A stretch of DNA of 64,000 nt from a virus. Taxonomy: Duplodnaviria; Heunggongvirae; Uroviricota; Caudoviricetes. Under the pieces are notes generated by a model that was not told the DNA's origin, made no database searches, and saw only the letters and a list, made by a program, of their open reading frames with translations. Shown here piece after piece: positions 1-64,000 of this stretch. Positions within the stretch are counted from its first letter, which is position 1, and every line of letters starts with the position of its first letter. The stretch lies in IMG/VR virus record IMGVR_UViG_2541047850_000005, positions 3,554 to 67,553 of that record. One strand, given 5' to 3'. Both the position numbers and the translations under genes were made by a program.

Positions 1-2
1 AA

Positions 3-173
3 ATTAAATTGGACGCTGGCTATACTCAAGCCAACCAGTTGATCAATCTTTGCGAACGTCTTGGACTTGTTGAAAAAGTCAAAGGAGCTGGGATCGCAAA
101 AGCTGGTACTCAGCAATATCGCTTCATTAAAAATGATTTCTACAATTATTTAGCTGATGCTTTCAAAGCGTAA
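3..173 (+). CDS. 3' end of a hypothetical protein gene (5' part outside window)
   Basis: Frame 3 is open from the window edge (IKLDAGYTQANQLINLCERLGLVEKVKGAG..ADAFKA*). TAA at 171-173, followed by hairpin GCGCCCATAGTGGGCGC. Confidence 0.4.
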   Translation: MKLDAGYTQANQLINLCERLGLVEKVKGAGIAKAGTQQYRFIKNDFYNYLADAFKA

Positions 174-220
174 TTAATGGAATCAAGCGCCCATAGTGGG
201 CGCTTTAAAGGAGCTTTAAA

Positions 221-424
221 ATGATCAGCTATGACAAGATCCGCGCGGAATATCGCGCAAAGTATCGCGCTTATAAACTGGAATTAATCGATGATTTGAT
301 CGCGCAACGCGACCAATTAAATTTTACGTTTTCTGATTTGCTTAACAGCAAGCAAGATTGCAAGCGCAAACGTGAATACTTACGTTTAAGCGCATTAATC
401 GGAAAACTTCAAAATTCTATTTAA
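221..424 (+). CDS. hypothetical small protein (67 aa)
   Basis: ORF with SD AAGGAG (ttaAAGGAGctttaaaATG). No family recognised. Confidence 0.55.
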   Translation: MISYDKIRAEYRAKYRAYKLELIDDLIAQRDQLNFTFSDLLNSKQDCKRKREYLRLSALIGKLQNSI

Positions 425-445
425 TTTTTTTTAAGGAGCTTAATC

Positions 446-676
446 ATGTTTGTTCTTATCGCTGGCGTTAACGTCCATAATGAATATTATGTTAATCGCA
501 TCGCTGGGATCGCTGGTTACGCTGGGCGCGCAGTCGAGCTTATAGATGAAACGACGCGCAAAATTGACTTATTGAGCGACCAGGAGCGAAAAAAAGCAGA
601 CGTGAACGACGCTGATATATTTTTAATGTTAAAAGCGTTTGTAGAAATGGGGTTTAAAATCAGTTTACACAAATAA
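446..676 (+). CDS. hypothetical small protein (76 aa)
   Basis: ORF with the same SD context (ttAAGGAGcttaatcATG), followed by two terminators. Confidence 0.55.
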   Translation: MFVLIAGVNVHNEYYVNRIAGIAGYAGRAVELIDETTRKIDLLSDQERKKADVNDADIFLMLKAFVEMGFKISLHK

Positions 677-681
677 AATCG

Positions 682-706
682 AGCGCCCACTATGGGCGCT
701 TTTTTC
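682..706 (+). terminator. rho-independent terminator
   Basis: Hairpin AGCGCCCACTATGGGCGCT followed by TTTTT. Confidence 0.7.
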
Positions 707-726
707 GTTTCCAATACACCTACCAT

Positions 727-751
727 AACGCGCCAATGATGGCGCGTTTTT
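727..751 (+). terminator. second rho-independent terminator
   Basis: Hairpin AACGCGCCAATGATGGCGCGTT followed by a T run. Confidence 0.55.
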
Positions 752-1291
752 ATTGTCTTTAACTCACTCCAACAACATAAAAATAAGCGCCAAAATAACG
801 CCATAGACGCGATTTTATATCCTTGCCAGTACACACCCATTACTTAACACATTAACGCGCTTAAAACGCGTTATATTGCGCTATAGAGTATGGTTAATCA
901 TTGGCTTTTAGTCTTGCTTTATGATCCGCGTTTATTTGTCGGCGCGGATCGGCATTTTGTTTTGTTCCGTATCCGCTCGCGTATTATGTGCGCGTGATTT
1001 TTCACATAATCACACCACTTAATCACGTATGTGATTACGCTACGAAAGAAATCTGGATGTCTCAGGCGACGAAAGTCATAATAATTTTCCCCGCTCACCT
1101 GTCCGACAACCGCTGGTTGGATTCCACCAGCTTCCCGATGTTTTTTCTACATAAAGGCGAATGCAGCCGTTTCCCGAAAAAATCCTGGCCGTTTCCCGTC
1201 GGCTAATGAATACGTTCCTCGCCGTTTCTGAAAATTTCCCTACGGCAGCTGATGGATATAGAGAAAGGGCCGTTTCTGGCCCTCTTCTCAG

Positions 1292-1774
1292 TTACACGCC
1301 ATCAAGGATGTGGATGCGGTTGCTTGCGTATACATTCAGCATAAAGTTAGCGCAAAACAGTTTCCATGTATCAACGCCAGCGGTATACGTAATGTTTTTG
1401 CATTTAATTGCATTGTTGGCGATCCGCATCCCCTGCGATACTGCTTCATCGTCGGAAAATTTGAACGACGATTGAGTTTTAATCCAGACAGAAATCTGCG
1501 TAGCGAACTCAATCAGCTTGGACTGGCAGAATCGCCCGGAGCGCACCGGAAAGACGAACGTTCCGAATCCAGAATTTACCACATACGCTTTCTCAAATAC
1601 CCGCGAGTAACGACGATTGCCAATGATGTCGCGTGCAATAATGCATTTTTCTTGTGCTGACAGTTCTACCGTCTCATTGTCGCGCCATGCACCAAGTACT
1701 CGTTTTTCAATGTCAGAGAACGTTACAGCGATATTGCCATGTGCGGGTGCGTTTACAGTAGCGATAAAATTCAT
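1292..1774 (-). CDS. hypothetical protein (160 aa)
   Basis: ORF with SD AAGGA (gatAAGGAattaatcATG). GATAAT-like -10 and motif-1 palindrome (1794-1809) upstream. Confidence 0.65.
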   Translation of the reverse strand: MNFIATVNAPAHGNIAVTFSDIEKRVLGAWRDNETVELSAQEKCIIARDIIGNRRYSRVFEKAYVVNSGFGTFVFPVRSGRFCQSKLIEFATQISVWIKTQSSFKFSDDEAVSQGMRIANNAIKCKNITYTAGVDTWKLFCANFMLNVYASNRIHILDGV

Positions 1775-1978
1775 GATTAATTCCTTATCGTAAATAACAA
1801 ATTGTTTTCTTGTTGGCGTTAATTATCGTTGTACGAATAAGGCATCAAAGTGGAAAGTTGCGGTAGCCGGACGGGAACAGGTGGGTTTGTCGGTTGCCTG
1901 GAGGTAAGAGGTTGGTGTTTTTAGCCTGCGGGAAACAGGATGGTCATTTAAGGCCACCAGCAGTGGTGGCCTTAATAA

Positions 1979-2122
1979 TTATCGACCGATTACGCTAAGG
2001 ATCTTTTCCTCAACTGATTTGTTGTTGCGACTAAACTGCCTTGCGTATCTGATGACAGAAGAGGCGTTTTGCTTTCTGACTATCTCGGCTCTTTCCTTCA
2101 GGCGTTTCTTGAAATCGCCCAT
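1979..2122 (-). CDS. small basic protein (47 aa), below ORF-track cutoff
   Basis: MGDFKKRLKERAEIVRKQNASSVIRYARQFSRNNKSVEEKILSVIGR*. ATG lies 2 nt after the stop of 2125..2499. Hairpin 1951-1975 follows. Confidence 0.4.
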   Translation of the reverse strand: MGDFKKRLKERAEIVRKQNASSVIRYARQFSRNNKSVEEKILSVIGR

Positions 2123-2124
2123 AT

Positions 2125-2499
2125 TTACCACCAGGCGCAGAAGGTCAGTCTGTTATTGTGAAAGTCGTGGTTCTTAATCAGCTCTTCCACAAGTTTTTTC
2201 AACTCCCCCACGTCATGCCAGTACCCTTCATCGTACTCCTGACTGCCGAAGAAAAAACCTTCACAGGTAGGTAAGTACTCTTCGCAGTTACTTTCGTTCA
2301 TGTGCATCAAATGAGCTTTCAGAGCACAAATGTCATTCATCGTTAATTCTAAAAGCTCACAATTTTTGACTTCACCTACGTTGCGTTCCATCCACCCAAA
2401 GAGAGCATTGAACTTACGGAAGTAAGCAACCTTCTTTCTGGATGCATCGTTATTCAGATCGTTTTTTGGTTGCGTCTCAATGTAGATATCAAGTCCCAT
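2125..2499 (-). CDS. hypothetical protein (124 aa)
   Basis: ORF with SD AAGGAAA. Motif-1 copy at 2558-2574 sits 17 bp upstream of GAAAAT. Confidence 0.65.
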   Translation of the reverse strand: MGLDIYIETQPKNDLNNDASRKKVAYFRKFNALFGWMERNVGEVKNCELLELTMNDICALKAHLMHMNESNCEEYLPTCEGFFFGSQEYDEGYWHDVGELKKLVEELIKNHDFHNNRLTFCAWW

Positions 2500-2617
2500 G
2501 ATGGTTTCCTTATCAAGTTGCTTTCAGTGAAAGCATTTTCACAAATCAGATAAGGCAGAAAACAAATTGTTATCGGGCATAAGAAAATGGCGCGGTTTAC
2601 GCGCCATTCAAAGAGGA

Positions 2618-3025
2618 TTAAGCGAATACGCTTTCAGGGATTAAGGTGTCAGCAGGAATGCCGGAGGTAATGCGCAGACCATACTGACCAATCCAGGTAG
2701 TGTTAGTGTTCAGACTGGAAGCGAATACGGTGTTAACCATATTCATCATGGTTTCAAACACCTCTTTATTCACCTTACGGAAGTAACTTTCAATTTTCAA
2801 CAACAACGGGTCCGTTGCATCAAAAATGGACTGATATTGCGCCTCATATTCCCCGCCTGATGTATCTCCTTTACGCACAATAGTACTTGCCTGAACTTCA
2901 GTTCCAGTTTCGGTGTTGTACGTAACGACGGTGATTTTAGCTACATTCTTACCTTCGGCGCTTTCTGAAGCATAGTAGACATCAACTGTCAGGTTTTCTC
3001 GTTTAACGCTCATATCACTCTCCAT
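2618..3025 (-). CDS. hypothetical protein (135 aa)
   Basis: ORF preceded by TTGTAA-17-TAAAAT, which overlaps motif-2 site 3057-3076. Confidence 0.65.
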   Translation of the reverse strand: MESDMSVKRENLTVDVYYASESAEGKNVAKITVVTYNTETGTEVQASTIVRKGDTSGGEYEAQYQSIFDATDPLLLKIESYFRKVNKEVFETMMNMVNTVFASSLNTNTTWIGQYGLRITSGIPADTLIPESVFA

Positions 3026-3139
3026 AGTGTCTTGGTTATTTTTCTATTTTATAGACATAGGTATGTACTTACAATACAAAAAAAACCCGTAAGGATGGCG
3101 GGGCTGTCGTACTGTCGACTAATTACCACTTGCACATTA

Positions 3140-3451
3140 TCAGGCTATTGCCATCACTGATGCTCTCTGAATCTCTTGCTGGGCCACGCGGTTAACTTCC
3201 ATCAAAGCCAGTTCGAGCTGATGTTCCGGCCACATTCTTTGAAATGCCATCCAGCCTTTTCCACGCTGGCGACGAACATTCATTACATAACGAGTAAAGG
3301 TGTTTTTATCGAAAGACACCGCTGTTTCACGGAACAGACGAATAGAGGTTCCATTGGCAACGATGTCCAGCAAAGTTAATTGAGCAACCAGCGCAGGCTT
3401 CTCTTTTCTCTTCTGGTCTTTGTCCAGACCAAGAACCAATGATTTTTTCAT
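3140..3451 (-). CDS. hypothetical protein (103 aa)
   Basis: ATG 3451 has GGAG 7 nt upstream. The longer track start (3481) would lie inside motif-1 palindrome 3462-3477. Confidence 0.6.
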   Translation of the reverse strand: MKKSLVLGLDKDQKRKEKPALVAQLTLLDIVANGTSIRLFRETAVSFDKNTFTRYVMNVRRQRGKGWMAFQRMWPEHQLELALMEVNRVAQQEIQRASVMAIA

Positions 3452-3604
3452 CACAACTCCGTAAACAACTTGTTTTCTCAATGTCGTAAATAATACCAGT
3501 AAGAAAACGGCTACAAAGCATATTGATCAGGTGCATGAGCGATATGCAGGTTCTTCCCTGCGGCTATAGAGAAATTAAGCCAGCAATGCTGGCTTTGGTT
3601 GGGA

Positions 3605-3934
3605 TTACGCGAATACCTCAAGAAACTCCTGAACGTCCCAATGCTGGACGAGGTGAAGATAGACCTTAGAAATCACGTCATTTTCACTATCGCATGTGAA
3701 GTAGTACTTCTGGCTGCGGTTGTATGTGTCCACACAAAATTCGCTCATATCCATAAAGTCAGCATCTTCACCCATGTCGCAAATCATCAAAGCAGGTGCG
3801 TCATCACGAGTCATCAGCTCCAGCACCCATATTGAATTAATCAGAGTGGAAGACCAACCTTCCAGCTCATAAAACTGGTCAAACTCTTTTTGAGTCAATT
3901 TCTTAATTTGGTTGATGTCGATATTTGCAAACAT
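3605..3934 (-). CDS. hypothetical acidic protein (109 aa)
   Basis: ATG 3934 has AAGGA 8 nt upstream. Earlier in-frame ATGs fall in or after motif-1 palindrome 3946-3961. Confidence 0.6.
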   Translation of the reverse strand: MFANIDINQIKKLTQKEFDQFYELEGWSSTLINSIWVLELMTRDDAPALMICDMGEDADFMDMSEFCVDTYNRSQKYYFTCDSENDVISKVYLHLVQHWDVQEFLEVFA

Positions 3935-4073
3935 AAAGCAATCCTTAAACATGTTGTTTTCTGAATTACGTAAACAATACCAGTAAGAAAACGGCCACAA
4001 AGTATATCGTTACGGTGCTGCGCTGCCCCGGAGGTTAATAGCGACAAAAGCCACCGTGCTGGTGGCCTCACTC

Positions 4074-4292
4074 TTAATCTTGGTCGTCCGGGAACTCGCT
4101 GTGTACCGCGCCAACCAGCTCCCGCTTTTCATCTTCACTCAGCAGGTGCCAGATATCCTTCCCTTTGGGCGATTCCCCTTCTGCCGGGACGAACGACCAC
4201 AACTTGCGGTACAACTCCGGCCCCACTGCATCCAGACACTCAGCCAGGGAATCCACGCCCCACACCTCAACCGTCACAGGCATCTTAATCAT
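4074..4292 (-). CDS. hypothetical acidic protein (72 aa)
   Basis: ORF with SD GAGGA. Hairpin GCCACCGTGCTGGTGGC lies downstream. Confidence 0.55.
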   Translation of the reverse strand: MIKMPVTVEVWGVDSLAECLDAVGPELYRKLWSFVPAEGESPKGKDIWHLLSEDEKRELVGAVHSEFPDDQD

Positions 4293-4319
4293 CTCTTCAT
4301 CCTCACTTCGTTTCTATAA

Positions 4320-5760
4320 CGTCTAAATATGCTGTTTACTTGTTGGTGTTATTATCGCAATAAGACAAAGGCGAAAAAGGATTTTATGTCGGGAAAGCCA
4401 GGCTGGGCAGTGAATATCCGGGAACGACACGAGAGCCAGTATTTACGATATTCTGCTCTACGCACGCCGCGGGGCTGGTGGGCAGAATAATCCTCTCCCC
4501 GAAAACCTACTGAAATCGATTGTGACCCGCTGGCTGTCTGGCACAATTACGCTGTATCTGGCATTCAGAGGGAATCCAGCGGTAAGCAAGTCAGCCTGCA
4601 CGTGAGCGTCTCTCTTCTTCCCGCACATTACAGGTGGGTAGCTGCAACTCTCTCTCGCTATACCGGTACGCCGCCGTTCCTGAACCGGCATCGAGCCTTT
4701 TCCCGAAATCCACACAGGCAACTCGACCGTTTCCCTGAAAATCCCCAGCCGTTTCTGTAGCGTATGCAACCTTTTCTCTGTATGGACCGAAGGCTGACCG
4801 TAGGGGTGTTACGGGGGATGATGGTAAGATGTTGAATAAATACGAAAAAGGAGGCGACACCCCTCCTTCCCTCCCCACTTATACATACCTTGCTTCTTCG
4901 CTATACATGTTGTGTTTTCTTCGTGTTTTATCTGTCTCAACCTCTCTATAGGCGTTAATGCTTACTCCTTCCAGAACGTTCTATACGGCGACTATTTCTG
5001 TTGGTGAATTGGGTGTGTTGTTTTCTCTGTCGATGTATGTGGTTTCGTTCGTTTTGCGGTGGTTCTTCTATGGGGTGTTCTCGTCGTTTTGGTGATTGTT
5101 CTTCTCCGTGTATGGAGTAATGGCAGGTGGGCGATTCCTTTCGTTATTGTGTTTGAGTTGTTTGTCTGGAGTGTGTGAAGGGCTTTTGTAGTTATTCGTG
5201 TATTGGGTAATGGCGTTTCCCGTGATTGTTATGTTTCGTGTCTTTTGGGATTGAGAGAAACCTTGCGGTTACAGGCTTCGTTGGGGTTTCAGCGGTTCAG
5301 GTGTTTCTTCGCTGTTTGGGTAATGGCGTGTCGTGGGTATCGCGCGTATGAATGTTTTCGGATTGCCTGTGAAAGTTAGGTTGGTTATCCGGTAGCCTGG
5401 GAAGAAGAGGTGGGGTCTTTTCGGTAGCCTGCCATAAAGAGGTTGGTTGTTTTGGGTAATGGCATATGTGTTATTTGGTTGTTTTGTTATGCCTGAAAAT
5501 AAGTTGTTTATATGGTTGTGTAACGCAACGGGAGCGATTTTGAGCGTGTGTTTTTGTTGGTAGTGTGTTGAGTCGTCTGTGGTGAAAATTGGACGCTGTG
5601 GAGCTGTCTGCTGCGTAGGTTTACGGGTATAAGAAGTGATGTGTGAAAACGTCAATTTTTTAGACCAAATCGGGAGAAAGCGTTGATGTTTCGTTGATCT
5701 GTTATTTAGTTGTTTTCTTATTGGTATAAACAACTGTAACCTATTGATATTTAAGGATGT
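4320..5760. other. ORF-poor region; its right 0.9 kb is strongly G+T-rich on the + strand and carries dispersed short direct repeats
   Basis: Only low-complexity or overlapping ORFs. TGGGTAATGGC-type repeat at about 5113, 5203, 5316 and 5452. CGGTAGCCTG occurs twice at about 5390 and 5423. Confidence 0.5.
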
Positions 5761-5861
5761 GATTGCAGGCATGGAAGGGGAGTAGTGGCGATCAACGGAT
5801 TCTTATAGAAAAGAATCAAATTGTGACCGCCATTATCAACGGTTTGAATATGTTTGCAGAT

Positions 5862-6161
5862 TTACCAGTTCCAGCACTCAAGCCCTTCAACGACCGGCGC
5901 ACCACAATCAAAATGTACAGAGTCAAAGCCTACATCAAGTACTTTCTGAATGTTAGCAATCGCGCCTTCGGATATACCATATCGACGCAAGTCGTCTTTC
6001 CAGACATCATCCTGTAACCCGGCGTGGACAATACAACCGCCATCAATTTGTGAAACCCAATCCAGCTCATTGCTTGCGATCATGAATCGGCGAGCATCTT
6101 CCTCTGATGTATGAGATGAACTGATCAATGCCACCTGGTAGGCTTGGGTAATGTTCAACAT
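5862..6161 (-). CDS. hypothetical protein (99 aa)
   Basis: ATG 6161 has GGAG 8 nt upstream (track start 6170 is a GTG). Two motif-1 palindromes upstream (6174, 6224). Confidence 0.6.
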   Translation of the reverse strand: MLNITQAYQVALISSSHTSEEDARRFMIASNELDWVSQIDGGCIVHAGLQDDVWKDDLRRYGISEGAIANIQKVLDVGFDSVHFDCGAPVVEGLECWNW

Positions 6162-6274
6162 TTCAACCACTCCAAAACAAGTTGTTTTCTTATGTGGCTT
6201 ATTATCTCTAACAACAAAAGGCAGAAAACAAATTGTTTTAGGTACTGTGTAAATCAGAAGGGATTGTGTCTATA

Positions 6275-6303
6275 TGAAAATGCCCGGCGTGTTGCCGGGC
6301 ATT
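6275..6303 (-). terminator. metG terminator
   Basis: Hairpin AATGCCCGGC..GCCGGGCATT followed by TTTTC on the minus strand. Confidence 0.75.
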
Positions 6304-6322
6304 GCGAAGAGAGGTTGCTTAA

Positions 6323-8356
6323 TTACTTAACCTGGTGACCAGGTTTAGCACCAGCATCCGGGCTTAACAGGAAGATATCTTTCCCACCAGGACCAGCAGC
6401 CATCACCATGCCTTCTGAGATACCGAAACGCATTTTACGCGGAGCCAGGTTAGCCACCATAATGGTGTGACGACCAATCAGTGCCTGTGGGTCTGGATAA
6501 GCAGAACGAATGCCGGAGAAGACATTACGCTTTTCCCCACCGAGATCCAGTGTCAGACGCAGCAGTTTGTCAGAGCCTTCAACAAACTCCGCGTTTTCAA
6601 TCAGCGCCACACGCAGGTCAACTTTGGCGAAGTCGTCAAAGGTGATGGTTTCCTGAATCGGGTCGTCAGCCAGTGGGCCAGTTACCGGTGCGGCTGTGGC
6701 TTTCACTTCTTCTTTGGATGCTTCCACCAGTGCTTCCACCTGTTTCATATCGATGCGGTTATACAGCGCCTTGAACGGATTCACTTTGTGGCCCAGCAGC
6801 GGTTGCTGGATACCATCCCAGGTCAGTTCTGTATTGAGGAATGCTTCTGCGCGCTCGGTCAGTTTCGGCAGTACCGGTTTCAGGTAAGTCATCAGCACGC
6901 GGAACAGGTTAATGCCCATAGAGCAAATCGCCTGCAGATCGGCATCGCGACCTTCCTGCTTCGCCACCACCCACGGAGCCTGTTCATCGACATAGCGGTT
7001 AGCCAGGTCAGCCAGTGCCATGATTTCACGGATAGCTTTACCAAATTCGCGGCTTTCCCATGCTTCGCCAATCACTTCAGCGGCATCAGTAAAGGTTTTG
7101 TACAGTTGCGGGTCAGCCAGTTCGCTTGCCAGCACGCCGTCAAAACGCTTGTTGATAAAGCCTGCATTACGGGAGGCCAGGTTAACCACTTTGTTCACGA
7201 TATCGGCATTCACTCGCTGAACGAAATCTTCCAGGTTGAGATCGATATCATCAATGCGCGAAGAGAGTTTCGCAGTGTAGTAGTAACGCAGGCTGTCGGC
7301 GTCAAAATGATTCAGCCAGGTGCTGGCTTTAATGAACGTGCCGCGAGACTTGGACATCTTCGCACCGTTCACCGTCACATAGCCATGAACAAACAGGTTG
7401 GTCGGCTTGCGGAAGTTGCTGCCTTCCAGCATGGCAGGCCAGAACAGGCTGTGGAAGTAAACGATATCTTTACCGATGAAGTGGTACAGCTCGGCGGTGG
7501 AGTCTTTCTTCCAGTATTCATCGAAGCTGGAGGTGTCGCCGCGTTTGTCGCACAGATTCTTGAAGGAACCCATGTAGCCAATCGGCGCGTCCAGCCAGAC
7601 GTAGAAATATTTGCCCGGCGCGTTCGGAATTTCAAAACCGAAATAAGGGGCGTCGCGGGAGATATCCCACTGTTGCAGGCCAGATTCAAACCACTCCTGC
7701 ATTTTATTTGCCACCTGCTCCTGCAACGCACCGCTGCGGGTCCATGCCTGCAGCATTTCGCTGAAAGAAGGCAGATCAAAGAAGAAGTGTTCGGAATCAC
7801 GCATTACCGGCGTAGCACCAGAAACTACCGATTTCGGCTCGATCAGTTCAGTCGGGCTGTAAGTCGCGCCGCAGACTTCACAGTTATCGCCGTATTGATC
7901 TGGCGCTTTACATTTAGGGCAGGTGCCTTTTACAAAACGGTCCGGCAGGAACATGCCTTTTTCCGGGTCGTATAACTGAGAGATGGTGCGGTTTTTAATA
8001 AAACCGTTCTCTTTCAGGCGAGTATAAATAAGCTCGGACAACTGACGGTTCTCTTCGCTGTGCGTCGAGTGATAGTTGTCATAGCTGATGTTAAAGCCTG
8101 CAAAATCAGTCTGGTGTTCCTGACTCATTTCGCCAATCATCTGTTCCGGTGTGATACCAAGCTGCTGTGCTTTCAGCATGATCGGTGTGCCGTGGGCATC
8201 GTCGGCACAGATGAAATTAACCTCGTGGCCGCGCATTCGCTGGTAACGAACCCAGACATCAGCCTGGATGTGCTCCAGCATATGGCCGAGGTGGATTGAG
8301 CCGTTAGCGTACGGCAGCGCGCACGTCACCAGAATTTTCTTCGCGACTTGGGTCAT
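6323..8356 (-). CDS. metG: methionyl-tRNA synthetase
   Basis: 677 aa from [30 protein letters not shown] motif present, plus a C-terminal tRNA-binding domain. Near-identical to E. coli MetG as recalled. Confidence 0.97.
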
Positions 8357-8513
8357 AGTAGGCATTACTTCTTTGTAGTGAAAAGGGGCTTGATAGTAAC
8401 AAAATGGCCTTATGTCTGCCATGTGATAACAGCATTTCTCATAAATGATTAAATGCCGTAGCTGGAGTACACTACAAGGCGACAATTGCGCAAATTAAAA
8501 TAAAGGAGACGGG

Positions 8514-9614
8514 ATGAGCGAGTCCAAATCGCCGGATGCCCTGAGAGCAATGGTAGCCGGTACGCTGGCTAATTTTCAGCACCCAACCCTGAAACACAAC
8601 CTGACTACGCTTAAAGCGTTACACCATGTTGCGTTGATGGATGACACACTGCATGTCGAACTAATCATGCCTTTCGTGTGGAATAAGCCTTTTGAAGACC
8701 TGAAAGAGCAATGTAGTGGTGATCTGCTCCGTATCACTGGCGCAAAGGCTATCGACTGGAAGCTGTCGTACAACATTGCCACGCTTAAGCGCGTCAAAAA
8801 CCAACCAGGCATTAATGGCGTTAAGAACATTATCGCCGTCAGCTCAGGCAAGGGCGGCGTTGGTAAATCCTCCACGGCGGTAAACCTGGCACTGGCGTTG
8901 GCTGCTGAAGGTGCGAAAGTTGGTATTTTGGATGCCGATATCTACGGGCCATCAATTCCAACCATGCTTGGCGCGGAAAACCAACGTCCAACCTCACCGG
9001 ACGGTACTCACATGGCACCGATTATGTCTCATGGACTGGCAACCAATTCAATTGGTTATCTGGTAACTGACGACAATGCGATGGTGTGGCGTGGTCCGAT
9101 GGCGAGCAAGGCGTTAATGCAGATGTTGCAGGAAACTCTATGGCCTGATCTGGACTATCTCGTTCTCGATATGCCGCCGGGTACTGGTGATATTCAGCTG
9201 ACGCTGGCGCAGAACATTCCTGTAACTGGTGCTGTTGTGGTAACTACGCCGCAAGATATCGCGCTGATCGATGCGAAGAAAGGCATTGTGATGTTCGAAA
9301 AAGTCGAAGTGCCGGTACTGGGTATCGTCGAAAACATGAGTGTGCATATTTGCAGTAACTGCGGTCATCACGAGCCAATTTTTGGCACCGGTGGCGCACA
9401 GAAACTGGCCGAGAAATACAACACGCAGTTGTTAGGCCAAATGCCACTTCATATCTCTCTTCGTGAAGATCTGGATAACGGAACACCAACCGTTATTAGT
9501 CGTCCAGATAGCGAATTTACGGCTATTTATCGTGACCTTGCAGATCGCGTTGCTGCCCAAATGTATTGGCAAGGTGAAGTAATACCTGGCGAAATCGCAT
9601 TCCGCGCAGTGTGA
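8514..9614 (+). CDS. apbC: Fe-S cluster carrier ATPase ApbC/Mrp
   Basis: P-loop SSGKGGVGKSS and CSNCGHH motif. Divergent from metG as in E. coli. SD AAGGAG. Confidence 0.95.
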   Translation: MSESKSPDALRAMVAGTLANFQHPTLKHNLTTLKALHHVALMDDTLHVELIMPFVWNKPFEDLKEQCSGDLLRITGAKAIDWKLSYNIATLKRVKNQPGINGVKNIIAVSSGKGGVGKSSTAVNLALALAAEGAKVGILDADIYGPSIPTMLGAENQRPTSPDGTHMAPIMSHGLATNSIGYLVTDDNAMVWRGPMASKALMQMLQETLWPDLDYLVLDMPPGTGDIQLTLAQNIPVTGAVVVTTPQDIALIDAKKGIVMFEKVEVPVLGIVENMSVHICSNCGHHEPIFGTGGAQKLAEKYNTQLLGQMPLHISLREDLDNGTPTVISRPDSEFTAIYRDLADRVAAQMYWQGEVIPGEIAFRAV

Positions 9615-9615
9615 T

Positions 9616-9640
9616 AAAAAGGTGGTGCAATGCACCACCT
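9616..9640. terminator. bidirectional terminator shared by apbC and the humD-like gene
   Basis: AAAAA-GGTGGTGCAATGCACCACC hairpin between two convergent stop codons. Confidence 0.7.
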
Positions 9641-9651
9641 AAACAGTTCTC

Positions 9652-10041
9652 CTACATCACAGGACAATCATCAAACTCGCCACTTCTTGCGTCGTTGATA
9701 ATGTGAGTGATCACACCAAACACGGCATTGCTGCCCGTGCATCCATCATCATCCTTTGGCAATGCTTCCTTCTTACCAGTTCTTAAATCCTCCAGATGCT
9801 GACGTGGATACTTCCGGTATCTTTTTACGCGATATTCCCCATCCAGAGCACATACAAGAAGAGATCCATCAACAGGAGTGAGTGAGGAATCGACCACCAG
9901 CAATGCACCCTGCAATATTCCCTCACGATGATGGCTATCAGCTGCCCTCAAGAAGTAGGTCGCTGAAGGATGTCTAATTATCTGCTGATCAAGAGAAATA
10001 CGGCTCTCAGCATAATCCGCCGCAGGAGAGGGGTACCCCAT
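9652..10041 (-). CDS. humD: UmuD'-like protein encoded in pre-processed form (P1 HumD-like)
   Basis: MGYPSPAADYAE.. aligns with UmuD from the Cys24/Gly25 cleavage site onward. The ADSH Ser and VKRYRK Lys are retained. Confidence 0.85.
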   Translation of the reverse strand: MGYPSPAADYAESRISLDQQIIRHPSATYFLRAADSHHREGILQGALLVVDSSLTPVDGSLLVCALDGEYRVKRYRKYPRQHLEDLRTGKKEALPKDDDGCTGSNAVFGVITHIINDARSGEFDDCPVM

Positions 10042-10059
10042 AGCGTTTTACCTCAAAAA

Positions 10060-10079
10060 TACTGTTTATCTGTACAGTA
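10060..10079. promoter_or_regulatory. LexA (SOS) box upstream of the humD-like gene
   Basis: TACTGTTTATCTGTACAGTA equals CTGT-N8-ACAG, 19 bp upstream of the ATG. Confidence 0.8.
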
Positions 10080-10198
10080 TACATTAAAGAAGCACCTTTG
10101 GTGCATTAGAGAAATGCAAAACGATAATAGAGGCTAAATCGAGGTAGAAAACACATTGTTTAAGGCCACTAATTGTGGCCTTAATGGAGAGGGGATGC

Positions 10199-10723
10199 TT
10201 ATTGGCTATGGCTAAAAATCAAATTAGACACTTCATGTGGTTGTAGCTCGTCAAGATCCGGTGCCACAAAACCTTTTCCGAAAGACTTCACAAGTGATTC
10301 ACCAGCCGCATCATTGTCACCTATTACACGAAAGTCATACGGCAGCATTGCCAGTTGACGACGTAATCCTGCTGAGAAAGTCGAACCTAACAGCGCCCAC
10401 GAATTTCCGCCCGCGTTGTGCACTGCTGCACTTTTAAAAATCGACTCAGTTATCCATATCGGTCCATCTTTTAAAGGAAGATAGGTTCCCCATAGTAGCT
10501 GTCTGCCGTGCGCTCGTGTGAAATACCGGGCCATCTTCGGATTGCTGTGCTGCTTAGGAGCGCCTGGTCTGTATGTCTGATACCCGGCCAACATCCCATC
10601 AAACCTGTATAGAGGGAATGTAACAACTCCTTCGCTTTCATCGATCCACTGTCTATATGGGTGTATATCATGGCGGTAGTTACGAGTCAGCAAATGAGCT
10701 TCCAGCTTTCCAAATTTGGTCAT
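10199..10723 (-). CDS. Toprim-domain protein (primase-core-like)
   Basis: IWITESIFKSAAV (Toprim Glu) and VIGDNDAAG (DxD). ATG 10723 lies 13 nt after the upstream stop and has a GAGG SD. Confidence 0.55.
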   Translation of the reverse strand: MTKFGKLEAHLLTRNYRHDIHPYRQWIDESEGVVTFPLYRFDGMLAGYQTYRPGAPKQHSNPKMARYFTRAHGRQLLWGTYLPLKDGPIWITESIFKSAAVHNAGGNSWALLGSTFSAGLRRQLAMLPYDFRVIGDNDAAGESLVKSFGKGFVAPDLDELQPHEVSNLIFSHSQ

Positions 10724-10736
10724 AACTTCGCATCCC

Positions 10737-11591
10737 TCATAACACTTCCCATTTATCACCATATTTCTCCATAGCTCTTAGCCAGTAAACATGGCCACTA
10801 GGCATAGTGATGTGAGGCTCGCCAAACTCTTCTCCATGCACATCAAAGATGTCCCCAACAGAGAATTGGGGGATTTCTGTGCCGTTTTCACCTATATGCG
10901 TAATTCGTATACGTTTCGGTTGAGATTCGCCCCCTTTGAGCGAGTTGTTCACGGCTCTTGCAATCTTCTCCCGCAATTGCTGCGTTCCGTGATACGAAAC
11001 CGCAATATCCCGCAACTCGTTCACCAGTTCTCGAATTTGGTGATCTTTAAGCTCATTATTTGGGTGATGGGCAACAACTCTGGTTAATTCACCCTTGTCT
11101 TTTGCTCTTACGTATGCAGCTCTTGTGCATTCGACCCATGTATTACCGCCTACATTAACTTCGTAGATTAGGCTGGACTTATCTGTTAATTCGGCACAAA
11201 TACGGGCCGTGGTCTGACAACTAGAGCATTCGCAGTGATCACGGAAACCGTGATCTACTGGCTTCGGTTTCACATCATCAACTTTTTCTACCCTATTGGA
11301 ATTTAAATACTTCGAAGCCTTGCTATGCCAATCGCTGGTTTTAGGATCTTGTCCATCCATCAAACGCCAGGCTTCAGCGATTAACTCATAACTAGTGACT
11401 GTAGCTTCCTGCGCATCACCAATAAGTCGTGTAATCTCTCTTTCAAGCCGACCGCCTAATTCCGTTTTAGTGCAATGTTCTGACCAATCGCCAGCCTCAA
11501 GAAGCGCGAGAATGTTTAAAATATCGTCCAATAGAACGGTAGTATTTTCGACTTCCTTCTGAAGCTCTCCGGCTGCTGATTTATGCGTCAT
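10737..11591 (-). CDS. hypothetical protein (284 aa)
   Basis: Long ORF with Cys cluster HCECSSC, start overlapping the upstream stop. Confidence 0.65.
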   Translation of the reverse strand: MTHKSAAGELQKEVENTTVLLDDILNILALLEAGDWSEHCTKTELGGRLEREITRLIGDAQEATVTSYELIAEAWRLMDGQDPKTSDWHSKASKYLNSNRVEKVDDVKPKPVDHGFRDHCECSSCQTTARICAELTDKSSLIYEVNVGGNTWVECTRAAYVRAKDKGELTRVVAHHPNNELKDHQIRELVNELRDIAVSYHGTQQLREKIARAVNNSLKGGESQPKRIRITHIGENGTEIPQFSVGDIFDVHGEEFGEPHITMPSGHVYWLRAMEKYGDKWEVL

Positions 11592-11857
11592 TCGTCATCC
11601 TCATCCGACTCATCCTCATCACAGGTTGAGAGTAGTGGGTTAGTCATTCGTCCTACTTGAGTGGCGTAGCCACGCCGACAGAGATTGCGCAGCACACTGT
11701 ATATTTCGAACATCTCGGTTCGTTCCTCACCAACATCAAGCTCAGATGCTATAGCGTGGCATTCAGTCGCGAGAGCCGATATTTTCTGAAATAACTCTGC
11801 TTTATTCACTCTTCGACTCCTGCGGAGGTTCTGGTAGCGGCATCCAGTGTGTGACAT
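11588..11857 (-). CDS. hypothetical protein with acidic tail
   Basis: ORF ends CDEDESDEDDE. A GTG at 11809 with GGAG 7 nt upstream is a likely alternative start. Confidence 0.5.
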   Translation of the reverse strand: MSHTGCRYQNLRRSRRVNKAELFQKISALATECHAIASELDVGEERTEMFEIYSVLRNLCRRGYATQVGRMTNPLLSTCDEDESDEDDE

Positions 11858-12410
11858 TGCTAATCAGACCATATTCATTCGTTTGAGGATGGTTGCCGTT
11901 ATCGTCTCCGTATTTAAGACTCTCCATAAAGCCATAATGCCTATCACCATTAACGCTCACAAAGCCGTAATAAGCAGGTATAACGCCGATCTCACACGTA
12001 ACCAGCAAAGGAAAACTAGTTCTCCAATTTAGCTCGCCGATTACAGGCATCTGCTCACTACAGCTTATCCAACCATCAGGAGTAACCGGATAGTTGCGCA
12101 TTGCGACCTTAAATGCCTCATAGAAGCAACCTTTCAGATTATTGAACTGACGCCCGTTCAGAGGGCCATGTTCTGTCAACATGTTGTGTAATTTCCATGC
12201 CGCGTCGTTAACTTCGTTGGATGATCTGGGAGGCAACTTGCAAGTTTGGCTTACAGGTTCTGCACTATCAGCTTCGCGCCGCTTCTGTAGCTCTGCTGCC
12301 ATCGCTCTCACGACTTCAACTGGTGCCCTTGCAGCAAACTCTATGTTGGTGATCAGCTCATTAAGATATTGCTCGCCTGGATACTGTTTCTTATCGGTTA
12401 TAGTAGTCAT
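11802..12410 (-). CDS. DUF551-like phage protein (202 aa)
   Basis: C-terminal ..NVTHWMPLPEPPQ signature. ATG 12410 preceded by GGAGAGTGAT. Confidence 0.65.
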   Translation of the reverse strand: MTTITDKKQYPGEQYLNELITNIEFAARAPVEVVRAMAAELQKRREADSAEPVSQTCKLPPRSSNEVNDAAWKLHNMLTEHGPLNGRQFNNLKGCFYEAFKVAMRNYPVTPDGWISCSEQMPVIGELNWRTSFPLLVTCEIGVIPAYYGFVSVNGDRHYGFMESLKYGDDNGNHPQTNEYGLISNVTHWMPLPEPPQESKSE

Positions 12411-12411
12411 A

Positions 12412-12849
12412 TCACTCTCCTTTTCCCTGAAGCATGGCAGCGTGGCAGGCATCCTCTACGCCCTTAACTGCATCTGCGCAGTAGTTATAGCGATTGCATT
12501 CCACTAACTTCTGCTTGAGATTTTCAATTGCTTGCGCGACATCAGCCTGTATTACGGGAACGAGGGGAGCGGCGTATACTTCAATTGTCCCATTATCAAT
12601 AGGCCACTCCCCATCCTTGATGTAGTCACTTGTGCCGTCAACTTGCTGTTCTGCAATGTGGAATGCACCTATTGGTTTTGTCTCAAGTGAGGCCAGTGCA
12701 ATTCGTGCCAGTTTTAGATCTCGTTCGACCATCTCAATAACAACTTTGCAGTCCGCACCTTCTTTACTAACACGTCCTTTCAAGTCTTCCAGATAACTAA
12801 CGCTTTCGCGTGCATGGGAGATTAACTGTTCTTTGGTTAAGGTGGTCAT
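12412..12849 (-). CDS. hypothetical protein (145 aa)
   Basis: ORF in a tightly coupled minus-strand chain. Confidence 0.6.
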   Translation of the reverse strand: MTTLTKEQLISHARESVSYLEDLKGRVSKEGADCKVVIEMVERDLKLARIALASLETKPIGAFHIAEQQVDGTSDYIKDGEWPIDNGTIEVYAAPLVPVIQADVAQAIENLKQKLVECNRYNYCADAVKGVEDACHAAMLQGKGE

Positions 12850-13034
12850 TAGGCAGCTCTCTCAACAACAAGCAATTCGTCGTAGTCATAATCAGTTTCG
12901 GAACCATCCGTACCGAACAGAGTCACTTTGTCATCTTCCATCCAAAAAGATTTAACCGCACATTGTTGACCTTTAGATGTTATGAGCACATCACCAGGGA
13001 TTACATCTTCAGCGCGAACTTCTAGTGTTCTCAT
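12849..13034 (-). CDS. hypothetical protein (61 aa)
   Basis: ORF whose start and stop overlap both neighbours. Confidence 0.5.
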   Translation of the reverse strand: MRTLEVRAEDVIPGDVLITSKGQQCAVKSFWMEDDKVTLFGTDGSETDYDYDELLVVERAA

Positions 13035-13561
13035 CGTGCTGACCCCTCTTTGGTTAAAATGCCTGCTGCAATGCTGTTTATGATGCTGTCAGTGCATGGA
13101 GTAGAAAGCTGGGCATCTCCAGCAATTTTCATGACCTCAACATCCGCATATCGAATACCGAGGTGTATCAGACCGGCTATACCTGACTTAAGTCGAACAT
13201 TTTCCATAAACAGATCTTTTTCCCGCTGTTTAGCGGCTTCCAACTCCATCGACAATTTTTCCAACTGCTCTTTATGCTTCTTGTATTCCTGATACGCGTG
13301 CCAAGACTGACCTTTGCGCACACTATCAGTGATATCAGCAACCTGCTCCGGTGTTAGCGTGGTCAGTGGCTGTGCTGGAAAAATCATCACCTTCCCGGCA
13401 TCCCAATCAAAACCCGCCTGAATTGACTGAACCTCAACTGATGGTGTTGAACCGATGCGACCAGGCGAATGAACAACGATCGTTACATCCATATCGCGAC
13501 GATGGCTGTGGTTGTTGGACAAAATACGATTCACCAACTCAGAAAATTTGGAAAATTTCAT
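13031..13561 (-). CDS. hypothetical coiled-coil protein (176 aa)
   Basis: ATG 13561 overlaps the upstream stop (ATGA). Confidence 0.6.
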
Positions 13562-13881
13562 GCTGATCCCTCTTTTTCTCCCCGGATAATTCTGTTGCAC
13601 ACATCCACACACTCGTCGCAGATGAAAACGGCGTCCCCAGCAATTAACTTTTTGACGGCGTACTGGGATTTGTTGCAGAAGCTGCAACAAAGTGTTCGCC
13701 TGACTGATAAGGATGGAGCGCCAGATGTCAGCCGCTCCATATCGTTCTTGCGACGCAATATCACACGGCTGAACTCAACCAGTTTCTCCGGGGATATCTC
13801 CTCCTCCGTAGCAAGCGCCTCTAATCGTTCGAGTATGTGGAAGGCTTTTTTCTGGGTAATTGCAGAATGCGATGTGGTCAT
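13558..13881 (-). CDS. stand-alone ClpX-type C4 zinc-finger protein (107 aa)
   Basis: [35 protein letters not shown] matches the ClpX N-terminal domain (CSFCGKSQHEVRKLIAG..ICDECVDLCNDII). No AAA+ module. Confidence 0.75.
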
Positions 13882-13882
13882 C

Positions 13883-14413
13883 TCACTCTCCTTTGATGCG
13901 AATGCCAGCGGCGCGGGAATCATTCCATCGCTTTACTTCTTCACGAATTACGTCAATGCATTCTTTCGAATCCATTAGGTAATCTTCATCAAAAAGACGT
14001 TCCTGTTCGTTTTCTATCGCAACAATGATTGCTTCAACTAACTTTTGTGCCTGAGAATCACTTTCTAACTCTGCTATGCGCTTACTTCCATCCGAGATAA
14101 CGCCCTCGTAATACTCACGCTGCTCGTTGAGTTTTGATTTTGCCAACTCCAGTTGTTTTGTTAGTTCCGCAATACGGCAAACATCGTTGATACGCGTTTC
14201 CTCTAATGCGTTGATCTCATCCAGTAGTGCCAGCACGGTTTCTGGTCCGGCCAGAAATTTGAAGGCGTTGAGGGCATCAATATCAACACCGCTATCTTTA
14301 AGTTCCTGTTCACTTAACAAGTCATCATCAGCTGGCAACATTAACAGGCGTTCCATTGCTGGAATTGCACGTTCCGCCACCTCACGCAGTGCCTGGTAAT
14401 TAATTTCGCTCAC
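13883..14413 (-). CDS. hypothetical coiled-coil protein (176 aa)
   Basis: GTG start with AGGAGG 6 nt upstream. Confidence 0.6.
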
Positions 14414-14654
14414 TGGCTGCCTCCTGCTTTTCTGCCTTCAACACCATGCGAGAACCATCATCCAGCTCCCACACTATCTCACCACCTTCAGCCATGACCA
14501 GTTGCCACACCAATTGAGCAGCCTCATTGGTAACATCACGACCTGGATCATTGCCAACGCGCATACGTCCACCTTCAACATCGCGCATTTTTGCCAGCAT
14601 GATAGTTTTTGATAGCGGTGAAAAACCAAGCTGTAGTCGTGCTGAATTACTCAC
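14400..14654 (-). CDS. hypothetical protein (84 aa)
   Basis: GTG start overlapping the upstream stop (GTGA). GGAGG SD. Confidence 0.55.
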   Translation of the reverse strand: MSNSARLQLGFSPLSKTIMLAKMRDVEGGRMRVGNDPGRDVTNEAAQLVWQLVMAEGGEIVWELDDGSRMVLKAEKQEAASERN

Positions 14655-15157
14655 TGGTTGCCTCCTTTGCGAAGCTGGTCGGCGAACAAACGTACACCAG
14701 ACGCTTCACTGCGTAGAAACTTAACGGCATCATCAAAACCACCTCGTTCTGCGTCGTCTGCTCCGTTGTCGAGGTTATCTGCGTACATCTCTACCCCCTG
14801 CGCCCGTACTTCAGCCAGAAAAGCATCGGTGGCTGGAGTCTCCGTTAATTCGCTAACCCAATTATCTCCGTGTTCCTCGGCACGCATCGCATCGAATGCT
14901 CGCTCAGATTCTTTCAGGGCTGCATTCTCCGCCGCTAATGCGTCTCTCTGCGCCCGCAACTTCTCAATTTCGGCAGCCATGTAGTAACCAACCATAGCGA
15001 AGACGGCAAAAGAGTTGTCTGCCTCATCAGGCGACACTGAGGCCATTAGCAGACCATCGTAATAATCGTGACTCCCATTGGTGATCGCCACCGCATAGGA
15101 GTCGTGGTTCTCACGCTTGTGAATGAGAACTACGGGGTTTTCGATTTTGTTACTCAT
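14651..15157 (-). CDS. hypothetical protein (168 aa)
   Basis: First gene after the promoter with motif-1 (15230). Conserved leader AGAGAAAAACACATG. Confidence 0.65.
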   Translation of the reverse strand: MSNKIENPVVLIHKRENHDSYAVAITNGSHDYYDGLLMASVSPDEADNSFAVFAMVGYYMAAEIEKLRAQRDALAAENAALKESERAFDAMRAEEHGDNWVSELTETPATDAFLAEVRAQGVEMYADNLDNGADDAERGGFDDAVKFLRSEASGVRLFADQLRKGGNQ

Positions 15158-15295
15158 GTGTTTTTCTCTTCTTTGCTGTTACATAAGCACTACCAAGTGC
15201 TGGTTTATTTTCACAAATAAGAAAATGTAGAAAACAATTTATTTAAGGCCACAACTTATGGCCTTTATTTATTCATGCCGAAGGATTTGTAGCGT

Positions 15296-15676
15296 CTAAT
15301 TGCCGTATAAAATGGGGTGAGGTGCTTGCCAGTAGGCTCCACCGGTCCATGTGAACCCCATGCGAATAAGAGTGTTTATTGCGGCTTTGGTAGACTCCGA
15401 TTCGACACTGGCTTTACGAAACTCTTGAACCTCTTTCGCCAACCTGTATGTAATTGTGCAGGGGACGATTGCAGCCCAGCCTTTCTCATGACTGTTAATG
15501 ACCATCTGGATGTGACCATCCAGAATAGGTTGATTAGACATGTTATTGAAAATGTCTGCCTGTTTTTGAATGTGAAGAAAAAGCCTTGCCAGCTCCATTT
15601 GCTCACTACGAGACAAGGGATTATCAAGAGGGCTTTTTGCAAAAGCGGCTATACGCTGTGCGTCAATGCCAAACAT
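15296..15676 (-). CDS. hypothetical protein (126 aa)
   Basis: ORF whose start abuts the upstream stop. Confidence 0.6.
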   Translation of the reverse strand: MFGIDAQRIAAFAKSPLDNPLSRSEQMELARLFLHIQKQADIFNNMSNQPILDGHIQMVINSHEKGWAAIVPCTITYRLAKEVQEFRKASVESESTKAAINTLIRMGFTWTGGAYWQAPHPILYGN

Positions 15677-16380
15677 CAGCGCACCTCACCATCTTTATGG
15701 CTGGAGTTAACTTCCGCCATTAAATGTCTGACGTAATCGACAAGAGAGCCACCTGGTGGAATCTGGCATTCCTCAACTAACTGGAAGTAGATATCCGCAG
15801 CATTACGTGTATTGCTACCCGCGCATATTCTTTCTTCCCGAAGTGCATGAAGCTCGTTGATCAAACGGTCACACTCTCCGTTACGCTGATCCACAACAGC
15901 CTCAAGTTCTGCGACGCGTTCACCTGGCGTCTTACCTTCTTCGCGTTGGATGGTAACGACGAAATCGCCAATTGCAGGGACGTTGTAATCCAGCTCAAGG
16001 TAGTTTTTGGCACCGCTGCGGACGAACTCACCCGCGAACATGGTGGCGAACATCTCAGAGGCCATTGTGCTGTTGAAAAGTGACTCCAGATCTAACGGAG
16101 TCCCGGCAGCCAGAGCCTCTTTTGCTGTATCCATTGCATCCATGAACCGATCAAACTCATTAGCGCGCTTTTCCAGGTCTTTCCATTGCTCGCTCCAACG
16201 TTTGGCAATGAAGTCTATGAATGTTTTCGCGGATTCATCAAAATCCCCCTCAAACTTAACGATGCCTTTATCAATAATGATCTGGCCTACCGCATCCTCT
16301 GCATAACCTTTCAATGTAAACTTGAAAGGAAAATCAGAATGGCCTGTGACGTTAAAATGCTCTAACTGGAGGTTGTTCAT
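15676..16380 (-). CDS. hypothetical protein (234 aa)
   Basis: ORF preceded by motif-2 site 16423-16442 and leader AGAGAAAAACATATG. Confidence 0.65.
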   Translation of the reverse strand: MNNLQLEHFNVTGHSDFPFKFTLKGYAEDAVGQIIIDKGIVKFEGDFDESAKTFIDFIAKRWSEQWKDLEKRANEFDRFMDAMDTAKEALAAGTPLDLESLFNSTMASEMFATMFAGEFVRSGAKNYLELDYNVPAIGDFVVTIQREEGKTPGERVAELEAVVDQRNGECDRLINELHALREERICAGSNTRNAADIYFQLVEECQIPPGGSLVDYVRHLMAEVNSSHKDGEVR

Positions 16381-16441
16381 ATGTTTTTCTCTTATCGTTT
16401 AGTTATTACATTCTTACACAAATTAAGTAAGTATTTACCTA

Positions 16442-18127
16442 TCATTTAACGCGTTTGAAAACGTATACGCTGACTGTGATCCCTGTGTCTTCAAACTCGT
16501 TGGTAAACGACTTCCCTCTGGCATAAACGTAATTATCCATCGTCATCCAGTCCAGTATTGGCGCAGTGCCCGGCAATACTGCTACAAGACGCCCGCCGAC
16601 TTTCAGATGCCCCAGCGCAGCCAGCGTGTGCTCTCTATGACGACCAAGCGAGTACGGCGGGTTCATAACGATTTTGTCGAACTGATAACCTGCGTTGTCC
16701 TCAGACCACTTTATGAAGTCGCAGCAAATCGTGTTCGTATACCCTTTTCCACGCAGGATATCAGCGAAGAGAGGTGCGATTTCTATACAGGTAACATCTT
16801 CCAGATCGGCGTTAATATAGGCCAGAAGATCCCCACGTCCGGCTTGAGGCTCCAGCAGCTTCTCACCAGGCTTCAATTCAGTGGCTCTGGCAACGTACTC
16901 AGCAATCAAGCGTGGGGTAGGGTAGAACTGGTGTGATTTTGTATCCGGTATTAAACCGGTAGCCACAATCGTATTTAGCGTATGGCCGATCTCATACTGG
17001 AACTGCCAGTGCTTTTTCTCCTGCACGCCGCCAATGAAGCTCAGTGTGCGCTCAAGCTCTTCCACCTGCGACTTCTGGAGAGCTGAATCAGAGAAGTACC
17101 ATACGCCTTTGTCTTTGCTCAATCGCCCGTCACGAAGCGCAGTGCGAACCGGCACGGAGATCGTCTTCTGGATTAACCCGAACTGCTTTGGTGCCCGTGT
17201 TTTTGGCGCAGTTCGGCATGGCGCGGGGATTGCAGCAGGCATACTGTAAGCCAGCACCTCATTCAACTTCCAGGCCACGTCAGGATGTATTTCAAAGTGA
17301 ACGTTGCCGTTCTTGAACATCTTCACGCGCATCAGATTTCCATCGACGTTCATCCAGTCACCGGTCTGGCAGTCGTTTGCCCTATACGCAGCTGATAGCA
17401 CCTCAGCAGTGCGGTTGATGGTAATAAATTCTTTGTGCGCGAAGAAATGAAGCAAGACACGCAGATCGTCGATGTAGTCCTCTTTGCGATAGTTCACGCT
17501 AACGCTGTCCCGCCAGAAATCAGAAATGCAGTCAGCGATTATCAGCCGCTCGCTGAAACCGTTTGTCTTATTTGTCTTGTGCGCAGGACTCAGCGCCTTA
17601 AACAAGCCATACACGCGCTCAGAGAGATATTTGTGCCTGTCATTCAGCAAATTAAGCATCGTGGGTATGACCGTTTCTGCTTTGAACTCCGGTACACCAA
17701 CGAACTCTTTAACCTTCATCTGATAGCCGGTTCTGTCAGTTTTGATGACTTCCTGCTTGCCCTCGATAAATTGCTCACGCCACTCGTCGCGACGGGAAGC
17801 TGGCATGATCAGCAGAACGTTAGTCATATCCGTGACCTTCCTCCAGTACTCGGCCCAAATATTCTGTTTCACCCATTCCAGATCGACGTTATCCAGCCAG
17901 ACTCGATTCAAACGTGAGCGATCTTCATCTGGTCGGTGGTTTAGTCGAAGCAGGCGATTAATCATGTTGTGGCGTTCATCGCCATAAACGAAGTCGTGTA
18001 CCTGATACATGAAGGAGATCTCTTTCTCGCACTCGGCCACAATTTCGTGGATGACGTTCATTTCCTGTCGATAGTCGATAGCAGTGTTTGAGCTGGCATC
18101 GTCCATGATGGAAAGAGCTGTATTCAT
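16442..18127 (-). CDS. N6-adenine DNA methyltransferase with a large N-terminal domain of unknown function
   Basis: C-terminal LLEPQAGRGDL (SAM motif I) and IVMNPPYS (motif IV). Confidence 0.8.
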   Translation of the reverse strand: MNTALSIMDDASSNTAIDYRQEMNVIHEIVAECEKEISFMYQVHDFVYGDERHNMINRLLRLNHRPDEDRSRLNRVWLDNVDLEWVKQNIWAEYWRKVTDMTNVLLIMPASRRDEWREQFIEGKQEVIKTDRTGYQMKVKEFVGVPEFKAETVIPTMLNLLNDRHKYLSERVYGLFKALSPAHKTNKTNGFSERLIIADCISDFWRDSVSVNYRKEDYIDDLRVLLHFFAHKEFITINRTAEVLSAAYRANDCQTGDWMNVDGNLMRVKMFKNGNVHFEIHPDVAWKLNEVLAYSMPAAIPAPCRTAPKTRAPKQFGLIQKTISVPVRTALRDGRLSKDKGVWYFSDSALQKSQVEELERTLSFIGGVQEKKHWQFQYEIGHTLNTIVATGLIPDTKSHQFYPTPRLIAEYVARATELKPGEKLLEPQAGRGDLLAYINADLEDVTCIEIAPLFADILRGKGYTNTICCDFIKWSEDNAGYQFDKIVMNPPYSLGRHREHTLAALGHLKVGGRLVAVLPGTAPILDWMTMDNYVYARGKSFTNEFEDTGITVSVYVFKRVK

Positions 18128-18230
18128 AATTGCACCATTAAGAAATGATTTGTTTAATGATGCAATTATTTCAAAAATAAAAAGGTGCTAAATAGAAATT
18201 AACAGGCAATACTTAAAATAAAGGCATTGA

Positions 18231-18845
18231 CTAATCATACTTGGATGTATTTATAACCAGGACTTTATTTGTATATAGTTTTTTTACATCCCATGTAACA
18301 TTACTTGAATACCATTCACCATTATATATTTGGTTTCCCGTTGCGCCTGTCATTGTTACGTATACAGGTCTGTCGTAAGGTGTTCGTCTATAGTTATATA
18401 CTCCAACCATTGCAGGCATTATCGCACACGGGTATCCCATATTTATGGTAAATTGAGGATTTGTAATAGTGATAATCTCTGCATCAAGGGGCATCATCTC
18501 ACCGTGATATACCATTTTACCTGCGCTATTATACATGGCAATACCATATCCTGAATGTGGTAACACCATATCAGAAAAAGCATAAACTGTTATCGTTCCG
18601 GGGTTTCCTCCAACCTGATTCAGTCTGAGAACATTATACCCATCTCTAAATTCATGAACGAACATCATATTCGCCTTATTACTGCTTTTTATAAAGAAAA
18701 AACATGATTTGTTCGACGGTATTGAAGTCTTAAAAACAGAACCTTTAGACGTGGACATTGTCCCCCTATTAATCAAATTTTGCGGTGTAAATTCTGGACT
18801 CATCCACACATTACCATTTGACTGAGTAATTGACATCCCGAACAT
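18231..18845 (-). CDS. hypothetical protein (204 aa) in an AT-rich cassette
   Basis: ATG 18845 with GGGGA 8 nt upstream, 5 nt after the stop of 18851..19132. Beta-rich sequence, no family recognised. Confidence 0.55.
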   Translation of the reverse strand: MFGMSITQSNGNVWMSPEFTPQNLINRGTMSTSKGSVFKTSIPSNKSCFFFIKSSNKANMMFVHEFRDGYNVLRLNQVGGNPGTITVYAFSDMVLPHSGYGIAMYNSAGKMVYHGEMMPLDAEIITITNPQFTINMGYPCAIMPAMVGVYNYRRTPYDRPVYVTMTGATGNQIYNGEWYSSNVTWDVKKLYTNKVLVINTSKYD

Positions 18846-18850
18846 TATTG

Positions 18851-19132
18851 TTATCCCCAATATGTATATATATAAGATCCAAGTCCCTTGTATAAATTTG
18901 ACCAACTTACTGTATTGCCGTTAATAGTGATAGTTGGTGTAGGTATATTTACATGGTTATCGTTATTTAAAGGCATCAATGAGCACACAGCATGTAATGA
19001 TTTGCCAGGTGGTGGATTTGGGTAAGTCTTAGAGCCTGACGTGGTTGTAAATCGATCAAGAAAAAAAATAGGAGTAAGGAAGCCGGTAACGTTAACTCCC
19101 TTATTATTGTAGATCCCTGTACCGTATGCCAT
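18851..19132 (-). CDS. hypothetical protein (93 aa) in an AT-rich cassette
   Basis: The ORF shares a G(Y/T)GI(Y/M)YN..GK motif with the next gene. Confidence 0.5.
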   Translation of the reverse strand: MAYGTGIYNNKGVNVTGFLTPIFFLDRFTTTSGSKTYPNPPPGKSLHAVCSLMPLNNDNHVNIPTPTITINGNTVSWSNLYKGLGSYIYTYWG

Positions 19133-19186
19133 TTTTCATCCTTGTTTTTATCAACATAATATGGCCGATCATGCGGCCATATCAGA

Positions 19187-19756
19187 TCAATTAGAGCTTT
19201 GAAAGGCTTTGTGTGGCTGTGTTGCGAGGTTATGTCGATGGCTTAACTCACGCATCATGTCTTCAAAGCGACTCTTTGTGTCGTCGAGTTGGTCAGCCAT
19301 TGCTCCTAAAAGCTGACGAACTACCATCGGATCGTCGCTGTTTAGTGATGGCATTTTATAACCCGCCTGAGAAGACATCAGATTGAATGCAGACATCAAC
19401 ATCGTTAGAGAGGATTTAAGCCCGGCAATTTCACGATCTTTGCTGGCAATAATCGTCTCACTTTTGTTACTGTCATGAGTTCCTTGAGTCTCGCTCACCA
19501 TATCCAAAGTCGCCTGCAACTTATCAGCGCGCTCTTTTTCAGCAAGATAATGAACACCGAAATGATGTGCTAAAGCTACAACCTGAGTTGGCTCTTCAAA
19601 GGTGGACTCAAAATTAAGTGCTGTAACCACTCTCTCAAAAATGGAAACGTCTTCTATTCCTCGAAGAATGGCTAACATTTTGACCAGTTCATTAGCATCC
19701 ATTTCTTCGAATAAGGCGTTTTGTTCATCAGCTATCGCTTTGCATTTCTTGCACAT
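19187..19756 (-). CDS. hypothetical protein (189 aa)
   Basis: Motif-1 promoter (19774-19789) and leader AGGAAAAACACATG. Confidence 0.65.
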   Translation of the reverse strand: MCKKCKAIADEQNALFEEMDANELVKMLAILRGIEDVSIFERVVTALNFESTFEEPTQVVALAHHFGVHYLAEKERADKLQATLDMVSETQGTHDSNKSETIIASKDREIAGLKSSLTMLMSAFNLMSSQAGYKMPSLNSDDPMVVRQLLGAMADQLDDTKSRFEDMMRELSHRHNLATQPHKAFQSSN

Positions 19757-19895
19757 GTGTTTTTCCTAATGCTTAAACAAGTTGTTTTCTTATTGGCTTT
19801 ATTGTGATGTGGCATAAAAGGGGAGCAAGCTAAACGTAAAGGTGCAAACTCTCTATTTCGGTCAACGAAACACAATGGCCATTTGACCCTTGTCA

Positions 19896-20054
19896 TTAAC
19901 ACGTTGCTTTACGGACTAGCGGATAAGCGAAGTAGATCGCCAGACCAATGAGGACGCCATCAGAAATGACAGACATCATCTTTCCCGTAAAATCCACCAA
20001 CACCGCCATCACCAGAAGAGCAATGACGGTCACAAGCCGGAATCTCTCAAGCAT
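19896..20054 (-). CDS. small hydrophobic protein (52 aa), below ORF-track cutoff
   Basis: MLERFRLVTVIALLVMAVLVDFTGKMMSVISDGVLIGLAIYFAYPLVRKATC*. The ATG overlaps the TerB-like stop (TAATG). Confidence 0.45.
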   Translation of the reverse strand: MLERFRLVTVIALLVMAVLVDFTGKMMSVISDGVLIGLAIYFAYPLVRKATC

Positions 20055-20479
20055 TAGAGATAAGCATCCAGTGACAACTGAAGCGCCTGGGCGATCTTTT
20101 TCAGCGCCTGCTCTTCTGGTTCATCAATGCCGTCTTGGTCGGCAATATCAAGGCACAGACAAAGTACATCTACTGCATCATCAGTCCCGGCCACATCCGC
20201 CAGCTCACGTAAAGCCTGGGCATTAGCACGGCGCGGTGAGGCTTCGTATTGAGCGCGGATATTGGCGCTCATCTGGGCAATCTCACCAGCAAAAGGAGAA
20301 AATGCAGGCAGAGCTGCAATTGTTTTCTCAAGAATGGAAATTTCTTTTGCATCGCATGTACCGTTGGCATAGGAGATCATGTACCCACCCCACACGGTGG
20401 CTTCAACCGCATCACGGTTCTCCATTTTTTTGACTTCGATAACTGCTTTACGAGTTTTCTTTTTGAAGAAACCTAACAT
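20054..20479 (-). CDS. TerB-like domain protein (141 aa)
   Basis: Helical protein with DQDGIDEPEEQAL, resembling the TerB acidic motif. Motif-1 promoter and conserved leader upstream. Confidence 0.55.
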   Translation of the reverse strand: MLGFFKKKTRKAVIEVKKMENRDAVEATVWGGYMISYANGTCDAKEISILEKTIAALPAFSPFAGEIAQMSANIRAQYEASPRRANAQALRELADVAGTDDAVDVLCLCLDIADQDGIDEPEEQALKKIAQALQLSLDAYL

Positions 20480-20572
20480 GTGTTTTCCTTTTGTTATTTG
20501 TCAAAACAAGTTGTTTTCTAGTTAAATAAATTGCTTACGCAAAGGCGGTCAATGCATATGCACTAACAACCG

Positions 20573-20761
20573 TCAGAAATAACCAAGTACCGAACCGACT
20601 GGAAAAATAAAAATCCCAACTACACGAGCCAAGGTCATGCCAGCCTGAAACTGGAGATCGCCAGAGCAAACAAGTTTTATAATGTTCGATACCCAACCGG
20701 CGGCCATGAGGGCAAGAATTGCCAGCCAAATTTTTCCAAAGTGATTTGAAAACCAGTTCAT
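20573..20761 (-). CDS. small membrane protein (62 aa, two hydrophobic segments)
   Basis: The ATG overlaps the stop of the embedded ORF 20758..21009 (ATGA). Confidence 0.55.
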   Translation of the reverse strand: MNWFSNHFGKIWLAILALMAAGWVSNIIKLVCSGDLQFQAGMTLARVVGIFIFPVGSVLGYF

Positions 20762-21009
20762 ACAACCGCCTTAGTCACAGCATGATCCTGAGTAACTGGA
20801 TGAACTTGAGGTATCGCATCCACCGTCATCCCATCCAGAGTGACAGGACGCTCTGCTGGAGTGGTGGTAATTGTCGTCGACGGAGGTGTGGTGATGGATG
20901 AATCCGGCATCAAAAGGCTCTGGCCGGCTGGAACGGCTACCGTCGCCAGTGAAACTATAATGAGAACGTAGGCCATTGGTTTCAGCCTCTTTCTTTGAAA
21001 ATTTTCCAT
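20758..21009 (-). CDS. alternative-frame ORF embedded in 20771..21265 (TM segment plus Pro/Thr-rich, 83 aa)
   Basis: AAGGA SD 9 nt upstream and a 4-nt ATGA overlap with the next gene. Only one of the two frames may be real. Confidence 0.3.
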   Translation of the reverse strand: MENFQRKRLKPMAYVLIIVSLATVAVPAGQSLLMPDSSITTPPSTTITTTPAERPVTLDGMTVDAIPQVHPVTQDHAVTKAVV

Positions 21010-21265
21010 TCGAACTGTCCTTGTTGTTTTTCTCCTTCACTAAAGGCCGTGCATTTTTCGCTTGGTGTGAAGAACCAGAGGTAACAATCGCCCCCACGTT
21101 CGCAACAACTGACGCTTGCTTATCTAAACGTTCATTCAGCAACCGAACGGTAGTCTCAAGTTCATCAAGACGTGACAGAACACGACCGCTAAATAATTCG
21201 GCCAAAATTTGACGTAGTGAACGAGGACGTTTAGTTGCAGAAGTGAAATAGGTTTGACGTGCCAT
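20771..21265 (-). CDS. hypothetical protein with coiled-coil N-terminus and Ser/His/Cys-rich tail (164 aa)
   Basis: ATG 21265 with GGAG 6-7 nt upstream. Tail ..HHHTSVDDNYHHSS..GGCDTSSSSSYSGSCCD. Confidence 0.5.
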   Translation of the reverse strand: MARQTYFTSATKRPRSLRQILAELFSGRVLSRLDELETTVRLLNERLDKQASVVANVGAIVTSGSSHQAKNARPLVKEKNNKDSSNGKFSKKEAETNGLRSHYSFTGDGSRSSRPEPFDAGFIHHHTSVDDNYHHSSRASCHSGWDDGGCDTSSSSSYSGSCCD

Positions 21266-21410
21266 GTGGACTCCATCCAGTGTCATAAAGAGTTGCGGCT
21301 GGCGATTGCCAGCCGCCTTTCTCGTTCCATCCTGGAACTGTGTCTTACCGACACATTGTCATCCTGACGCCGATAAGATACATGATTTATAATGATAGGT
21401 AAACACTTAC

Positions 21411-22004
21411 TTACTGCTTGTTATAAACAAAACCAATATCTTTCTTGTGAGGCATATCTGCTGCGGAAAAAGCTGCGATCTTCGCGAGTCGATCACATAT
21501 TTCATTTTCACGATGCCCGGCGTGACCTTTAACCCACTTCCAGCGAACATTATGTCGACTTGCGGCCTCATCCAGACGCTTCCACAGATCAACATTCTTT
21601 ACCGGTTTTTTGTCAGAAGTCATCCATCCATTGCGTTTCCACCATTTCATCCACTGTGTCATGCCGTTTTTCAGATACTGGCTATCAGAGTGCAAAATAA
21701 CGTTGCATGGATATTTCAAACGCTCCAGCCCGATAAGTGCCCCCATCATCTCCATGCGGTTATTGGTGGTGCTATGAAAACCATCTGAGAACTCGCGTTC
21801 CTCACCACGATACTGAAGAACGATACCGTAACCGCCCGGGCCACCCGGATTTTTAAGGCAAGAGCCATCACTGAAGATTTTCACGGTTTTAAGCTGGGGA
21901 TTGAACTCTACGACAGGCGTTGTGGGATTGGTACGGGGAGAATTTTTGTTTTTGGCTTTTTTGCGAGTTTTTGCTTGCGATCGGGCTGGTGTCTTCGTCG
22001 TCAT
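21411..22004 (-). CDS. rnhA: ribonuclease HI with a basic N-terminal extension
   Basis: [25 protein letters not shown] and [17 protein letters not shown] 22004 with an AGGAG SD. Confidence 0.9.
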
Positions 22005-22588
22005 ATAAACTCCTGAATCAAGCGCCGCGCCGATTTTTTTTTCCTCGCGCGTGCGCACACGCGTGCGTGTTAATAATTATTAAAATAAACAAATTACTTC
22101 CCAGAACAGGTTTTTATAAACCTGAACTGAACGAACGAAGTGAGTGAAGTTCACCTCGAACGAAGTGAGAGGTTGTCTTTTCAGGTAATACTCTCCCAGG
22201 GAGGTGAGTATAAAATTCCTCACCAACCTGGTCGTTTCATAACCTGAAAAGTTATGGTCTAAGTCTACTGCCAGCTTAGACTTGGGAAGTTATGGATGAC
22301 AGCACCCCAGAACCGAGATCTTCCCACACTTTATGAAGGGGAGTACTGGATTCAACCTCTCGAAACACCCCAGACTCGACAATCATAAAGTGACCCTTGT
22401 CTCTGCTCACTTTGGTTCCCCCTTCCCCGACACCTAAACGGCACCGGTTCTACGCTGGTAGTGAGCTTTTTAAACCTGACGCCAGTGACGCTTACCCCCA
22501 CCCATCAGGTCGAGCCTCCAGTCTACGACTGGAAACAATCAGATCTTAGCACTTACAATTCACTTTATGAATAGTTTGTACTTATCTA
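22005..22588 (-). other. ORF-free, hairpin-dense region (candidate long leader, ncRNA or origin)
   Basis: No ORF of 60 aa or more lies within about 22148-22588 on either strand. At least 6 stems of 6-7 bp, repeated words CATAAAGTG and TCTGGGGTG, motif-2 site at its upstream end. Confidence 0.35.
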
Positions 22589-22819
22589 TCATTGTGATTG
22601 ATTATTTTCTCGACCATGTAGTTGAACATTCAAGGCAAACACCTCATTGATCAACTCACCTAAAAGCTGTTCAACAAGTTCGCGATGCTCCCCAAGATGC
22701 AAGCACTTAATTGCCCATTCGTACAAGTTGAAAGCCTGCTCTCGATCTTTCATCATTTCACGAGCCTTAGCCAGAAAATCGCTCTCTACGAGCGCAACGA
22801 CATTAGTCGGGTATGACAT
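22589..22819 (-). CDS. hypothetical protein (76 aa)
   Basis: ATG 22819 with AAGGA 9 nt upstream. Confidence 0.55.
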   Translation of the reverse strand: MSYPTNVVALVESDFLAKAREMMKDREQAFNLYEWAIKCLHLGEHRELVEQLLGELINEVFALNVQLHGRENNQSQ

Positions 22820-23003
22820 GTTGGTTTCCTTAAAGTGGTTCATAAAATCGATTTTAAAGCGTCTGGGAAGGGGGTCTAGTGGATTCTGTAGTGATGTTCA
22901 GGTCTGGGAGTCTCTGATACAAAACAGCCTGCTTCCGTATATTAATAATTAATATGTAGTTATTTATATACAGAAGCAGGTTAATTACACTCGCCAGAAC
23001 AAA

Positions 23004-23597
23004 CTAAGCAGCCTTCTTTGATGCTCTTTTTTTTCTGACCACATTCGCAGGATCATACCCTCCCAGACTTTTCATGACGTCCAAAGGGATCTTGCTTATA
23101 GAGTGCCCAGCGTCCTGACAGAATCCTCGAAAAACAACGAGCATACTGCCACCGGGGTTGATGTTTACTTCTACCTGACCCAAATTGACGTCAGGCTCGA
23201 CAAACGCTACGCGGCCACCAGACAGAATAATCGTCTCATTCGCATACTCTGTTGCACGCTCATACCACTTTGTATCGAGGGATTGAGGAATTAGCATCAC
23301 TGTTGTAACTCCGCGAGCCTGCTCACGTATAGCCGCATCAATCCAGGGGGAGATTTTGGAGTAGGGTGGATTGAGGAAGGCAATTGTACCTGGCTGCCCC
23401 CATTCAGATTTCAAAGCATCGCGCTCAACGCCTATGAAAATAGGCAGCTTTGCATTGTCCTTGTTGCAGGCAACGTCAACATCAAATGTCACTCCAAGAT
23501 AACGTTGAATGGCAGAAAACAGCCAATCAGGTGTTCTCCAGAGATCACGAAGAGAGTTGTCGCGCTTTCGCTGTTTGATTTTTTCGGCTGCAATCAT
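23004..23597 (-). CDS. phage Dam-family N6-adenine DNA methyltransferase
   Basis: WRTPDWLF.., FDVDVACN.. and AFLNPPYS, as in the phage Dam family. Confidence 0.85.
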   Translation of the reverse strand: MIAAEKIKQRKRDNSLRDLWRTPDWLFSAIQRYLGVTFDVDVACNKDNAKLPIFIGVERDALKSEWGQPGTIAFLNPPYSKISPWIDAAIREQARGVTTVMLIPQSLDTKWYERATEYANETIILSGGRVAFVEPDVNLGQVEVNINPGGSMLVVFRGFCQDAGHSISKIPLDVMKSLGGYDPANVVRKKRASKKAA

Positions 23598-23608
23598 CTT
23601 TTTTCTCG

Positions 23609-23628
23609 ATAGGTAAGTGATTACCTAT
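23609..23628. promoter_or_regulatory. perfect motif-2 palindrome between the -10 and the start of the Dam-like gene
   Basis: ATAGGTAAGTGATTACCTAT (8-4-8), downstream of TTGCCA-16-CAAAAAT. Confidence 0.6.
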
Positions 23629-23780
23629 TTTTGCATTTGATTTCATGTATGGCAATCAAATAAAACGCGCCAGAAATGCGAACAAGAAGCTCTCTGGCGC
23701 GTTTTTGTGGTGCTGGGTATGGGTTATGCTTACCCAGCACTATAAAGCTCTCTATGGGCTTTATTTTCAGTAGGGGAACG

Positions 23781-24590
23781 TCATCCAATAGTGTACTCCG
23801 CGACAAACTTCTTAACGATCGGTGATTCTTCGTTCAATGTTAGATTTCCACCGTCTCTAACAGCAATTCCTGTAGCTGGAAATACAGCCATCATTTGCCC
23901 AGCCTGAGTTGACGCAGTGTTAAGCGGATACGGTTTTTCTGGATTGCTCATTAAAGCAATCTTAATACTATTACTTGTAGCCTTCTTTTCTGTGAGAAGG
24001 TGTCTCATGGAAATTACCGTGTAAACACTAATATCTGGACCTCCGCTAAACCAATTAAGAAGATTTAATATCTTATCCTTCGCTTTGACAGGCGCGTTTT
24101 CGTAAGCGTCTAAGAAAATATCTTTTTCTAAGCCTGCTTTATTGAAAAACGAATCATCTTTATCACTTAAAGTAAAACGAGGACCTCTTGCAACACGAGC
24201 TTTTTTATTTGTATTGCTATCATTTGACTGTTGAACTTTTAATTCATCATTAACCTCAACACACTCTTCAACCTCAATAAATCCCAATTGTTCTGGCTCG
24301 TTTTCGGCAGCTTCAACACTTTCAGCGTTAATTACGTTTATAGGCTCATGCGCTAACTCCAACTCATTTAAAGCAGAGCTGAAATCACCTGCTTTTTCTT
24401 CATTGAACAGTTCTTCGGCAACATCATCAGAACTCATGGCTACGCCAGCATCGAGGCCGAGAAGCAGATCGTCAATATCATCAGTATTTTCAACCTGTGC
24501 AGCTTTTTTTACTGGTTCATCAAGTGATTGCAACATGGCTGTCAGCTCATCCAGATCATCATTTGTCATTACATTTTCAACCGAACTCAT
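23781..24590 (-). CDS. hypothetical protein with an acidic N-terminal half (269 aa)
   Basis: Long ORF with an AAGGAG SD. No family recognised. Confidence 0.65.
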   Translation of the reverse strand: MSSVENVMTNDDLDELTAMLQSLDEPVKKAAQVENTDDIDDLLLGLDAGVAMSSDDVAEELFNEEKAGDFSSALNELELAHEPINVINAESVEAAENEPEQLGFIEVEECVEVNDELKVQQSNDSNTNKKARVARGPRFTLSDKDDSFFNKAGLEKDIFLDAYENAPVKAKDKILNLLNWFSGGPDISVYTVISMRHLLTEKKATSNSIKIALMSNPEKPYPLNTASTQAGQMMAVFPATGIAVRDGGNLTLNEESPIVKKFVAEYTIG

Positions 24591-24750
24591 GTAAGTCTCC
24601 TTCTGTTTAGTTGCATTTGCGTTTCGATGGCTACATTTTGACTAAACCTATCAGGCGGAAAAGTATTAAATACAGGCAGGAAATGATTGAAAGGCGACTG
24701 TTCTTTAAAAGAAAGCCTGCTTCAAACTCTCTTTAAAGCAGGCTTTTGTT

Positions 24751-25308
24751 TTACACAATTTCAGAGGGTAATTTAAAAAATCCGTATTTATTACGTGCCT
24801 TAAAGAAGCATTGCATCATTAAGTTTGTGTCATATAAGGCACTATGTGCTTTGGCATGATCGTATATAAAGCCAAGAGAGAAGGCCAATTCTTCAAGGCG
24901 AGGACGTTTACCGTCTTCTGTGGCCCACAATCCCGATAACATAGTATCTATAACGGGAACGTCTGGCAGTCTTACTCCATACCCTGAAAACTCGTGTCGA
25001 ATAAATGGTATATCAAACGCTTCGCCGTTATGAGCAATCCACGCACTACATGCCCCCATATAAGCGCCAATTTCGCTGGCATGATTTGACAACAAAGGTT
25101 CAGCTGCGAGCTGTTCTAATGAAATGCCATGAACGGCTTGAGCTTTCGGATCTATGTTTCTGCGAGGGTTAAAACGCATCTCCAGACTATCAATATGTCT
25201 CTGTGTCTCCAGTTCATAGCGGGTAATTGCGATTTCAATAATTTTATGACCAGCAAGGAAATCCAGTCCCGTAGACTCGATATCGATGCCTGCAACAATC
25301 GTTGTCAT
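24751..25308 (-). CDS. DnaQ-like DEDDh 3'-5' exonuclease
   Basis: GIDIESTGL (ExoI), HNGEAFDIPF (ExoII) and HSALYDTNL (ExoIII). Confidence 0.85.
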   Translation of the reverse strand: MTTIVAGIDIESTGLDFLAGHKIIEIAITRYELETQRHIDSLEMRFNPRRNIDPKAQAVHGISLEQLAAEPLLSNHASEIGAYMGACSAWIAHNGEAFDIPFIRHEFSGYGVRLPDVPVIDTMLSGLWATEDGKRPRLEELAFSLGFIYDHAKAHSALYDTNLMMQCFFKARNKYGFFKLPSEIV

Positions 25309-25317
25309 CAGAACTCC

Positions 25318-25737
25318 TTACAACTTCTTAGCGCCCTTAAGTAGTGCGCTACGTACAAATTGAGCCGCTTTTTTCAAAGTTTCTTGACTGGTTTCACAGA
25401 CAATCGGATTTTTCCACTTACCTGACGCAGTGTTGAGAATATTGATTTGGTTGCTATCCAGACAAACAGAGATATAAAGCACCGTGCCACCAGCCAGCAT
25501 CAAATGCATAGGAAACAGAGGCTTTTTACTGTCTTCACTGAACTGAGACATGGCGATGTTAATGGCTTCACCTACTTGTGCGCCAACAAGCCCCTGCGCA
25601 GTTTCGAATATGGCACGAATAGCCAGACGAGCCTCTCGATCGCTCATAAGCGACCGGGAATGTTCGTCCGCTACACGAATCAAAGCCTCTGTTGTTTTCC
25701 GATCCAGTTCATCTTCAAGCAACATTTCACTAAACAT
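25318..25737 (-). CDS. hypothetical protein (139 aa)
   Basis: ORF inside the operon. Confidence 0.6.
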   Translation of the reverse strand: MFSEMLLEDELDRKTTEALIRVADEHSRSLMSDREARLAIRAIFETAQGLVGAQVGEAINIAMSQFSEDSKKPLFPMHLMLAGGTVLYISVCLDSNQINILNTASGKWKNPIVCETSQETLKKAAQFVRSALLKGAKKL

Positions 25738-25798
25738 TTTTTATCCTTAACCCATTTTGAGAGTTTTATTGTCGCAATGTCGAAGAGGCGAACAATTT

Positions 25799-26443
25799 CT
25801 AATGAACGGTCACTCGGCCACAGAACCGGTTTTCTATCTTTTCTACAGCGTTATCTAGCACTCTCATCACTGATCTGGCTCTTGCTTCAACCGTGCGATA
25901 TCGGTTGGAAACGACGAAGGTTTGCAGATCCCCCCTTTGCGGATGCAGGTGAATTTTTGTCAGTTCCCCGCACATCAACGCATCAATACGAGCGACATAC
26001 AGACGGTCTAATGATGCTCGTTGTGATCGCAAGTAATCTCGCTCTGAGAGAGCGACTCCCGGGCGTAGGCCAGCAATGGCGTTAAAGTTTGAAATAGCAG
26101 TTTTGTGGCAAAACTTTTCGATATCGAGGGCTAACTCAATACATCGATCTTCATTGGTATGGCCGACCAAATCCAACGTGTAGGCCATAACATCAGCAGG
26201 TGTGCGATCGATAACAAAGCCTTCAACACCACGCGTAAGTAGCTCTATATGCTTTGCTATTTCCATTTGAATCTGAAGCCGCTCATATAGAGGCATAGAC
26301 TCACCTACTCGAACACCGAGTCGGCTCATCAAACTTCCGACACCAGCATCCACGTAAGGGATTCCGTAATGTTTGTCGATATATTTTGCCAGGGTTGTTT
26401 TCCCACTGCCCTGAGCACCAGTGATCCCAATCCGGTAATCCAT
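25799..26443 (-). CDS. P-loop NTPase/kinase-like protein
   Basis: GITGAQGSGKTTLAKYI Walker A at the N-terminus. Overlaps the folA stop. Confidence 0.6.
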   Translation of the reverse strand: MDYRIGITGAQGSGKTTLAKYIDKHYGIPYVDAGVGSLMSRLGVRVGESMPLYERLQIQMEIAKHIELLTRGVEGFVIDRTPADVMAYTLDLVGHTNEDRCIELALDIEKFCHKTAISNFNAIAGLRPGVALSERDYLRSQRASLDRLYVARIDALMCGELTKIHLHPQRGDLQTFVVSNRYRTVEARARSVMRVLDNAVEKIENRFCGRVTVH

Positions 26444-26919
26444 TACGACCTTCTGTATACGATCTGCGAAAAGCCAGGCTCTTCCTCGCTGGCTCGTTGG
26501 GTAAAAACTGTTTCAACAGGCACAAAGCCTAAATTACGCATCATGCTTGCCGGGAAGAATGCATCGGCGTTTGGCACATCAACGCCGATGTGGGAGAGCC
26601 AAATCTCTTCAACATGCGGCATGAATAGCGAGTAAATTTGTTCCCCGCCAATCACCCACACAGGCTCTGGTAATCGCAACACATCATCCACACCAGCAGG
26701 GTAGAATCCATTTGGTACAAAGCCATGAGAGCGCGTCAAAACGAGGTTATGACGCTCTGGAAGAGGGCGTTTGAGACTTTCCATCGTTTTACGCCCCATA
26801 ACGACAGTGGCGTTTTTGGTGAGTCTCTTAAATAGCTTCAGATCGGTAGAACAACGCCAGGGCAGTTCGTTCGCTATGCCGATCTCATAGTTACGGCCAA
26901 CAGCAGCTATCATCTTCAT
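26443..26919 (-). CDS. folA: dihydrofolate reductase
   Basis: MIAAVGRNYEIG..LPW..DLKLFKRLT..VVMGRKT aligns with E. coli FolA. Confidence 0.9.
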   Translation of the reverse strand: MKMIAAVGRNYEIGIANELPWRCSTDLKLFKRLTKNATVVMGRKTMESLKRPLPERHNLVLTRSHGFVPNGFYPAGVDDVLRLPEPVWVIGGEQIYSLFMPHVEEIWLSHIGVDVPNADAFFPASMMRNLGFVPVETVFTQRASEEEPGFSQIVYRRS

Positions 26920-27329
26920 TTGCTCACCTCATAGATGACCGGTCTATGATGAGAGTCAGCTAAAGCGGCACGGAGTCGAGGATCGTGCACCAGCGCAGCG
27001 ATAAGCAGATCGCCTTTATGCTCCGCTAATGTGCGCTTAATATGCTTCTCATAACTGGTGCCATTCGGTACGAGATGAAGCCAGTCGTAATCAACGCCAA
27101 AATCTTTCAGCCATCGTTTAGTGGGCGCTTCAAGAGTTTCAGAGCGGCTACTGATAAGCACCACTTCAGCCCCTGAGCGAGCAAAACCACGCAACATACG
27201 GCTGGTGGGGAAAATGAGTTCATCACCGGCAATGAGCTGGTCTGCATCCGTGTCAGGTACAGATTTACGATGGCTGGTATTTGCCAGCACACCTTCAATT
27301 TCGCATAAGACATACATACCTCTTGCCAT
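26916..27329 (-). CDS. HAD-like hydrolase candidate with degenerate motif I
   Basis: VLCEIEGVL sits where HAD has DxDG(T/V)L, with LISSRS as motif II. ATG 27329 lies 1 nt after the thyA stop. Weak call. Confidence 0.4.
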   Translation of the reverse strand: MARGMYVLCEIEGVLANTSHRKSVPDTDADQLIAGDELIFPTSRMLRGFARSGAEVVLISSRSETLEAPTKRWLKDFGVDYDWLHLVPNGTSYEKHIKRTLAEHKGDLLIAALVHDPRLRAALADSHHRPVIYEVSK

Positions 27330-27330
27330 A

Positions 27331-28434
27331 TCACACCGCCACTGGAACCTTGATCCACGGTAGAGGGTCATAGCCAAGAATCAGAATATCGTCCCATTTG
27401 AAATCATCCAGCTCAGACCATTCATGAGGGAAAATAACGACCGGATCTGAATGCTCTGGAGCCTGTCGTTTCATTAGCTCACACACACCTTCCATGTGGT
27501 TGTTGTACAAATGCACGTCAAAGCCAAAATGCACAAATGCACCGGCCATGTGACCCGTAATCTTCGCGAGAAAATGAGTGAGAATGCCATAGCCAGCAAT
27601 ATTGAATGGCATACCAACAAAAGTGTCTACGCTACGCTGTACGAGGCAGGAGTTGAGGATGCGTTTGGGGATTCCAAGTTCATCCAGTTCAGTTTCAGTA
27701 ACACTGCCGTCCATCTCCAGATCGTATAGCATCTTGGTGTAGATAGACTCATAACCGAGGCGACTGTGTTGAAGACCAATGTCAGTTGCCATCGTTAAAC
27801 GGGTTTCAAAATCAAGCTCACGACTCCACAAAGAGAAGACAAAGTGGCAAGGTGGCAGTTTCATATCCTCAAGCTCGCCTACGTTCCATGCGTTAAGCAT
27901 GATGCGACGATCGGTAGGGTTCGTGCGCAGTGTGTCGACAATACGCTGTAGCTGATCGATTTCACGGGACAGCACTACGCGATCTTCACTGATACCCAGG
28001 TATCCCTCGACTTTGTACCCGCGTTCACGGAAAGTAGCGATCTTGCTCAGATATTCACTATGGCTCACGATGCGGGTATCTTCCCATCGACGCCACTGCT
28101 TACCGTAAACCGGCCCCAAATCGCCATTCTCATCGGCCCATGCATCCCAAATCTTAACGCCGTTATCCTTAAGAAATTGGATGTTGCCCGTGCCTTTCAG
28201 ATACCACTCAAGTTCGACAAGCAGTGGTTTAAGATTTACCGCCTTTCCAGAAATAAGCGGCACAGTCCCACCAGTAAGCATGTAGTAAGAGGGAACGTAG
28301 CAGGTGCTTAAAGTACCAGTGCCTGTGCGATCATCAGTCTGCACGCCGCTTTTAAGCACCGTCTCAATAACTTTTGCATACGATGCGTTTGTTACCTGAC
28401 CGTTCGTATGCTCACGATTCAAAAGGAGTGACAT
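27331..28434 (-). CDS. thyA: thymidylate synthase (ThyA family, with insertions)
   Basis: DRTGTGT, PPCH and VDTFVGMPFNIAGY (specificity Asn retained). Confidence 0.85.
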   Translation of the reverse strand: MSLLLNREHTNGQVTNASYAKVIETVLKSGVQTDDRTGTGTLSTCYVPSYYMLTGGTVPLISGKAVNLKPLLVELEWYLKGTGNIQFLKDNGVKIWDAWADENGDLGPVYGKQWRRWEDTRIVSHSEYLSKIATFRERGYKVEGYLGISEDRVVLSREIDQLQRIVDTLRTNPTDRRIMLNAWNVGELEDMKLPPCHFVFSLWSRELDFETRLTMATDIGLQHSRLGYESIYTKMLYDLEMDGSVTETELDELGIPKRILNSCLVQRSVDTFVGMPFNIAGYGILTHFLAKITGHMAGAFVHFGFDVHLYNNHMEGVCELMKRQAPEHSDPVVIFPHEWSELDDFKWDDILILGYDPLPWIKVPVAV

Positions 28435-28510
28435 AAAACCTCACGAAGATAAGTAATCAATTATTTATCACGTGAGTTTACATTCATTGATAACACAAGA
28501 CCAGATAGAT

Positions 28511-28540
28511 AAAAAATGGTGGCCATAGGCCACCAAAAAG
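28511..28540. terminator. bidirectional-looking terminator
   Basis: AAAAAA-TGGTGGCCATAGGCCACCA-AAAAAG. Confidence 0.65.
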
Positions 28541-28601
28541 AATAGTCGCTCCAGAGTTTTATACGCAAATCAAATATACATTAGTAGATAATCACCTACA
28601 A

Positions 28602-29471
28602 TTATTTTTTGATCATTCCGTACATTGCTGAGGCTTTAGCTTGCTCAACAAAGGAGGATAAATCGACATCACTATAGGTTGGAGACTTCAGAATCTTTCC
28701 ATCGGAAATTCGAAAACCGATCATCTTATCGGTGCCATCAGCATGGCGGAATCCCAGATCTGAAGAGTCGTATTTGCAGTTGGCCACAGCCTGGCGACGT
28801 TCCTCGACATCAGCAGGCCATAATTTTGTCATGTTAGACCGATGAATTTCGCCAACCAGCTCGACTACATTGATACCGAGGAAATCAGCCAGTCGATAGG
28901 TCATCATGCACGCCACATAGATTTTGTTCATGACACGGCGCAGTTCCTGAATCAGCTCAGAATCCTTAACAGTCTTGTTCTCAAGTTTATCTGCCAGCTC
29001 TTCGAGCATACATGACGCCTCACGAGCTTCCTGAAATGGCATTGCCATATCATCGAAAACAGTGTTACCGGGCACAAAAATTGTCTGCATAAAGCGATCA
29101 ATGCTCTGTTCCTGCGTGTAATAGGTCATGCCGGTAGAAATACCACCTTTGATGGCGACCATCGTACCAACACCAACGTATAAAAAGTCGGCCATTGCAT
29201 CCAGCAGTTGCTCAATATCCCCATTCATTGCAGCTGGAATACCTTCCACTACAGCTTCTTCATGAATCAGGCTTGCACGGAGACGAAGCAGCTCTGGTGT
29301 CGGCATAACGCGTCTCGGATGCTGGAAGAGTTCATGAAACTGATCGACCATCTTGTAAATACTTTCAGTAGCTACACCATGACCTTCATGCAACTCATAT
29401 GGTTCTGGCTTAAATCCAATGAGACGATCGGTGGCAAGTTTCAGGTGGTCAGTCAGTTTGGTAAAGTTCAT
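28602..29471 (-). CDS. MazG-like all-alpha NTP pyrophosphohydrolase candidate
   Basis: LIHEEAVVEG.. and LLDAMADFLYVGVG, resembling the EExxE/DxxD motifs. ATG 29471. Confidence 0.5.
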   Translation of the reverse strand: MNFTKLTDHLKLATDRLIGFKPEPYELHEGHGVATESIYKMVDQFHELFQHPRRVMPTPELLRLRASLIHEEAVVEGIPAAMNGDIEQLLDAMADFLYVGVGTMVAIKGGISTGMTYYTQEQSIDRFMQTIFVPGNTVFDDMAMPFQEAREASCMLEELADKLENKTVKDSELIQELRRVMNKIYVACMMTYRLADFLGINVVELVGEIHRSNMTKLWPADVEERRQAVANCKYDSSDLGFRHADGTDKMIGFRISDGKILKSPTYSDVDLSSFVEQAKASAMYGMIKK

Positions 29472-29548
29472 GCTAGTTTTGTTCCTTCTTAATTCTTGTG
29501 ATCCATTGTGGCCCAGCGTTGCCAGGCCACATAATGCTTTGTATCGGT

Positions 29549-30691
29549 TTACAGGTCTGCAAACTGGCTTAGAGAAGCCTTGTCCACGGTAGAATCGATC
29601 TGACCTACCAGATATGTGCTTTGCTCTGCCTCTTGTGGTGCAATTTGCAGTGTGTCGGTTAACAACCACTTGTTCATCCAGACCAGCGGATCGGTGGTAA
29701 CCTCTGGAAATAAAGCCTTCAGGCCAAGACGATTCATAGCCAGATTGGTGCGGTATTTTACATAGGTCTTCAAAATATCCGCGTTTAAACCAATCATCGA
29801 ACCGTCTTTGAAGAGATACTCGGCCCAGTTCATTTCTTGTTCGGCGACTGATTTCATGGTGTCGTAAATGACGTTTTCTTCATCAGCAGCAATCTCTTTC
29901 CACAATAAACCTTCGCGACCGGTACGCATGAAGCGGATCATGCGTTCAGTTCCTTCGCAATGCAGAGCTTCATCACGGGCAATAAAGCGCATAATTTTGG
30001 TGTTACCCTCAAGCAACTTCCGTTCGCCAAAGGCAAACGTACATGCAAAACTTACATAGAAACGGATCGCCTCAAGCGCATTAATGGACACCAACGTGCG
30101 GAAAAGCTGACGGTGCAAAGGGTATGGCTCCCAGCCATATTCATTTACGTACAGACGTTCAAACTCCTTCTCACCTAACGACTGGCGCTCGCAGGTCATC
30201 CCATAAAGCCTGTCATATTCAGCAGAGATACTGATCGCTCGGTTGATGATTTCTTCATCCGTAACAATACCGTCAAAAACAATGCTCGGATCGTCCACCA
30301 TGCCACGAATAATGTGGGTGTAGCTGCGGCTATGGATAGTCTCAGAGAAAGACCATGTTTCAACCCACGTTTCCAGTTCAGGAATAGAGATAAGCGGCAG
30401 CAGCGTTGCATTTGGGCTACGTCCCTGAACTGAATCGAGTAACGTTTGATAACGGAGATTGCTCAGAAAAATGTGACGTTCGTGGTCCCGCAGCTTCGTG
30501 TTGAAGTCGATACGATCGCTCGAAATATCAACTTCTTCCGGCCGCCAGAAGAAAGACAATTGACGTTCAATCAACTTTTCAAAATCACGGTATTTTTGCT
30601 GATCGTAACGTGCCACGTTGACAGATTGTCCGAGGAACATAGGCTCTTTGGTTGCATCATTAGCACCCAAACGGAACGTTGAATATGACAT
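29549..30691 (-). CDS. nrdB: ribonucleotide reductase class Ia beta subunit
   Basis: 380 aa from MSYSTFRLG. Ferritin-like RNR2 motifs (..EALHCEG..). Leader AGGAAAAACACATG. Confidence 0.92.
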
Positions 30692-30760
30692 GTGTTTTTC
30701 CTTTTGCTTTTTGATGTGTTTAAACAAGTTGTTATCCTATTTGTTTAAACAAGGCTTACA

Positions 30761-30791
30761 AATCAAAGAGAAGGTGGGGATACACCCCACC
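30761..30791 (-). terminator. terminator between nrdA and nrdB
   Basis: GGTGGGGTGTATCCCCACC followed by TTCTCTTTGATT on the minus strand. Confidence 0.6.
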
Positions 30792-30796
30792 ATATG

Positions 30797-33112
30797 TCAG
30801 ATTTTGCAGGCTCCGTCGCACTCATCTTCTGGCTCGACGGCTACAGCTTGCGTCAGTGGATTCTGCGGTTCGTCGTCATCACGCTTTCCTGCCCCATCTC
30901 TGGTGTTGTGGTAGTAAAGCGTTTTAACTCCCATCTTGTAGGCGAGAAGCAAATCTGACAGTAGCGTCATCATTGGGACTTTATCGTCTTCAAAGCGAGA
31001 AGGGTCATAGTTGGTATTGGCCGAAATAGCCTGGTCAAAGAACTTCTGGATGATCGCCACCTTTGTCAGATAGCCGCGGTTGTCCGGCATATCCCACAGG
31101 TATTCATACTGTTCCTTCAGTTTTTCAAACTCAGGCACGACCATCTTAACGATGCCGTCCTTAGAAGATTTCACCGACACCGGTCCACGAGGCGGTTCGA
31201 TGCCGTTTGTGGAATTAGTGATCTGGCTGGAAGTCTCGCATGGCATTTGTGCCGTCAGTGTGGAGTTGCGAAGACCGTATTTTGCAATACGTTCACGCAG
31301 TTCTTCCCACGGCATCTTTAACTCAAAGTTGGTTTCGCCACTTTCGTCTAATGAAGAACGATAGTGGTCGATCGGCAACTGACCAATTGCGTACTTGGTC
31401 TGCTCAAACCAGTCACACTCACCTTTTGCTTCAGCAAGTCGGCAGCTGGCATCAAGAAGGTAATACTGGATAGCTTCGAACGTTTCATGCACCAGTTTAT
31501 TGCCAGCGGTATCAGAATAACGAACGCCATTCTTTGCCAGGTAATAAGCAAAGTTGGTTACACCGATTCCCAGGCTACGACGAGCTTTGGCAGGCACTTC
31601 AGCTGCCTCCATCGGATAGTCTTGATAATCCAGTAACGAATCCAGTGCAGCAACGGCATAGAACGCCACCTCTTTAAGAGACTCCAGTGAACGGATGGCT
31701 CCGAGGTTAAAAGCGGATAAAGTGCAAAGCGCGATCTCACCGTTCGGGTCGTCGGTAAATGCCAGTGGACGAGTGGGTAGAGTGATCTCCATGCACAGGT
31801 TTGACTGGCGAACAGGTGCAAGAGCAGGAATGAAAGCGCCATGCTCATTAATATGATCGACGTTCGCAATATAAATTCGGCCAGTGGACGCTCGTTCCTG
31901 CATCAGAGATGAAAACAGCTCAATGGCAGGCACTGACTTCTTGCGAATTGAATCATCGGCTTCGTATTTATGGTACAGCTTTTCAAACAGATCTTGGTCT
32001 GTGAAAAAGGCTTCGTACATATCAGGCACATCATGCGGGCTGAACAGAGTGATGTTCTCGCTTCTGACGAGTCGACGGTACATCAGACGGTTACTCATGA
32101 CGCCGTAATCAAGATGGCGAACGCGGTTTTCATCGATACCACGGTTATTTTTCACCACCAGCAGACTTTCAACTTCAAGATGCCAGATCGGGTAAAACGC
32201 TGTTGCTGCGCCACCACGAACACCACCTTGCGAGCAAGATTTAACAGCAGTCTGGAAATGCTTCAGGAATGGAATAACTCCGGTATGGGTGGCTTCACCA
32301 TTGCGGATCTCACTGCCCAGCGCACGGATACGGCCAAAACCAATACCAATTCCAGCACGACGTGAAACGTAGTCGATAATTGCGGCTGAAGCTGCACTAA
32401 TACCTTTCAGACTATCGCCAGACTCAATCAGCACACAACTGGAGAACTGACGGGTTGGAGTACGGACGCCGACCATGATTGGTGTGGGCAGAGACAGTTT
32501 GAACGTACTTGTAACGTCATAGAAACCTTTGACCATCTCCATACGTGTTTTGCCAGCGCAGTCGTCTTCCCAATTCTGGAACAGACACATGCCCACCAGC
32601 ATATAGATATGTTGCGGCCCCTCATGAATCTCACCAGTAACACGGTTTTGAACGAGGTATTTGCTTTGCAACTGCGCCGTAGCTGCATAGCCAAAAAGAT
32701 CGTCACGTTTCGGCTTAATGTAATTGCCGAGTTCTTCGATCTCTTCAAACGAATAATGTGTCAGCAAATCCTTGTCATAAACGCCCTTGTTAACGTTCTT
32801 GACAATGTGTTGGTAGAAGTTCGGATAGTCGTAACGACCGAAGGCATCTTTGCGGATTTTAAAAATGTTCAGGCGGGCAGCCACCTGCGAGTAATTTGGT
32901 GCATCTGGTGAGATCAAATCAGCGGCAGATTTAACCAAAGCCTCATGCAACTGGCTGGTGGTAATCCCATCAAAAATGCTGGCCGCAGCTCCCATTGCTA
33001 CAGCGGATGCGCTTACACCACGAATGCCTTCTACGCCATACATTACGACGCGGTTGTATTTTTCTTCGGATAACGGCTCTGTTTGGCCGTTACGTTTTAC
33101 GATGCTTATCAT
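30797..33112 (-). CDS. nrdA: ribonucleotide reductase class Ia alpha subunit
   Basis: 771 aa. ATP-cone start (VKRNGQTEPL), SNLCMEI active site and a C-terminal CDGACKI. Confidence 0.95.
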   Translation of the reverse strand: MISIVKRNGQTEPLSEEKYNRVVMYGVEGIRGVSASAVAMGAAASIFDGITTSQLHEALVKSAADLISPDAPNYSQVAARLNIFKIRKDAFGRYDYPNFYQHIVKNVNKGVYDKDLLTHYSFEEIEELGNYIKPKRDDLFGYAATAQLQSKYLVQNRVTGEIHEGPQHIYMLVGMCLFQNWEDDCAGKTRMEMVKGFYDVTSTFKLSLPTPIMVGVRTPTRQFSSCVLIESGDSLKGISAASAAIIDYVSRRAGIGIGFGRIRALGSEIRNGEATHTGVIPFLKHFQTAVKSCSQGGVRGGAATAFYPIWHLEVESLLVVKNNRGIDENRVRHLDYGVMSNRLMYRRLVRSENITLFSPHDVPDMYEAFFTDQDLFEKLYHKYEADDSIRKKSVPAIELFSSLMQERASTGRIYIANVDHINEHGAFIPALAPVRQSNLCMEITLPTRPLAFTDDPNGEIALCTLSAFNLGAIRSLESLKEVAFYAVAALDSLLDYQDYPMEAAEVPAKARRSLGIGVTNFAYYLAKNGVRYSDTAGNKLVHETFEAIQYYLLDASCRLAEAKGECDWFEQTKYAIGQLPIDHYRSSLDESGETNFELKMPWEELRERIAKYGLRNSTLTAQMPCETSSQITNSTNGIEPPRGPVSVKSSKDGIVKMVVPEFEKLKEQYEYLWDMPDNRGYLTKVAIIQKFFDQAISANTNYDPSRFEDDKVPMMTLLSDLLLAYKMGVKTLYYHNTRDGAGKRDDDEPQNPLTQAVAVEPEDECDGACKI

Positions 33113-33120
33113 GTATCACC

Positions 33121-33151
33121 AAATAAAGAGGGCCACTAAATATAGTGGCCC
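33121..33151 (-). terminator. terminator-like hairpin in the nrdA leader
   Basis: GGGCCACTATATTTAGTGGCCC followed by TCTTTATTT, between motif-2 site 33158-33177 and the nrdA ATG. Confidence 0.5.
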
Positions 33152-33185
33152 ATGTTAATAGATAAGCACCTACCTATCAATGAAA

Positions 33186-33755
33186 TCAAATGAGAGACTT
33201 AAGAACATCGCGCACCTGGCGGAACTGATCTGTTTGCATACCGGTATGGATGGCAGCCACCGCATCAGCCAAATGTTCGTTTTTGTTCACGAGAACATCC
33301 TGTCCAGATTGCTTACGACGCAGCCACGGTGCTTTAGGGTGTTTTTTCGTAGCCCACTGGATAATCTCTTCTTTCGATGTAGTAAGTTTATTGCCGACAA
33401 AATGCTTGATTTCGTTTGGAGTAACCTGGATCAATGGCTTATCCACACACGCAAGTACACCGATACAAATACCGTAAGACGTCTGCGAACGAGAGTTTTG
33501 GCTCCCAACCGGTAGCTCACAAAAAACCATATTTGCCTTATCAATGATTGGCTTCGCAACACGCCATATTTCACTGGCTCGGCGCAGATCGTCACTGTTC
33601 ACACGAACGGTCTTTTTGTTACTCCCCGCTTTAGTCTCAACAAGAGTAAGGCCGTGAATCTCAAGTTCGTCCGTCTCAAGGTCTAAAGTGCCCACAGCAA
33701 GCCCAAAGTTGCTCATTGAGGGATCAACACCAACTACGCTGATTTTTTTACTCAT
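33186..33755 (-). CDS. RuvC-like Holliday junction resolvase
   Basis: VVGVDPS.., ..FCELP.. and HLADAVAAIHTG match the RuvC-fold catalytic positions. Confidence 0.7.
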   Translation of the reverse strand: MSKKISVVGVDPSMSNFGLAVGTLDLETDELEIHGLTLVETKAGSNKKTVRVNSDDLRRASEIWRVAKPIIDKANMVFCELPVGSQNSRSQTSYGICIGVLACVDKPLIQVTPNEIKHFVGNKLTTSKEEIIQWATKKHPKAPWLRRKQSGQDVLVNKNEHLADAVAAIHTGMQTDQFRQVRDVLKSLI

Positions 33756-33764
33756 ATAGTCTCC

Positions 33765-34523
33765 TTACCATGTTCCCCATATAGGGTTTTCCAATAATCT
33801 CGCCTCCAACGAATTGGCTACTATTGCCGTTTGCAACGTTGGTTGGGGATAGTTTGCAAAGTCTGAATACTCATTTTCCTGCGTGACACGTTTATCTGCG
33901 GCATGTTTATCTGCGGCATGTTTTACACCACTTGCTATGAAATGACGCATGATGCCCAACAGCCTCCGACTGTCTGCACTATCGTTTGCTAAAACATGAG
34001 GGAGCTGAAGTTCGATTTCTACCATTTCTCCATACTTACCAACAAACTGTAGTTTGTCCGCACTGTACTTTTTATCCCTCCTTTGGATAAGGAAACCAAT
34101 AAAAGCATCACCTGGCGATGCCAAACTATCCACCCGCTTATTGGCAAGTCGAATAAGGTTCGTGAAAGCCATACAGTGATGCGCACCCATTCCCCCAAAG
34201 AACCCTTCGCTATTAATGTTAAGATCTTCAGTTTCATGGGATGCAATAAACCCAGGCCCGACGTTGGGAAGATATCCCCCCTCAACAAAAGGATTAATCA
34301 GGATCGGCGCAATACATCCAGGTGGTAGTGATTTCAAACTTTGCATCAATGGCGTCTCGGATATTAGACCAAGCAACGCGGCGAATTGTACTCCGTCAAT
34401 ATTGTTGCTGCCCCACAGAATACGTGGAGCCGCACCATTGGAAGTATGCCCATTGATCAGTTTTATCGACTGCATCACTGCAAATACCTGCAAAAACTGC
34501 GAGCGGCTTAATTTAAACGACAT
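33765..34523 (-). CDS. hypothetical protein (252 aa)
   Basis: Long ORF. Contains a 15-bp perfect tandem duplication (KHAADKHAADK). Confidence 0.6.
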   Translation of the reverse strand: MSFKLSRSQFLQVFAVMQSIKLINGHTSNGAAPRILWGSNNIDGVQFAALLGLISETPLMQSLKSLPPGCIAPILINPFVEGGYLPNVGPGFIASHETEDLNINSEGFFGGMGAHHCMAFTNLIRLANKRVDSLASPGDAFIGFLIQRRDKKYSADKLQFVGKYGEMVEIELQLPHVLANDSADSRRLLGIMRHFIASGVKHAADKHAADKRVTQENEYSDFANYPQPTLQTAIVANSLEARLLENPIWGTW

Positions 34524-36429
34524 AGCTGCGCCCCTCTTTAACTTCCAGCGTAATAGTTTCCCGGAACCATGACTTCATCTCTTTATGGGAGATAATCAGC
34601 ACAGTACCTCGCTCGCGAGCTTTGGACTCCAGAATACCCATGAGGCGTTCAAGACCGGCTGTATCGAGTGCATCGTCAATTTCGTCGCCGATAAACAAAT
34701 CGATGTTTTTACTCGCCCGGTTACTAACCAGATCCTGCAATGCCAAAGAACACGCAATGCGAACCTTCCGCTTCTCACCACCAGAGAGGGTCTGGAACGA
34801 CTTACTTGAACCTTTCTTCTGCACACTAATGTTGAATTTGTCGCGATACTCACCTTTTTTGGTGACATCCATCGTCGACCACTCAGCAGTAATATTCCCG
34901 TCAGACAACGTATTGAGATACTCGGCAGTGCGTGTATTCAGGAAAGGCGTAACAGACGTCAAAATATGAGAACGCACCCCGGCAGGAGAGTAGACCTGAC
35001 GAGCTTTTTCCAATAGCAACGTTTGTTCCTGAATAGCCTTCAACTCATCTTTTAAGGACTTGAAGGTAGACTTACTGGATACCAGGTTATCTTCGTGTCT
35101 GGCGATAAGAGCAATAAACGGATTAATCTCTTTTGATATACGATCGACCTCAGTACGAGCACGAGTCACAAGAGACTCAATAGCAACAACCTCCTTCTCA
35201 CGATGACGCAAAGATGAGAGTTGTTTCGTAAGCTCTTCAATCCGGGCAATGATAGCCGTTACATCAGGTGTCGTTTTAACAAGGGCAGACTCAATGCTTA
35301 ACGCTTTCTCAAGATTCGTTTTGTGTTTAGCCATTGCCTCTGCAAGTGTCTTCGCCTGACCAATTTCCTGACGTGCTTGTTCAATGAAATTCTCCTTCAC
35401 CGTTGATAGATCTTCTTCGCAGTAGGCTTTGCCACAAGTAGGGCATGGTGATCCCACTTTAGTACCAACCTCTTCTGCTTTGGTCTTAAAATTACGCGCG
35501 CGGCTCATTGCATCAGCCTGACTATTTTCTGTAGCTTTGATGCTTGCCCGAATATCAGTTATCGCACCACGAACTTTGAGCAACTTGGCGTCATGTTCTT
35601 CTTTTGAGGCTAACTTTTTGCGCTCACTTTCGATTGCCTTCTCGGTATCACGGATCTGTTCGGGAAGAGTGCGGATCTCAAGTTCAACTTCCGTTAACTC
35701 AACTTCGGCACTGGCCAGCCCAGCCAGGGCATCGTCATAACGTTTAGAACGCTCTTGCTCCCATGATTCAGAGGAGGCTTTCGCTGACTCAATTTCTGAC
35801 TGTGTTGCCTCAATGGTCGAGATTGTCGACTCCAATTTGGTTTTAACCACATCCATACGTGCGGCAGCTGCATTAGCTCGCTCACGAGCAATAGCGTAGG
35901 CGCGTGTCAGTCTGTCAACGCCAGCGGCTTCTTCTACGATGGTTTTGAGGTTTTTGTCGGACATTCCAGGTAAATCTGGCATAGCTTCTTGGCTCGCATA
36001 GATGGAAGCCATGAAAACCTCTTTAGATGCACCGATCAGACGCTCGACGAACTCTTGCGTCAGCGCATCTTTGCCTTTCGTCATATCGCCGTCTTCACCA
36101 CGAACGATAAGCCGATTTTTGAACTCTTTGTGTTTACGGTGACGAATGATCGCATATCTCTTGCCTTCATCCTCGATGGTTACTGCAACACGACAGTTCT
36201 TTTCATGGTCGGTAGACAACACATCGTCACCCTTCACACCATGAGCTGTTTCGCCATAAAGACACCACATCAGGCTATTCATTAGCGTTGACTTTCCAGA
36301 GCCATTACTTGATGCGGAACTATCATCACTATTAACACCCTGAATGAGCACTAAACCACGCTGATCTAACTCGACCTCCGCGCTGGCGATAGCCATAAAA
36401 TTCTCAACCTGGAGCTTTAAAAACTTCAT
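34513..36429 (-). CDS. SbcC/Rad50-like ATPase
   Basis: N-terminal NGSGKST, a CPTCGK zinc hook in the coiled coil, LSGGEKRK signature and DEIDDALD. Confidence 0.85.
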   Translation of the reverse strand: MKFLKLQVENFMAIASAEVELDQRGLVLIQGVNSDDSSASSNGSGKSTLMNSLMWCLYGETAHGVKGDDVLSTDHEKNCRVAVTIEDEGKRYAIIRHRKHKEFKNRLIVRGEDGDMTKGKDALTQEFVERLIGASKEVFMASIYASQEAMPDLPGMSDKNLKTIVEEAAGVDRLTRAYAIARERANAAAARMDVVKTKLESTISTIEATQSEIESAKASSESWEQERSKRYDDALAGLASAEVELTEVELEIRTLPEQIRDTEKAIESERKKLASKEEHDAKLLKVRGAITDIRASIKATENSQADAMSRARNFKTKAEEVGTKVGSPCPTCGKAYCEEDLSTVKENFIEQARQEIGQAKTLAEAMAKHKTNLEKALSIESALVKTTPDVTAIIARIEELTKQLSSLRHREKEVVAIESLVTRARTEVDRISKEINPFIALIARHEDNLVSSKSTFKSLKDELKAIQEQTLLLEKARQVYSPAGVRSHILTSVTPFLNTRTAEYLNTLSDGNITAEWSTMDVTKKGEYRDKFNISVQKKGSSKSFQTLSGGEKRKVRIACSLALQDLVSNRASKNIDLFIGDEIDDALDTAGLERLMGILESKARERGTVLIISHKEMKSWFRETITLEVKEGRSYVV

Positions 36430-36617
36430 ATAACACCTTTGATACCGTGTGTTAGCTTTTGACCTTCTTTCAATCTGAACTCCGTATGCGCCGGGAAGGA
36501 TCTGCGCCTCAATACGCCTTTTCTGGTTAACCTTCCAAGATAAAACGCTACGGGATTTCCTTGTGGCGGGTAGGGCTTGTGAAACATCACCGTCTGGCCT
36601 CGTTCAAGTCTTTTCAT
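36426..36617 (-). CDS. small basic protein (63 aa)
   Basis: MKRLERGQTVMFHK... The stop overlaps the SbcC-like ATG (ATGA). Start uncertain. Confidence 0.4.
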   Translation of the reverse strand: MKRLERGQTVMFHKPYPPQGNPVAFYLGRLTRKGVLRRRSFPAHTEFRLKEGQKLTHGIKGVI

Positions 36618-36658
36618 CGTGATGGCAAAGTCTCGAAAGCTCCCATAACGACTTTGCC

Positions 36659-37744
36659 TCACACAGCCTCCGAACTCTCCGCTTCGGTGAGGATTTCCTG
36701 ACACAAAATATCCAACTTGCTCAGATCAAATCCGCCGTCAGTATCGTGGACAATCTTGCAATAAGCAGATACCGACTCTCCCAGGCTATCGATTTTGCTG
36801 GTTTCCGTTGTGCTTACTGTCCCTTCCATCATTGATGACTTACGGATGAAGTTGCACACGACACCTTTTGCACCCATTGTTTTGAGGATGTTCTGGTACT
36901 TAATGCCTTCTTCATCGTTCTCAATTACGGCGCGGAAACGCACGTAGTTGCCGCGAATTTGGTCATCGGCAACATAATCTTCTAGGTTAATGAATTTAGG
37001 CGCACTGGTTTCGTAGTGACTGAAACTGCCGTCCGGGTTTACGATCATGTAACCAGCCAGAGATCCAACATCTCCCCAATTTTGATGGGTCAGCGCACCG
37101 ACACTGATAACTCCAGGAATGACCTCTTTGTGGTTGTGGTAATGCCCACTAAGCACGAGACGAAAGCCGATATCCTTTAACTCCTGCGCATCGATACCGA
37201 CGTCAGGCATTGTTGGAATGGCTTTGTTAATGGATGTATGGATAACAACGTCATGATTATCACCTTCTACGCTCTTACGTAATGCTTTCAGATCGCTGAT
37301 AAGCTCCGCATGATTGTTACGCCAGCTAATCAGGTGGACAGTCACATCACCAATTTTTATTGAGTGTGGGCGTTTGCCACATACGATTACCACGCCGATA
37401 GAACTCAGCGATGCTGCTGCGTTGGCGCTATATACTGAATCGTTGGTTTCAAGATCGTGATTACCGGCCAGCATTACTACTGTCAGATCAAGCTCGTTGA
37501 TAATCCACTTGTACGTTTCAGTTACGTAATGCAAAACAGAAGGGGACACAGTTCCTCGGACGTGAAATGTATCACCGGCAACCAACATGTACTTACAACC
37601 GGCCTTCTTCATGGCGATGGCTGCTTCTTTCGTTGCTTCCAACTGTATTTCAAGTCTGGAGTTAAGCCCCTCAGCGTTCGTCGTGGAGAACGCATCCCAT
37701 TTGTGGTAGTGGCAGTCAGAAATGACGCCGTATGGCAAAGTCAT
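36659..37744 (-). CDS. SbcD/Mre11-like nuclease
   Basis: Metallophosphoesterase motifs DCHYH, GDTFH, GNHD and GHYHNH. Leader AGGAAAAACACATG. Confidence 0.85.
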   Translation of the reverse strand: MTLPYGVISDCHYHKWDAFSTTNAEGLNSRLEIQLEATKEAAIAMKKAGCKYMLVAGDTFHVRGTVSPSVLHYVTETYKWIINELDLTVVMLAGNHDLETNDSVYSANAAASLSSIGVVIVCGKRPHSIKIGDVTVHLISWRNNHAELISDLKALRKSVEGDNHDVVIHTSINKAIPTMPDVGIDAQELKDIGFRLVLSGHYHNHKEVIPGVISVGALTHQNWGDVGSLAGYMIVNPDGSFSHYETSAPKFINLEDYVADDQIRGNYVRFRAVIENDEEGIKYQNILKTMGAKGVVCNFIRKSSMMEGTVSTTETSKIDSLGESVSAYCKIVHDTDGGFDLSKLDILCQEILTEAESSEAV

Positions 37745-37998
37745 GTGTTTTTCCTTTGTGGTTATTTTGATACAAATTTTAAGAGCAATGAGAAGGTAAA
37801 CAACTATGCATAACGGTATGTTAGGAATGAAACGAGCGTCTTAATATACAAAATTTATAAGTAAGTATATACCTATTTGTTGTGACGCAACTTTGCTTGT
37901 CTGTATGACTAAAAATAAGACAGGATCACTGTAGAACGCTATGAGAGCTATTTTGAGGGGGCGTAGATTCTATCTACGCCAATATACGATCTGGAGGG

Positions 37999-38643
37999 TT
38001 ACAGCGCGTCAGTGGGCTTTTTACGCGCTGCGTTTATGCTTATGACGCCAGCTTTTGGACGTGGGTCAACAAGGTTAAGCTCTTCTTCACTGTGGTATTC
38101 GAGGTCGAACTCACGTTTTACATGTCTGATGTAGATTGCGGTGAGCAGGCTATCTTTGGTCAGAAAGTGTCCGTAGGATTTGCGGATCACTTCTTTTACC
38201 TTCTCGATTTTCTCACCACCCATACAGAGATGATTAAATCGGCTGTGTTTCCGCAACATTTCGTCTACTGGGCCTGAGTAAACCTTGTCCACTTTCCCAA
38301 AACGGATGATTTTCCCTGTGTCTGCGGATACGAGGCAAATCAGCTTGTCTGGTGATAAACGATCTCGCCACGTCACACCTGAACGGAGTGTGTTGAAGTA
38401 GGGGGCATCCAATCCGATGATCGGTTTACGAAATGCGAGCAATGGAACGTACCTGATGCAACTGTTTAAATGAAAATTCACACCAGCCTTATCAAGTTTT
38501 ATTCTGGTTTCGTAGATCGGGCACTTCGCCGCTATACCGCAGATGTCACAAAGCAACTTCTGCTTGTTCAGGTTGGAATTTGATTCGATAGTGTAGGAGC
38601 CGTCTTCAAGACGACGAACCCAGCGCGTGCGTTTTAGATCCAT
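37999..38643 (-). CDS. hypothetical protein (214 aa)
   Basis: Long ORF followed by terminator GGCGTAGAT..ATCTACGCC. Confidence 0.6.
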   Translation of the reverse strand: MDLKRTRWVRRLEDGSYTIESNSNLNKQKLLCDICGIAAKCPIYETRIKLDKAGVNFHLNSCIRYVPLLAFRKPIIGLDAPYFNTLRSGVTWRDRLSPDKLICLVSADTGKIIRFGKVDKVYSGPVDEMLRKHSRFNHLCMGGEKIEKVKEVIRKSYGHFLTKDSLLTAIYIRHVKREFDLEYHSEEELNLVDPRPKAGVISINAARKKPTDAL

Positions 38644-38721
38644 ATGTCATTTTTCTGTGATTGTTAGCCGAGGCAACGATAACCCACCAGGTGCGCCGAA
38701 GGTAGTAAATGCCTGTTTTAA

Positions 38722-38944
38722 TTATTCACATATCCACAGGATAGATCCTAATAAAGAGATCCATAGATAGATCCTTGTATAGATCAAATAAGATCCCCGA
38801 TCGCTGTAAGCCGCGCCACGACTGGTCTGAAGCCATGTTCATGTATGCTGTCAGCGGTAATTGATAGTCTGTCAGCGGTTCACCGTATGCTGCCAACTGT
38901 TTTTGGTATTCTGTCAGCGGCAAATCAAGTATGCTGTCAGCGGT
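38722..38944 (+). other. P1-oriR-like plasmid origin (DnaA boxes, GATC cluster, 5 iterons)
   Basis: TTATTCACA and ATATCCACA at 38722-38738. GATC at 38744, 38758, 38770, 38782, 38792 and 38799. Iterons at 38843-38944. Confidence 0.75.
38843..38944 (+). repeat. upstream iteron array (5 copies, spaced about 21 bp)
   Basis: GTATGCTGTCAGCGGT at 38843 and 38929. Variants at 38865, 38885 and 38906. Confidence 0.85.
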
Positions 38945-38964
38945 TGAATGACAAAGGTGTCCAC

Positions 38965-40059
38965 ATGTCCACAAAAAATAAAAAAGGTAAAAATAACAAA
39001 GAAGTAGAAGATAACATCGACAACTTTGAAGAAGGTTCCCTTGAATTGTACACAGGGGAACTTGTCCCTAATAGCAACAATACAGTCCAACCAATTGCGT
39101 TGATGCGACTGGGGTTGTTCGTCCCCACGCTTAAGGGAACAAAATACAGTAAACGTAACAAGCCAAATGAGATCGATGCTTCAAAGGAGCTTGTCCAGCT
39201 CGAAGTAGCCCGTTCTGAAGGCTATTCCGATATCAAGATAACCGGTCCTCGTCTCGACATGGATCATGATTTCAAAACGTGGGTGGGCGTTGTGCGTTCG
39301 CTGGCAGAATACGGCGAACCTAATGGTCGTGTCGAGTTAAGCATCACGAAATTTGCGAAGTTTTGTGGCTATCCATCGTCACAGATCCGCAAAACACTCC
39401 GCGACCGGCTTACAAACAGTCTTTTGAAGATCATGCGTACAACTCTGTCTTTCCAGAGAACGTATGAAGAAAAGAACGTCGACGGCTCTAACAAGATCTC
39501 GCTTCTGATGGTGCACCTCATCAATAGCGTGGACTACAACGAGCAGAAAGATACGGTGGTGTTCTATGCAGAACCGAAGCTGGCCGAACTATATCGCTTT
39601 GACCATAAGGTTCTTTTGCAGTTAAAGGTTATCAATAAGCTACCACGCAAAGAAACAGCACAGGCTCTGTACACCTTCATCGAAAGTCTTCCAACCAAGC
39701 CTGCGCCGGTATCGCTTGCTCGATTGCGTGCGCGACTCAATTTGAGTAGCAGGAATGTCAGCTCGCAGAATCAGACTATACGTAACGGCTTAAAAGCTCT
39801 CCAAGATTTGGGCTATCTCGAATACAGCGAGATTAAGCGTGGGCGGTCGATCTATATCCAGATTCACAGCCGCAATCCAAAACTCAAAGTCGCACCGCCA
39901 AAACCTGAAGACATCGAACCCAAAAAACCAGATGAGAAAGCTGGGGAAATTGATGCCAAACAGAACATTATCAACAAGATAACCGAACTTTCGCAGAATT
40001 TGACGCCTGAAAATATCAAGATGATTGAGATCCTTTCCAATAGTCTCAAACTGCTTTGA
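38965..40059 (+). CDS. repA: iteron-type replication initiator
   Basis: 364 aa from MSTKNKKGKNNKE. ATG lies 20 bp after the last iteron. The track start 38845 lies inside the iterons. Flanked by arrays as in P1/RepFIB. Confidence 0.8.
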   Translation: MSTKNKKGKNNKEVEDNIDNFEEGSLELYTGELVPNSNNTVQPIALMRLGLFVPTLKGTKYSKRNKPNEIDASKELVQLEVARSEGYSDIKITGPRLDMDHDFKTWVGVVRSLAEYGEPNGRVELSITKFAKFCGYPSSQIRKTLRDRLTNSLLKIMRTTLSFQRTYEEKNVDGSNKISLLMVHLINSVDYNEQKDTVVFYAEPKLAELYRFDHKVLLQLKVINKLPRKETAQALYTFIESLPTKPAPVSLARLRARLNLSSRNVSSQNQTIRNGLKALQDLGYLEYSEIKRGRSIYIQIHSRNPKLKVAPPKPEDIEPKKPDEKAGEIDAKQNIINKITELSQNLTPENIKMIEILSNSLKLL

Positions 40060-40176
40060 TATGCTGTCAGCGGTGAAATGTATGCTATCAGCGGCTATTT
40101 TTCTGAAAAGTATGCTGTGAACGGTTAAAGATATGCTACCAGCGGTATAGTGAGATAAACGTATGCTGTGAGCGGT
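40058..40176 (+). repeat. downstream iteron array A (5 copies)
   Basis: (G/A)TATGCT(G/A)(T/C)(C/G)A(G/A)CGG(T/C) at 40058, 40080, 40110, 40131 and 40161. Confidence 0.85.
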
Positions 40177-40336
40177 AAATCATCTATCACCACTCAATGC
40201 TCTTTTATACCTCCCCAGTGGTTACTAACCTCGAAGAGTGCATTCCATATAGGTTTGCGCTCACTAACATTCTATTCCCATTGCGCTGATTACTTGTAGT
40301 GAAAGGTATTTATTGCCTGCTGCTCCCTGATAGAAC

Positions 40337-40591
40337 GTATGCTGTCAGCGGTGTTTTATTGAGGAATTTTTGTTTGGATATGCTATCAGCGGTAATTAAT
40401 GGCATATGTCAGACCTTCGTATGCTGCCAGCGGTAATTTTGTTCTGGTTATACCCATACCGGTACACATTATTCATGCAATGTCTTAAGTATGCTGTCAG
40501 CGGTAAAAAATCGAGTAAAGTATGCTGTGAGCGGTGAGATAGACTCTCGATATGCTATCAGCGGCAGTTGATTGTGTATGCTGTCAGCGGT
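40337..40591 (+). repeat. downstream iteron array B (7 copies)
   Basis: Same 16-mer at 40337, 40378, 40419, 40489, 40520, 40550 and 40576, all in one orientation. Confidence 0.85.
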
Positions 40592-40600
40592 GACGACTAT

Positions 40601-40629
40601 GAAATATGACTGCGGAACGTGCCGCAGTC
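40601..40629 (-). terminator. terminator of the 40639..41186 operon
   Basis: GACTGCGG..CCGCAGTC hairpin followed by an AT-rich tail. Confidence 0.55.
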
Positions 40630-40638
40630 AGTTTGCAT

Positions 40639-40851
40639 TTAGTGTATTTTCTTCAACAGACCCCAAAGTGTTCCGGCTTTTGTAGTCAGTTTTCCTGTTT
40701 CTGGATCGTACATACGCCATTCACGCCGCTGGTGGACGATATACCCATCTTCACGTTCCAGACGCTCAAGAATGCCAGGCTGCTTGAAACCCTTAGCACG
40801 CCAGTATCCGCTTGTTTTCTCGATTTCCAGACCTGCCAGTGTTAATGCCAT
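40639..40851 (-). CDS. hypothetical protein (70 aa)
   Basis: The ORF start abuts the upstream stop. Confidence 0.5.
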   Translation of the reverse strand: MALTLAGLEIEKTSGYWRAKGFKQPGILERLEREDGYIVHQRREWRMYDPETGKLTTKAGTLWGLLKKIH

Positions 40852-41186
40852 TATCCAACCTCCTTGCAGTCATCGAAAAGGTAGCTTTGCTGAGAAGCGT
40901 GAACGCCATAGAAGCCCTTGTATTTGTTGTATACGAAGTGGTCTTCTCCGACGCCGGTTAATTTGCCATTACGGTTTGTGAGATATGGGGATGACAATAC
41001 TCGATCGTCACGCACAACATAGAACTGGTCGCCGCTGTCTACGACCATCGCTCCATATGGTGCTTTTATGACGTCGGTAAGAGCGCCATTCTTAACGTCG
41101 GCTACAGACATTTCACACTGATAAACAGTGGTGTCGGTCACAACGATCGAGGAAAGGAACAACAGAGCGAATGGGATGGCCTTCAT
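40851..41186 (-). CDS. secreted/periplasmic hypothetical protein (111 aa)
   Basis: Signal-peptide-like MKAIPFALLFLSSIVV. Confidence 0.6.
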   Translation of the reverse strand: MKAIPFALLFLSSIVVTDTTVYQCEMSVADVKNGALTDVIKAPYGAMVVDSGDQFYVVRDDRVLSSPYLTNRNGKLTGVGEDHFVYNKYKGFYGVHASQQSYLFDDCKEVG

Positions 41187-41401
41187 GCTGCCACCTCTTT
41201 GATTACATCAAATGCTGAATTAAATACGAGCACGATAGCCAAAGCGTTTATGACTACGTCGTTCACCGGGGAAAAGACTTTACGAATGACACCGGTGAAA
41301 ATGCAGTCGATGACAAAAGCTATTGAAACGATGAGTAACAAGTATTCAATAAAAATCTTAATGATAGGTAGATACTAACTTATATAAATTTTACTGTAAA
41401 C

Positions 41402-41677
41402 TCACTCAAAAGTGCTGATGCTTAAAATACGCTCAAGATGTGCGGCATCTTCATCACTGATTTGTTGAGTCTCTTCTACGTACCAACAGTTGCCGTTATG
41501 CCAACAAACACCATCATCATCAACCATCACTGAATCAGCGTCATGACCTGTATATTCAACGAGAATACGCTGGATCAGCGCGTCAGTTTCTTCGTCGTTA
41601 AGACCATCGGCTTTGACCATAAAAAGCGGAAACACGTCATAGACAGTGCTGGTAACGATTCGAACTAAAACTCTCAT
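41402..41677 (-). CDS. hypothetical protein (91 aa)
   Basis: ORF with leader AGGAAAAACACATG. Confidence 0.55.
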   Translation of the reverse strand: MRVLVRIVTSTVYDVFPLFMVKADGLNDEETDALIQRILVEYTGHDADSVMVDDDGVCWHNGNCWYVEETQQISDEDAAHLERILSISTFE

Positions 41678-41732
41678 GTGTTTTTCCTTTTGTGGTTAGT
41701 GTTTACTTATTTTGTTAGTTATGAATAGGCGA

Positions 41733-42158
41733 TCAATCTTCTTGTTTAGGGAAAAACTGTTCAATAACTCTGTCAACGGCTGTGTCTATATGGAGTAGAT
41801 GCCACACAACCATATCTTTGCTTCCCATGCCTTGTGTGAATATCACGTCATACTTACGCCATGCGCAGTGGAACCAATATGCTGAGTCATCAATTGGTAA
41901 ATCCTCTCCCGCCTCTTTGAAGTATTTCAGCAGCATTGCCTGCTCTGCCGTTGGCGTTGGGCCTATTTCCTGAGCGTACATACGGATGAATCGCTGCCAG
42001 TCTGTCTCGTCGGGGGTTGGATCTGGTGGGGTCATTTCTGAGATAGCGTTTCGTAGCTGATGCGCCCAATCAGGTTCAGGAAAGCCTTTTGCTACTTCAT
42101 CATCAATAACATCCAGAGCCACGTTTGCGGCATCGTAGAGTTTCTTAATAGCTGTCAT
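41733..42158 (-). CDS. hypothetical protein (141 aa)
   Basis: ORF with motif-1 promoter (42174-42189). Confidence 0.6.
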   Translation of the reverse strand: MTAIKKLYDAANVALDVIDDEVAKGFPEPDWAHQLRNAISEMTPPDPTPDETDWQRFIRMYAQEIGPTPTAEQAMLLKYFKEAGEDLPIDDSAYWFHCAWRKYDVIFTQGMGSKDMVVWHLLHIDTAVDRVIEQFFPKQED

Positions 42159-42207
42159 GTTTTCTTATCCTTTTAAACAAATTGTTTTCTTAATAAGATA
42201 ATTGCGA

Positions 42208-42233
42208 TAAAAAAGGCGTCCAACTGGACGCCT
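42208..42233 (-). terminator. rho-independent terminator
   Basis: AGGCGTCCAGTTGGACGCCT followed by TTTTTT on the minus strand. Confidence 0.8.
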
Positions 42234-42250
42234 GATCTTCTCAAAGAGAG

Positions 42251-43081
42251 TTATTTCACTGTAATGAAAGGAGTGTTAGCCCCTTGAGTCATGTACTGCG
42301 GTAACTGGCCATTCCATTTATTGATGGCTTCCAGCTCCATAACGTTCGGGTTTTGACGCAGAGCTTCACCGCGCAGACGAATGGCGTCTGCTTCTGCTTG
42401 CGCACGAGCACGGATAGCATCAGCTTCACCATTAGCCTGTTCACGTAGCATATTCGCCTCAGCTTTACGTTGTTCAACTTCCTGCTGACGTTGCAGAGTA
42501 CGCTGGTTAGCCGTTACTTTGGCGTTGATAGATTCAATGACGGTTTTTGGGTAATCAGGCTTTCCAACCCATGACAGGCTCAGTACCTCAATACCAACCG
42601 GAGACATCTCTTTCTGAATATCTTTCAGTGCGTTGTCCAGCAATTGTGCCTTACCACCGTCGATAAATGAGTCAGTGGTCATACGGCTGGCCAAACGGTT
42701 TAGAGAGTCGGCAATTTTCTGACGCAGATCTGATTCGGTGATATCGTCTACGCCTTTGCGATAGGTCTGGAACACCGTCGTTACCTTGTCACGATTAACC
42801 AGATACGCAACGCCAATTTTGTGACCAATAGCAGTACCGTCACTCATCTGGAATGTGAACGGCTCGTCGTAGGTCTTCATTTGTTTGAAGGTCGGGAATA
42901 CGTAAAGTTCGGTGTTAAGACCTGTCCATTGGCGACCAACGCCAACTACTTCACCAATCCCTTTGTCTTCACCTAATTTGTTTACTTTGATGCCAACGTA
43001 TCCAGGCTCCACGCGATCACAGCCAGTAAGACCCATTGTGCAAACAGCGGCCACGATCACTGCCAGTAAACCTTTCTTCAT
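42251..43081 (-). CDS. SPFH/band-7 (prohibitin-like) lipoprotein
   Basis: Lipobox LTGC. SPFH-like core and an Ala/Glu/Arg/Gln-rich coiled-coil tail. Confidence 0.75.
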   Translation of the reverse strand: MKKGLLAVIVAAVCTMGLTGCDRVEPGYVGIKVNKLGEDKGIGEVVGVGRQWTGLNTELYVFPTFKQMKTYDEPFTFQMSDGTAIGHKIGVAYLVNRDKVTTVFQTYRKGVDDITESDLRQKIADSLNRLASRMTTDSFIDGGKAQLLDNALKDIQKEMSPVGIEVLSLSWVGKPDYPKTVIESINAKVTANQRTLQRQQEVEQRKAEANMLREQANGEADAIRARAQAEADAIRLRGEALRQNPNVMELEAINKWNGQLPQYMTQGANTPFITVK

Positions 43082-43084
43082 TAC

Positions 43085-43285
43085 TTACTTCTCCTTCGAA
43101 TTGATGAGTGACTTTAGAAACTTACGACCTGCAATAAACCCGATCACAGGAGCGCCAAAAGCAACGATGATTCCAAGCATTACGGCAATGTCGCTTTTAG
43201 TAGAGATCAGCGACGGAACCAGCAAACAGTAGATGAAAACTACAGATAGACCTGTAACTACTGCCATAAGATAGAGTTTGATCAT
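43085..43285 (-). CDS. small membrane protein (66 aa) co-transcribed with the SPFH gene
   Basis: Two hydrophobic segments. Leader AGGAAAACACATG. Motif-2 site 43318-43337 upstream. Confidence 0.55.
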   Translation of the reverse strand: MIKLYLMAVVTGLSVVFIYCLLVPSLISTKSDIAVMLGIIVAFGAPVIGFIAGRKFLKSLINSKEK

Positions 43286-43347
43286 GTGTTTTCCTATGTG
43301 GTTGTTATGCGAAAATAATAAGTAAGTGCTTATGTATTTTCAAGAGA

Positions 43348-43372
43348 TAAAAAAGGCGTCCTGTGGACGCCT
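43348..43372 (-). terminator. rho-independent terminator after recA
   Basis: AGGCGTCCACAGGACGCCT followed by TTTTT on the minus strand. Confidence 0.8.
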
Positions 43373-43377
43373 TGTGT

Positions 43378-45717
43378 TTACTCTTCTACTGACTCGGTGG
43401 GGTTGTCTTTTGCTCTTCGGTCGTCGATTGCCTGCAAAGCCGCAATGATTTCAGCCAGTGGCTTCTCCCGATACATCTCGACGATCTGCGATTTGGTGTA
43501 TTTCTTGTCACCAATTTCAACTCGCCCGCTGGCGTTCTTTGGCAGGTATCCTTCTTCCAGCATGTACTCGACGAGCGATTCGATAACGTCGAGGCCACGA
43601 GTAGGATCGAAGTAGAATTTCCAGGTGCATTTGCCATACGGTGGTGCAACTTTGTTTTTGATGCATTCTGCGCCTACGTCCTGGCCGATCTTCTCTTTAC
43701 CATCCTTCATCACCGATGCACCAAGACGGATACGTACAGAAGCGTAGAACTTCGGTGAATCTCCACCTGGCGACGTAGTAGGGTCGCCAAACATTACACC
43801 GATTTTTGTGCGAACCTGATTCAAGAAGATGATGCAGGCGTTGTATTTGCGTGCCCACAAAGCCAGAGTAGGGAAGTTCGCACTTGTCGCACGAGCCAGT
43901 GCCGTATTGTCGTTCATGTTTAGCTGATCTTTGTCTTTGGCAGTGCCTTCAGCCATCTTTTCGAACTTCTCGGCTTTGGAGTTCGGAACCATAGACGCAA
44001 GTGAGTCAGCCACGATACAGATAGGTGCTGATTCAGGAATAAGCTCTTCATCACGTACCAATTTAAGAATTGTGCCGATCAACTCTACAGAGTCTTCGAA
44101 GGTATCAGGCTGCTTGTATACCCACTGACCGTCATCCTCATCTGCGTTCAGGCCATTGGCTACAGCCAGGCCAACGTCAAAACTGTTTTCATGATCGAGG
44201 AATACCGCCAGACCATCTTGTTTTTGAGCGGAGATCATCGCTGCTGTTGCAAGGAATGTGTTGTGGCTGATAATCCCGTTAGACCAGAAAGAGTGTGTTT
44301 CCGGCATCGCTACGTCGAACGTTGGTGCTTCACCTTCCTCAATAGCCACGACTTCGTCGTAGAATAAGTTAGAGCCAATTACCGCTGCCAGTTGTGCAAA
44401 CAGATGCTCGTTAAAACGATTCTTTCTGCCAATGAAGGAGACATAGATTTCTCGCAGTTTGTCTATTCCGACACGATCGCCGCGGCCAATAACGTGGTCT
44501 ACCAGAGCGTAGTCTTCACGGGTGGTCTTGGTGAGCGACTCGTAGAGTGATTTCACTAAGCCGCTGATGTGCGGAACATAGCCTGAGTAAGTGCGGTCAA
44601 AACCAATGTCCCGTTTGGTTGCCACTGATAAACGTGCCGGAGATTCGAAACCAATCGTTGACAGAAAAAGGTCGTAATTAGAGCCACTGAATGACAGCCG
44701 GTAATATGTATTTTCATAACCCGCGACGTGTTTTTCAGAGATAGTTGACGTAATCCCCAGATTCAGGAGCATGAGGCGAATTTGCTGTAGCAGCAGCCCA
44801 CTCGCGCTCACAACCTCAATGCAGCGACCACCATTGACGTGGCATTCCAGCTCAAAGTAGCCGCGAAGGAATGCAATTTGAGCCTCGCTATTGGCGCGAC
44901 GCACACTCAACGGAACCTGCTTGCCAGCAGCTTTCTCATACTCCAGACCATATTCTTTAAAAAGCAGCGAACGCACCTCTTTGCTAAACAGCACATGGTC
45001 TTCCGAGCCGTTATGTTTTCTCGTAACTGGCATCTTGTCTGATACCAGCGAAATGAGGCGGTAGTACTCATCCTTGATGAATGGATCTGTGTTAGAAAAA
45101 TGCACAGAATTTTCAGAGGCCACGTATCCGTCAGCAATTAAATAGCCCATCAGTTTTGCGATATTGGCATCCAAGTGCTGATCGCCGAATTGATGTGTGC
45201 CAACCATTGAAGGAATCGTGTCGCCTACACTGATTTTTTCAGCATACCGCCAGACGATATTGCCTAAGTCGTCAACCACACGAATTGGGTGACGGAACGT
45301 AGCCTCGATGTAACCCCCTGATGCCAGCTTAATGCGCTTGAATTTGCGACGGTTGTTCCATGTCAGGTGTGAGGTTTTCTCTATCACGCCATTTTCATTG
45401 ATGAGTCCAACGTTATGCTCTACATCGCGAGTAGTGCATGTTGCTTTGTGCCCCTCAATCTCAAACAGTTCTTTCACTGTTACCATTCCACGCTCCGTCA
45501 GCAGCATGGTGTCTGCGGTAACACATTTCCCCGCACTTGGAGGACCGAATACTTCGACGATACGACCACATGGGAAACCGCCATCGTAACGACCGGAAAT
45601 CGCTTTGTTTAACGGAGGAAAGCCTGTGTCAATCCAATGAGTTACTTTCTGAATTTCGTCGTTGCTACCGATTTTCTTTTTCAGAGCAAGTGCCAGTGCG
45701 GATTTTCCTTTTGCCAT
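43378..45717 (-). CDS. recA: RecA recombinase interrupted by an intein
   Basis: The exteins read GRIVEVFGPPSAGK|TFLA.., QPDTFE and FLNQVRTKIGVMFGDPTTSPGG..KFYASVR, which is RecA-like. Confidence 0.9.
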   Translation of the reverse strand: MAKGKSALALALKKKIGSNDEIQKVTHWIDTGFPPLNKAISGRYDGGFPCGRIVEVFGPPSAGKCVTADTMLLTERGMVTVKELFEIEGHKATCTTRDVEHNVGLINENGVIEKTSHLTWNNRRKFKRIKLASGGYIEATFRHPIRVVDDLGNIVWRYAEKISVGDTIPSMVGTHQFGDQHLDANIAKLMGYLIADGYVASENSVHFSNTDPFIKDEYYRLISLVSDKMPVTRKHNGSEDHVLFSKEVRSLLFKEYGLEYEKAAGKQVPLSVRRANSEAQIAFLRGYFELECHVNGGRCIEVVSASGLLLQQIRLMLLNLGITSTISEKHVAGYENTYYRLSFSGSNYDLFLSTIGFESPARLSVATKRDIGFDRTYSGYVPHISGLVKSLYESLTKTTREDYALVDHVIGRGDRVGIDKLREIYVSFIGRKNRFNEHLFAQLAAVIGSNLFYDEVVAIEEGEAPTFDVAMPETHSFWSNGIISHNTFLATAAMISAQKQDGLAVFLDHENSFDVGLAVANGLNADEDDGQWVYKQPDTFEDSVELIGTILKLVRDEELIPESAPICIVADSLASMVPNSKAEKFEKMAEGTAKDKDQLNMNDNTALARATSANFPTLALWARKYNACIIFLNQVRTKIGVMFGDPTTSPGGDSPKFYASVRIRLGASVMKDGKEKIGQDVGAECIKNKVAPPYGKCTWKFYFDPTRGLDVIESLVEYMLEEGYLPKNASGRVEIGDKKYTKSQIVEMYREKPLAEIIAALQAIDDRRAKDNPTESVEE
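44260..45525 (-). other. 422-aa intein with a LAGLIDADG homing-endonuclease domain inside the RecA Walker A
   Basis: Starts with Cys (GK|CVTADT) and ends ..GIISHN|T. LMGYLIADGY and FLRGYFELECH blocks. Confidence 0.85.
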
Positions 45718-45719
45718 GA

Positions 45720-45992
45720 TCAGGCTCCTTTTGTTTCGTTGATTCGTTTTAAAGCGGCGGATTCGTCGAATACAATCGCATCGTGGTTAAGGTGTCTGGA
45801 TACACGAGCGAGGATTTTTACGACCTGCTCGCTGACTAATCCAAACTCGCGATCTGTCGCTTTCATTCCGGCAGCGTCTAGAATTGACGGCAGTGCGATG
45901 ACAGCGTACTCACCGTGATAAAAGACAATCTCTTTTGCCAGTTGGGTAGGGGTGGTTGTAGCGCCATTAATAATCGATTTAAGCATTAGCAA
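45720..45992 (-). CDS. hypothetical protein (90 aa)
   Basis: ORF coupled to both neighbours. Confidence 0.5.
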   Translation of the reverse strand: MLMLKSIINGATTTPTQLAKEIVFYHGEYAVIALPSILDAAGMKATDREFGLVSEQVVKILARVSRHLNHDAIVFDESAALKRINETKGA

Positions 45993-46981
45993 TACCTTTC
46001 GAATGGAAGAACAAACACTTCAAGGTCTTCAAGGAACGAACGGAAATTCAGCTCGTAGCACAGTTGCTCGAATGCTTTCACGTCACGATTGCCTTTGATT
46101 GTTTCGATTTCGGTAGGCGGAAACTTCGTCTCAATCAGGTTCATTAGCGTGATGTTTCTCTTGAACGCTTCGAGCATTCGACAGCCTGTTTTCTCGTTGA
46201 AGGCATTCTTCGCTAGTTTGTTGAAGGCGGTCTTATGACGCCCTTTATTAACCACGATTGAGCCGTCGTTGATGCCGCGTACCATCGTTGCGACACTTCC
46301 CCATTCATGCAGTAGCTCTTTCGCACCGCCAGCACCAATGCCACCAACACCGCTAATGTTGTCCGATTTATCGCCTTGTAATGCTTTTGCTTCCAAAAAT
46401 GCGCGAGGAGTAGCGAATCCTGTCAGCTCCGCAAATTGCTCAAAATTAACCTGCTTGTTTTTGGCGTCTTCGCGCAGGCTTACCCAGCTTACGTTTTCGC
46501 GAACTAACTGAAGCCAGTCGCTATCGCCTGTTAACAGATAGATGTGTTCAACGATTGGCTGCGGTGCAATGCTGGCTACCAGCAGCCCGGCCAGATCATC
46601 CGCTTCTGCATCTTTTGCAATGAGTTGGGTAACTCCAAGCGCGGTCATCATTTTGAGGATGTATGGCTTCTGGATAGCAAAGCCTTCCTTCATCTTTTTC
46701 ATATCAGGATCGTCGTCGCGATTTGCTTTGTAGTCCGGGTAAAAGTCGCGACGCTTGTCACTAAATCCATCCCAAAGAATCATAGGTCGGGCATGGAGGA
46801 TGGAGGCATAACGACGGACGTTCTTAACAAAGCCGAAAGCAGCCTGTACTTCCATTTCGCCGTTGTGCAATTTGTCAGATTGTTGGTGGTAATAACCCAG
46901 GCTATTGCCATCTACGAAGAGATAATTCTCCGGTACATTCCTTCCAAAAAGTAAGGCGTCCGTAGACGCCTTACTGGTCAC
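45986..46981 (-). CDS. 5'-3' exonuclease / flap endonuclease
   Basis: YLFVDGNSLGYY and GDKSDNISGVGGIGAGGAKELL (H3TH). GTG start. Confidence 0.85.
   Translation of the reverse strand: MTSKASTDALLFGRNVPENYLFVDGNSLGYYHQQSDKLHNGEMEVQAAFGFVKNVRRYASILHARPMILWDGFSDKRRDFYPDYKANRDDDPDMKKMKEGFAIQKPYILKMMTALGVTQLIAKDAEADDLAGLLVASIAPQPIVEHIYLLTGDSDWLQLVRENVSWVSLREDAKNKQVNFEQFAELTGFATPRAFLEAKALQGDKSDNISGVGGIGAGGAKELLHEWGSVATMVRGINDGSIVVNKGRHKTAFNKLAKNAFNEKTGCRMLEAFKRNITLMNLIETKFPPTEIETIKGNRDVKAFEQLCYELNFRSFLEDLEVFVLPFERYC
46946..46974 (-). terminator. terminator-like hairpin inside the first 12 codons of the FEN gene
   Basis: GTAAGGCGTCTACGGACGCCTTAC followed by TTTTT on the minus strand. Confidence 0.5.
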
Positions 46982-46990
46982 GTAATGGGA

Positions 46991-48019
46991 TTAAAGAGAG
47001 TCCAGCTCTCTCAGTAGGTCATCCAGACCTTCATCTTCCGTCGCAGATGCGGCTGCTACAGATGTCGCTGCGACTGCTTCAGACTCTTTGACTGATACTG
47101 CAACGGCAGCGGAACTTGCTTCTGGTTTAAATTCAGTTTCAACGGCACGGAGGATTTCTTCATCAACCAGACTGGTTGGTTCAGAAGCTGGGGTGTGAGC
47201 GGTAGCTACAGCAGTCGCACCCTCCGTATGACCAGTGACAGAGCCAAATCCAGGCAGTGCCGCAGCCGATGTTTTCGCGGTTGAGGAAATTGCTGGTGCA
47301 GATGCTGCGGCAGTTGGTGCAGCGATGCCAATCAGACGACCCATAGTGCGAACTGTCGACAGAAGACGAGTTTCATCAGCCTGATTTGCGTATGCGATCA
47401 GATCATGCTGGGTGTTCCAGAATTTATCTTCGATATCGCCTTTGTAGACTTTACGCTTAGGCGAGACGTCATATTTGGTATCGCGACCAGAGCCAGTACG
47501 TTTAATCAGGAATGCGTAGCCTTCCTCTTTGCTCAGTGGATTACCGATATCATCAGCGATGTCTTCGGTGATTGCTTTGCAGATATCATCGAATACAGTA
47601 GACGGCAGCTCGATTAACTGGCATTTCTCAGCATCTGCGAAATCCTCACGAGCAGAAAGAATGCCGTTGACCAGGTAGCGAGGAGTGGCACGCATTTGAC
47701 CGATGCGTTCTTCCATTGCTTTGTTACCCTTGTGACGAGCGCGACCTTCCATCACCATTTCGCATAGCTGACAAGCGCGACCGTGAGTATGTTGCTCACA
47801 AATATAAGCGTTGGTTGCTTCTTTACCTTCCTCGTTCTGATACTTAACGTAGTGCATACCGAAAGTCTGGAAGAACTTACCGTTTGGGTCGTCTTTATTC
47901 GGGAAGATGCGGATATAGTTGACGCCGTCTTTTAAGCGAGTCAGATCAACGTTGTTACCACGTTTGGCGGCAATGTCTTCACGAGTTTTGTTAAGCAAAT
48001 CAAGTAATGTCTTAGACAT
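46991..48019 (-). CDS. gp32-like single-stranded DNA-binding protein candidate
   Basis: CEQHTHGRACQLC zinc motif, an Ala-rich linker and an acidic tail EDEGLDDLLRELDSL. Confidence 0.55.
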   Translation of the reverse strand: MSKTLLDLLNKTREDIAAKRGNNVDLTRLKDGVNYIRIFPNKDDPNGKFFQTFGMHYVKYQNEEGKEATNAYICEQHTHGRACQLCEMVMEGRARHKGNKAMEERIGQMRATPRYLVNGILSAREDFADAEKCQLIELPSTVFDDICKAITEDIADDIGNPLSKEEGYAFLIKRTGSGRDTKYDVSPKRKVYKGDIEDKFWNTQHDLIAYANQADETRLLSTVRTMGRLIGIAAPTAAASAPAISSTAKTSAAALPGFGSVTGHTEGATAVATAHTPASEPTSLVDEEILRAVETEFKPEASSAAVAVSVKESEAVAATSVAAASATEDEGLDDLLRELDSL

Positions 48020-48136
48020 GTGTTTCTCCTTGTTGTGATTTGGCCGATGGCGCTATGCGCGTTGGGCTTTCGTTCATTCGTGGCTCTTTCGAGCTGTTTA
48101 ATGATAGATCAGTGCTTACTTATTATCTATCAAAAA

Positions 48137-48568
48137 TCAACGGGGAGTAATAAAGCGTTCAGAGCCTAATCGCTCTAATTCAACGATGGCCATCTTTGAC
48201 GCCTGAACGATCATGTCTCGGCGATGCGAAAAGGCGGCGACAGCATGTTTGTATATGTCTGCGATGTGCCGTGCTTCATCCAACTTCTGCCGTTTAGACA
48301 GATACTGTGGGTTTGTTTTAACCTTAGCGTCCAGTACAGATTCGTTGAACTTAATGCCGTTCATACTCAAGTTCTTACGCTCTGTGTCGTATAGCTTTGC
48401 TTCAACAGCTTCAAGGTTAAGTTTTGCTTCTGCGACACTTCTTTCTGCATGGGCGAGTTTTGAGCCATATTCCATCAACAGGCGGGGTTGTCTACGCCAG
48501 ACTTCCTCCAGATTGTCTCGGTCAAACTCGAGATCAGACATTATTTTCTCGTAAATATCGGTGATCAT
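48137..48568 (-). CDS. hypothetical coiled-coil protein (143 aa)
   Basis: ORF downstream of dnaE. Confidence 0.6.
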   Translation of the reverse strand: MITDIYEKIMSDLEFDRDNLEEVWRRQPRLLMEYGSKLAHAERSVAEAKLNLEAVEAKLYDTERKNLSMNGIKFNESVLDAKVKTNPQYLSKRQKLDEARHIADIYKHAVAAFSHRRDMIVQASKMAIVELERLGSERFITPR

Positions 48569-48693
48569 GTGCTTTCCTTTTTACTTATCATCTTATATTG
48601 ATTATATCATTGTGATGATAAGGCAAGGAGTTCGAGGATAGGGGATATGAGGGGATAAGAGAAAACATGGCCATAGAGGCCATGTTTATTGGA

Positions 48694-51600
48694 TCACGAC
48701 TTAATAGTTTCTGCTACGTCGGCTAATATCGCTTCTAGTCGTTCTCCCTCTTCAGGTCTGAAGTAAAGAATGTTGGGGTTAAACCCGTAAAAGACAGTAA
48801 CGTCAAGGTCTGGAAGATACTCCTTCCTGCCGACCAAATCGGATGGCTTGTTTTTGTTGTTAAACAATGCCGTTGCCCGGCTGCCACACGTCAGCACATA
48901 GGTCGGACGCACCAGATTGATCTCTTCACGTATAAAGTCGGTGAACTGGCCGATCTCGTCTTTGGTGTAGTCTTTTTCTTTGTCTTTAACCTTCTTGCAA
49001 ACGCCTGTGACATAGAGATCGCCCATGCGTAAATCTCCAGCCGTCAATAGCTTGGCCTTAAAGTCGTCGTATCCGTTCTCCATAAAGTAACCTGTTCGAG
49101 CATCATTGCCGTTCGCATTGTCCAGAATGATCATGATTTTCGGCTTAATACCAATGCTGGGGCGGATTAGTTCATCACCTAAGCCCATTTCAGCCGCCAT
49201 CCGTGTCATGAGCACGTTAATCTCAGCCGAACGTTTGGGGTTCATCTCAAACGGACGTGAGGCTTTAACTGCGTCTATGACAAGATTTCCCATCAATTCC
49301 GCTTGGTCGCGGAGACGTTCTGGATCAGTTGCTGGCAGACTACCTGGCTCGATGGATGCAAACGCACCTACTTTTCGCAGTGATTCGCGCACTCGACTAT
49401 TACAGGCACGTTTCTCGACAGCTTCTTCGAATTGCGCCAGTGACTCGAATTTGCCGCCAACTTTTTCTCGCGCTCTCATGATGGCTTGGCAGCCATTCTC
49501 AGAACACCCCTTCACAGCAGAGAAGGGTGCATACAGAACCTGGCTGCCATCTTCAAGCGTGCGGATCTCGATTCGGTTAGATGACACGTTAACGTCTGGT
49601 GGCAATACGCGAATACCATAGGTCAGCGCATCTTTAACCAGCCCTTGGTGTTTATCTTCGCCAAGAATAGTGAGAGCAGCAGCGAAAAACTCTGCGGGAT
49701 AATGAGTTTTCAACCACATAGATTGATAACTGATTAAGGAGTAAGCAACAGAGTGTGATTTGTTGAACTGGTAGGCACCATTTTTTTCGAATGCGGTCCA
49801 GATCTCCTTCGCTTTCATCTCTGATAGGCCAGGATGTGACGCTGTAACGCGTACTGCGTTTATAGGTAGTTTTGCGCCGTGCTCAAGTGCCTCTTCGACA
49901 GTTTTCAGAGTTCCGTCTTCGCATTTAAAATGTTCCGCACGGTGAATGCGCTGTGTAGTGCCATCTTCCAGCTCAACGTCTATCCAGCCAGCTTGAGCCT
50001 GAACGATGAACTTCTCGCCCATGCTCTTCATTTTTTCCATGTTCTTCTTACCGATTGCGGAACGCACACCGTCAGCTTCAGCCATTGTGAAGCCGGCAAG
50101 CAATCGAGTCGCGTTCATCGTCTGTTCCTGATAGAGAATCACGCCATTTGTTTCCGCGGTAAGTTCATCAAGAACGGGGTGTAATGATTCCGGCGTCATA
50201 AAGCCTTTGGCGACAGAAACATAGTCATCCAACATGCCTGATTGAATTGGCCCCGGCCGGAAGAGCGCAGTTGTAGCGACGACCGTTTTAAAGCTCATTG
50301 GCTCAATTCCACCACCTAAATCTTTAAGCAGCTTGCGCATTGGGCCTGATTCAAGCTGGAAAACACCTTGAGTGTACCCAGCAGCAAAACCATCCAGTAC
50401 CTTGCGATCTTCAAGAGAAATGGCATCAAGATTGATATCCTCACCTGTGTTCTCTTTAATGTAGCGTTTTGCACTATCGAGCAAATCGAGAGTCGCCAGG
50501 CCAAGTACATCCAGCTTAATTAGGCCCATAGCCTCGCAGTAACGCTTGTCAAATGCGATACAACGCGCGTCACCACGGCGTTCAACCGGTGTACGTTCTG
50601 TCAAGGGAACACCTGCTACGATCATCCCTGCCGCATGTCTGCCAAAGCCACGCATAATGCTTTGTAACTTACAGGCTGCATTGAATGCATCAGGATATTT
50701 TGTCGCGTATTTGTCGAGACTTGCTAGTTGTTCGCGCAGCTCTTCCAATGGAAGGCTATCATCCTCGACGTTCTTCAGTTCTTTTGATACCGCCATATCC
50801 GCAGCATCGACACCGTAAATACGCGCAGTGTCACGCAGCGCAGAAGCAGCGCCCAGATAGGTGAAGTTCGGAATACCGGCAACGTAATCTTCGCCATAGC
50901 GTTCATTCAGATACTCGATCACCTCATGACGACGTGCCTGACTGAAGTCTAAATCAGCATCCGGCAAGTCGAGACGCTCAGGGTTGATGAAACGCTCAAA
51001 CAGAAGACCGTGACGGATTGGGTCGACGTTGGTTATGCCTATGCACCACGCCACCAGAGAACCGGCAGAGGAACCACGACCAGGCCCAACGGGAATGCCA
51101 GTTTCACGACTATGATTCATCAGATCGCGCACCATCAGGAAGTAACCACAGAATCCCAGGCGAGTCAGCGTGTCCATTTCGTACTTTAGCCGCTCAACAT
51201 AAACCCTGTTCTCAGAAGCAGGTGGTGTGTATCCAAACTCTTTTGTGGTAAGACGTTTACGCAGCCCTGCAACAGCCAGTTTCATCAGCGTTGCAGGTTC
51301 GTCGTCTGCCATCTTGGGCAGTGCTGGTGGCAATTCATGCCAGCGCCATGTGCAGGCATCGATAATGGTATCCTGCGTTGTTGAGGCCATTGCAGCTGTT
51401 ACCGGCACATCCATGCGAACGGAGAAGGCTTTAAGCGACTCAAGGAGATGGCGGCGACCATTGACGGCGTTATCTCGCTGGTGGGGGATACGCAGACGAT
51501 GCGGCTGGTCGATTTTTATGTTGTTCGTAACCATGTGCGCAATGTCTTTAATGTCTGCATCGTCGATCGATTCGTAATAAGCGGGATAGAACGCTACTGG

Positions 51601-52212
51601 CTCTATTTTCAGTGCGCTGGCTACTTTCATCGCTCGGACGTTAATCTGGTCGTAGAATGGGGTAGGGTGCGGATAAACCACGCTATAGAAGTTGTCTTTT
51701 CCACCCGCTGTAATCAGTGTGCTTATGATTTTTGCAAAATCGTTGCGTTGGAACACGCTACCGATGTCGGAAGTGAGCAGGATGATGTTGCCTTTGGCAT
51801 ATGTAGAAACCAACTGTTCGAGCGAGAGACGCGGTACAAAGTAGAACTGTTCTCGTGTGTTGGCCACCGTCATTAGTTCGCAGATGTCGCGATATCCTTG
51901 CTCATTTTTAATTAGAGCGGTAAACGAGTAGTTACGTCCCCGCTCTAATGATTCCATACATCTCATAGATTCTTTAGCAAGTTTAGCACGGTGCTCGTAT
52001 GTGGGATCATCAACAATGTTTAGTTTCACACCACAAATAACCGCCATGTCGTCACCAGCGGCACGTTGTAGTGGAATAACGCTCGCAATATTCATGCTAT
52101 CTGCTGAAATTACAGCGGTGTAGCCAGCTTCTCTGGCAATCTTCACCGCGTTTTCTGCTTTTAAAGCCGACTCCCCAAGTGAGAAGTCAGTTCGAACCAT
52201 CAGTGCCTTCAT
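48694..52212 (-). CDS. dnaE: DNA polymerase III alpha-type (C-family) polymerase
   Basis: 1172 aa. GRGSSAGSLVAWCIGIT and PDADLDF palm motifs. The N-terminal PHP region lacks the usual His residues (MVRTDFSLGESAL). Confidence 0.93.
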   Translation of the reverse strand: MKALMVRTDFSLGESALKAENAVKIAREAGYTAVISADSMNIASVIPLQRAAGDDMAVICGVKLNIVDDPTYEHRAKLAKESMRCMESLERGRNYSFTALIKNEQGYRDICELMTVANTREQFYFVPRLSLEQLVSTYAKGNIILLTSDIGSVFQRNDFAKIISTLITAGGKDNFYSVVYPHPTPFYDQINVRAMKVASALKIEPVAFYPAYYESIDDADIKDIAHMVTNNIKIDQPHRLRIPHQRDNAVNGRRHLLESLKAFSVRMDVPVTAAMASTTQDTIIDACTWRWHELPPALPKMADDEPATLMKLAVAGLRKRLTTKEFGYTPPASENRVYVERLKYEMDTLTRLGFCGYFLMVRDLMNHSRETGIPVGPGRGSSAGSLVAWCIGITNVDPIRHGLLFERFINPERLDLPDADLDFSQARRHEVIEYLNERYGEDYVAGIPNFTYLGAASALRDTARIYGVDAADMAVSKELKNVEDDSLPLEELREQLASLDKYATKYPDAFNAACKLQSIMRGFGRHAAGMIVAGVPLTERTPVERRGDARCIAFDKRYCEAMGLIKLDVLGLATLDLLDSAKRYIKENTGEDINLDAISLEDRKVLDGFAAGYTQGVFQLESGPMRKLLKDLGGGIEPMSFKTVVATTALFRPGPIQSGMLDDYVSVAKGFMTPESLHPVLDELTAETNGVILYQEQTMNATRLLAGFTMAEADGVRSAIGKKNMEKMKSMGEKFIVQAQAGWIDVELEDGTTQRIHRAEHFKCEDGTLKTVEEALEHGAKLPINAVRVTASHPGLSEMKAKEIWTAFEKNGAYQFNKSHSVAYSLISYQSMWLKTHYPAEFFAAALTILGEDKHQGLVKDALTYGIRVLPPDVNVSSNRIEIRTLEDGSQVLYAPFSAVKGCSENGCQAIMRAREKVGGKFESLAQFEEAVEKRACNSRVRESLRKVGAFASIEPGSLPATDPERLRDQAELMGNLVIDAVKASRPFEMNPKRSAEINVLMTRMAAEMGLGDELIRPSIGIKPKIMIILDNANGNDARTGYFMENGYDDFKAKLLTAGDLRMGDLYVTGVCKKVKDKEKDYTKDEIGQFTDFIREEINLVRPTYVLTCGSRATALFNNKNKPSDLVGRKEYLPDLDVTVFYGFNPNILYFRPEEGERLEAILADVAETIKS

Positions 52213-52396
52213 GTGTTTTTACCTTTCTGGTTTTTTTGATTTTGTCATTTGGGAAGCCTACGAACTTCCCATGCATCGAAATCGCAACTTCTTTTGCTGA
52301 TTGGTGACAATAAGGCTTGTCTGGACACACCAGACAAGCCTTACCAGTTTCAGAAGCAGCGATAAGAGAGCCGAAACATCCTTTACGCACGATCAA
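52187..52396 (-). CDS. small Cys-rich ORF bridging the cobS-like gene and dnaE
   Basis: TTG or GTG start overlapping the cobS-like stop. CLVCPDKPYC. Overlaps the dnaE start by 26 nt. Uncertain. Confidence 0.35.
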   Translation of the reverse strand: MIVRKGCFGSLIAASETGKACLVCPDKPYCHQSAKEVAISMHGKFVGFPNDKIKKTRKVKTHEGTDGSN

Positions 52397-53628
52397 CCAA
52401 ATATTTTTTGAACAACTTCACGAGCCGCTTGTGCAGAAGCTGAAGGGAGTTTGTTAATGAAAGAACGCTCAATACCTGTCACAAAATCGCCTCGCATCAT
52501 TCCAATCTTGGCCGACAACAAAAGCTCACGAGGCCCAATCGGTTGGCTGATATTGTGTTCTTCGTATCCATCGCGAACGATACCGGCAAACTTAACCATC
52601 TTTTCAGCGTATTCATCCACGATGCCGGCATTTATCAACATGTTGATCTCTGCCTCTTTGCTCATGTATTTCACATTCGAAACGATGCCAAAACGCGAAA
52701 AGTTAGCGGCGTTCTGGATGTTTGTACCCTGGTACAAGCCGGTTTCATCACCAGATCCGTTCGTGTTGCCAGTGCCAATGAAAGCAAACCGTTCATGCGG
52801 AGTAATGCGACGCCATTCTGGAGTCGCCTCTTTGATGACCAACGCTTCACCTTCCAGCACTGGCTGATACACGCCAAGAATCTGTGGAAACGCAAAGTCG
52901 TATTCATCCGCGAGGTAAACCCAGCCATGCTTCATTGCGAGCGCAAGCAAACCAGGCTCGAAATACGTAGAGCCATCACGCGCCAGAATTTGTCCCGTAA
53001 CATGAGCCTCTTCCATTGATGCTGTATGTTGGGCACGGATTAACGGACGATTGAGCAAAGCACATAGTTGTGTAGGCAATGAAGATTTGCCTGTTCCTGC
53101 ATGACCCCACAAATAGCCTGGTATGCCAAGTTCAAGCATCATGAAAATGTCTTTGATCAGTTCGAAGTCGCCATATACGTATCCCTTCTTCACTTCTGGA
53201 ACGAACTCTGGAAACGGCGTATTGACGTTGACGCTAACCATGAGCGGCGTCCCACGTTTTGTTCCGAGTTCTTTCACCGTTACATTTAGCATTTCGTGAG
53301 CTGCGACCAGATCTGTCTTGTACTCAACTGTGCCTGTATAGCCTGGGCTATTGGTCACGCCAGATGATTTGGCCATTTCGCTTTTTTGCTCGGCACGTTT
53401 AGCTTGAATTGCATCAAGTGCCTTTTTCGATAGCGTTGGCTCATCTGGAAACTGCGTTGTGTACATTTTCAGTACGGTGTCAGGATCGGCATCTTTTACT
53501 GACTCAGGAATGCCCTCGCAATTACCATTGGCTACATGGGACTTAAAATAGTGAAATGATTTTCCGCACCACTTGCAAACAAGGTAATCAGAAGGATTTT
53601 TTTCATTTTGCAGTGCAGTAGTAGTCAT
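52393..53628 (-). CDS. CobS-like MoxR-family AAA+ ATPase with an N-terminal zinc ribbon
   Basis: WGHAGTGKSS, VYLADEYD and FIGTGNTNGSGDETGLYQGT are CobS-like. CKWCGK..C at the N-terminus. Confidence 0.85.
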   Translation of the reverse strand: MTTTALQNEKNPSDYLVCKWCGKSFHYFKSHVANGNCEGIPESVKDADPDTVLKMYTTQFPDEPTLSKKALDAIQAKRAEQKSEMAKSSGVTNSPGYTGTVEYKTDLVAAHEMLNVTVKELGTKRGTPLMVSVNVNTPFPEFVPEVKKGYVYGDFELIKDIFMMLELGIPGYLWGHAGTGKSSLPTQLCALLNRPLIRAQHTASMEEAHVTGQILARDGSTYFEPGLLALAMKHGWVYLADEYDFAFPQILGVYQPVLEGEALVIKEATPEWRRITPHERFAFIGTGNTNGSGDETGLYQGTNIQNAANFSRFGIVSNVKYMSKEAEINMLINAGIVDEYAEKMVKFAGIVRDGYEEHNISQPIGPRELLLSAKIGMMRGDFVTGIERSFINKLPSASAQAAREVVQKIFG

Positions 53629-53723
53629 GCGTTTTTCCTTTGTTTTCTAATGAGCTTTCAACTTCTTATATAAATATACCATCAAATATCGTAAGTGATT
53701 ACTTATCATTAAGGCTATTCTAA

Positions 53724-55832
53724 TCACTTCAAAATGATACGAGATAGTTCAGTAACTACAGATGAACCAAGACTATCAACGCTCGTTACCAGGGCATGGT
53801 TTGCGTAAAATCTCTCCGGTGCGTCAGTCATGATGCCAATTGCCATCAAATCAATGTCAGTCTGCGTTTCAATTTGCTTCGCAACCGAACGCAAATGAGC
53901 GTCAAAACCTCTCCCAACAGCCAACGGCTCGCCATCATTCAGAACAAGCATGATCTTCCTGTCCTCCATGCGACCGGAAAATAACGATGCAAGGCTGGCT
54001 ATGCTTTCACCATCCACGTTATTAAGAAGTGGGAATGTGTAGCCTACGCACCCCATACGTGAGCGAACTTCGCGAGAATTTACCTTTTCATTCCAATTTT
54101 TGATGATAGGTAGCATTAAAGATTCAAAGCGAGAGAACTCATACTTGACAGCCTTAAGTTCTCCTGCCGCCATATGACTACCAAATGTAGTGAAGCCGGT
54201 GATAATGTTGGGAACATTTATTCGATCAAGGGCATCGGCGATGGTATATGCACTTGCAAGAGCCAATTGTATCGTTATACCACTCATTGAACCTGATAAA
54301 TCAATCACTTGTTGAACACAGGCGTTAACGGCTTTAGATTCTTCTTTTTTACGAAACACGCGATCATCATTCATTGCTAATCTGTAGATACTAGAACCAT
54401 GAATGCGCCCCCGACGCTGGCCCGGTATAAACTGAACTCTGTTTCTGCTTGCTATTGCTCGCTCCAGGTCTTTTGCCAGCGTCGACGAAACACCTGACGA
54501 AAGATGCTTTTCAATATATTTGTCGAAGAGCTGGTTGCCTTCAGGAACGATGCGATAGCGGCTGATTGGATATCCTCCTAAATCAATATCGGAGAATGTT
54601 TTAATAAGCCGTTTGATATGGGCTTCTGCCTGATCAATCGAGCCGATGAAGTCGTATGAGCGATTGTATGGCCTGTATTCACTTTTCGAGCTTTCTGTTA
54701 ACTCGCTTTTAATCGTTTCGGATAGAGCATCTTCTGTCATGCCTCCGACTTCATCTTCTATGCTATCCAGCTCCTCTAAAGCCTCTTCCAGACTCATTTT
54801 TGACGTAGTTGGAATATCTGAAGAGCCGTCTTCTGTCGTTTTTCTTTTTTCGTGGTCAGCGGTTAATGATTCTGACGCCGCGTTATCAGAAGCATCAGAA
54901 TCTGATACCTCTTTATCATTTTCTGTATCATCGAATATTGTTTCTGATGATTCAGAATTATCTGAATCATCACTGTCGTTATTATCATGTTTGTGCTTAC
55001 TATGTGATTCTGATTTGATAGATTTGTGATTATCTAACAATGAGGGTGTCTCATGATCTTCGTTGTCTTCATTGTTTTCTCCAGAGGCATCCGTCTGGTC
55101 AGCGTCTGAAGGATCGGAAGTTTTTCCCGGAGCTGACTCCTTACCTTTGCTTTCACTTTCAGTGTCTTTGAGGATCTTAGCTATGGTCGCAGCCACCTTT
55201 ACACAATCCTCGGTGCAAGACATGTTACGCACGGCCACATCGATACCATGTTCTTTTAATAATGAAATTGGTTTCTCAATGACAGGCCAATATTCATCCA
55301 TGAAATCTACGAACGGTGCTTGGCCATCCCAGGCTCTTACAACCGGACAGAGAAAGAAGTTTAGAAAAAGCGCGCGCTGATCTTTGCCACAATAAGCAAT
55401 AGCCTCTGAAGCCTTTGGTTTAAAGACTTTTTCGATTATAAGGCGCTGAGTTGCCATCAGATTACGTCTTGTTCCGTTAAAGACCTGACCCATTTTTCGC
55501 TCGATGAACACGTCTTCTAAGGCATTCCATAGCGACCAGGAAGGAACGCGTCCTTTTTCTTTCATTTTGTTGGACACACGAATATCGGTAAACAAAATGT
55601 GAGCAACCTCATGATCGAGAAATCCGCGCACAGCATTCATCAATGCCGGTGTTGCGTTATCCGGGATTGATGGGATGTTTACGAGAATTGGCTCTCCATC
55701 ATCATTATAGCGTACATAAGCGTCGTCCCCTCGTTCTGCAACAGGGATGTTTTTACCTGAAAGGAGAGCGACTACTCGTTTTACACTGTCACGGAAGTCC
55801 TGAACCTCTTTGATGGAACGTTTTTTAGACAT
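53724..55832 (-). CDS. CobT-like vWA-domain protein with an N-terminal HExxH motif and an acidic linker
   Basis: C-terminal VIDLSGSMSG MIDAS. HEVAH at aa 74-78. D/S/E-rich segment at about aa 225-345. Confidence 0.8.
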   Translation of the reverse strand: MSKKRSIKEVQDFRDSVKRVVALLSGKNIPVAERGDDAYVRYNDDGEPILVNIPSIPDNATPALMNAVRGFLDHEVAHILFTDIRVSNKMKEKGRVPSWSLWNALEDVFIERKMGQVFNGTRRNLMATQRLIIEKVFKPKASEAIAYCGKDQRALFLNFFLCPVVRAWDGQAPFVDFMDEYWPVIEKPISLLKEHGIDVAVRNMSCTEDCVKVAATIAKILKDTESESKGKESAPGKTSDPSDADQTDASGENNEDNEDHETPSLLDNHKSIKSESHSKHKHDNNDSDDSDNSESSETIFDDTENDKEVSDSDASDNAASESLTADHEKRKTTEDGSSDIPTTSKMSLEEALEELDSIEDEVGGMTEDALSETIKSELTESSKSEYRPYNRSYDFIGSIDQAEAHIKRLIKTFSDIDLGGYPISRYRIVPEGNQLFDKYIEKHLSSGVSSTLAKDLERAIASRNRVQFIPGQRRGRIHGSSIYRLAMNDDRVFRKKEESKAVNACVQQVIDLSGSMSGITIQLALASAYTIADALDRINVPNIITGFTTFGSHMAAGELKAVKYEFSRFESLMLPIIKNWNEKVNSREVRSRMGCVGYTFPLLNNVDGESIASLASLFSGRMEDRKIMLVLNDGEPLAVGRGFDAHLRSVAKQIETQTDIDLMAIGIMTDAPERFYANHALVTSVDSLGSSVVTELSRIILK

Positions 55833-55930
55833 GGCTAATCCTTTGTTATGAAAACAAATTATTTACTAGTATGTTTAATGTAGCACTGCGCGAACAGGGA
55901 ACTAAGCCATTCGCGCAGGTAGCAGAGGGG

Positions 55931-56143
55931 TTAACAGGTTCTGACGGCTAAAGAGCCAGAGCCGGTATTGATAAGCGTGAAGCGTTTGTTATTAAGTAGG
56001 AATATAAAGGCTGTTGCGTCATGCATACCAACCTGAATCTGCTCATTTGGTAATTCGGTGAGAATGTCAGCTACACATTCATCAGCTAATTTTTCAACGT
56101 GTCCGATCTCAAGAGTGATTAGGCTGGAAATAGTTGTTTTCAT
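55931..56143 (-). CDS. hypothetical protein (70 aa), first leftward gene of the divergent control region
   Basis: ORF divergent from the XRE gene. Confidence 0.5.
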   Translation of the reverse strand: MKTTISSLITLEIGHVEKLADECVADILTELPNEQIQVGMHDATAFIFLLNNKRFTLINTGSGSLAVRTC

Positions 56144-56318
56144 TCAATCAATCCATTCTAACTTAAAATATGGTAGGGAGTACTATTAAATCTTATATCA
56201 TAATTGAACTTATCTATATCATATCTGAGTTAGTTTTGTTACATGTTATTAGTCGTTTTTCTCCATTAATGAATGCTGATTGGTTAATATTTGTGCCTGT
56301 AGAAAAAATGATTATATC

Positions 56319-56361
56319 TTTACAACCCTAACCTTTGATGTAATATCGGTAAGCACTTACC
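56319..56361 (+). promoter_or_regulatory. candidate promoter of the XRE gene with a motif-2 half-site palindrome at +1
   Basis: TTTACA-16-TAATAT, then GGTAAGCACTTACC at 56348-56361. Confidence 0.5.
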
Positions 56362-56390
56362 AGAGAGTTTAACGCGCAAAGGTCGCAATA

Positions 56391-56777
56391 ATGTCTGACA
56401 AAAACATTGAATTTATAGAAAGTCGCTATGCTGCTTTTATCGCAGGGCTGATTGAATCCTCACCTATGAGTCAGGCCCAAATAGCCAGACTTATTGGTTA
56501 TAAAAATGCCAACAACCTTTCTTTAATTAAAAGTGGTAAAATTCCTTTGCCTATCGATAAGGTTCGTCCGCTGGCGTTGGCGCTGGGTATTGAGCCAAGT
56601 CGTCTTATGATGATGGTGCTGGAAGAACGCCAACCTGAACTCGCAGCATTTTTATACAAAGAAGGCACCGCTCCTCTTAACGAGGACGAAAAACAGGTTC
56701 TTGCTGCATATAACGAGCGATTCGGTAAAGAGAAAGGCGCATCACAAAAGGTTGTTGAGGCCATAAAGTCTCTATGA
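56391..56777 (+). CDS. XRE-family helix-turn-helix regulator (repressor candidate)
   Basis: SQAQIARLIGYKNANNLSLIKSGK HTH. The only obvious HTH protein in the block. Confidence 0.8.
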   Translation: MSDKNIEFIESRYAAFIAGLIESSPMSQAQIARLIGYKNANNLSLIKSGKIPLPIDKVRPLALALGIEPSRLMMMVLEERQPELAAFLYKEGTAPLNEDEKQVLAAYNERFGKEKGASQKVVEAIKSL

Positions 56778-57875
56778 AAAATTTAGACGAATAAGCTCTG
56801 TTGATAGACGATCTCCCTTGAATTTGTGGTCAATTTCGTCTAAATCCGGTTGCTCTACGATTGATGCGATGTACGTTGAGAAACTTTCTAAGGCGTCTCG
56901 CATCTCGTCCATATAATCGTGCCGGTCGTAGACCCGATCTATCCCCTCAAGACTGTGGTTCATGATTTTGCGTGATACCTCCTGGCTTATGCCTAATGCT
57001 GGGAAGTAACTACGCGCAGTACGACGCAAATCTCGGGGTGTAAATGGCGCAAGCTCCATCAGTTCTGGTCGTTCCAGAATACGACGTAATGCCTGGGCTA
57101 TTGCCACTTTAGACATAGGAAGGTCTTTCCCGATTTTTTTATTCGAAGGCACGAGCCACTGGCTGTCTTTACCGTATTCGAACAACTCTTCAATGCATGT
57201 GCGCATTAATGTGCTTAAAGGCAGCGAATGCTCACGTGCTGACTTGTTTCTCTTGCCTTGATTCCAAACTCCACGCTTAAGATTGAACTCACTTTTTTTA
57301 GCCCTCAGTACTTCGTCAGGTCGTCTTGCTGATACAAGACACAGCCTGGCCGCCCATTTTGTACCAGCGCACACATTGAAGTAGTCCCATATATTCCAGA
57401 ACACCCATACCTCTGCGTCGGTCAGCTTCCGCTCGCGAGGTGTGGGCTTTGCGCCACCGGCAACTTTGTTTAGTGACATATCGTTTAACGGTGACACGTC
57501 TATCATCCCCTGGAAGGCGCACCAGCTAAGGAACTGCTTCATCAGAGAGAAAACGCGGCGGCCCATAACAATTTTGCCATCCAGTATTAGTGGGTTGACC
57601 AGTTGGTTCACCATGAACCTATTAATGTCACTTACTTTTACATCGGCAATGTGCGGCAAAACATGTATCAAAATACAATGAACAGCGATCTCTGGCCGAC
57701 GTCTGGTTATCAGCAGAGATAAGCGAGTGAATAACATGAATGCGTCCGAGAATTTCATATCATTGCTAACCTGCGAGATCATAACGGCCTGCATTTGAGA
57801 TGCTCTTTCGAGATACTCAATCGCCTCTTTTGAGGTGTTCTCAGCAGCGCGTGCTCTGTCAAAGCTATTTTTCAT
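56772..57875 (-). CDS. int: tyrosine recombinase/integrase
   Basis: ..RDLRRTARS.. and ..MNHSLEGIDRVYDRHDY (R, H-x-x-R-like, Y). Confidence 0.88.
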   Translation of the reverse strand: MKNSFDRARAAENTSKEAIEYLERASQMQAVMISQVSNDMKFSDAFMLFTRLSLLITRRRPEIAVHCILIHVLPHIADVKVSDINRFMVNQLVNPLILDGKIVMGRRVFSLMKQFLSWCAFQGMIDVSPLNDMSLNKVAGGAKPTPRERKLTDAEVWVFWNIWDYFNVCAGTKWAARLCLVSARRPDEVLRAKKSEFNLKRGVWNQGKRNKSAREHSLPLSTLMRTCIEELFEYGKDSQWLVPSNKKIGKDLPMSKVAIAQALRRILERPELMELAPFTPRDLRRTARSYFPALGISQEVSRKIMNHSLEGIDRVYDRHDYMDEMRDALESFSTYIASIVEQPDLDEIDHKFKGDRLSTELIRLNFS

Positions 57876-57901
57876 ATGACAATCACCGAGTTACGCCGAT
57901 T

Positions 57902-57921
57902 TACTGTATAAGTAAACAGTA
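57902..57921. promoter_or_regulatory. LexA (SOS) box overlapping the -10 of the recombinase gene
   Basis: TACTGTATAAGTAAACAGTA equals CTGT-N8-ACAG. TAATAT lies adjacent on the coding strand. Confidence 0.75.
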
Positions 57922-57969
57922 TATTAGGCATAGATTCTTATAGGATCAAGAGTAAAAGTAACTCATTTT

Positions 57970-58010
57970 CAGTAATGATTCCATACATAGTAGGTATGGA
58001 ATCATTACTG
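57970..58010. repeat. perfect 17-7-17 inverted repeat (candidate recombinase core site)
   Basis: CAGTAATGATTCCATAC atagtag GTATGGAATCATTACTG, 95 bp upstream of the int start. Confidence 0.8.
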
Positions 58011-58340
58011 CATTTTCAGCCAATTCTGTAGCGCCTACGACTACGCTAACGAAGCGTTCGGGGTAACAGTTCCTCCCATCGTTAACTTGGTGAATATGTA
58101 CTATTATCTACTAACTTAATAGGGCAATGTGATAAGGGGCATCAATTTGTATAGTCTGCATTCACTGCCCTTATAGCCAGGCGTGATAGTGGAAAAACGG
58201 TCAGGATCAAATCATCTTGGATGACAAAAAAACTATTGCAAAAAATAATAACTAGTATTTTCCACTTTCTGAGTATGTGTGGGTTTTTAATAAATACTGT
58301 CTATATATTATACCAAAAAATATAAATATTTAGATAATAA

Positions 58341-58365
58341 ATAAAAAGCCACAATGCGGTGTGGC
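58341..58365 (-). terminator. terminator of the fimbrial operon
   Basis: GCCACACCGCATTGTGGC followed by TTTTT on the minus strand. Confidence 0.75.
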
Positions 58366-58407
58366 AAGATCTGAAGGGGTATATCAGAGGGCTGGTTTAA
58401 TTGTGGG

Positions 58408-59190
58408 TTATTTTGAGATATATAAAGTTTTGTGTGGCTGTTTATTTTTCAGGTAAAATTGTTTAGGTGTCATATTGAAGTACCTCTTAAACACTGAGAT
58501 AAAGTATGCTTCACTTGTATATCCTAAACACTTGGCGACAAAACCAACTTTCCCAGTGTTGTGTTCTAATAGTTGTAACGCGTTTTTCATTTTAGTATCT
58601 AAAGTTAACTGTGTAAAAGTATAATTTTCCTCTTTTAGTCTTCTCCTCAATGAGGATTCTGAAGTATAAAGAGCGGAAGCCATTTCGCCTATACGCCATT
58701 GTTGAGTTAAGTTTTTTTCTAAGATGGATGATACTTTTTCTGAAATCAAAATTACTGGCATTGACTGCTTAAAGAAGTTTGTAAGTTCATAGGTGTCTAT
58801 GCGGCTGAATAAAAATAACAGTATGCTAACGCGTCTAAAACCTGATTTTTCATTTTTAAGTTGTCTAAAGGCTAACTCTTCTTCCGTGTTCAGACTTGGT
58901 CCGATAATTAATGGTGGTTTGTTGTTGGTCGGGTGTATATTAACGCAGGAGAGAAATTTCACAATAATTCCAATATCCTCATCTTGAATAGTATAAATTT
59001 CGTCAGCAGAAACACGTCCGCTCAAACCAACAATTTTACTCTTTTTGCTAATAATGAAAAATGTATTTTTTAAAAGTTCTATCTCTTGATGCTCATTCAA
59101 ATAAATTTTTATTGATTGATGTTTGACATAAACTAAGGTGTATTTATTAAATATCATGTTTTTAAATGGCAACATGGTATTTTCCATCAC
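58408..59190 (-). CDS. Rns/CfaD/AggR-like AraC-family regulator
   Basis: 260 aa, AT-rich. C-terminal double HTH (..SESSLRRRLKEEN.., ..GYTSEAYFISVFKRYFNMTPKQF). N-terminus resembles Rns. Confidence 0.85.
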   Translation of the reverse strand: MMENTMLPFKNMIFNKYTLVYVKHQSIKIYLNEHQEIELLKNTFFIISKKSKIVGLSGRVSADEIYTIQDEDIGIIVKFLSCVNIHPTNNKPPLIIGPSLNTEEELAFRQLKNEKSGFRRVSILLFLFSRIDTYELTNFFKQSMPVILISEKVSSILEKNLTQQWRIGEMASALYTSESSLRRRLKEENYTFTQLTLDTKMKNALQLLEHNTGKVGFVAKCLGYTSEAYFISVFKRYFNMTPKQFYLKNKQPHKTLYISK

Positions 59191-59246
59191 GCAAATTTTT
59201 ATATTACCACACCATGATTATGATGTGGTACATACTATATGAATAT

Positions 59247-61727
59247 CTATTCGCAAACTAGGGAGAGTCGACTTATCTTGCTTTGGTTTGCTTTTAATTC
59301 AAATCGTGCGGAGCATTGGCTTTCTTTATTGTCTCCCCATTGGACATGCATTTCACCTCTGTCAGGCATACCACTCATCCATACCTGCCCATCGTTCGAA
59401 ACAATGCTTGTTACACTGATATCTCCGGCTTCTCCTTTTAACGAGGCAATAGCGCCAAAAGGAACGAAATTACCATTTTTTCTAATCAAAGTAATAAGTG
59501 CCTTATGTCCAGATACTACATTAAATTTGGCGTGAACTAACGCCCCACGGGAAGGTACTACCGTTAAATCAGATTTAATTATTTCAGTTTCTTCATTAAC
59601 CTTGTTTACGTCTAGAGATATTCCATTTTTTCTATAGGGTGAAAGGTAAGGAACCACAGCATATCCATTGAAATCTGTGCTAATACCAATACCTCTTTTT
59701 ACTTTGATGTCTTCTACGCCATTAGTGTCGATCAATGCATTAGCTCCGTCAAGAGATAACGGCTGAGACAATACAATCCCTTTTTTGTGTACAACTACTC
59801 CACCGCTAATGCCAAATTGTAATTGTTTTGAGTTATGTTGATGTGACACTGTTGATTGTATCTCTCCCTTGGAGGATTTATATCTCAGCGTTGCATTACC
59901 TGAACTGGAGTCACGACTACCGCTATGATAACCTTCCATGAAACTATAATATAATTGCTGGTCTATAAAATAACCACTCACACCTGCTTGTGTATTTGTG
60001 CTATTTCCTGAATTGTATACATTTGTTGTCAATGATGCATTACTATAGTTCGAAAAAGAACTAAAAGGTACTGAAACTGAAAGATAAACAGATTTATCTA
60101 TATCTTCATATTGTGGTTGTTTATTATAGTTTAATGACAAGGATGTAAATACCTTTTTTACAGGAAACGAATACGATAGCCGAAATTGGCGACTATCTTT
60201 AGCATTTCTATAAGTAGTCCAGTCTGAGGATAAGGTCAATTGGTTAGTATTGCCAATACTTTGTTGCAACTGAGTGGTAATTCTATTTATTTTATTAAAT
60301 TTGGAATTATTACCAATCTTCATCTGTTGATAATCATTAAAAGAATAGAAGTTCTGTGAATTATAAAGTTGCTCTGTCAAATTCAAATAAGTACCTGTAG
60401 ACTCAAATCCTTTCGCAAACATTAGTCGAGTTACAGAACCATTTTCACTTTTTCCATTATCTTTAGACACCGTATCAGAATCGGAGTAGCTCAGATCTAA
60501 TGAAAAAGCACCAATTGAAGATATGTACTTGCCAACTCCAAATGAAGCCGAACTATAGTTTTCGGCAACAATTATTCCACCAAAGATTGTAGTGTCCCAT
60601 CCTATACCCCATGCCGTTGAATATTGTAAGAATAAGGGCTTGTCTTTGAATGAGCTATTGATATCTCTATACTTACCAATTGCTGCGTGATAACGCATGC
60701 GACCTTTACGTTGGAGAATCGGTAATGTTGATGATGACTGTGTAAAGTGTCTAATCTCGCCATTACTTTCTCGTATTTCGATATCCATATCCCCTCCATA
60801 CAAAGGGAAGACATCTTGCAGCTCGAATGGACCTGCAGGAACGTCACCTTGCCAGATTATCATATTATTTTGCTTTACGATTATTTGGGATGGAGTGAAT
60901 GCGATTCCTCTAATTGTAGGGCTGTAAGTGCTCATCCAAGGGACGAGCATGCCATCATCGGACCCTATTGATATCCCTTCAAACGGAAAGCTTTCAAACA
61001 CTCCATCATCAGTTGATGATTGTCCAAATGTCAATTGTCCACCTTGTCCGAAGCTATAGTCATGACGCAAGTAGGTATTCAAATTTGTCCAGCCATATTT
61101 ACTTGAATTCCAGTACCCATTATGTCTCACTCTCCACCCCCCGATATTCAGTCCACTGTTAATTGCCAGTGATTGATTGTTCTTGGATGTTGAGTTTAGC
61201 CTTTGTCGTACATCAGAATAACGGTAATTTACAAGCAGTGAGGTTTCACCATCATCCCATGCTTGAGGTGGTATTTCTGACCACACAGGACGATAGATCC
61301 AACTTTGTGGAATGTTTACACTTAGAATCTGCTTGCTCTTATTGAATTTTACTTCAAACCCTTTGATCTGTTTTGAAAGTTCATTAGAAAGAATACTGCC
61401 ATTAGTTATATTTAAATTCGTTACATCAACCCCCCACTTTTTTAGACTCGTCTCTGTAAGTAGAGGAACAACCTTTCCTTTTCCTGATGATACGAATCGG
61501 ATCGTTTCCGTACCGAATGATTCATTGTTGACTTTAACATCAACAAGATATTCTCCAGGAAGAACTCCGTCCGCATGAGAGAAATAACTTAAATCAGGAG
61601 CATTAACCTTTTTATCATTACCAATATTAATAAATGCAGGATCAAATGTGTAGTTGGTTGCTAACTCTTCTGCATTGCTATAATGTATGACAAAAAAGAC
61701 AAATAAGGCTATTTGTTTTGTTTTCAT
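59247..61727 (-). CDS. fimbrial outer-membrane usher
   Basis: 826 aa, signal peptide, FimD/PapC-like length and beta-rich sequence, positioned between chaperone and regulator. Confidence 0.92.
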   Translation of the reverse strand: MKTKQIALFVFFVIHYSNAEELATNYTFDPAFINIGNDKKVNAPDLSYFSHADGVLPGEYLVDVKVNNESFGTETIRFVSSGKGKVVPLLTETSLKKWGVDVTNLNITNGSILSNELSKQIKGFEVKFNKSKQILSVNIPQSWIYRPVWSEIPPQAWDDGETSLLVNYRYSDVRQRLNSTSKNNQSLAINSGLNIGGWRVRHNGYWNSSKYGWTNLNTYLRHDYSFGQGGQLTFGQSSTDDGVFESFPFEGISIGSDDGMLVPWMSTYSPTIRGIAFTPSQIIVKQNNMIIWQGDVPAGPFELQDVFPLYGGDMDIEIRESNGEIRHFTQSSSTLPILQRKGRMRYHAAIGKYRDINSSFKDKPLFLQYSTAWGIGWDTTIFGGIIVAENYSSASFGVGKYISSIGAFSLDLSYSDSDTVSKDNGKSENGSVTRLMFAKGFESTGTYLNLTEQLYNSQNFYSFNDYQQMKIGNNSKFNKINRITTQLQQSIGNTNQLTLSSDWTTYRNAKDSRQFRLSYSFPVKKVFTSLSLNYNKQPQYEDIDKSVYLSVSVPFSSFSNYSNASLTTNVYNSGNSTNTQAGVSGYFIDQQLYYSFMEGYHSGSRDSSSGNATLRYKSSKGEIQSTVSHQHNSKQLQFGISGGVVVHKKGIVLSQPLSLDGANALIDTNGVEDIKVKRGIGISTDFNGYAVVPYLSPYRKNGISLDVNKVNEETEIIKSDLTVVPSRGALVHAKFNVVSGHKALITLIRKNGNFVPFGAIASLKGEAGDISVTSIVSNDGQVWMSGMPDRGEMHVQWGDNKESQCSARFELKANQSKISRLSLVCE

Positions 61728-61762
61728 CGCGTTTTTCTATAAATTTGAGTTATTTCTTATCA

Positions 61763-62440
61763 TTAAAATGAAATGTTTCTGCTGGCGCTATTACCACCAA
61801 AATCATTAATGATTGAAAAAGACATAGAGTTAATATTATTCTCTCTCAATATTATATCAGAAAATGGCTTAATCATTTCTGGCTGCCTATTGGTATTTAA
61901 ATTATTAAACTTAAAATTTGCTATTGTGACAAAGTATGGAGTGGGGTTTTCTATTCTTATACCGCTTTTATTTTTCGACAAAATTAGTTTATCTTGCAAA
62001 TGCTCAATAGTTAAAGGGTCATTTATTTCTCTAGGCCTGTATATTAGCTTGATCTTAGTGTTTAAGGCCATTTGTACTTCAGTTTTTTCTTTTTTTGGTG
62101 GAATAGCAAGTACATTTATCGCAAATAAACTCTCTCTATCTTTTGGCAATCTTTCAATGCTGTCTAATTTATTTATTCTAAACTGGATATCGCTATTAGG
62201 TTCGATTCTATTCAGTGGGGGGGTTATGAAAAATGGAACATCTTTATTATCGTTTGAATAATAGTTATTCGCGGTAGCACGAATAAGCAAGACCATCTGT
62301 GACGATGTGTTTTTCATAGTGAATGACTGACTGTTGTTTTGAGAGTCAAAAACAACTCTAGAAACATCTAAAGTAATTCCCCCAGAGCTAGCTATAGCTC
62401 CAAATGAAATAAAAATAAAAAGTATTAATGTTTTATACAT
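61763..62440 (-). CDS. PapD-like periplasmic fimbrial chaperone
   Basis: 225 aa from MYKTLILFIF. ..RVVF.. and ..LIRA..PPL.R.EP.. are chaperone hallmarks. Confidence 0.9.
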   Translation of the reverse strand: MYKTLILFIFISFGAIASSGGITLDVSRVVFDSQNNSQSFTMKNTSSQMVLLIRATANNYYSNDNKDVPFFITPPLNRIEPNSDIQFRINKLDSIERLPKDRESLFAINVLAIPPKKEKTEVQMALNTKIKLIYRPREINDPLTIEHLQDKLILSKNKSGIRIENPTPYFVTIANFKFNNLNTNRQPEMIKPFSDIILRENNINSMSFSIINDFGGNSASRNISF

Positions 62441-62517
62441 TTTTCCACCCACAATTGGTGTAGAAAGTTGATAAAAGGCATATTATAAAAATATGCCTTT
62501 ATATTAATTAATCGATA

Positions 62518-63102
62518 TTAGTCATAGCTAACGGAGTATTGAATAACCGTGCTAAAGTTGCCAGAATATACTGCCCCATCAACTGTTGGAGCTGGATTAT
62601 TACCGCGCTTCAGAAGAACAGCGTACGCAGGGATACTTAAGCTACCTTGTGCATTTGTAGTACCCAAACCTCGTTCTGATCCGTCAAGATACCAGTAACC
62701 AGATTTACCACCGGATTGTGCGGTAAAACTTAGAGCAAGACCACTAACCTCTTTTCCGGAAGCATCCTGAACAAGCGCCTGGAAGGCATTACCTTGCGCA
62801 CGTTGAGGGGCAGTTACGGTATATTTCATCGCTGTGTTAGCTGGGCAGTTTTCCAGTTCAAATTGCCCTTGTTGCATGTTCTGAATTACTGAGTTGTGAG
62901 ACAGAGTAGCATAGTCAGCCACACTAACTGGATCAAATCTAATGTCTGTAGGCCAAGAGGTAACTGTACAAGTCGGTGACACAACAGAACCTGAAATAGT
63001 TGCCTGAGAGCTACCAACATTATTGGCTGCTGCCATAGACACCACTGAAGTACCCATTAGCAGGGTGCCTACCATCATGCGTACAACAAATTTTTTATTC
63101 AC
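62518..63102 (-). CDS. fimbrial major subunit
   Basis: 194 aa, signal peptide ..VVSMAAA, a Cys pair, and a C-terminal beta-strand ..STVIQYSVSYD. Confidence 0.85.
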   Translation of the reverse strand: MNKKFVVRMMVGTLLMGTSVVSMAAANNVGSSQATISGSVVSPTCTVTSWPTDIRFDPVSVADYATLSHNSVIQNMQQGQFELENCPANTAMKYTVTAPQRAQGNAFQALVQDASGKEVSGLALSFTAQSGGKSGYWYLDGSERGLGTTNAQGSLSIPAYAVLLKRGNNPAPTVDGAVYSGNFSTVIQYSVSYD

Positions 63103-63513
63103 GAAAATCTCCTAGAGAAAGCTTAGTTCATTTTTATTACTGGATCACTAGGATAACCAGCGAATTAATTTTCAATTAATAGCTTTCCATCTGTCAATTT
63201 TCGTCTTTATCTTAATCTAAACTCAGAAACATAAATTAAACTTCAAAAAACATTAAAATTAGTTCATTTCAGAATAATATTCTGATTGTTTTAATTGTGC
63301 TCATACAATATCTTTTTAAAAGAGATGAATTTTGATTTCATCTGAAAAATTTTTACCGCAAAACCAAACTGTTATCATAATAGAAAACTGAGTTTTGTTA
63401 CTCTGAAACTCCTTTTGAGCCCTAGACTGGCCCCCTGAATCTCCAGACAACCAATATCACTTAAATAAGTGATAGTCTTAATACTAGTTTTTAGACTAGT
63501 CATTGGAGAACAG

Positions 63514-63879
63514 ATGATTGATGTCTTAGGGCCGGAGAAACGCAGACGGCGTACCACACAGGAAAAGATCGCAATTGTTCAGCAGAGCTTTGAACCGGGG
63601 ATGACGGTCTCCCTCGTTGCCCGGCAACATGGTGTAGCAGCCAGCCAGTTATTTCTCTGGCGTAAGCAATACCAGGAAGGAAGTCTTACTGCTGTCGCCG
63701 CCGGAGAACAGGTTGTTCCTGCCTCTGAACTTGCTGCCGCCATGAAGCAGATTAAAGAACTCCAGCGCCTGCTCGGCAAGAAAACGATGGAAAATGAACT
63801 CCTCAAAGAAGCCGTTGAATATGGACGGGCAAAAAAGTGGATAGCGCACGCGCCCTTATTGCCCGGGGATGGGGAGTAA
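63514..63879 (+). CDS. insC: IS2 transposase OrfA
   Basis: 121 aa, [26 protein letters not shown]... A6G slippery site at 63831-63837. Confidence 0.92.
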
Positions 63880-64000
63880 GCTTAGTCAGCCGTTGTCTCC
63901 GGGTGTCGCGTGCGCAGTTGCACGTCATTCTCAGACGAACCGATGACTGGATGGATGGCCGCCGCAGTCGTCACACTGATGATACGGATGTGCTTCTCCG
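63837..64000 (+). CDS. insD: IS2 transposase OrfB, 5' part (truncated by window end)
   Basis: (V)[37 protein letters not shown].., in the -1 frame relative to insC. Confidence 0.8.

Follow-up and report, generated by a model that had tools for sequence, protein, structure and literature searches.

The window analysed here, the whole stretch of 64,000 nucleotides, comes from a phage-plasmid of the SSU5/pHCM2 type and carries 14 copies of a palindrome in which the heptads AAAACAA and TTGTTTT flank a single base. We read this palindrome as the operator of a repressor encoded by the phage-plasmid itself, the partner protein of its small ParA being the most likely binder, and we put the probability of this whole reading at about 0.6. 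The more general part of it, that the palindrome would act as double-stranded DNA and serve as an operator for a protein encoded by the element, we consider likely from the sequence and its conservation.

Distribution and conservation of the palindrome

With up to two mismatches allowed, AAAACAAnTTGTTTT has 14 matches in the window against 0.91 ± 0.88 expected from 100 dinucleotide-preserving shuffles, in which the maximum was 4; a variant with a 2-bp spacer has no match in the window. An unbiased scan of the window ranked AAACAA-1-TTGTTT first among all palindromes with 6-bp arms, with six perfect copies. All 13 copies listed in the original prediction were recovered at their coordinates, with 0-2 mismatches to AAAACAANTTGTTTT, and a fourteenth, absent from that list, was found at 5496-5510. 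The second perfect TTGTTTAAACAA at 30741-30752 is also present, as are the degenerate copies noticed near 4331 and 5705, and there is a further decayed copy at 18142-18156. The sites are listed below; downstream and upstream types are named for their position relative to the -10 box.

1794-1808, minus strand: copy, downstream type; -10 GATAAT (1822-1827), 13 nt, palindrome, 19 nt, ATG of the gene at 1292-1774
2559-2573, minus strand: copy, upstream type, after a hairpin and T-run; TGt-GAAAAT -10 at 2535-2540, 18 nt downstream
3462-3476, minus strand: copy, downstream type; TGg-TATTAT at 3490-3495; 10 nt from palindrome to ATG
3946-3960, minus strand: copy, downstream type; TGg-TATTGT at 3974-3979; 11 nt from palindrome to ATG
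4324-4338, minus strand: degenerate copy (TAAACAGCATATTTA) behind an intact TGcGATAATAACACCAACAAG cassette
5496-5510, minus strand: copy with two mismatches, in a stretch that is rich in A and C and probably does not code; extra direct half-sites (ATAACAAAACAAC) come next; kept in relatives
5702-5716, minus strand: degenerate copy retaining only the AAGAAAACAA half
6174-6188, minus strand: perfect copy, downstream operator of a double cassette; centre about +14; ATG at 6161
6201-6206, minus strand: -10 box GATAAT common to both copies of the double cassette, between the 6174 and 6225 copies
6225-6239, minus strand: perfect copy, upstream member of the double cassette; lies 51 bp from the 6174 copy, measured between centres, with its own centre at about -38
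10148-10162, minus strand: copy, upstream type, directly after the hairpin GGCCAC-N5-GTGGCC; -10 TATTAT at 10124-10129; upstream of a umuD-like gene
15231-15245, minus strand: copy, upstream type, after the hairpin GGCCAT..GTGGCC; TGt-GAAAAT at 15207-15212
18142-18156, minus strand: decayed copy (TAAACAAATCATTTC); relatives have an intact copy here, before a 561-aa gene
19774-19788, minus strand: copy, downstream type; -10 CACAAT at 19801-19806
20503-20517, minus strand: perfect copy, 23 nt before the ATG of a TciA-like gene; no -10 at the standard offset
30721-30735, minus strand: copy between nrdA and nrdB
30741-30752, no strand assigned: perfect TTGTTTAAACAA, the same half-sites in outward (opposite) arrangement, 5 bp from the 30721 copy
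42174-42188, minus strand: copy behind a terminator; 15 nt from palindrome to ATG of a DUF7238 gene
55851-55865, minus strand: copy between a cro-like gene and a 702-aa gene

The whole-replicon comparison of coding and intergenic DNA that the original prediction had called for was made on PhiR41_1, which is 99.4% identical to the window over positions 1-12000 and has 134 annotated CDS and 11.2% intergenic DNA. Seventeen of its 18 copies are intergenic, against 0.29 ± 0.58 expected from composition-matched resampling of intergenic DNA (binomial P = 1e-15). The claim that every copy is intergenic holds in PhiR41_1 for all but one, the counterpart of the window copy at 5496, which falls within a doubtful ORF.

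Orthologous sites remain intact in diverged relatives, as had been proposed as a check, while flanking DNA and proteins have diverged. Relatives whose 702-aa protein is only 57-62% identical, and whose flanks differ, still have a perfect copy before its gene, and the copies at parA and at the helicase gene persist in a Klebsiella lineage despite unrelated flanks. The palindrome is the best-conserved part of each cassette.

Position of the sites relative to promoters

Among the relatives, the palindrome lies about 12 bp downstream of an extended -10 (TGnGATAAT), 18 bp upstream of it, or often at both places. In the 318 distinct contexts that relatives provide, -10-like hexamers favour two start offsets, -18 (35% of contexts) and +33 (25%); the median for other offsets is 0.6%. 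TG precedes 70-78% of the hexamers at the two favoured offsets. Where upstream and downstream copies are paired, their spacing is exactly 51 bp in every case, in the window as well as in Cyrano and six more relatives. The extended site, AG-AAAACAAnTTGTTTA-agg, is asymmetric and occurs in both orientations; its AG side faces the -10 in all cases, and its polarity is mirrored about the -10.

These observations bear on several details of the original prediction. Its two fixed promoter contexts describe 11 of the 14 window copies but not the other three. Conserved -10 boxes at fixed offsets are indeed present, but the promoter class is extended -10, and the suggestion that GTTTTC supplies a -35 is not credible: the upstream copy, centred at about -38, occupies the -35 position instead. 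The GGCCAC hairpins it called terminators exist but have no proper T-run after them on the coding strand, so that the term is only partly apt. A generic -35/-10 scan calls none of these promoters; their prediction rests on the conserved TGnGATAAT.

The palindrome forms no stable RNA hairpin (best fold -0.7 kcal/mol, z-scores non-significant), and Rfam gave no match at gathering thresholds over the whole window. Taken together, the intergenic restriction, the fixed -10 geometry, the mirrored polarity and the lack of a hairpin point to a DNA operator flanking host-type promoters. The view that the palindrome is the operator of a dimeric regulator at fixed promoter positions is thus well matched by its intergenic restriction, -10 offsets, conservation and lack of RNA structure, as well as by the silence of downstream genes in a lysogen of a related element.

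We infer that some 18 host-type (sigma-70, extended -10) promoters would each carry a copy of the palindrome, centred at about +14 (just past the start site), at about -38 (in the place of the -35), or at both, with paired copies 51 bp apart on the same face of the DNA. Besides early and accessory genes, their targets would comprise parA, nrdB and the gene for the replicative helicase, together with the head of the late (terminase) operon. An occupied site would block the binding or escape of RNA polymerase, so that these promoters would be shut during the plasmid-prophage state.

Expression in a lysogen was taken from RNA-seq of Cyrano, a 95%-related element (PMC9928086). For the 15 motif-preceded Cyrano genes the median is about 7.5, the prophage background being 9.8; the exceptions are parA (49.8), the helicase gene (21) and CYRAN_111 (25.5). 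Occupancy of the sites cannot by itself account for how strongly genes are expressed, as parA is expressed and targets with one site, such as CYRAN_58, are silent; moreover, most lytic genes are silent in any lysogen, and this agreement is therefore weak evidence.

Candidate binding proteins and alternative readings

The original prediction held that no binding protein could be assigned from sequence, but the ParA partner can be proposed as a candidate. The small ParA (222 aa) matches a PHROG ParA-like family, its orthologues match Pfam CbiA/ParA/MipZ, and it is a small Walker-type protein without an N-terminal DNA-binding domain. Its 119-aa partner has a putative disordered, basic N-terminal tail followed by a likewise putative ribbon-helix-helix-like core with a ParG/omega-like signature. 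In every lineage a conserved palindrome lies across the parA promoter; this is a single copy, and arrays of palindromes occur neither before parA nor anywhere else. Type Ib centromeres are usually arrays. The ribbon-helix-helix partner of type Ib systems, bound upstream of the operon, regulates the small ParA (PMC5016525).

The partner is expressed in the Cyrano lysogen (89). Of the orthologues compared in two diverged contigs, 36 in one and 45 in the other, it ranks first in conservation both times (95% identical), the CI-like protein being 66-67% and the cro-like protein 49-57% identical in the same contigs. Its segments IKSRTMSxEDE and FTRSDVIRAAI do not vary even among homologues with identities as low as 48%. 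Protein and site also vary together, in a comparison that covers two diverged homologues only: a Raoultella homologue has an altered strand (SRSLS) and a half-decayed parA site, and for a homologue of 32% identity (KRLTFSL) the sequence in front of parA contains another palindrome, the AT-rich TTCATAAATGAA. From these patterns we give the partner a little less than an even chance of being the palindrome's binder. One dimer would then bind per heptad, the protein would autoregulate parA-parG as well as repress globally, and the dispersed palindromes could double as partition sites.

The CI-like lysogeny repressor of the XRE family (window 56391-56777, plus strand) would instead make the palindromes a P1-C1-style immunity network. 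Among the annotated HTH repressors it alone shows clear expression in Cyrano (96 vs a background of 9.8), its recognition helix NNLSLIKSGK does not vary between relatives in which the palindrome is kept, and a palindrome of 15-19 bp suits an HTH dimer. However, its divergent control region (window 56143-56391) has no copy of the palindrome and carries, just past its -10, GGTAAGTGCTTACC, which is conserved in four lineages and belongs to a second dispersed palindrome family. Furthermore, the CI-like protein is just 66-67% identical where the palindrome is unchanged, and a 39%-identical relative with a near-identical recognition helix has no copy of the palindrome in 22 kb. Ownership of the first palindrome by the CI-like repressor is thus unlikely. 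The second family (ATAGGTAAGT/ACTTACCTAT), which the original prediction did not include and which the CI-like repressor probably owns, has 11 matches in the window against 0.65 expected and 18 copies in the replicon, 16 of them intergenic against 0.25 expected; the two families have no promoter in common. A conserved enterobacterial host transcription factor, coupling the element's promoters to host physiology, would account for a palindrome that does not vary between elements of Escherichia, Salmonella, Klebsiella and related genera, and binding by an element protein is itself a prediction. We know of no enterobacterial factor with this consensus, however, and a full-text literature search for the half-sites returned none; among the viral-contig matches listed, exact extended copies in a promoter-like context occur in SSU5-like contigs only, the remainder resembling chance coding matches. 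We regard a host factor as quite improbable.

Two further readings dispense with a repressor of transcription. Rather improbable is a promoter cassette spread by duplication or recombination (cf. the T4-type promoter-stem-loop repeats), or a set of middle-promoter activator sites, with no repression in either case. Conservation does reach past the palindrome (TGnGATAATAACaCCAAcAAG and CTaCCTTTTnTTAT), many copies adjoin small variable genes, and a class II activator could well sit at -38; against this, the palindrome survives replacement of its flanks as the best-conserved part, a copy at about +14 could not activate, and promoters with a good -35 and an extended -10, which ought to work without an activator, show no activity in the lysogen. 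The other reading takes the palindrome as an RNA site, a translational operator in the 5' UTR before the Shine-Dalgarno sequence, for a protein of the FljA family. Such a gene lies 0.8 kb to the left of the window, its 172-aa product is a full-length member of PF03614 (E = 1e-68), an FljA-like protein is encoded in 12 of 12 SSU5-like phage records, FljA-type proteins are reported to block translation of fliC mRNA (PMC2652032), and in nine window copies the palindrome ends 10-29 nt before the ATG. Upstream-type copies, which precede the -10 with opposite polarity, would nevertheless be intolerable for an RNA site. The FljA-like protein is also only 65-75% identical among relatives with invariant sites (65% in a third diverged contig), and its gene is weakly expressed in the Cyrano lysogen (18). 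Given both orientations, the copies upstream of the -10, the lack of such a sequence in the E. coli fliC 5' UTR and the lack of RNA structure, we rejected an FljA-type translational operator as very improbable.

Comparison with known repressor networks

The proposed network of operators would be a new case of the global repressor networks already known from plasmids and phages. P1 is likewise a phage-plasmid, with more than 15 C1 operators scattered over its genome that hold off lytic functions. Those are asymmetric 17-mers (ATTGCTCTAATAAATTT) bound by a monomer, whereas here a palindrome flanks the promoter and the CI-like repressor seems to own another palindrome. A C1-type operator was discarded on the 7-1-7 palindrome and its unrelated sequence, and the annotations of PhiR41_1 and Cyrano contain no C1 homologue. 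The analogy with P1 immunity drawn originally fits the second palindrome, at the CI-like repressor's own promoter, better than the first. The genome of the temperate mycobacteriophage L5 has tens of gp71 'stoperators', short repressor sites that occur only in the small gaps between genes. In contrast to palindromes locked to a -10, stoperators are asymmetric 13-mers that all point the same way with respect to transcription and block elongation.

With the ParA partner, whose own promoter carries the palindrome, as the candidate binder, KorB of RK2 and omega of pSM19035 are closer analogies than P1 C1. RK2/RP4 has two dispersed palindromic operator families (KorB/KorA) at many promoters of one replicon, and one of the regulators is also a partition (centromere-binding) protein acting promoter-proximally. 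KorB, however, is an HTH protein of the ParB family with the operator TTTAGCSGCTAAA; here the candidate is type Ib and ribbon-helix-helix-like, the site is unrelated and the replicon is a temperate phage. SopB, the partition protein of the phage-plasmid N15, uses several separate palindromes (IR1-IR4), scattered among phage genes, rather than one array, but it is a large type Ia HTH ParB with four sites of unrelated sequence.

In the omega system ParA is small, and so is its partner, which combines a flexible N-terminal tail with a beta-alpha-alpha core. The 7-bp binding units of this system stand in direct or inverted order, and its sites, which overlap a number of separate promoters, function in regulation as well as in partition (PMC5016525). 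No sequence similarity was found between omega and the ParA partner. Omega sites are arrays of 7-10 heptads, three (x2) in number, as against single inverted pairs at about 18 sites here, where the targets are phage lytic and replication genes and where partner binding and centromere function are predicted. ParG of TP228 is similar as the ribbon-helix-helix partner of a type Ib ATPase that autoregulates from upstream repeats, and its N-terminal tail modulates the ATPase (PMC5016525). The ParG sites (parH/OF) differ in being arrays of 4-bp boxes at one locus; here a single 15-bp palindrome lies at parA, with many elsewhere.

More tentatively than for binding as such, it is possible that the phage-plasmid has two genome-wide repressors and that one of them is at the same time its type Ib partition protein, the roughly 18 sites forming a dispersed centromere. 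If so, a single protein would link segregation, copy-state sensing and the lytic programme, and the CI-like repressor would control a second operator set interleaved with the first.

Distribution and promoter context of the first palindrome

Phage-plasmids of the SSU5/pHCM2 type occur commonly in Escherichia, Salmonella and Klebsiella, some of them with resistance genes; their quiescence as plasmids is essentially unstudied. We found no description in the searchable literature of their operators, of either palindrome treated here, or of SSU5-type regulation in general. Over positions 1-12000, the window shares 99.4% identity with Escherichia phage PhiR41_1 (107,998 bp, circular) and 95-97% with phage Cyrano (pLF82) and further SSU5-like phage-plasmids; replicon-wide tests were carried out on the assembled whole records of PhiR41_1 and Cyrano. 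The window contains the early and DNA-metabolism region, which is transcribed leftward (nrdAB, thyX, folA, polIII-alpha and a recA-like gene), with metG and apbC/mrp on the opposite strand.

A search for the 7-1-7 palindrome AAAACAA-N-TTGTTTT (motif 1; AAAACAANTTGTTTT, up to two mismatches) gave 14 matches in the window against 0.91 expected (maximum 4). These include all 13 copies reported in the original prediction and one more at 5496. The variant with a 2-bp spacer had zero matches in the window, and AAACAA-1-TTGTTT ranked first in a blind scan of all palindromes. The intergenic location noted in the original prediction extends to the complete PhiR41_1 replicon, where 17 of 18 copies are intergenic; intergenic DNA makes up 11.2% of that sequence and is expected to hold 0.29 +/- 0.58 copies (composition-matched resampling; binomial P = 1e-15). 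Copies beyond the window lie upstream of parA and the replicative helicase gene, with a weaker one upstream of primase, and two stand at the head of the late block, ahead of the gene for the small terminase. Among the viral-contig matches listed, exact extended copies in promoter context occur only in SSU5-like contigs, and exact-pattern matches elsewhere looked like chance coding matches.

The copies fall into two stereotyped contexts, read on the coding strand:

Downstream type: ttG-n-GATAAT-AAcaCCAAcAAG-AAAACAAnTTGTTTA-(a)GGAG..ATG
Upstream type: (hairpin)cCT-TAAACAAnTTGTTTT-CTaCCTTTTnTTATtTGnGAtAAT

Of 318 distinct contexts taken from relatives, 35% have a -10-like hexamer beginning at offset -18 and 25% have one beginning at +33; the median for other offsets is 0.6%. 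TG stands ahead of the hexamer in 70-78% of the -18/+33 cases, and the putative motif-1 promoters are therefore of the extended -10 kind, with the centre of the palindrome at about +14 or about -38. A generic scan for sigma-70 -35/-10 boxes and terminators called none at motif-1 sites and returned fewer promoter-like matches than in shuffles. Such a scan misses these promoters because their -35 boxes are weak, so the promoter evidence rests on the positional analysis. The two fixed contexts first proposed stand; the -35 element included in them needs revision.

The site exceeds 15 bp and is asymmetric (AG-AAAACAAnTTGTTTA-agg). Its AG side faces the -10 box in all cases; the two copies of a pair are therefore mirror images about the promoter. 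Where copies are paired, their spacing is exactly 51 bp, or about five helical turns, and both thus lie on the same DNA face; this applies to the window (6225/6174), to Cyrano and to six other relatives. This double cassette, with one -10 box shared between the two copies, spans 66 bp and is highly conserved. The mirrored polarity, the copies upstream of the -10 box and the palindromy argue for a site that acts as double-stranded DNA. As RNA, motif 1 folds at best at -0.7 kcal/mol with non-significant z-scores, and an Rfam scan of the whole window gave no match.

Several further features were observed. The late (terminase) operon has a leader in which a -10-like TAATTA is followed by the two motif-1 copies, 25 bp apart and of opposite polarity, and then by a hairpin and GTGTGTGTTTT immediately 5' of terS, a layout that suggests antitermination control of the late genes. 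Many genes in the element and its relatives share a translation-initiation sequence, AAGGAAAAACACATG, ahead of their starts (e.g. 19757-19773, 20480-20502, 30693-30720). A GC-rich hairpin found twice after small plus-strand genes probably forms the terminators of the rightward gene group.

PhiR41_1 45640-45755: late operon leader, hairpin AGAGCGC-N6-GCGCTCT
Window 186-204: GC-rich hairpin AGCGCCCA-N3-TGGGCGCT
Window 682-700: second copy of this hairpin, with a T-run

Conservation and expression in the lysogen

Conservation in related phage-plasmids, which the original prediction had put forward as a check, is found at parA, the helicase gene and a 702-aa gene. The copy before the 702-aa gene is perfect in relatives with a 57-62% identical protein and differing flanks; that at parA is invariant across lineages whose parA genes are 80-84% identical in nucleotides; and the parA and helicase copies are retained in a Klebsiella lineage despite unrelated flanks. 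In 20-kb loci of relatives (anchor proteins 69-92% identical), motif 1 occurs 7-15 times, again in these two contexts.

We mapped motif 1 on the sequence of Cyrano itself and compared it with the lysogen RNA-seq of this phage, in which the prophage background is 9.8 (supplementary table, PMC9928086). The 15 genes directly behind motif 1 have a median of about 7.5, with parA (49.8), helicase (21) and CYRAN_111 (25.5) as exceptions (PMC9928086). Low expression of these genes is in line with repression during life as a plasmid, but weak as evidence, since a lysogen keeps most lytic genes silent regardless. The umuD-like gene of the window (9652-10162) has an upstream-type copy; its Cyrano counterpart lacks such a copy, and its expression in the lysogen is strong (148 vs 9.8).

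An A/C-rich stretch at about 4900-5830 (minus strand) contains one motif-1 copy, extra direct half-sites and four degenerate GCCATTACCCAAnACACG copies (5102, 5192, 5305, 5448). In relatives the stretch carries a CDS annotation, but the translated product is implausible and its conservation is only 41-46%. Its Cyrano counterpart, CYRAN_102, is expressed at 57 in the lysogen (background 9.8), and the stretch may be a non-coding RNA.

A second palindrome and the candidate repressors

The window also encodes a probable lysis-lysogeny switch, a gene pair beside the integrase gene (55931-56777), and carries a second dispersed palindrome, motif 2 (ideal form ATAGGTAAGT|ACTTACCTAT).

55931-56143, minus strand: cro-like gene
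56194-56228: ATATGATAT-type repeats, 21 bp apart, ahead of the cro-like gene
56391-56777, plus strand: gene for the CI-like XRE-family protein, divergent from the cro-like gene
3057-3076, 16423-16442, 21395-21414, 23609-23628, 33158-33177, 37857-37876, 41364-41383, 43318-43337, 48104-48123, 53691-53705, 56345-56364: motif-2 copies
L001 17606-18124 (PhiR41_1 37192-37710), 0.8 kb left of the window: FljA-family gene, PF03614 match

With up to one mismatch, motif 2 (GTAAGTNCTTAC) has 11 matches in the window against 0.65 expected, and 16 of its 18 copies in the replicon are intergenic (0.25 expected). It is interleaved with motif 1, and no promoter has both; nrdA, for example, has motif 2 and nrdB motif 1. 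Motif 2 was found again in a Raoultella relative.

The CI-like protein, expressed at 96 in the Cyrano lysogen (PMC9928086), was one candidate binder of motif 1. Motif 1 was not found in the CI-like/cro-like control region, and the GGTAAGTGCTTACC directly after the -10 box of the CI-like gene, conserved in four lineages, belongs to motif 2. Since its promoter carries motif 2 and not motif 1, the CI-like repressor most likely owns motif 2, which is probably its operator set. A 39%-identical relative (L044/L045) has zero motif-1 copies and no recurrent palindrome of any kind in 22 kb, and is thus uninformative for co-variation. In Cyrano macrophage RNA-seq, the cro-like gene is up about 90-fold and motif-1 genes remain low. 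A second candidate was the FljA-family protein (family of the repressor of phase-1 flagellin; full-length PF03614, E 1e-68), encoded in all 12 matching SSU5-like phage records. The target of this family is the fliC mRNA leader (PMC2652032); the E. coli fliC leader has no sequence similar to motif 1, the site geometry speaks against an RNA target, and the protein is only 65-75% identical among relatives. We rejected it as the motif-1 binder; it may silence host flagellin in lysogens.

The most likely motif-1 repressor, judged from sequence comparison, is the 119-aa protein paired with ParA, a small, type Ib-like ATPase by family matching. Partners of type Ib ParA are ribbon-helix-helix proteins with a flexible N-tail which autoregulate through repeats upstream of their operon, and the sites of one of them, omega of pSM19035, overlap several promoters (PMC5016525). 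Motif 1 is the only conserved palindrome ahead of parA. The basic N-terminal region of the partner (residues 1-47) is unstructured in a low-confidence AlphaFold model (pLDDT 62.6) and is followed by KSRTMSLEDE-helix-turn-TRSDVIRAAI-helix; expression of the partner in the Cyrano lysogen is 89 (PMC9928086). Among the 36 and the 45 orthologues of two diverged contigs, the partner ranks first in conservation (95% identity, despite 9-14% nucleotide divergence of its gene), compared with 66-67% for the CI-like and 49-57% for the cro-like protein. Homologues with as little as 48% identity keep motif 1, and both the putative strand and the beginning of the second helix are unchanged in them. Where a Raoultella homologue has an altered strand (SRSLS), only a half-decayed motif 1 is left at parA and helicase has no copy. 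In a 60%-GC organism with a 32%-identical homologue (KRLTFSL), parA is preceded by another AT-rich palindrome, TTCATAAATGAA, and a direct TTCATAA. Against this candidate stand the low confidence of the model and the sequence searches: we found no Pfam or PDB sequence match for the partner, and an alignment profile search of solved structures and Pfam gave none. Pfam and PHROGs searches of 10 proteins beside or behind the sites and of regulator neighbours returned no DNA-binding domain except the weak XRE HTH of the CI-like protein. No half-site array resembling a classical centromere was found (maximum 4 half-sites per 300 bp), which likewise counts against the ParA partner.

Proposed regulation and relation to known systems

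We propose that an element-encoded repressor occupies motif 1 at roughly 18 extended -10 promoters, near +14, near -38 or at both positions, and would thereby block polymerase binding or escape during the plasmid state; at double cassettes, two dimers on one DNA face would clamp the core promoter. If the ParA partner is this repressor, it would bind motif 1 (AAAACAAnTTGTTTT) and autoregulate parA-parG, and the dispersed sites might double as partition sites. The CI-like protein would be a second repressor, acting on its own gene and on the promoters with motif 2, which are interleaved with the motif-1 set. The operator reading in the original prediction is supported indirectly, by statistics, geometry, conservation, co-conservation with the candidate and silence in the lysogen, but its analogy with P1 needs revision, as the CI-like repressor likely owns motif 2.

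As a multi-operator network, the arrangement resembles those of omega/pSM19035, KorA-KorB/RK2 and P1 C1, without belonging to any of them by sequence. The operators of P1 C1 are asymmetric 17-mers, KorB is an HTH ParB unlike the ParA partner, omega binds heptad arrays rather than single palindromes, and the stoperators of L5 are asymmetric and act on elongation.

Together, the two palindromes map roughly 36 putatively regulated promoters. The double cassette offers a compact, putatively repressible promoter, and the motif-1 binder would be an obvious target for attempts to cure cells of these elements or to induce them. The significance would be greater if a partition protein is the global repressor: should the ParA partner bind motif 1, the element would connect partition with lytic control and be the equivalent, in a phage, of the omega and KorB plasmid networks.

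Follow-up and report, generated by a model that had tools for sequence, protein, structure and literature searches.

The stretch of DNA analysed here, 64,000 nucleotides in all (the window), belongs to an SSU5-like phage-plasmid of E. coli and is 98% identical to Escherichia phage Cyrano. It carries a gene for a small helix-turn-helix protein, our candidate repressor, with the following surroundings.

56391 to 56777, plus strand: candidate repressor gene, encoding a 128-aa XRE/Cro-C1-type HTH protein (CYRAN_45)
56319 to 56346, plus strand: sigma70-like promoter of the XRE gene, with TTTACA at 56319-56324, a 16-nt spacer and TAATAT at 56341-56346
55931 to 56143, minus strand: 70-aa gene, divergent from the XRE gene and first in the cobT-cobS-dnaE transcription unit
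56772 to 57875, minus strand: tyrosine integrase (Pfam Phage_integrase), convergent with the XRE gene and overlapping its 3′ end
57902 to 57921: LexA box TACTGTATAAGTAAACAGTA, 26 nt upstream of the integrase start

Dispersed over the window are copies of a palindrome, of which a sequence-only reading had listed 14. The sequences of all 14 are present as reported. A matrix trained only on the sites of the relatives SSU5 and pJN2-26, and used with a cut-off of at least 10, recovers 12 of them with scores of 11.5 to 27.2. The sites at 28584 (8.1) and 53687 (8.9) are marginal, but for both of them Cyrano and SSU5 have an orthologue at the corresponding gene junction. One site, at 22948, had been overlooked. 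In the list below, genes given by both coordinates lie on the minus strand.

3057 to 3076: 31 nt upstream of gene 2618..3025, directly after a terminator-like hairpin; score 18.1; orthologues at Cyrano 96686 and SSU5 93165
16423 to 16442: touches the DUF4942 gene (16442..18127) at its stop codon; gene 15676..16380 begins 42 nt downstream; score 27.0; orthologous sites in SSU5 and pJN2-26
21395 to 21414: includes the stop codon of rnhA (21411..22058), upstream of 20771..21286; score 25.2; identity over four lineages 92% in motif columns, 58% in flanks
22570 to 22589: weak, right arm degenerate; at the stop of 22589..22843, preceding a locus without a long ORF; score 14.6; stronger SSU5 orthologue ATCGGTAAGTACTTACCATT
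22948 to 22967: weak, the additional site; in the gap between the Dam-like methylase gene and 22589..22843; score 15.6; Cyrano orthologue at 78095
23609 to 23628: best copy, with 2 mismatches to the 20-bp consensus, both central; 11 nt before the Dam-like methylase start (23597); score 26.4
28449 to 28468: 14 nt before the thymidylate synthase start (28434), directly followed by the ribosome-binding site GAGG; score 18.5
28584 to 28603: marginal; at the stop of a MazG-like gene (28602..29669); weak positional orthologues at Cyrano 72458 and SSU5 72357
33158 to 33177: 8 nt past the RuvC-like stop and 45 nt before nrdA, followed by a conserved hairpin and T-run; score 23.7
37857 to 37876: 112 nt before the sbcD-like gene (36659..37744); score 27.2; identity 82% in the motif, 44% in flanks
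41364 to 41383: between 41402..41677 and the next small gene; score 21.0
43318 to 43337: follows the recA terminator; the membrane-protein/SPFH operon starts 32 nt further on, at 43285; score 19.2
48104 to 48123: in the gap between the UvsY-like and gp32-like SSB genes (SSB start 48019); score 21.8; identity 83% in the motif, 61% in flanks
53687 to 53706: weak; in the cobT-like/cobS-like gap (cobS start 53628); same-junction orthologues at SSU5 45124 (score 19.1) and in lineage L093
56345 to 56364: core-only copy GGTAAGCACTTACC at the promoter of the XRE gene, whose start codon follows after 26 nt

The motif had been described as two arms around a free N4 centre. The four central nucleotides are, however, constrained to GTAC/GYRC, and the consensus is therefore a perfect 20-bp palindrome, with half-sites ATAGGTAAGT and ACTTACCTAT and weak symmetric flanks. 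A pattern search of the window allowing up to 3 mismatches gave 9 sites against 0.18 expected, a number reached in 0 of 100 shuffles, and the matrix gave 13 matches at or above the cut-off against 0.2 expected from 200 Markov simulations. The possibility that the motif is equally common in coding sequence, raised when it was first described, can be dismissed, as every one of these 13 matches lies in a gap or touches a stop codon and none is inside coding sequence. Similarly, 23 of the 25 Cyrano sites are non-coding, though only 13% of that genome is. At orthologous junctions of four lineages, identity is 81% in the motif columns and 55% in the flanks (P = 2e-16). Complete relatives carry about 21–24 copies per genome, 13–15 of them within the extent of the window.

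Both arms are symmetric, flanking positions included, which fits binding by a dimer. The sequence-only reading had offered the alternative that the 8-bp stems act as RNA hairpins, that is, as intercistronic stabilisers, processing sites, weak terminators or translational elements. Perfect copies can indeed fold into an 8-bp stem, with −7 kcal/mol for those at 23609 and 33158, the flanks are A-rich upstream and T-rich downstream, and several copies adjoin ribosome-binding sites. Yet Watson–Crick pairs between the arms number 465, against 472 under shuffling, and compensatory changes 19, against 23. The arms thus vary independently, which points to a dimeric DNA-binding protein. Moreover, for 9 of the 15 window sites the folding energy is no stronger than −2.0 kcal/mol, and for three of these it is 0.0; what is conserved is the primary sequence, including the loop GTAC, rather than a structure; the gene served by one copy lies on the other strand; and an Rfam search gave no family match for the palindrome. 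We reject the hairpin alternative as extremely unlikely. The evidence supports the palindrome behaving as a putative protein operator.

The positions of the sites allow another view, in which the repeats are mainly recombination or module-boundary sequences, or serve replication or packaging at the DNA level, with regulation incidental. T4-type phages have promoter/stem-loop cassettes at module boundaries, the SSU5-like family is highly mosaic, and the sites sit exactly at gene-cassette junctions, often including the stop codon of the upstream gene. On the other hand, co-linear genomes retain them at matching orthologous junctions, and they do not flank variable cargo; the cargo and accessory regions of the window (3100–16400 and beyond 56400) have zero copies; and the special copy at the XRE promoter would be left unexplained. 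A boundary function is therefore very unlikely. The target set is also wider than first proposed. The sites had been assigned to the replication module, a link with replication and dNTP genes that arises from where the window ends: in complete relatives the motif also precedes portal, capsid-region, tail, fibre, lysis/holin, helicase and parB genes, so that the regulon would comprise approximately the whole lytic genome, late genes included.

Sigma70-like promoters matching at least 9 of 12 positions overlap, in the gene-sense direction, 6 of the 14 minus-strand sites. At 3057 this is TTGTAA-17-TAAAAT, just as had been read there before. At 23609, the last base of TTGCCA-17-AAAAAT falls on motif position 3, which puts the expected start site under the palindrome. 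The others are TTGATA-17-TAACAT at 33158, TTTACA-17-TAGTAT and TTTATA-16-TATCAT at 41364, TTGAAA-17-TATTAT (10/12) at 43318, where the palindrome fills the spacer, and TAGATA-17-TATCAT at 48104. On the plus strand, one such promoter overlaps the XRE site at 56345. When orthologous sites from three related genomes are included, 24 of 66 sites have an overlapping gene-sense promoter, compared with 5 of 66 when the opposite strand is read.

About two-thirds of the sites have no recognisable −35. In P1 late promoters, an inverted repeat takes the place of the −35 and is recognised together with the activator Lpa; the palindrome could likewise mark lytic promoters that depend on an activator. In that case, a phage protein produced after induction would bind it and turn on early and late operons, while the copy at the XRE promoter would shut XRE off. 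Besides the missing −35, this proposal can draw on TATCAT or TATTAT often starting at motif position 18, on a downstream arm that in the Acinetobacter relatives is often TATAAT or TAATAT, and on a motif uniform across E. coli, Salmonella and Klebsiella elements, which is unusual for an immunity determinant and far wider than usual immunity specificities. Nevertheless, TAnnnT at position 18 is equally common on the opposite strand (45 versus 42 of 80), a consequence of the palindromic sequence. At several sites there is too little space for transcription to begin ahead of the ribosome-binding site: the TerL/portal gap, which holds one of them, measures 26 nt, and the situation at hyp31, thyX and dam is much the same. 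Where a −35 does exist, the promoter is near consensus with its 17-bp spacer filled by the site, as at 43318 and its Cyrano orthologue (TTGAAA-17-TATCAT), an arrangement that calls for repression rather than activation. Finally, no conserved activator candidate was found, and nothing homologous to the Acinetobacter sigma factor is present here. We regard activation as unlikely.

Published RNA-seq of the LF82 lysogen of Cyrano shows the XRE gene transcribed about 10-fold above background (96 versus 9.8), while the palindrome-flanked operons are near background. In macrophage-grown cells, some first genes past a site increase (P = 0.02), a result that an activator would also explain. For Cyrano in macrophage-grown cells, RNA increases by 3.65 log2 units between the gene that precedes the site orthologous to 41364 and the gene that follows it, and the orthologue of the 70-aa gene is up by 6.4 log2; across the orthologue of the 43318 site the increase is 3.6 log2.

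The XRE protein matches PHROG 8 (E 7e-12), and in a Pfam search HTH families score below their curated cut-offs. Its AlphaFold2 model (pLDDT 79) has a predicted fold matching P22 c2, 434, C-proteins and SPC32H Rep, with Foldseek matches of the N-terminal domain to 5d4z, 3jxb, 1pra and 2r63. Neither the domain search nor the model contains an S24 peptidase domain. The XRE promoter is the sole promoter-like match within 55800–56800, and the palindrome at 56345 overlaps the end of its −10 (TAATAT) and the expected +1. This own-promoter site, claimed from the start, is kept as a core-only copy in 79 of 80 related loci (XRE identity 59–100%), where it lies 21–31 nt upstream of the XRE start codon. 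The L093 and L121 lineages also have a site at this promoter, as does each enterobacterial lineage examined. The recognition helix, GYKN(A/P)NNLSLIKSGKIPLP, hardly varies while the protein diverges by up to 40%. Among plasmids, XRE homologues follow a CobS marker genus by genus.

Half-site and helix, whose covariation was suggested earlier as a check, compare as follows. In a Klebsiella lineage whose XRE is 45% identical, the helix is kept (NANNISLIKSG) together with the same arms, ATAAGTAA and TTACTTAT. In Acinetobacter, both differ: the helix is NQNMVSFIVRG and the motif TATTAGTAAGC and GCTTACTAATA, with only half-site-like matches upstream of XRE. In the L093 lineage, an altered helix (KYQNQVSFIKSG) goes with altered sites at lytic genes (GTATGTAT...), but its own XRE promoter site is still of the main type, an imperfect fit to binding by XRE.

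Another protein might bind the sites instead, such as a KorB/ParB-like global regulator, the 88-aa DNA-binding protein beside the terminase genes or a host factor. KorB of IncP, a ParB-type protein with dispersed palindromic operators, sets a precedent, and every lineage, SSU5 and Acinetobacter included, retains DBD123 and two ParB-like genes. Furthermore, SSU5 keeps its palindrome sites and has no XRE gene. SSU5 lacks it because it is a deletion variant: relative to its nearest plasmid relatives, about 3 kb is missing, removing XRE and the tyrosine integrase gene together. In the LF82 lysogen, however, transcripts of the ParB-like and DBD123 genes do not rise above background, so these proteins cannot maintain silencing, and their genes show no autoregulatory site placement, only an ordinary upstream copy before parB. 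A host factor is countered by the variant motifs of L093 and L106, found in elements from the same host species, and by the perfect 18-mer occurring on only 4 contigs, none from Escherichia, in a collection of 185,579 species with one genome each. A binder other than XRE is thus improbable.

The reading we favour, and hold to be rather probable, is that the palindrome serves as operator for a lysogeny repressor encoded by the element itself, and that this repressor is most probably the 128-aa XRE-type protein, acting as a dimer. The case for XRE as the best candidate binder is circumstantial: the own-promoter site, the nearly invariant helix and transcription in the lysogen agree with its proposed role as master regulator, although over the lytic genome rather than the replication module. 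We infer that XRE binds, that binding represses and, below, how repression may be lifted. At about one-third of the sites, a sigma70-type promoter faces the downstream genes with its spacer filled, or its −10 or start site covered, by the palindrome, and a bound repressor would exclude RNA polymerase. At the remaining sites, at a stop codon or ribosome-binding site inside a transcription unit, it might act as a roadblock or, alternatively, cover a weak promoter. The weaker core-only copy over the XRE start site would provide negative autoregulation. Early and late genes alike would be silenced during plasmid life.

By analogy, the site set most likely represents the operators of a global prophage repressor of the kind of P1 C1 or L5 gp71. 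P1 is a phage-plasmid paradigm of the literature. Its C1 is one prophage repressor with more than 12 operators scattered over a plasmid prophage of about 100 kb, through which it governs replication, methylase, ssb-type and other functions of the lytic cycle. The likeness would lie in dispersed prophage-repressor operators over the lytic functions of a phage-plasmid and in a repressor without a RecA-cleavable domain, so that induction needs another route. P1 operators, in contrast, are asymmetric 17-mers and its late genes are controlled indirectly via Lpa, whereas the perfect 20-bp palindrome also stands before structural and lysis genes and the candidate protein has a predicted XRE fold. Gp71 of mycobacteriophage L5 (Cluster A) acts at stoperators, about 20–30 in each genome, which occupy the short spaces between genes in both early and late operons and many of which lie away from promoters; the placement of our sites matches this, but stoperators are 13-bp, asymmetric and orientation-dependent, while the present sites are symmetric and about one-third overlap recognisable promoters.

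With 434, P22 c2 and Rep of Salmonella phage SPC32H, the candidate shares the predicted N-terminal fold and a putative dyad-symmetric operator; with SPC32H Rep, also small size and the lack of an S24 domain. As in lambdoid phages, a site covers the candidate's own promoter beside a divergently transcribed lytic operon. Here, however, there is a single putative switch operator rather than a tripartite OR, at least 20 remote ones, and a longer half-site (10 bp) with a conserved centre; no Cro-like HTH partner was found, nor a DNA-binding domain in the 70-aa product. KorB/KorA operators of IncP are likewise palindromic and dispersed over a plasmid at variable promoter distances, but the ParB-like genes of this family are silent in the lysogen and outside the window, and the motif is unrelated to the KorB operator. 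The literature searched held no binding or genetic data for any SSU5-like family member. The proposed strategy is familiar from P1 and L5, but we found no earlier account of it in the SSU5-like family.

The integrase gene may provide the link to induction. A search for LexA boxes gave 2 matches against 0.03 expected, and the box upstream of int is conserved in Cyrano, pJN2-26, L093 and L121.

The dispersed 20-bp palindrome studied here, a candidate operator, is strongly over-represented in the window. The observation of the sequence-only reading holds: its pattern, with up to 3 mismatches, occurs at 9 sites where 0.18 are expected. To avoid circularity, an independent matrix was trained only on sites of phage SSU5 and Klebsiella phage pJN2-26; with it, 13 matches in the window score at least 10, versus 0.2 in simulations. 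Twelve of the 14 sites first listed score 11.5–27.2, while those at 28584 (8.1) and 53687 (8.9) are marginal, although relatives have orthologous sites at the same junctions. A further site, missing from that list, lies at 22948-22967. The centre of the motif had been described as four free bases; instead, the consensus is a perfect palindrome with the half-sites ATAGGTAAGT and ACTTACCTAT and with symmetric weak flanks, and the sites show no arm asymmetry (symmetric matrix).

The motif is not, as the same reading had allowed for, equally common in coding sequence: no window match with a score of 10 or more falls within a CDS. In the 98%-identical Escherichia phage-plasmid Cyrano (genes CYRAN_n), whose annotation is author-curated, the non-coding 13% of the genome holds 23 of 25 sites (P < 1e-15, binomial). 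At eight orthologous junctions in four lineages, identity is 81% in the motif columns versus 55% in the 40-nt flanks (P = 2e-16). A motif-like site at 55018-55037, within a cobT-like gene (53724..55832), is weak in the window and recurs in SSU5 at 43661 (19.2), in pJN2-26 at 91932 (23.8) and in the E. coli lineage L093 at 8598.

The window from about 1 to 57,900 is an SSU5-like phage-plasmid. A 24-kb probe matches Cyrano (plasmid prophage pLF82) at 97.8% identity over 92% of the probe, many E. coli plasmids of 105–115 kb match at about 97%, and Salmonella phage SSU5 is about 77% identical to the element. Between 2,000 and 56,200, the minus strand is the coding strand for nearly all genes. Among the large non-conjugative plasmids of E. 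coli, Klebsiella, Salmonella, Enterobacter and Yersinia, SSU5-like phage-plasmids are some of the most common. They bear resistance and fimbrial cargo, and the window likewise has cargo, beyond the integrase gene:

58408-63102, AraC-family regulator and chaperone-usher fimbrial operon (PapC/PapD-type)

This cargo has no copy of the palindrome, and the accessory and cargo regions as a whole (about 3,100-16,400 and beyond 56,400) are free of the motif.

The recA-like gene (43378-45717) encodes 779 aa, versus about 358 aa for the annotated SSU5 recombinase gene (54580..55656), and a LAGLIDADG homing endonuclease is annotated in this region of related plasmids; the gene probably contains an intein or a homing-endonuclease insertion. 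The stretch 22080-22570 lacks a long ORF and has no Rfam match. In Cyrano, the corresponding locus is annotated as a 44-aa gene, CYRAN_81, with 98% conservation in SSU5 and transcription in the lysogen at 12-fold over background. The stretch may be a small RNA or micro-protein expressed in lysogeny.

Each genome examined has at least ten candidate operators, with 13–15 in the window and about 30 in an Acinetobacter relative; at a score of at least 16, the complete genomes of Cyrano, SSU5 and pJN2-26 contain 22, 24 and 21 sites. In the relatives, structural-gene sites lie in the terminase–portal gap, within the portal gene at its 3′ end, before the capsid genes, and after the capsid gene. More sites are found upstream of the major tail, tail-tip, fibre, holin, helicase/primase and parB genes. 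The association with replication and dNTP genes first seen in the window arises from where the window ends. With sites at both early and late genes, the motif marks essentially every lytic transcription unit, and the regulon is not the replication module that had been proposed. The motif also offers a signature by which transcription units can be annotated in SSU5-like phage-plasmids.

An alternative raised with the motif was that its 8-bp stems act as RNA hairpins. In hairpins such as intrinsic terminators, the stem is kept by compensatory change and is followed by a U-tract. Among 66 distinct sites, arm-to-arm Watson–Crick pairs number 465 versus 472 expected for independent arms, and compensatory double changes 19 versus 23 expected. 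Of the 15 window sites, nine fold at −2.0 kcal/mol or weaker, three of these without any fold. No terminator is predicted at the site in front of the XRE gene discussed below, and no Rfam family is matched anywhere in the window. What is conserved is the primary sequence, including the GTAC of the supposed loop. From covariation and folding energies, the hairpin or terminator reading is thus rejected. From the sequence comparison, independent arms, weak folds, a conserved sequence and the absence of an Rfam family together are the apparent signature of a dimeric, sequence-specific DNA-binding protein.

A −10-like TAnnnT at motif position 18 is found at 45 of 80 sites in the sense and 42 of 80 in the antisense direction; being equally frequent on both strands, it is a product of the palindrome itself. 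P1-type late promoters are activator-dependent and combine an inverted repeat with a directional −10 at a fixed distance and a transcript start ahead of the ribosome-binding site. Full sigma70-like promoters over the sites do have a direction, with 24 of 66 in the gene sense versus 5 of 66 on the opposite strand, counts that span orthologous sites from three related genomes and are not all independent. In the usual layout, the −35 is just upstream, the −10 falls at motif position 18 or 21, and the palindrome occupies the 17-bp spacer. Examples in the window are as follows:

site 3057, promoter TTGTAA-17-TAAAAT
site 23609, promoter TTGCCA-17-AAAAAT, its end inside the site
site 33158, promoter TTGATA-17-TAACAT
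site 43318, promoter TTGAAA-17-TATTAT
site 48104, promoter TAGATA-17-TATCAT

A protein site in the spacer of a near-consensus promoter calls for repression rather than activation. Several sites cannot accommodate a separate promoter: the terminase–portal gap of 26 nt is filled by the palindrome, which at dam, thyX and hyp31 ends 11–14 nt ahead of the start codon with the ribosome-binding site directly behind it. A model in which the palindrome is part of activator-dependent promoters keeps some weight, since the −35 is absent at two thirds of the sites, and since the strong rises of the first genes past some sites in macrophage-grown LF82 (log2 rises of 6.4 for CYRAN_46, 5.3 for CYRAN_56, 6.3 for CYRAN_60 and 4.1 for CYRAN_12) fit promoters there. 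Against it, the spacer-filling palindromes in near-consensus promoters fit repression. When RNA-seq was used to look for a promoter at each of the sites, the signal was weak (one condition, P = 0.02; paired test not significant).

A phage sigma factor was considered as reader of the motif. A sigma-70-family factor is encoded directly after the cobS-like gene of the Acinetobacter plasmid NZ_CP096770 (L012, 9298-9963); no homologue of it could be detected in the window or in Cyrano, SSU5 or pJN2-26, and this candidate was rejected. Between palindrome 33158 and the nrdA start, a hairpin, GGGCCACTATATTTAGTGGCCC, followed by a T-run lies at 33130-33151. It is kept in SSU5, pJN2-26 and the Klebsiella lineage L121, a similar palindrome-then-hairpin order is seen downstream of the Cyrano capsid and tail J genes, and the hairpin is a possible attenuator or insulating terminator.

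The 128-aa XRE/Cro-C1-type protein encoded at 56391..56777(+) (XRE; CYRAN_45 in Cyrano) is our candidate binder of the palindrome, and five lines of evidence connect the two. The site at 56345-56364 covers the end of the −10 (TAATAT) and the expected transcription start of the XRE promoter, which is the only promoter-like match ahead of the gene. Of 80 related viral contigs (26 distinct XRE sequences, 59–100% identity), 79 have the same core-only variant, ATC(G/A)GTAAG(C/T)ACTTACCA(G/A/T)A, 21–31 nt upstream of the XRE start codon, and the site is also present in the L093 and L121 lineages. The proposed layout of an autoregulated repressor is thus borne out at the level of sequence, and XRE would act on its own promoter.

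The recognition helix, GYKN(A/P)NNLSLIKSGKIPLP, is nearly invariant while the remainder of XRE diverges. A Klebsiella lineage with an XRE of 45% identity retains the helix NANNISLIKSG and the arms ATAAGTAA..TTACTTAT; two weak sites lie at the start of its XRE. Acinetobacter relatives, with the helix NQNMVSFIVRG, have about 30 copies of a different palindrome, with the halves TATTAGTAAGC and GCTTACTAATA. The overall divergence of L093 does not exceed that of pJN2-26 or SSU5, yet its helix is altered (KYQNQVSFIKSG), and so are its lytic-gene sites (GTATGTAT..TTTAC). The L093 analysis covers 20 kb because this helix-variant lineage (P0032/L093) is absent from PLSDB and IMG/VR; within it, unlike the lytic-gene sites, the site at the XRE promoter is of the main type. 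The expected covariation of motif and helix is therefore seen in part: the two change jointly, but the own-promoter site of L093 does not follow. In a more diverged SSU5-like structural-gene region on a 108-kb IMG/VR contig (L106), the one related locus given by a pattern scan, a variant palindrome, GTATGTAAATACATACATAC, occurs at 78, 1744 and 3640, that is, at the terminase/portal, pre-scaffold and post-capsid junctions.

About 800–1000 PLSDB records contain this XRE gene, and in plasmids its homologues are always beside an integrase gene. Genus by genus, plasmid XRE numbers follow those of a CobS-like marker: 348/366 in Klebsiella, 230/241 in Escherichia, 92/98 in Enterobacter, 63/63 in Yersinia and 49/51 in Salmonella. 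SSU5, which was isolated as a free phage, keeps the motif and lacks XRE. Relative to its nearest plasmid relatives (92–93% identity), it is missing about 3 kb, the integrase gene included, and it is therefore a deletion variant and not a counter-example. The motif is uniform across E. coli, Salmonella and Klebsiella elements, an unusual property in an immunity determinant.

In RNA-seq of the LF82 lysogen, CYRAN_45 stands at 96 versus a prophage median of 9.8, and most palindrome-flanked operons are at about 5–20 (PMC9928086). Other conserved DNA-binding candidates, namely the ParB-like genes CYRAN_119 and CYRAN_120 (5.0 and 9.5) and the gene for DBD123, an 88-aa DNA-binding protein encoded next to the terminase genes (7.8), are at background (PMC9928086). 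Their products therefore cannot be the lysogenic binder, and both were ruled out. A divergent 70-aa gene, tried as a Cro analogue, was set aside, no DNA-binding domain having been found in its product.

The XRE signature is weak but consistent. The protein matches PHROG 8, "transcriptional regulator" (E 7e-12), the Pfam families HTH_19 and HTH_3 fall under their curated cut-offs (18.9 vs 30.2 bits), and sequence comparison with the PDB returned nothing useful. In the AlphaFold2 model (pLDDT 79), five helices within residues 12–65 form the N-terminal domain, which is followed by a helical C-terminal part. Foldseek matches the N-terminal domain to P22 c2, 434, restriction-modification controller proteins (C.AhdI), SinR and the SPC32H Rep repressor of a Salmonella phage with a probability of about 1.0 and E values of only 0.015–0.15. 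On this model, XRE is predicted to have a lambda-repressor-like DNA-binding domain. An S24 peptidase domain, through which lambda cI/LexA-type repressors undergo RecA-stimulated self-cleavage, is absent from its 128 aa, the C-terminus being all-helical, and the window's sole S24 protein (9652..10041) lacks an HTH.

The predicted fold of XRE and the symmetry of its candidate operator are those of Cro/C1-type repressors. In function, it would be like P1 C1, a prophage repressor with dispersed operators, and L5 gp71, which has genome-wide repressor sites. The "stoperators" of mycobacteriophage L5 are a mix of promoter and intra-operon sites, an arrangement that the palindrome resembles. In contrast to the asymmetric, orientation-dependent sites of P1 C1 and L5 gp71, the sites here are palindromic. 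Lambda-type switches differ in their S24 domain and tripartite operator, and KorB/ParB-type regulators in that the binder is expressed during plasmid maintenance, the ParB-like genes here being silent. We would file XRE and its palindrome with the prophage repressors having genome-wide operators, outside the C1, gp71 and lambda protein families; the predicted fold points to the XRE family. A review from 2024 names no lysis/lysogeny regulator of SSU5-like phage-plasmids, and the literature searched yielded no description of the motif or of an SSU5-family repressor/operator pair; one matching preprint deals with a phage-plasmid family that is unrelated. Now that the operator is defined and a candidate repressor is named, the lysis/lysogeny switch becomes directly testable; one prediction is that XRE supplied in trans would give immunity to the therapeutic-cocktail phage SSU5.

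A lead on induction comes from the neighbouring integrase gene, which is convergent with XRE, the 3′ ends overlapping by 6 nt. Two near-consensus LexA boxes were found in the window:

57902-57921, LexA box TACTGTATAAGTAAACAGTA, 26 nt ahead of the integrase start
10060-10079, second LexA box, upstream of the HTH-less S24/UmuD-like gene 9652..10041(-)

The integrase box is present in all five enterobacterial lineages examined, Cyrano, pJN2-26, L093 and L121 among them, and in LF82 grown in macrophages the integrase transcript goes up about 26-fold. The integrase and S24/UmuD-like genes are both about 26- to 32-fold up under this condition. Given the LexA box, the overlapping convergent integrase gene and the rise in its RNA, it is plausible that SOS-driven antisense transcription through XRE relieves a repressor unable to cleave itself. 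It is tempting to extend this to a scheme in which one small XRE repressor silences the whole 100-kb phage-plasmid through about 25 palindromes, mostly intra-operon roadblocks, and is relieved by LexA-controlled integrase antisense transcription and not by cleavage. We regard the full scheme as improbable; if true, it would be a compact LexA–integrase–repressor induction switch common to enterobacterial SSU5, pHCM2, pKpn and pSLy3 plasmids.

The other dispersed palindrome, AAAACAA-N-TTGTTTT, has 14 window sites with at most 2 mismatches, versus 0.9 expected:

1794, 2559, 3462, 3946, 5496, 6174 and 6225, AAAACAA-N-TTGTTTT 15-mers
10148, 15231, 19774, 20503, 30721, 42174 and 55851, AAAACAA-N-TTGTTTT 15-mers

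Its one-base centre makes the loop too small for a hairpin. It is probably the first of the two palindromes of the sequence-only reading and the site of a second regulator. In Cyrano, it is found upstream of terS, parA and a helicase gene, and Klebsiella lineage L121 has it too.

Follow-up and report, generated by a model that had tools for sequence, protein, structure and literature searches.

What does a conserved stretch of DNA that codes for no recognizable protein, and whose two strands differ sharply in composition, do for a phage-plasmid? The window studied here (the whole stretch of 64,000 nucleotides that was analyzed) comes from an SSU5/pHCM2-type phage-plasmid and matches Escherichia phage PhiR41_1 at 99.8%. 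A preliminary description had pointed to an ORF-poor region with a G+T bias and dispersed repeats, and had offered four options for it: a centromere or partition array, a second (lytic) origin, a protein-titration array, or a long C+A-rich RNA of the minus strand. Only the last fits the evidence below, namely a bias that follows the sense strand, the lack of a conserved ORF, and G.U pairs that can form on the minus strand only. Most likely the element works as RNA, a tract that is neither folded nor translated and that halts transcription, rather than as a site of partition or an origin of replication. More tentatively, we propose that it is a Rho-loading transcription barrier that insulates an early operon.

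The region described before (4320-5760) lies in a gene-free gap that spans 4293-5861. It is not a uniform block: only the part from 5840 to 4845 is biased, while the left part from 4844 to 4360 is not. Between 4885 and 5620 the plus strand is 71% G+T, approximately 7 standard deviations from the window mean, and the long G+T run quoted earlier, GGTTTCGTTCGTTTTGCGGTGGTTCTTC, is found at 5040-5068. Base fractions on the plus strand (4880-5620) are A 0.148, C 0.142, G 0.305, and T 0.405. The G+T maximum over 600 nucleotides is 0.738, at 5001 (window mean 0.504, standard deviation 0.033), and in the complete related plasmid p09EL50 (109 kb) the element is the only stretch more than 3.5 standard deviations from the mean. 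The element has sharp boundaries, which fall at functional landmarks, and the flanking DNA has no skew.

All flanking genes have their sense strand on the minus strand, the one with the A/C bias. Read on this strand, the body of the element (4886-5625) is A 0.41, C 0.31, G 0.14, and U 0.15. In ten aligned sequences the body is 716-772 nucleotides long with an A+C content of 0.66-0.71 (0.62-0.72 in 22 further variants), and C (0.28-0.32) exceeds G (0.14-0.19) in the relatives' body over this length. In windows of 78 nucleotides, the median C/G ratio is 2.27 in the element versus 0.90 for the window as a whole. An unbroken run of C above G begins at the stop codon of the upstream gene and extends from 5864 to 4960, five times as long as any other run in the 64 kb.

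Is the element shared by other plasmids? The preliminary description had made a function depend on conservation in related elements, and the element is indeed widely conserved. At least 835 PLSDB plasmids from approximately ten enterobacterial genera carry it, as do 245 of 5,426 complete E. coli genomes, and its length of 1027-1092 nucleotides is conserved across relatives. A contig pattern scan also gave a Kluyvera contig with a confirmed homolog. Between genera the body is 71%-76% identical and the neighboring genes 65%-93%, so that the element diverges no faster than its neighbors. We also considered the substitution spectrum as a test for selection on composition; it is uninformative, since distant pairs are saturated and close pairs differ mostly by transitions. 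NCBI's annotation pipeline marks nothing at the element in the 245 E. coli plasmids, and we found no description of the region in the literature. A preprint on heteroresistance in phage-plasmids concerns an unrelated 49-kb family.

The sole sizeable ORF in the biased part is the 167-amino-acid minus-strand frame (5269-5772) noted in the preliminary description, and it has no Pfam or PHROG match. Across lineages no ORF is conserved in the element (the longest have 26 to 114 codons), and its insertions and deletions are not multiples of three. The codon GTG is depleted in the body (4 observed versus 20.6 expected). We therefore rejected a coding region, given that there is neither a Pfam or PHROG match nor a conserved ORF; judged from its sequence, the body is untranslated. 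In the left sub-region we likewise found no conserved ORF and no remnant of the 80-amino-acid SSU5_110 gene.

Read along the minus strand, the element opens with block 1 (5786-5840), an invariant two-tier stem-loop without a U-tract. It starts approximately 20 nucleotides past the stop codon of the upstream gene (5862-6170); in other lineages it follows unrelated upstream genes by 13-76 nucleotides (247 in one). Its outer stem of nine base pairs, in which UGGCGGUCA (5832-5824) pairs with UGAUCGCCA (5794-5786), is identical in 28 of 28 distinct sequences, one G.U pair included. A further helix and a UCUAUAAGA loop lie inside; E. coli types and SSU5 types preserve this inner helix with different sequences. 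The predicted minimum free energy of the stem-loop is -19.5 kcal/mol (z -4.2). An RfaH ops site was considered for block 1 and rejected by inspection against the consensus: only GGCGGT matches, and 4 of 12 positions differ. In the alignments, the spacer that follows (5725-5785) is variable, C-rich, and almost without G; its 78-nucleotide windows hold 19-21 C versus 7-13 G.

Block 2 (5626-5719) is 81%-95% identical across genera. It contains a AAGAAAACAAC box (5719-5709), two ATCAACG/GTCAACG sites, an inverted GTTGAC (TTGACGTTT, 5655-5647), and CTTATA (5633-5628). A hairpin formed by GAAAAC/GUUUUC plus GUCAAC/GUUGAC is predicted on the alignments. The preliminary description had placed a degenerate copy of the same promoter motif at each end of the region. 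The copy at 4331 does sit behind an extended -10 (TGCGATAAT); the AAGAAAACAAC copy at 5709-5719 is exact but lacks the GATAAT -10 of the real promoters. The likeness of block 2 to a promoter is otherwise weak. We rejected TTGACG, 18 nucleotides, and TATACC as a sigma-70 promoter because position -7 is a C where a T would be expected, and the promoter scan passed over it in all three lineages examined (E. coli, SSU5, Klebsiella).

Beyond the A/C-rich body, which is almost without structure, comes the terminal block (4845-4885), with an invariant GUAUAAG plus a polypurine stretch (GUGGGGAGGGAAGGAGGGG). It is the 5' arm of an end hairpin (4871-4845) with CCUCCUUUUU, and a U-rich tail follows. The hairpin scores as terminator-like in E. 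coli and Klebsiella and not in SSU5, and such calls are about as numerous in the region as expected by chance. Its pairs are kept through GC/AU/GU changes. The UAUAAG of the terminal block is complementary to the CUUAUA of block 2; both are unchanged in 10 of 10 displayed sequences, and 99% of cells are paired over a set of 50 sequences. The left sub-region (4360-4844), with no composition bias, varies from 516 to 595 nucleotides, and in SSU5 types is 780 nucleotides long with an extra 80-amino-acid plus-strand gene. It carries short GGGAAA(A/C)GGCTGG repeats with a phasing of approximately 22 nucleotides and a Chi site on the plus strand (4474-4481). We rejected a structured RNA here, as the covariation term was approximately zero and no structure was conserved. 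At the end lies the promoter of the conserved downstream early operon (4331-4359), before a 72-amino-acid gene (4292-4074). It has the extended -10 TGCGATAAT (4359-4351) and a AAGTAAACAGC box (4341-4331); TTATTGCGATAATAACACC is invariant in a five-sequence alignment, and the layout is that of the other box-bearing promoters of the window.

All repeats listed in the preliminary description are present. The motif GCCATTAC(C/T)C occurs four times on the minus strand versus 0.01 expected, at 5452-5463, 5316-5327, 5203-5214, and 5113-5124 (the last reading GCCATTACTCCA, then TACACGGAGAAGAAC). It is asymmetric, keeps one orientation throughout, and is irregularly spaced (136, 113, and 90 nucleotides). 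The pair described as CGGTAGCCTG followed by AGAGGTKGG turns out to be a 32-nucleotide tandem repeat of 2.2 copies at 5390-5458 (TRF score 82); its minus-strand unit, ACC(C/A)ACCUCUU-N5-CAGGCUACCGAAAAG, is kept in 10 of 10 aligned sequences. An operator-like palindrome, AAACAACTTATTT (AAACAAGTTGTTT in SSU5 types), lies on the minus strand at 5497-5509, and after it the AAAACAAC..AAATAACAC box occurs for the second time (5466-5490). Other early promoters of the window have a perfect palindrome, AAACAAnTTGTTT, just downstream of their GATAAT -10 boxes. A phage factor probably binds these conserved internal repeats (GCCAUUAC..ACGGAGAAGAAC, the 32-nucleotide tandem, and the operator-like palindrome).

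What would RNA from such a template look like? With an alphabet of A and C, which cannot pair with each other, an RNA should be both C-rich and free of structure. The predicted minimum free energy of the body is -104.7 kcal/mol, versus -206.9 ± 25.1 for other minus-strand segments of 735 nucleotides, which makes it the least structured segment tested (-0.14 kcal/mol per nucleotide; z +4.1 versus other segments of the window; 67% of bases unpaired). E. coli Rho-dependent terminators are marked by an untranslated tract of at least approximately 80 nucleotides with C well above G, by low structure in the rut region, and by a stable stem-loop without a U-tract directly upstream of it. The element has all three, with block 1 as the stem-loop, and its layout of block 1 plus C-rich RNA matches the Rho-dependent 3' ends reported in E. 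coli (Dar and Sorek 2018, PMC6061677). There, as here, a stem-loop without U residues directly after the coding region precedes, at once downstream, an untranslated, unstructured, C-rich, and G-poor RNA.

Expression values come from a close relative: published strand-specific RNA-seq covers LF82 lysogens of Cyrano, which is 92% identical here. The upstream gene, CYRAN_102, has FPKM values of 64 and 50. For CYRAN_103, which spans block 2 and the first approximately 240 nucleotides of the body, log2(FPKM+5) is 2.32, that is, FPKM 0, in both LB replicates, and it is near zero in the remaining conditions too; these values are gene-level counts from a relative, in the lysogenic state only, and cover only the first third of the element.

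Taken together, these features suggest an element that works on one strand, at the RNA level. Any upstream gene transcribed leftwards, on the minus strand, would send RNA polymerase into the element. Block 1, a stable stem-loop without a U-tract, would be transcribed first, and then approximately 0.9 kb of untranslated RNA made of nearly A and C alone, which therefore cannot fold and has few start codons. Such an RNA would be an ideal substrate for Rho to load and track on, and Rho would release the polymerase. Exonucleases might trim the transcript back as far as the block 1 hairpin, and the far-end hairpin (4871-4845) could act as a back-up intrinsic terminator. The early operon, whose promoter (4351-4359) is apparently operator-controlled, would thereby be shielded from read-through out of the variable cargo region, and whether polymerase gets across the element in the lytic cycle could depend on a phage factor bound to the repeats. 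In phage lambda (nut/tR1), early Rho-dependent termination separates gene blocks and phage factors set read-through; Rho antagonists such as the Psu protein of P4 are known as well. The proposed barrier, in an early phage region, would resemble such conditional termination. We recognized no boxA/boxB-like or put-like element in it and identified no antiterminator gene in the window.

Several points count against a Rho-loading barrier. Approximately 100 nucleotides are enough for a Rho terminator, which needs neither a conserved length nor sequence repeats, and two intrinsic terminators would insulate equally well at a far lower cost in genome length. The tract in which C exceeds G is approximately ten times longer than the usual rut region. 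Its unbroken run from the stop codon belongs to this E. coli lineage only; the SSU5, Enterobacter, and Klebsiella versions have 17%-19% G, and the run is split into pieces of 200-300 windows. Block 1 also lies very near the upstream stop codon (13 nucleotides in Cyrano), so that either termination is very early or the RNA is very unstable. Unlike the terminators of Dar and Sorek (PMC6061677), the element has a conserved length, conserved internal repeats, and an end hairpin of its own.

Could the RNA itself be the product? A possible if somewhat unlikely alternative to the Rho-loading barrier is a dedicated noncoding RNA of approximately 0.8-1.0 kb, made in the lytic cycle, whose long single-stranded A/C loops and GCCAUUAC repeats would present an RNA-binding protein, possibly Rho, with a platform or decoy. 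Its source would be either a promoter in block 2 that is weak or needs an activator, or the upstream early gene, which on derepression would yield it as a long 3' UTR, and its ends would be pinned by the block 2 hairpin, CUUAUA/UAUAAG, ACGCUC/GAGCGU, and the terminal hairpin. The conserved length and sequence islands, the strand-specific motifs, and the single orientation of the repeats agree with such an RNA. On sets of 10, 28, and 50 sequences alike, RNAalifold finds the same helices closing the ends, and double-sided changes, counted by cells, are 2-5 times as common as in slid controls (116 versus 27-53 on 28 sequences; 182 versus 32-89 on 50). The G.U pairs of the conserved hairpins work on the minus strand only, which assigns the folding to that strand. 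Compared with shuffled sequences, the minus strand folds slightly better (z -1.8) and the plus strand worse (z +3.0). However, when counted as pairs with a compensatory change, the signal is barely above the controls (25 versus 13-23), the long-range helix 74-80/1096-1102 is not kept in the most divergent variants, and the E. coli type breaks several helices of the body. The promoter scan found no canonical promoter in any lineage, and the near-zero FPKM in lysogens also speaks against this RNA. A search of Rfam 15 (including CsrB, CrcZ, GOLLD, ROOL, and phage RNAs) gave no match at the gathering score in the 64 kb and none even at E ≤ 5 in 4200-5900. GOLLD and ROOL are RNAs of 0.6-1 kb borne by phages and prophages, with no known function, and not expressed in the quiescent state. 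The element resembles them in size, phage carriage, and quiescent-state silence; they are densely structured with abundant covariation, whereas its RNA is the least structured of the genome, with weak covariation and no Rfam match.

A more specific version seems distinctly less probable: a new kind of large phage RNA, an early lytic transcript of approximately 1 kb, structure-free and A/C-rich, with its ends held by a few helices, that captures, as a high-capacity decoy or trap, a host machine that binds single-stranded RNA. Rho would be its most attractive target, which would make the transcript an RNA counterpart of the P4 Psu protein, and the GCCAUUAC..ACGGAGAAGAAC repeats would be specific trapping or recruitment sites. 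Known sponge RNAs or G-poor unstructured leaders include CsrB/RsmZ (for CsrA), CrcZ (for Hfq/Crc), and the (CAA)n omega leader of TMV, and the element similarly shows short repeated motifs in single-stranded A/C-rich RNA. In contrast to the sponge RNAs, GGA, ANGGA, and (ARN)4 are not enriched in it, and GCCAUUAC has no known partner. We rejected a CsrA sponge because GGA and ANGGA counts match composition-matched simulations and are near expectation in all lineages; an Hfq or Crc sponge was rejected because (ARN)4 tracts show no enrichment and AC/CA dinucleotides are at their expected frequency.

A role at the level of DNA is also doubtful. Here the element would be a cis-acting site in lytic growth, an origin, priming, or recombination zone whose G+T-rich strand is exposed as single-stranded DNA, and the GCCATTAC repeats would be binding sites of a phage initiator. 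The phage-plasmid encodes DnaE, a DnaB-like helicase, a toprim protein, RecA, ligase, RNase HI, and a 5'-3' exonuclease. With a replisome of its own, it is likely to need another origin for lytic growth, and no annotation names one. Silence in lysogens and the lack of a promoter agree with this role; the repeated 8-mers, which are asymmetric, are reminiscent of the sites that the initiator of phage P4 uses, and G+T-rich single strands are preferred substrates of RecA. Nevertheless, several results count against a second origin, as suggested in the preliminary description. A second RepA-iteron origin was rejected: the iterons have another sequence, TATGCTGTCAGCGG, in more than a dozen copies at 38823-40611, with none seen in the element. 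An origin of the DnaA/IHF type was rejected too, there being no perfect DnaA box and no conserved IHF sites. No strongly AT-rich unwinding element is present (the best 40-nucleotide window is 75%-82% AT, at a position that is not conserved), and cumulative GC skew in the 109-kb relative p09EL50 is monotonic, with no turning point at the element, by which we rejected an origin on grounds of skew. The repeats are few and irregularly spaced, and double-stranded protein-binding sites leave the strand asymmetry over 740 bp unexplained. An A/C-rich RNA on a G/T-rich template would form an unfavorable R-loop. A cluster of Chi sites, or one that attenuates RecBCD, was likewise rejected: Chi-like words on the plus strand are at or below expectation, and the true Chi sites (4058 and 4474) lie outside the biased part.

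That the region has no present function, being a decayed gene or neutral spacer with a skew from local mutational bias, is very improbable. Its scarcity of ORFs, and the different spurious ORFs annotated in different records, would suit such a reading; its spread through at least 835 plasmids, conservation like that of neighboring genes, invariant blocks, conserved length, sharp boundaries, and unskewed flanks do not, and no protein-family remnant is detectable (Pfam, PHROG). A plasmid centromere or protein-titration array, for which direct repeats on one strand of a conserved noncoding block would speak, as in RepFIB iterons, P1 parS, or F sopC, is the least probable of all: the repeats are irregularly spaced and not palindromic, the plasmid's own iterons are elsewhere, the strand asymmetry would be unexplained, no par gene adjoins the element, and at least one related IMG/VR contig has lost it through an IS-associated deletion (IS100 is also inserted in the left sub-region of a 52-kb derivative plasmid). 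The preliminary description had argued for a centromere from the lack of a par locus. This premise is unsafe, because relatives have a ParA-family module outside the window; in p09EL50 a ParA-family ATPase (222 amino acids; Pfam: MipZ, AAA_31, CbiA) and a 117-amino-acid partner gene lie at 93.2-94.2 kb and the element at 25.8-27.3 kb, approximately 65 kb apart.

SSU5/pHCM2-type phage-plasmids are common in clinical Enterobacteriaceae and can carry resistance genes, and their regulation and lytic replication are almost unstudied. The element is the largest conserved noncoding region of these phage-plasmids, and none of the records checked annotates it. A Rho-based insulator, should the element prove to be one, would reveal how transcription of the cargo is kept from leaking into lytic genes, and would provide a natural Rho substrate of great length for study. 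A lytic-phase RNA or an origin would supply a part of the life cycle that is still missing. Either way, its invariant blocks are a specific marker of this plasmid family.

We find that the preliminary description was right about both the strand bias and the repeats of the A/C-rich minus-strand element at 5840-4845. Plus-strand base frequencies between 4880 and 5620 are A 0.148, C 0.142, G 0.305 and T 0.405, and the maximum G+T content over 600 nt is 0.738, compared with a window mean of 0.504 (sd 0.033). On the minus strand, GCCATTAC occurs 4 times (0.01 expected; SSU5 types have as many as 5 exact copies), and a 32-nt tandem spans 5390-5458. In p09EL50, a complete 109-kb related plasmid (rebuilt), no stretch but the element departs from the mean by more than 3.5 sd. 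For every flanking gene, the sense strand is the A/C-rich one. The median C/G ratio is 2.27 in the element versus 0.90 for the window, where a run of C>G extends for approximately 900 nt from the upstream stop codon; in other lineages such runs are weaker and interrupted. A keto/amino strand asymmetry over 740 bp is not readily accounted for by sites at which proteins bind double-stranded DNA, and suggests that the element functions as a single strand.

Read on the minus strand, the element begins with block 1 (5840-5786), an invariant two-tier stem-loop without a U-tract. In this window the upstream stop codon precedes it by approximately 20 nt; most other lineages have it 13-76 nt beyond unrelated genes. 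A variable C-rich stretch, nearly without G, leads to block 2 (5719-5626), which contains a AAGAAAACAAC box, ATCAACG, GTCAACG and GTTGAC sites, and TTGACG-N18-TATACC. The A/C-rich body (5625-4886) holds conserved islands: the four GCCATTAC units, the 32-nt tandem, an operator-like palindrome and AGAAAUAGUCGCCGUAUAGAGCGUU. Its sense-strand A+C content is 0.66-0.71 and its length 716-772 nt in 10 aligned sequences (A+C 0.62-0.72 in 22 more divergent IMG/VR variants). The terminal hairpin block (4885-4845) carries an invariant GUAUAAG plus polypurine that pairs with CCUCCUUUUU. Beyond it, the left sub-region (4844-4360) has no composition bias and is variable in length; the promoter of the conserved early operon follows on the same strand, with an extended -10 (TGCGATAAT) and its box.

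Short G-rich repeats, GGGAAA(A/C)GGCTGG (spacing 22, 31 and 44 nt), lie in the left sub-region (4640-4800, minus strand) and in an SSU5-type locus (L003, 5729-5840); they look iteron-like but weak, and are not conserved in Klebsiella. Two canonical Chi sites on the plus strand (4058-4065 and 4474-4481), 416 bp apart, both face RecBCD entering from the right; that at 4474 is in non-coding DNA and is kept in the E. coli and Klebsiella versions, not in SSU5. SSU5-type lineages have an extra 80-aa plus-strand gene, SSU5_110 (L003, 5280-5522; same position in the SSU5-type loci L012, L013 and L015), between the early-operon promoter and the terminal hairpin, its transcription directed at the element. 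It has no Pfam match, and no remnant of it was found in E. coli types.

Over 4300-5800 the sequence shares 99.8% identity with Escherichia phage PhiR41_1, and 91-97% with Cyrano (pLF82, the LF82 phage-plasmid of E. coli) and with further SSU5-like phage-plasmids from E. coli. In PLSDB, megablast gave 661 matching plasmids and sensitive blastn at least 835, from Klebsiella, Escherichia, Enterobacter, Salmonella, Citrobacter, Cronobacter, Shigella, Kluyvera and Buttiauxella. Among 5426 complete E. coli genomes, 245 have matching plasmids and none a chromosomal match. Looked for in related elements, as the preliminary description had proposed, the element is kept at a common island position in SSU5, Klebsiella phage-plasmids, and Enterobacter, Cronobacter and Salmonella plasmids, at an identity of only 68-75%. 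The NCBI annotation pipeline places no features between the two flanking genes in the records listed, and the ORFs that other annotators assign to the gap differ and contradict each other. The literature searches run found no description of the region, and Rfam gave no match.

Neither the 167-aa ORF nor two further ORFs in the gap matched a Pfam or PHROG family; each genuine neighbour gene has a PHROG match. Start codons are scarce in the element RNA, and blocks 1 and 2 are 81-95% identical. The length kept between block 1 and the terminal hairpin (1027-1092 nt in 32 loci), a body that diverges no faster than neighbouring protein genes (71-76% versus 65-93% identity), indels that are not multiples of three, and a longest ORF varying from 26 to 114 codons by lineage together indicate that the region is non-coding and under selection.

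Folded as RNA, the A/C-rich body has less predicted structure than any other 735-nt segment tested in the window (-104.7 versus -206.9 +/- 25.1 kcal/mol). RNAalifold runs with 10, 28 and 50 sequences returned the same helices each time: the block 1, block 2 and terminal hairpins, together with the body-closing helices CUUAUA/UAUAAG and ACGCUC/GAGCGU. One long-range helix is not kept in the most divergent variants. G.U pairs in the conserved hairpins would become C.A mismatches on the opposite strand. Double-change cells are 2-5 times those of slid controls, and double-change pairs number 23 versus 9-14 (28 sequences) and 25 versus 13-23 (50 sequences). The covariation evidence is only weak to moderate; the local hairpins are taken as supported, and the global fold is a prediction.

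AAACAAnTTGTTT is a perfect 13-bp palindrome overlapping the AAGAAAACAAC box (12 occurrences, 2.3 expected), approximately 10 nt downstream of GATAAT-type -10 elements ahead of minus-strand genes. Copies lie at 3463, 6175, 6226, 19775, 20504 and 42175, with variants near 1801, 3953 and 5497. Because it follows the GATAAT -10 boxes of several other promoters in the window, AAACAAnTTGTTT is probably a repressor operator, bound by a repressor of early genes. Two copies, 51 bp apart, precede the minus-strand gene directly upstream of the element (5862-6170; Pfam DUF5983, E 7.6e-11).

Gene content on the right side (minus-strand upstream) varies by lineage, and that on the left is conserved. Cargo genes adjoining the element include a full-length methionyl-tRNA synthetase (6323-8485, minus strand) and, on the opposite strand, an ApbC/Mrp-type P-loop ATPase (8514-9614), whose LF82 homologue CYRAN_99 is expressed in lysogeny; both are absent from SSU5 and Klebsiella lineages. 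IS-associated deletion or truncation of the element occurs in 2 of 28 IMG/VR loci, and an IS100 is inserted in the left sub-region of a 52-kb derivative plasmid. Truncated copies, made up of blocks 1 and 2 and a portion of the body, are present in large Klebsiella IncFIB/IncU plasmids of 175-450 kb (L009, 5720-6470, read in sequence; L010, approximately 6001-6355). In L009 homology stops abruptly about two-thirds through the body, with unrelated DNA beyond. IS5- and IS3-family transposases are annotated near the copies, which have the appearance of remnants left by recombination with phage-plasmids.

Published strand-specific RNA-seq of LF82 (log2(FPKM+5)) reports on lysogens of the relative Cyrano. 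CYRAN_102, just upstream of the element, has FPKM values of 64 and 50, and CYRAN_103, covering block 2 and the first approximately 240 nt of the body, is at the floor value (FPKM 0) in the two LB replicates and close to zero in the eight remaining samples. By these gene-level counts, transcription of the upstream gene therefore appears not to be carried on into the element in lysogens, and any RNA of the element's own would not be made in that state. The downstream gene CYRAN_105 climbs to log2 7.8 under some of the conditions.

E. coli Rho-dependent 3' ends have a stable stem-loop without U residues and a rut region directly downstream (PMC6061677). Since the element fits this layout and its C>G run starts at the stop codon, our best, still tentative, explanation is that it could act as a Rho-loading transcription barrier. 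Block 1 would then form the hairpin that protects the 3' end, and the terminal hairpin would be in reserve as a second terminator. In the way it would work, the element most resembles Rho-dependent terminators that have a protective stem-loop, from which it differs in size, conserved length and internal repeats. A Rho barrier leaves unexplained the tenfold excess length, the keeping of that length and of the repeats, and the weaker C>G runs elsewhere. The repeats and end-closing helices would be accounted for by a lytic-phase single-stranded non-coding RNA acting as platform or decoy; this is rather doubtful, however, as no canonical sigma-70 promoter was found upstream of the body in the three versions scanned (E. 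coli, SSU5, Klebsiella) and FPKM is approximately 0 in lysogens.

The phage-plasmid codes for its own replisome and has no annotated lytic origin, but a DNA-level lytic origin, priming zone or recombination zone is unlikely, since origin hallmarks were looked for in the element and none found. The iteron (G)TATGCTGTCAGCGG occurs in more than a dozen copies around repA (arrays 38823-38964 and 40058-40611; 21-22-bp phasing upstream), which was placed between the arrays by homology to p09EL50; arrays and repA form a RepFIB-type plasmid replicon. Outside the window, p09EL50 encodes at 93206-94233 (3206-4233 of its part L018) a ParA/MinD-family ATPase of 222 aa together with a 117-aa gene, probably a partition module of type Ib; the pair is also kept in the 52-kb deletion derivative CP057434. 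A decayed gene or neutral spacer is very improbable, being contradicted by the conservation. The centromere or titration array offered earlier is scarcely credible, given a distant ParA-family module, irregular repeat spacing and natural loss of the element.

With a Rho-loading barrier, the variable, partly lysogeny-expressed cargo region would be insulated from the conserved early operon, the promoter of which seems to be under operator control. In a less probable and more novel reading, the element would be a large RNA free of structure, acting as a trap for Rho or for some other protein that binds single-stranded RNA.
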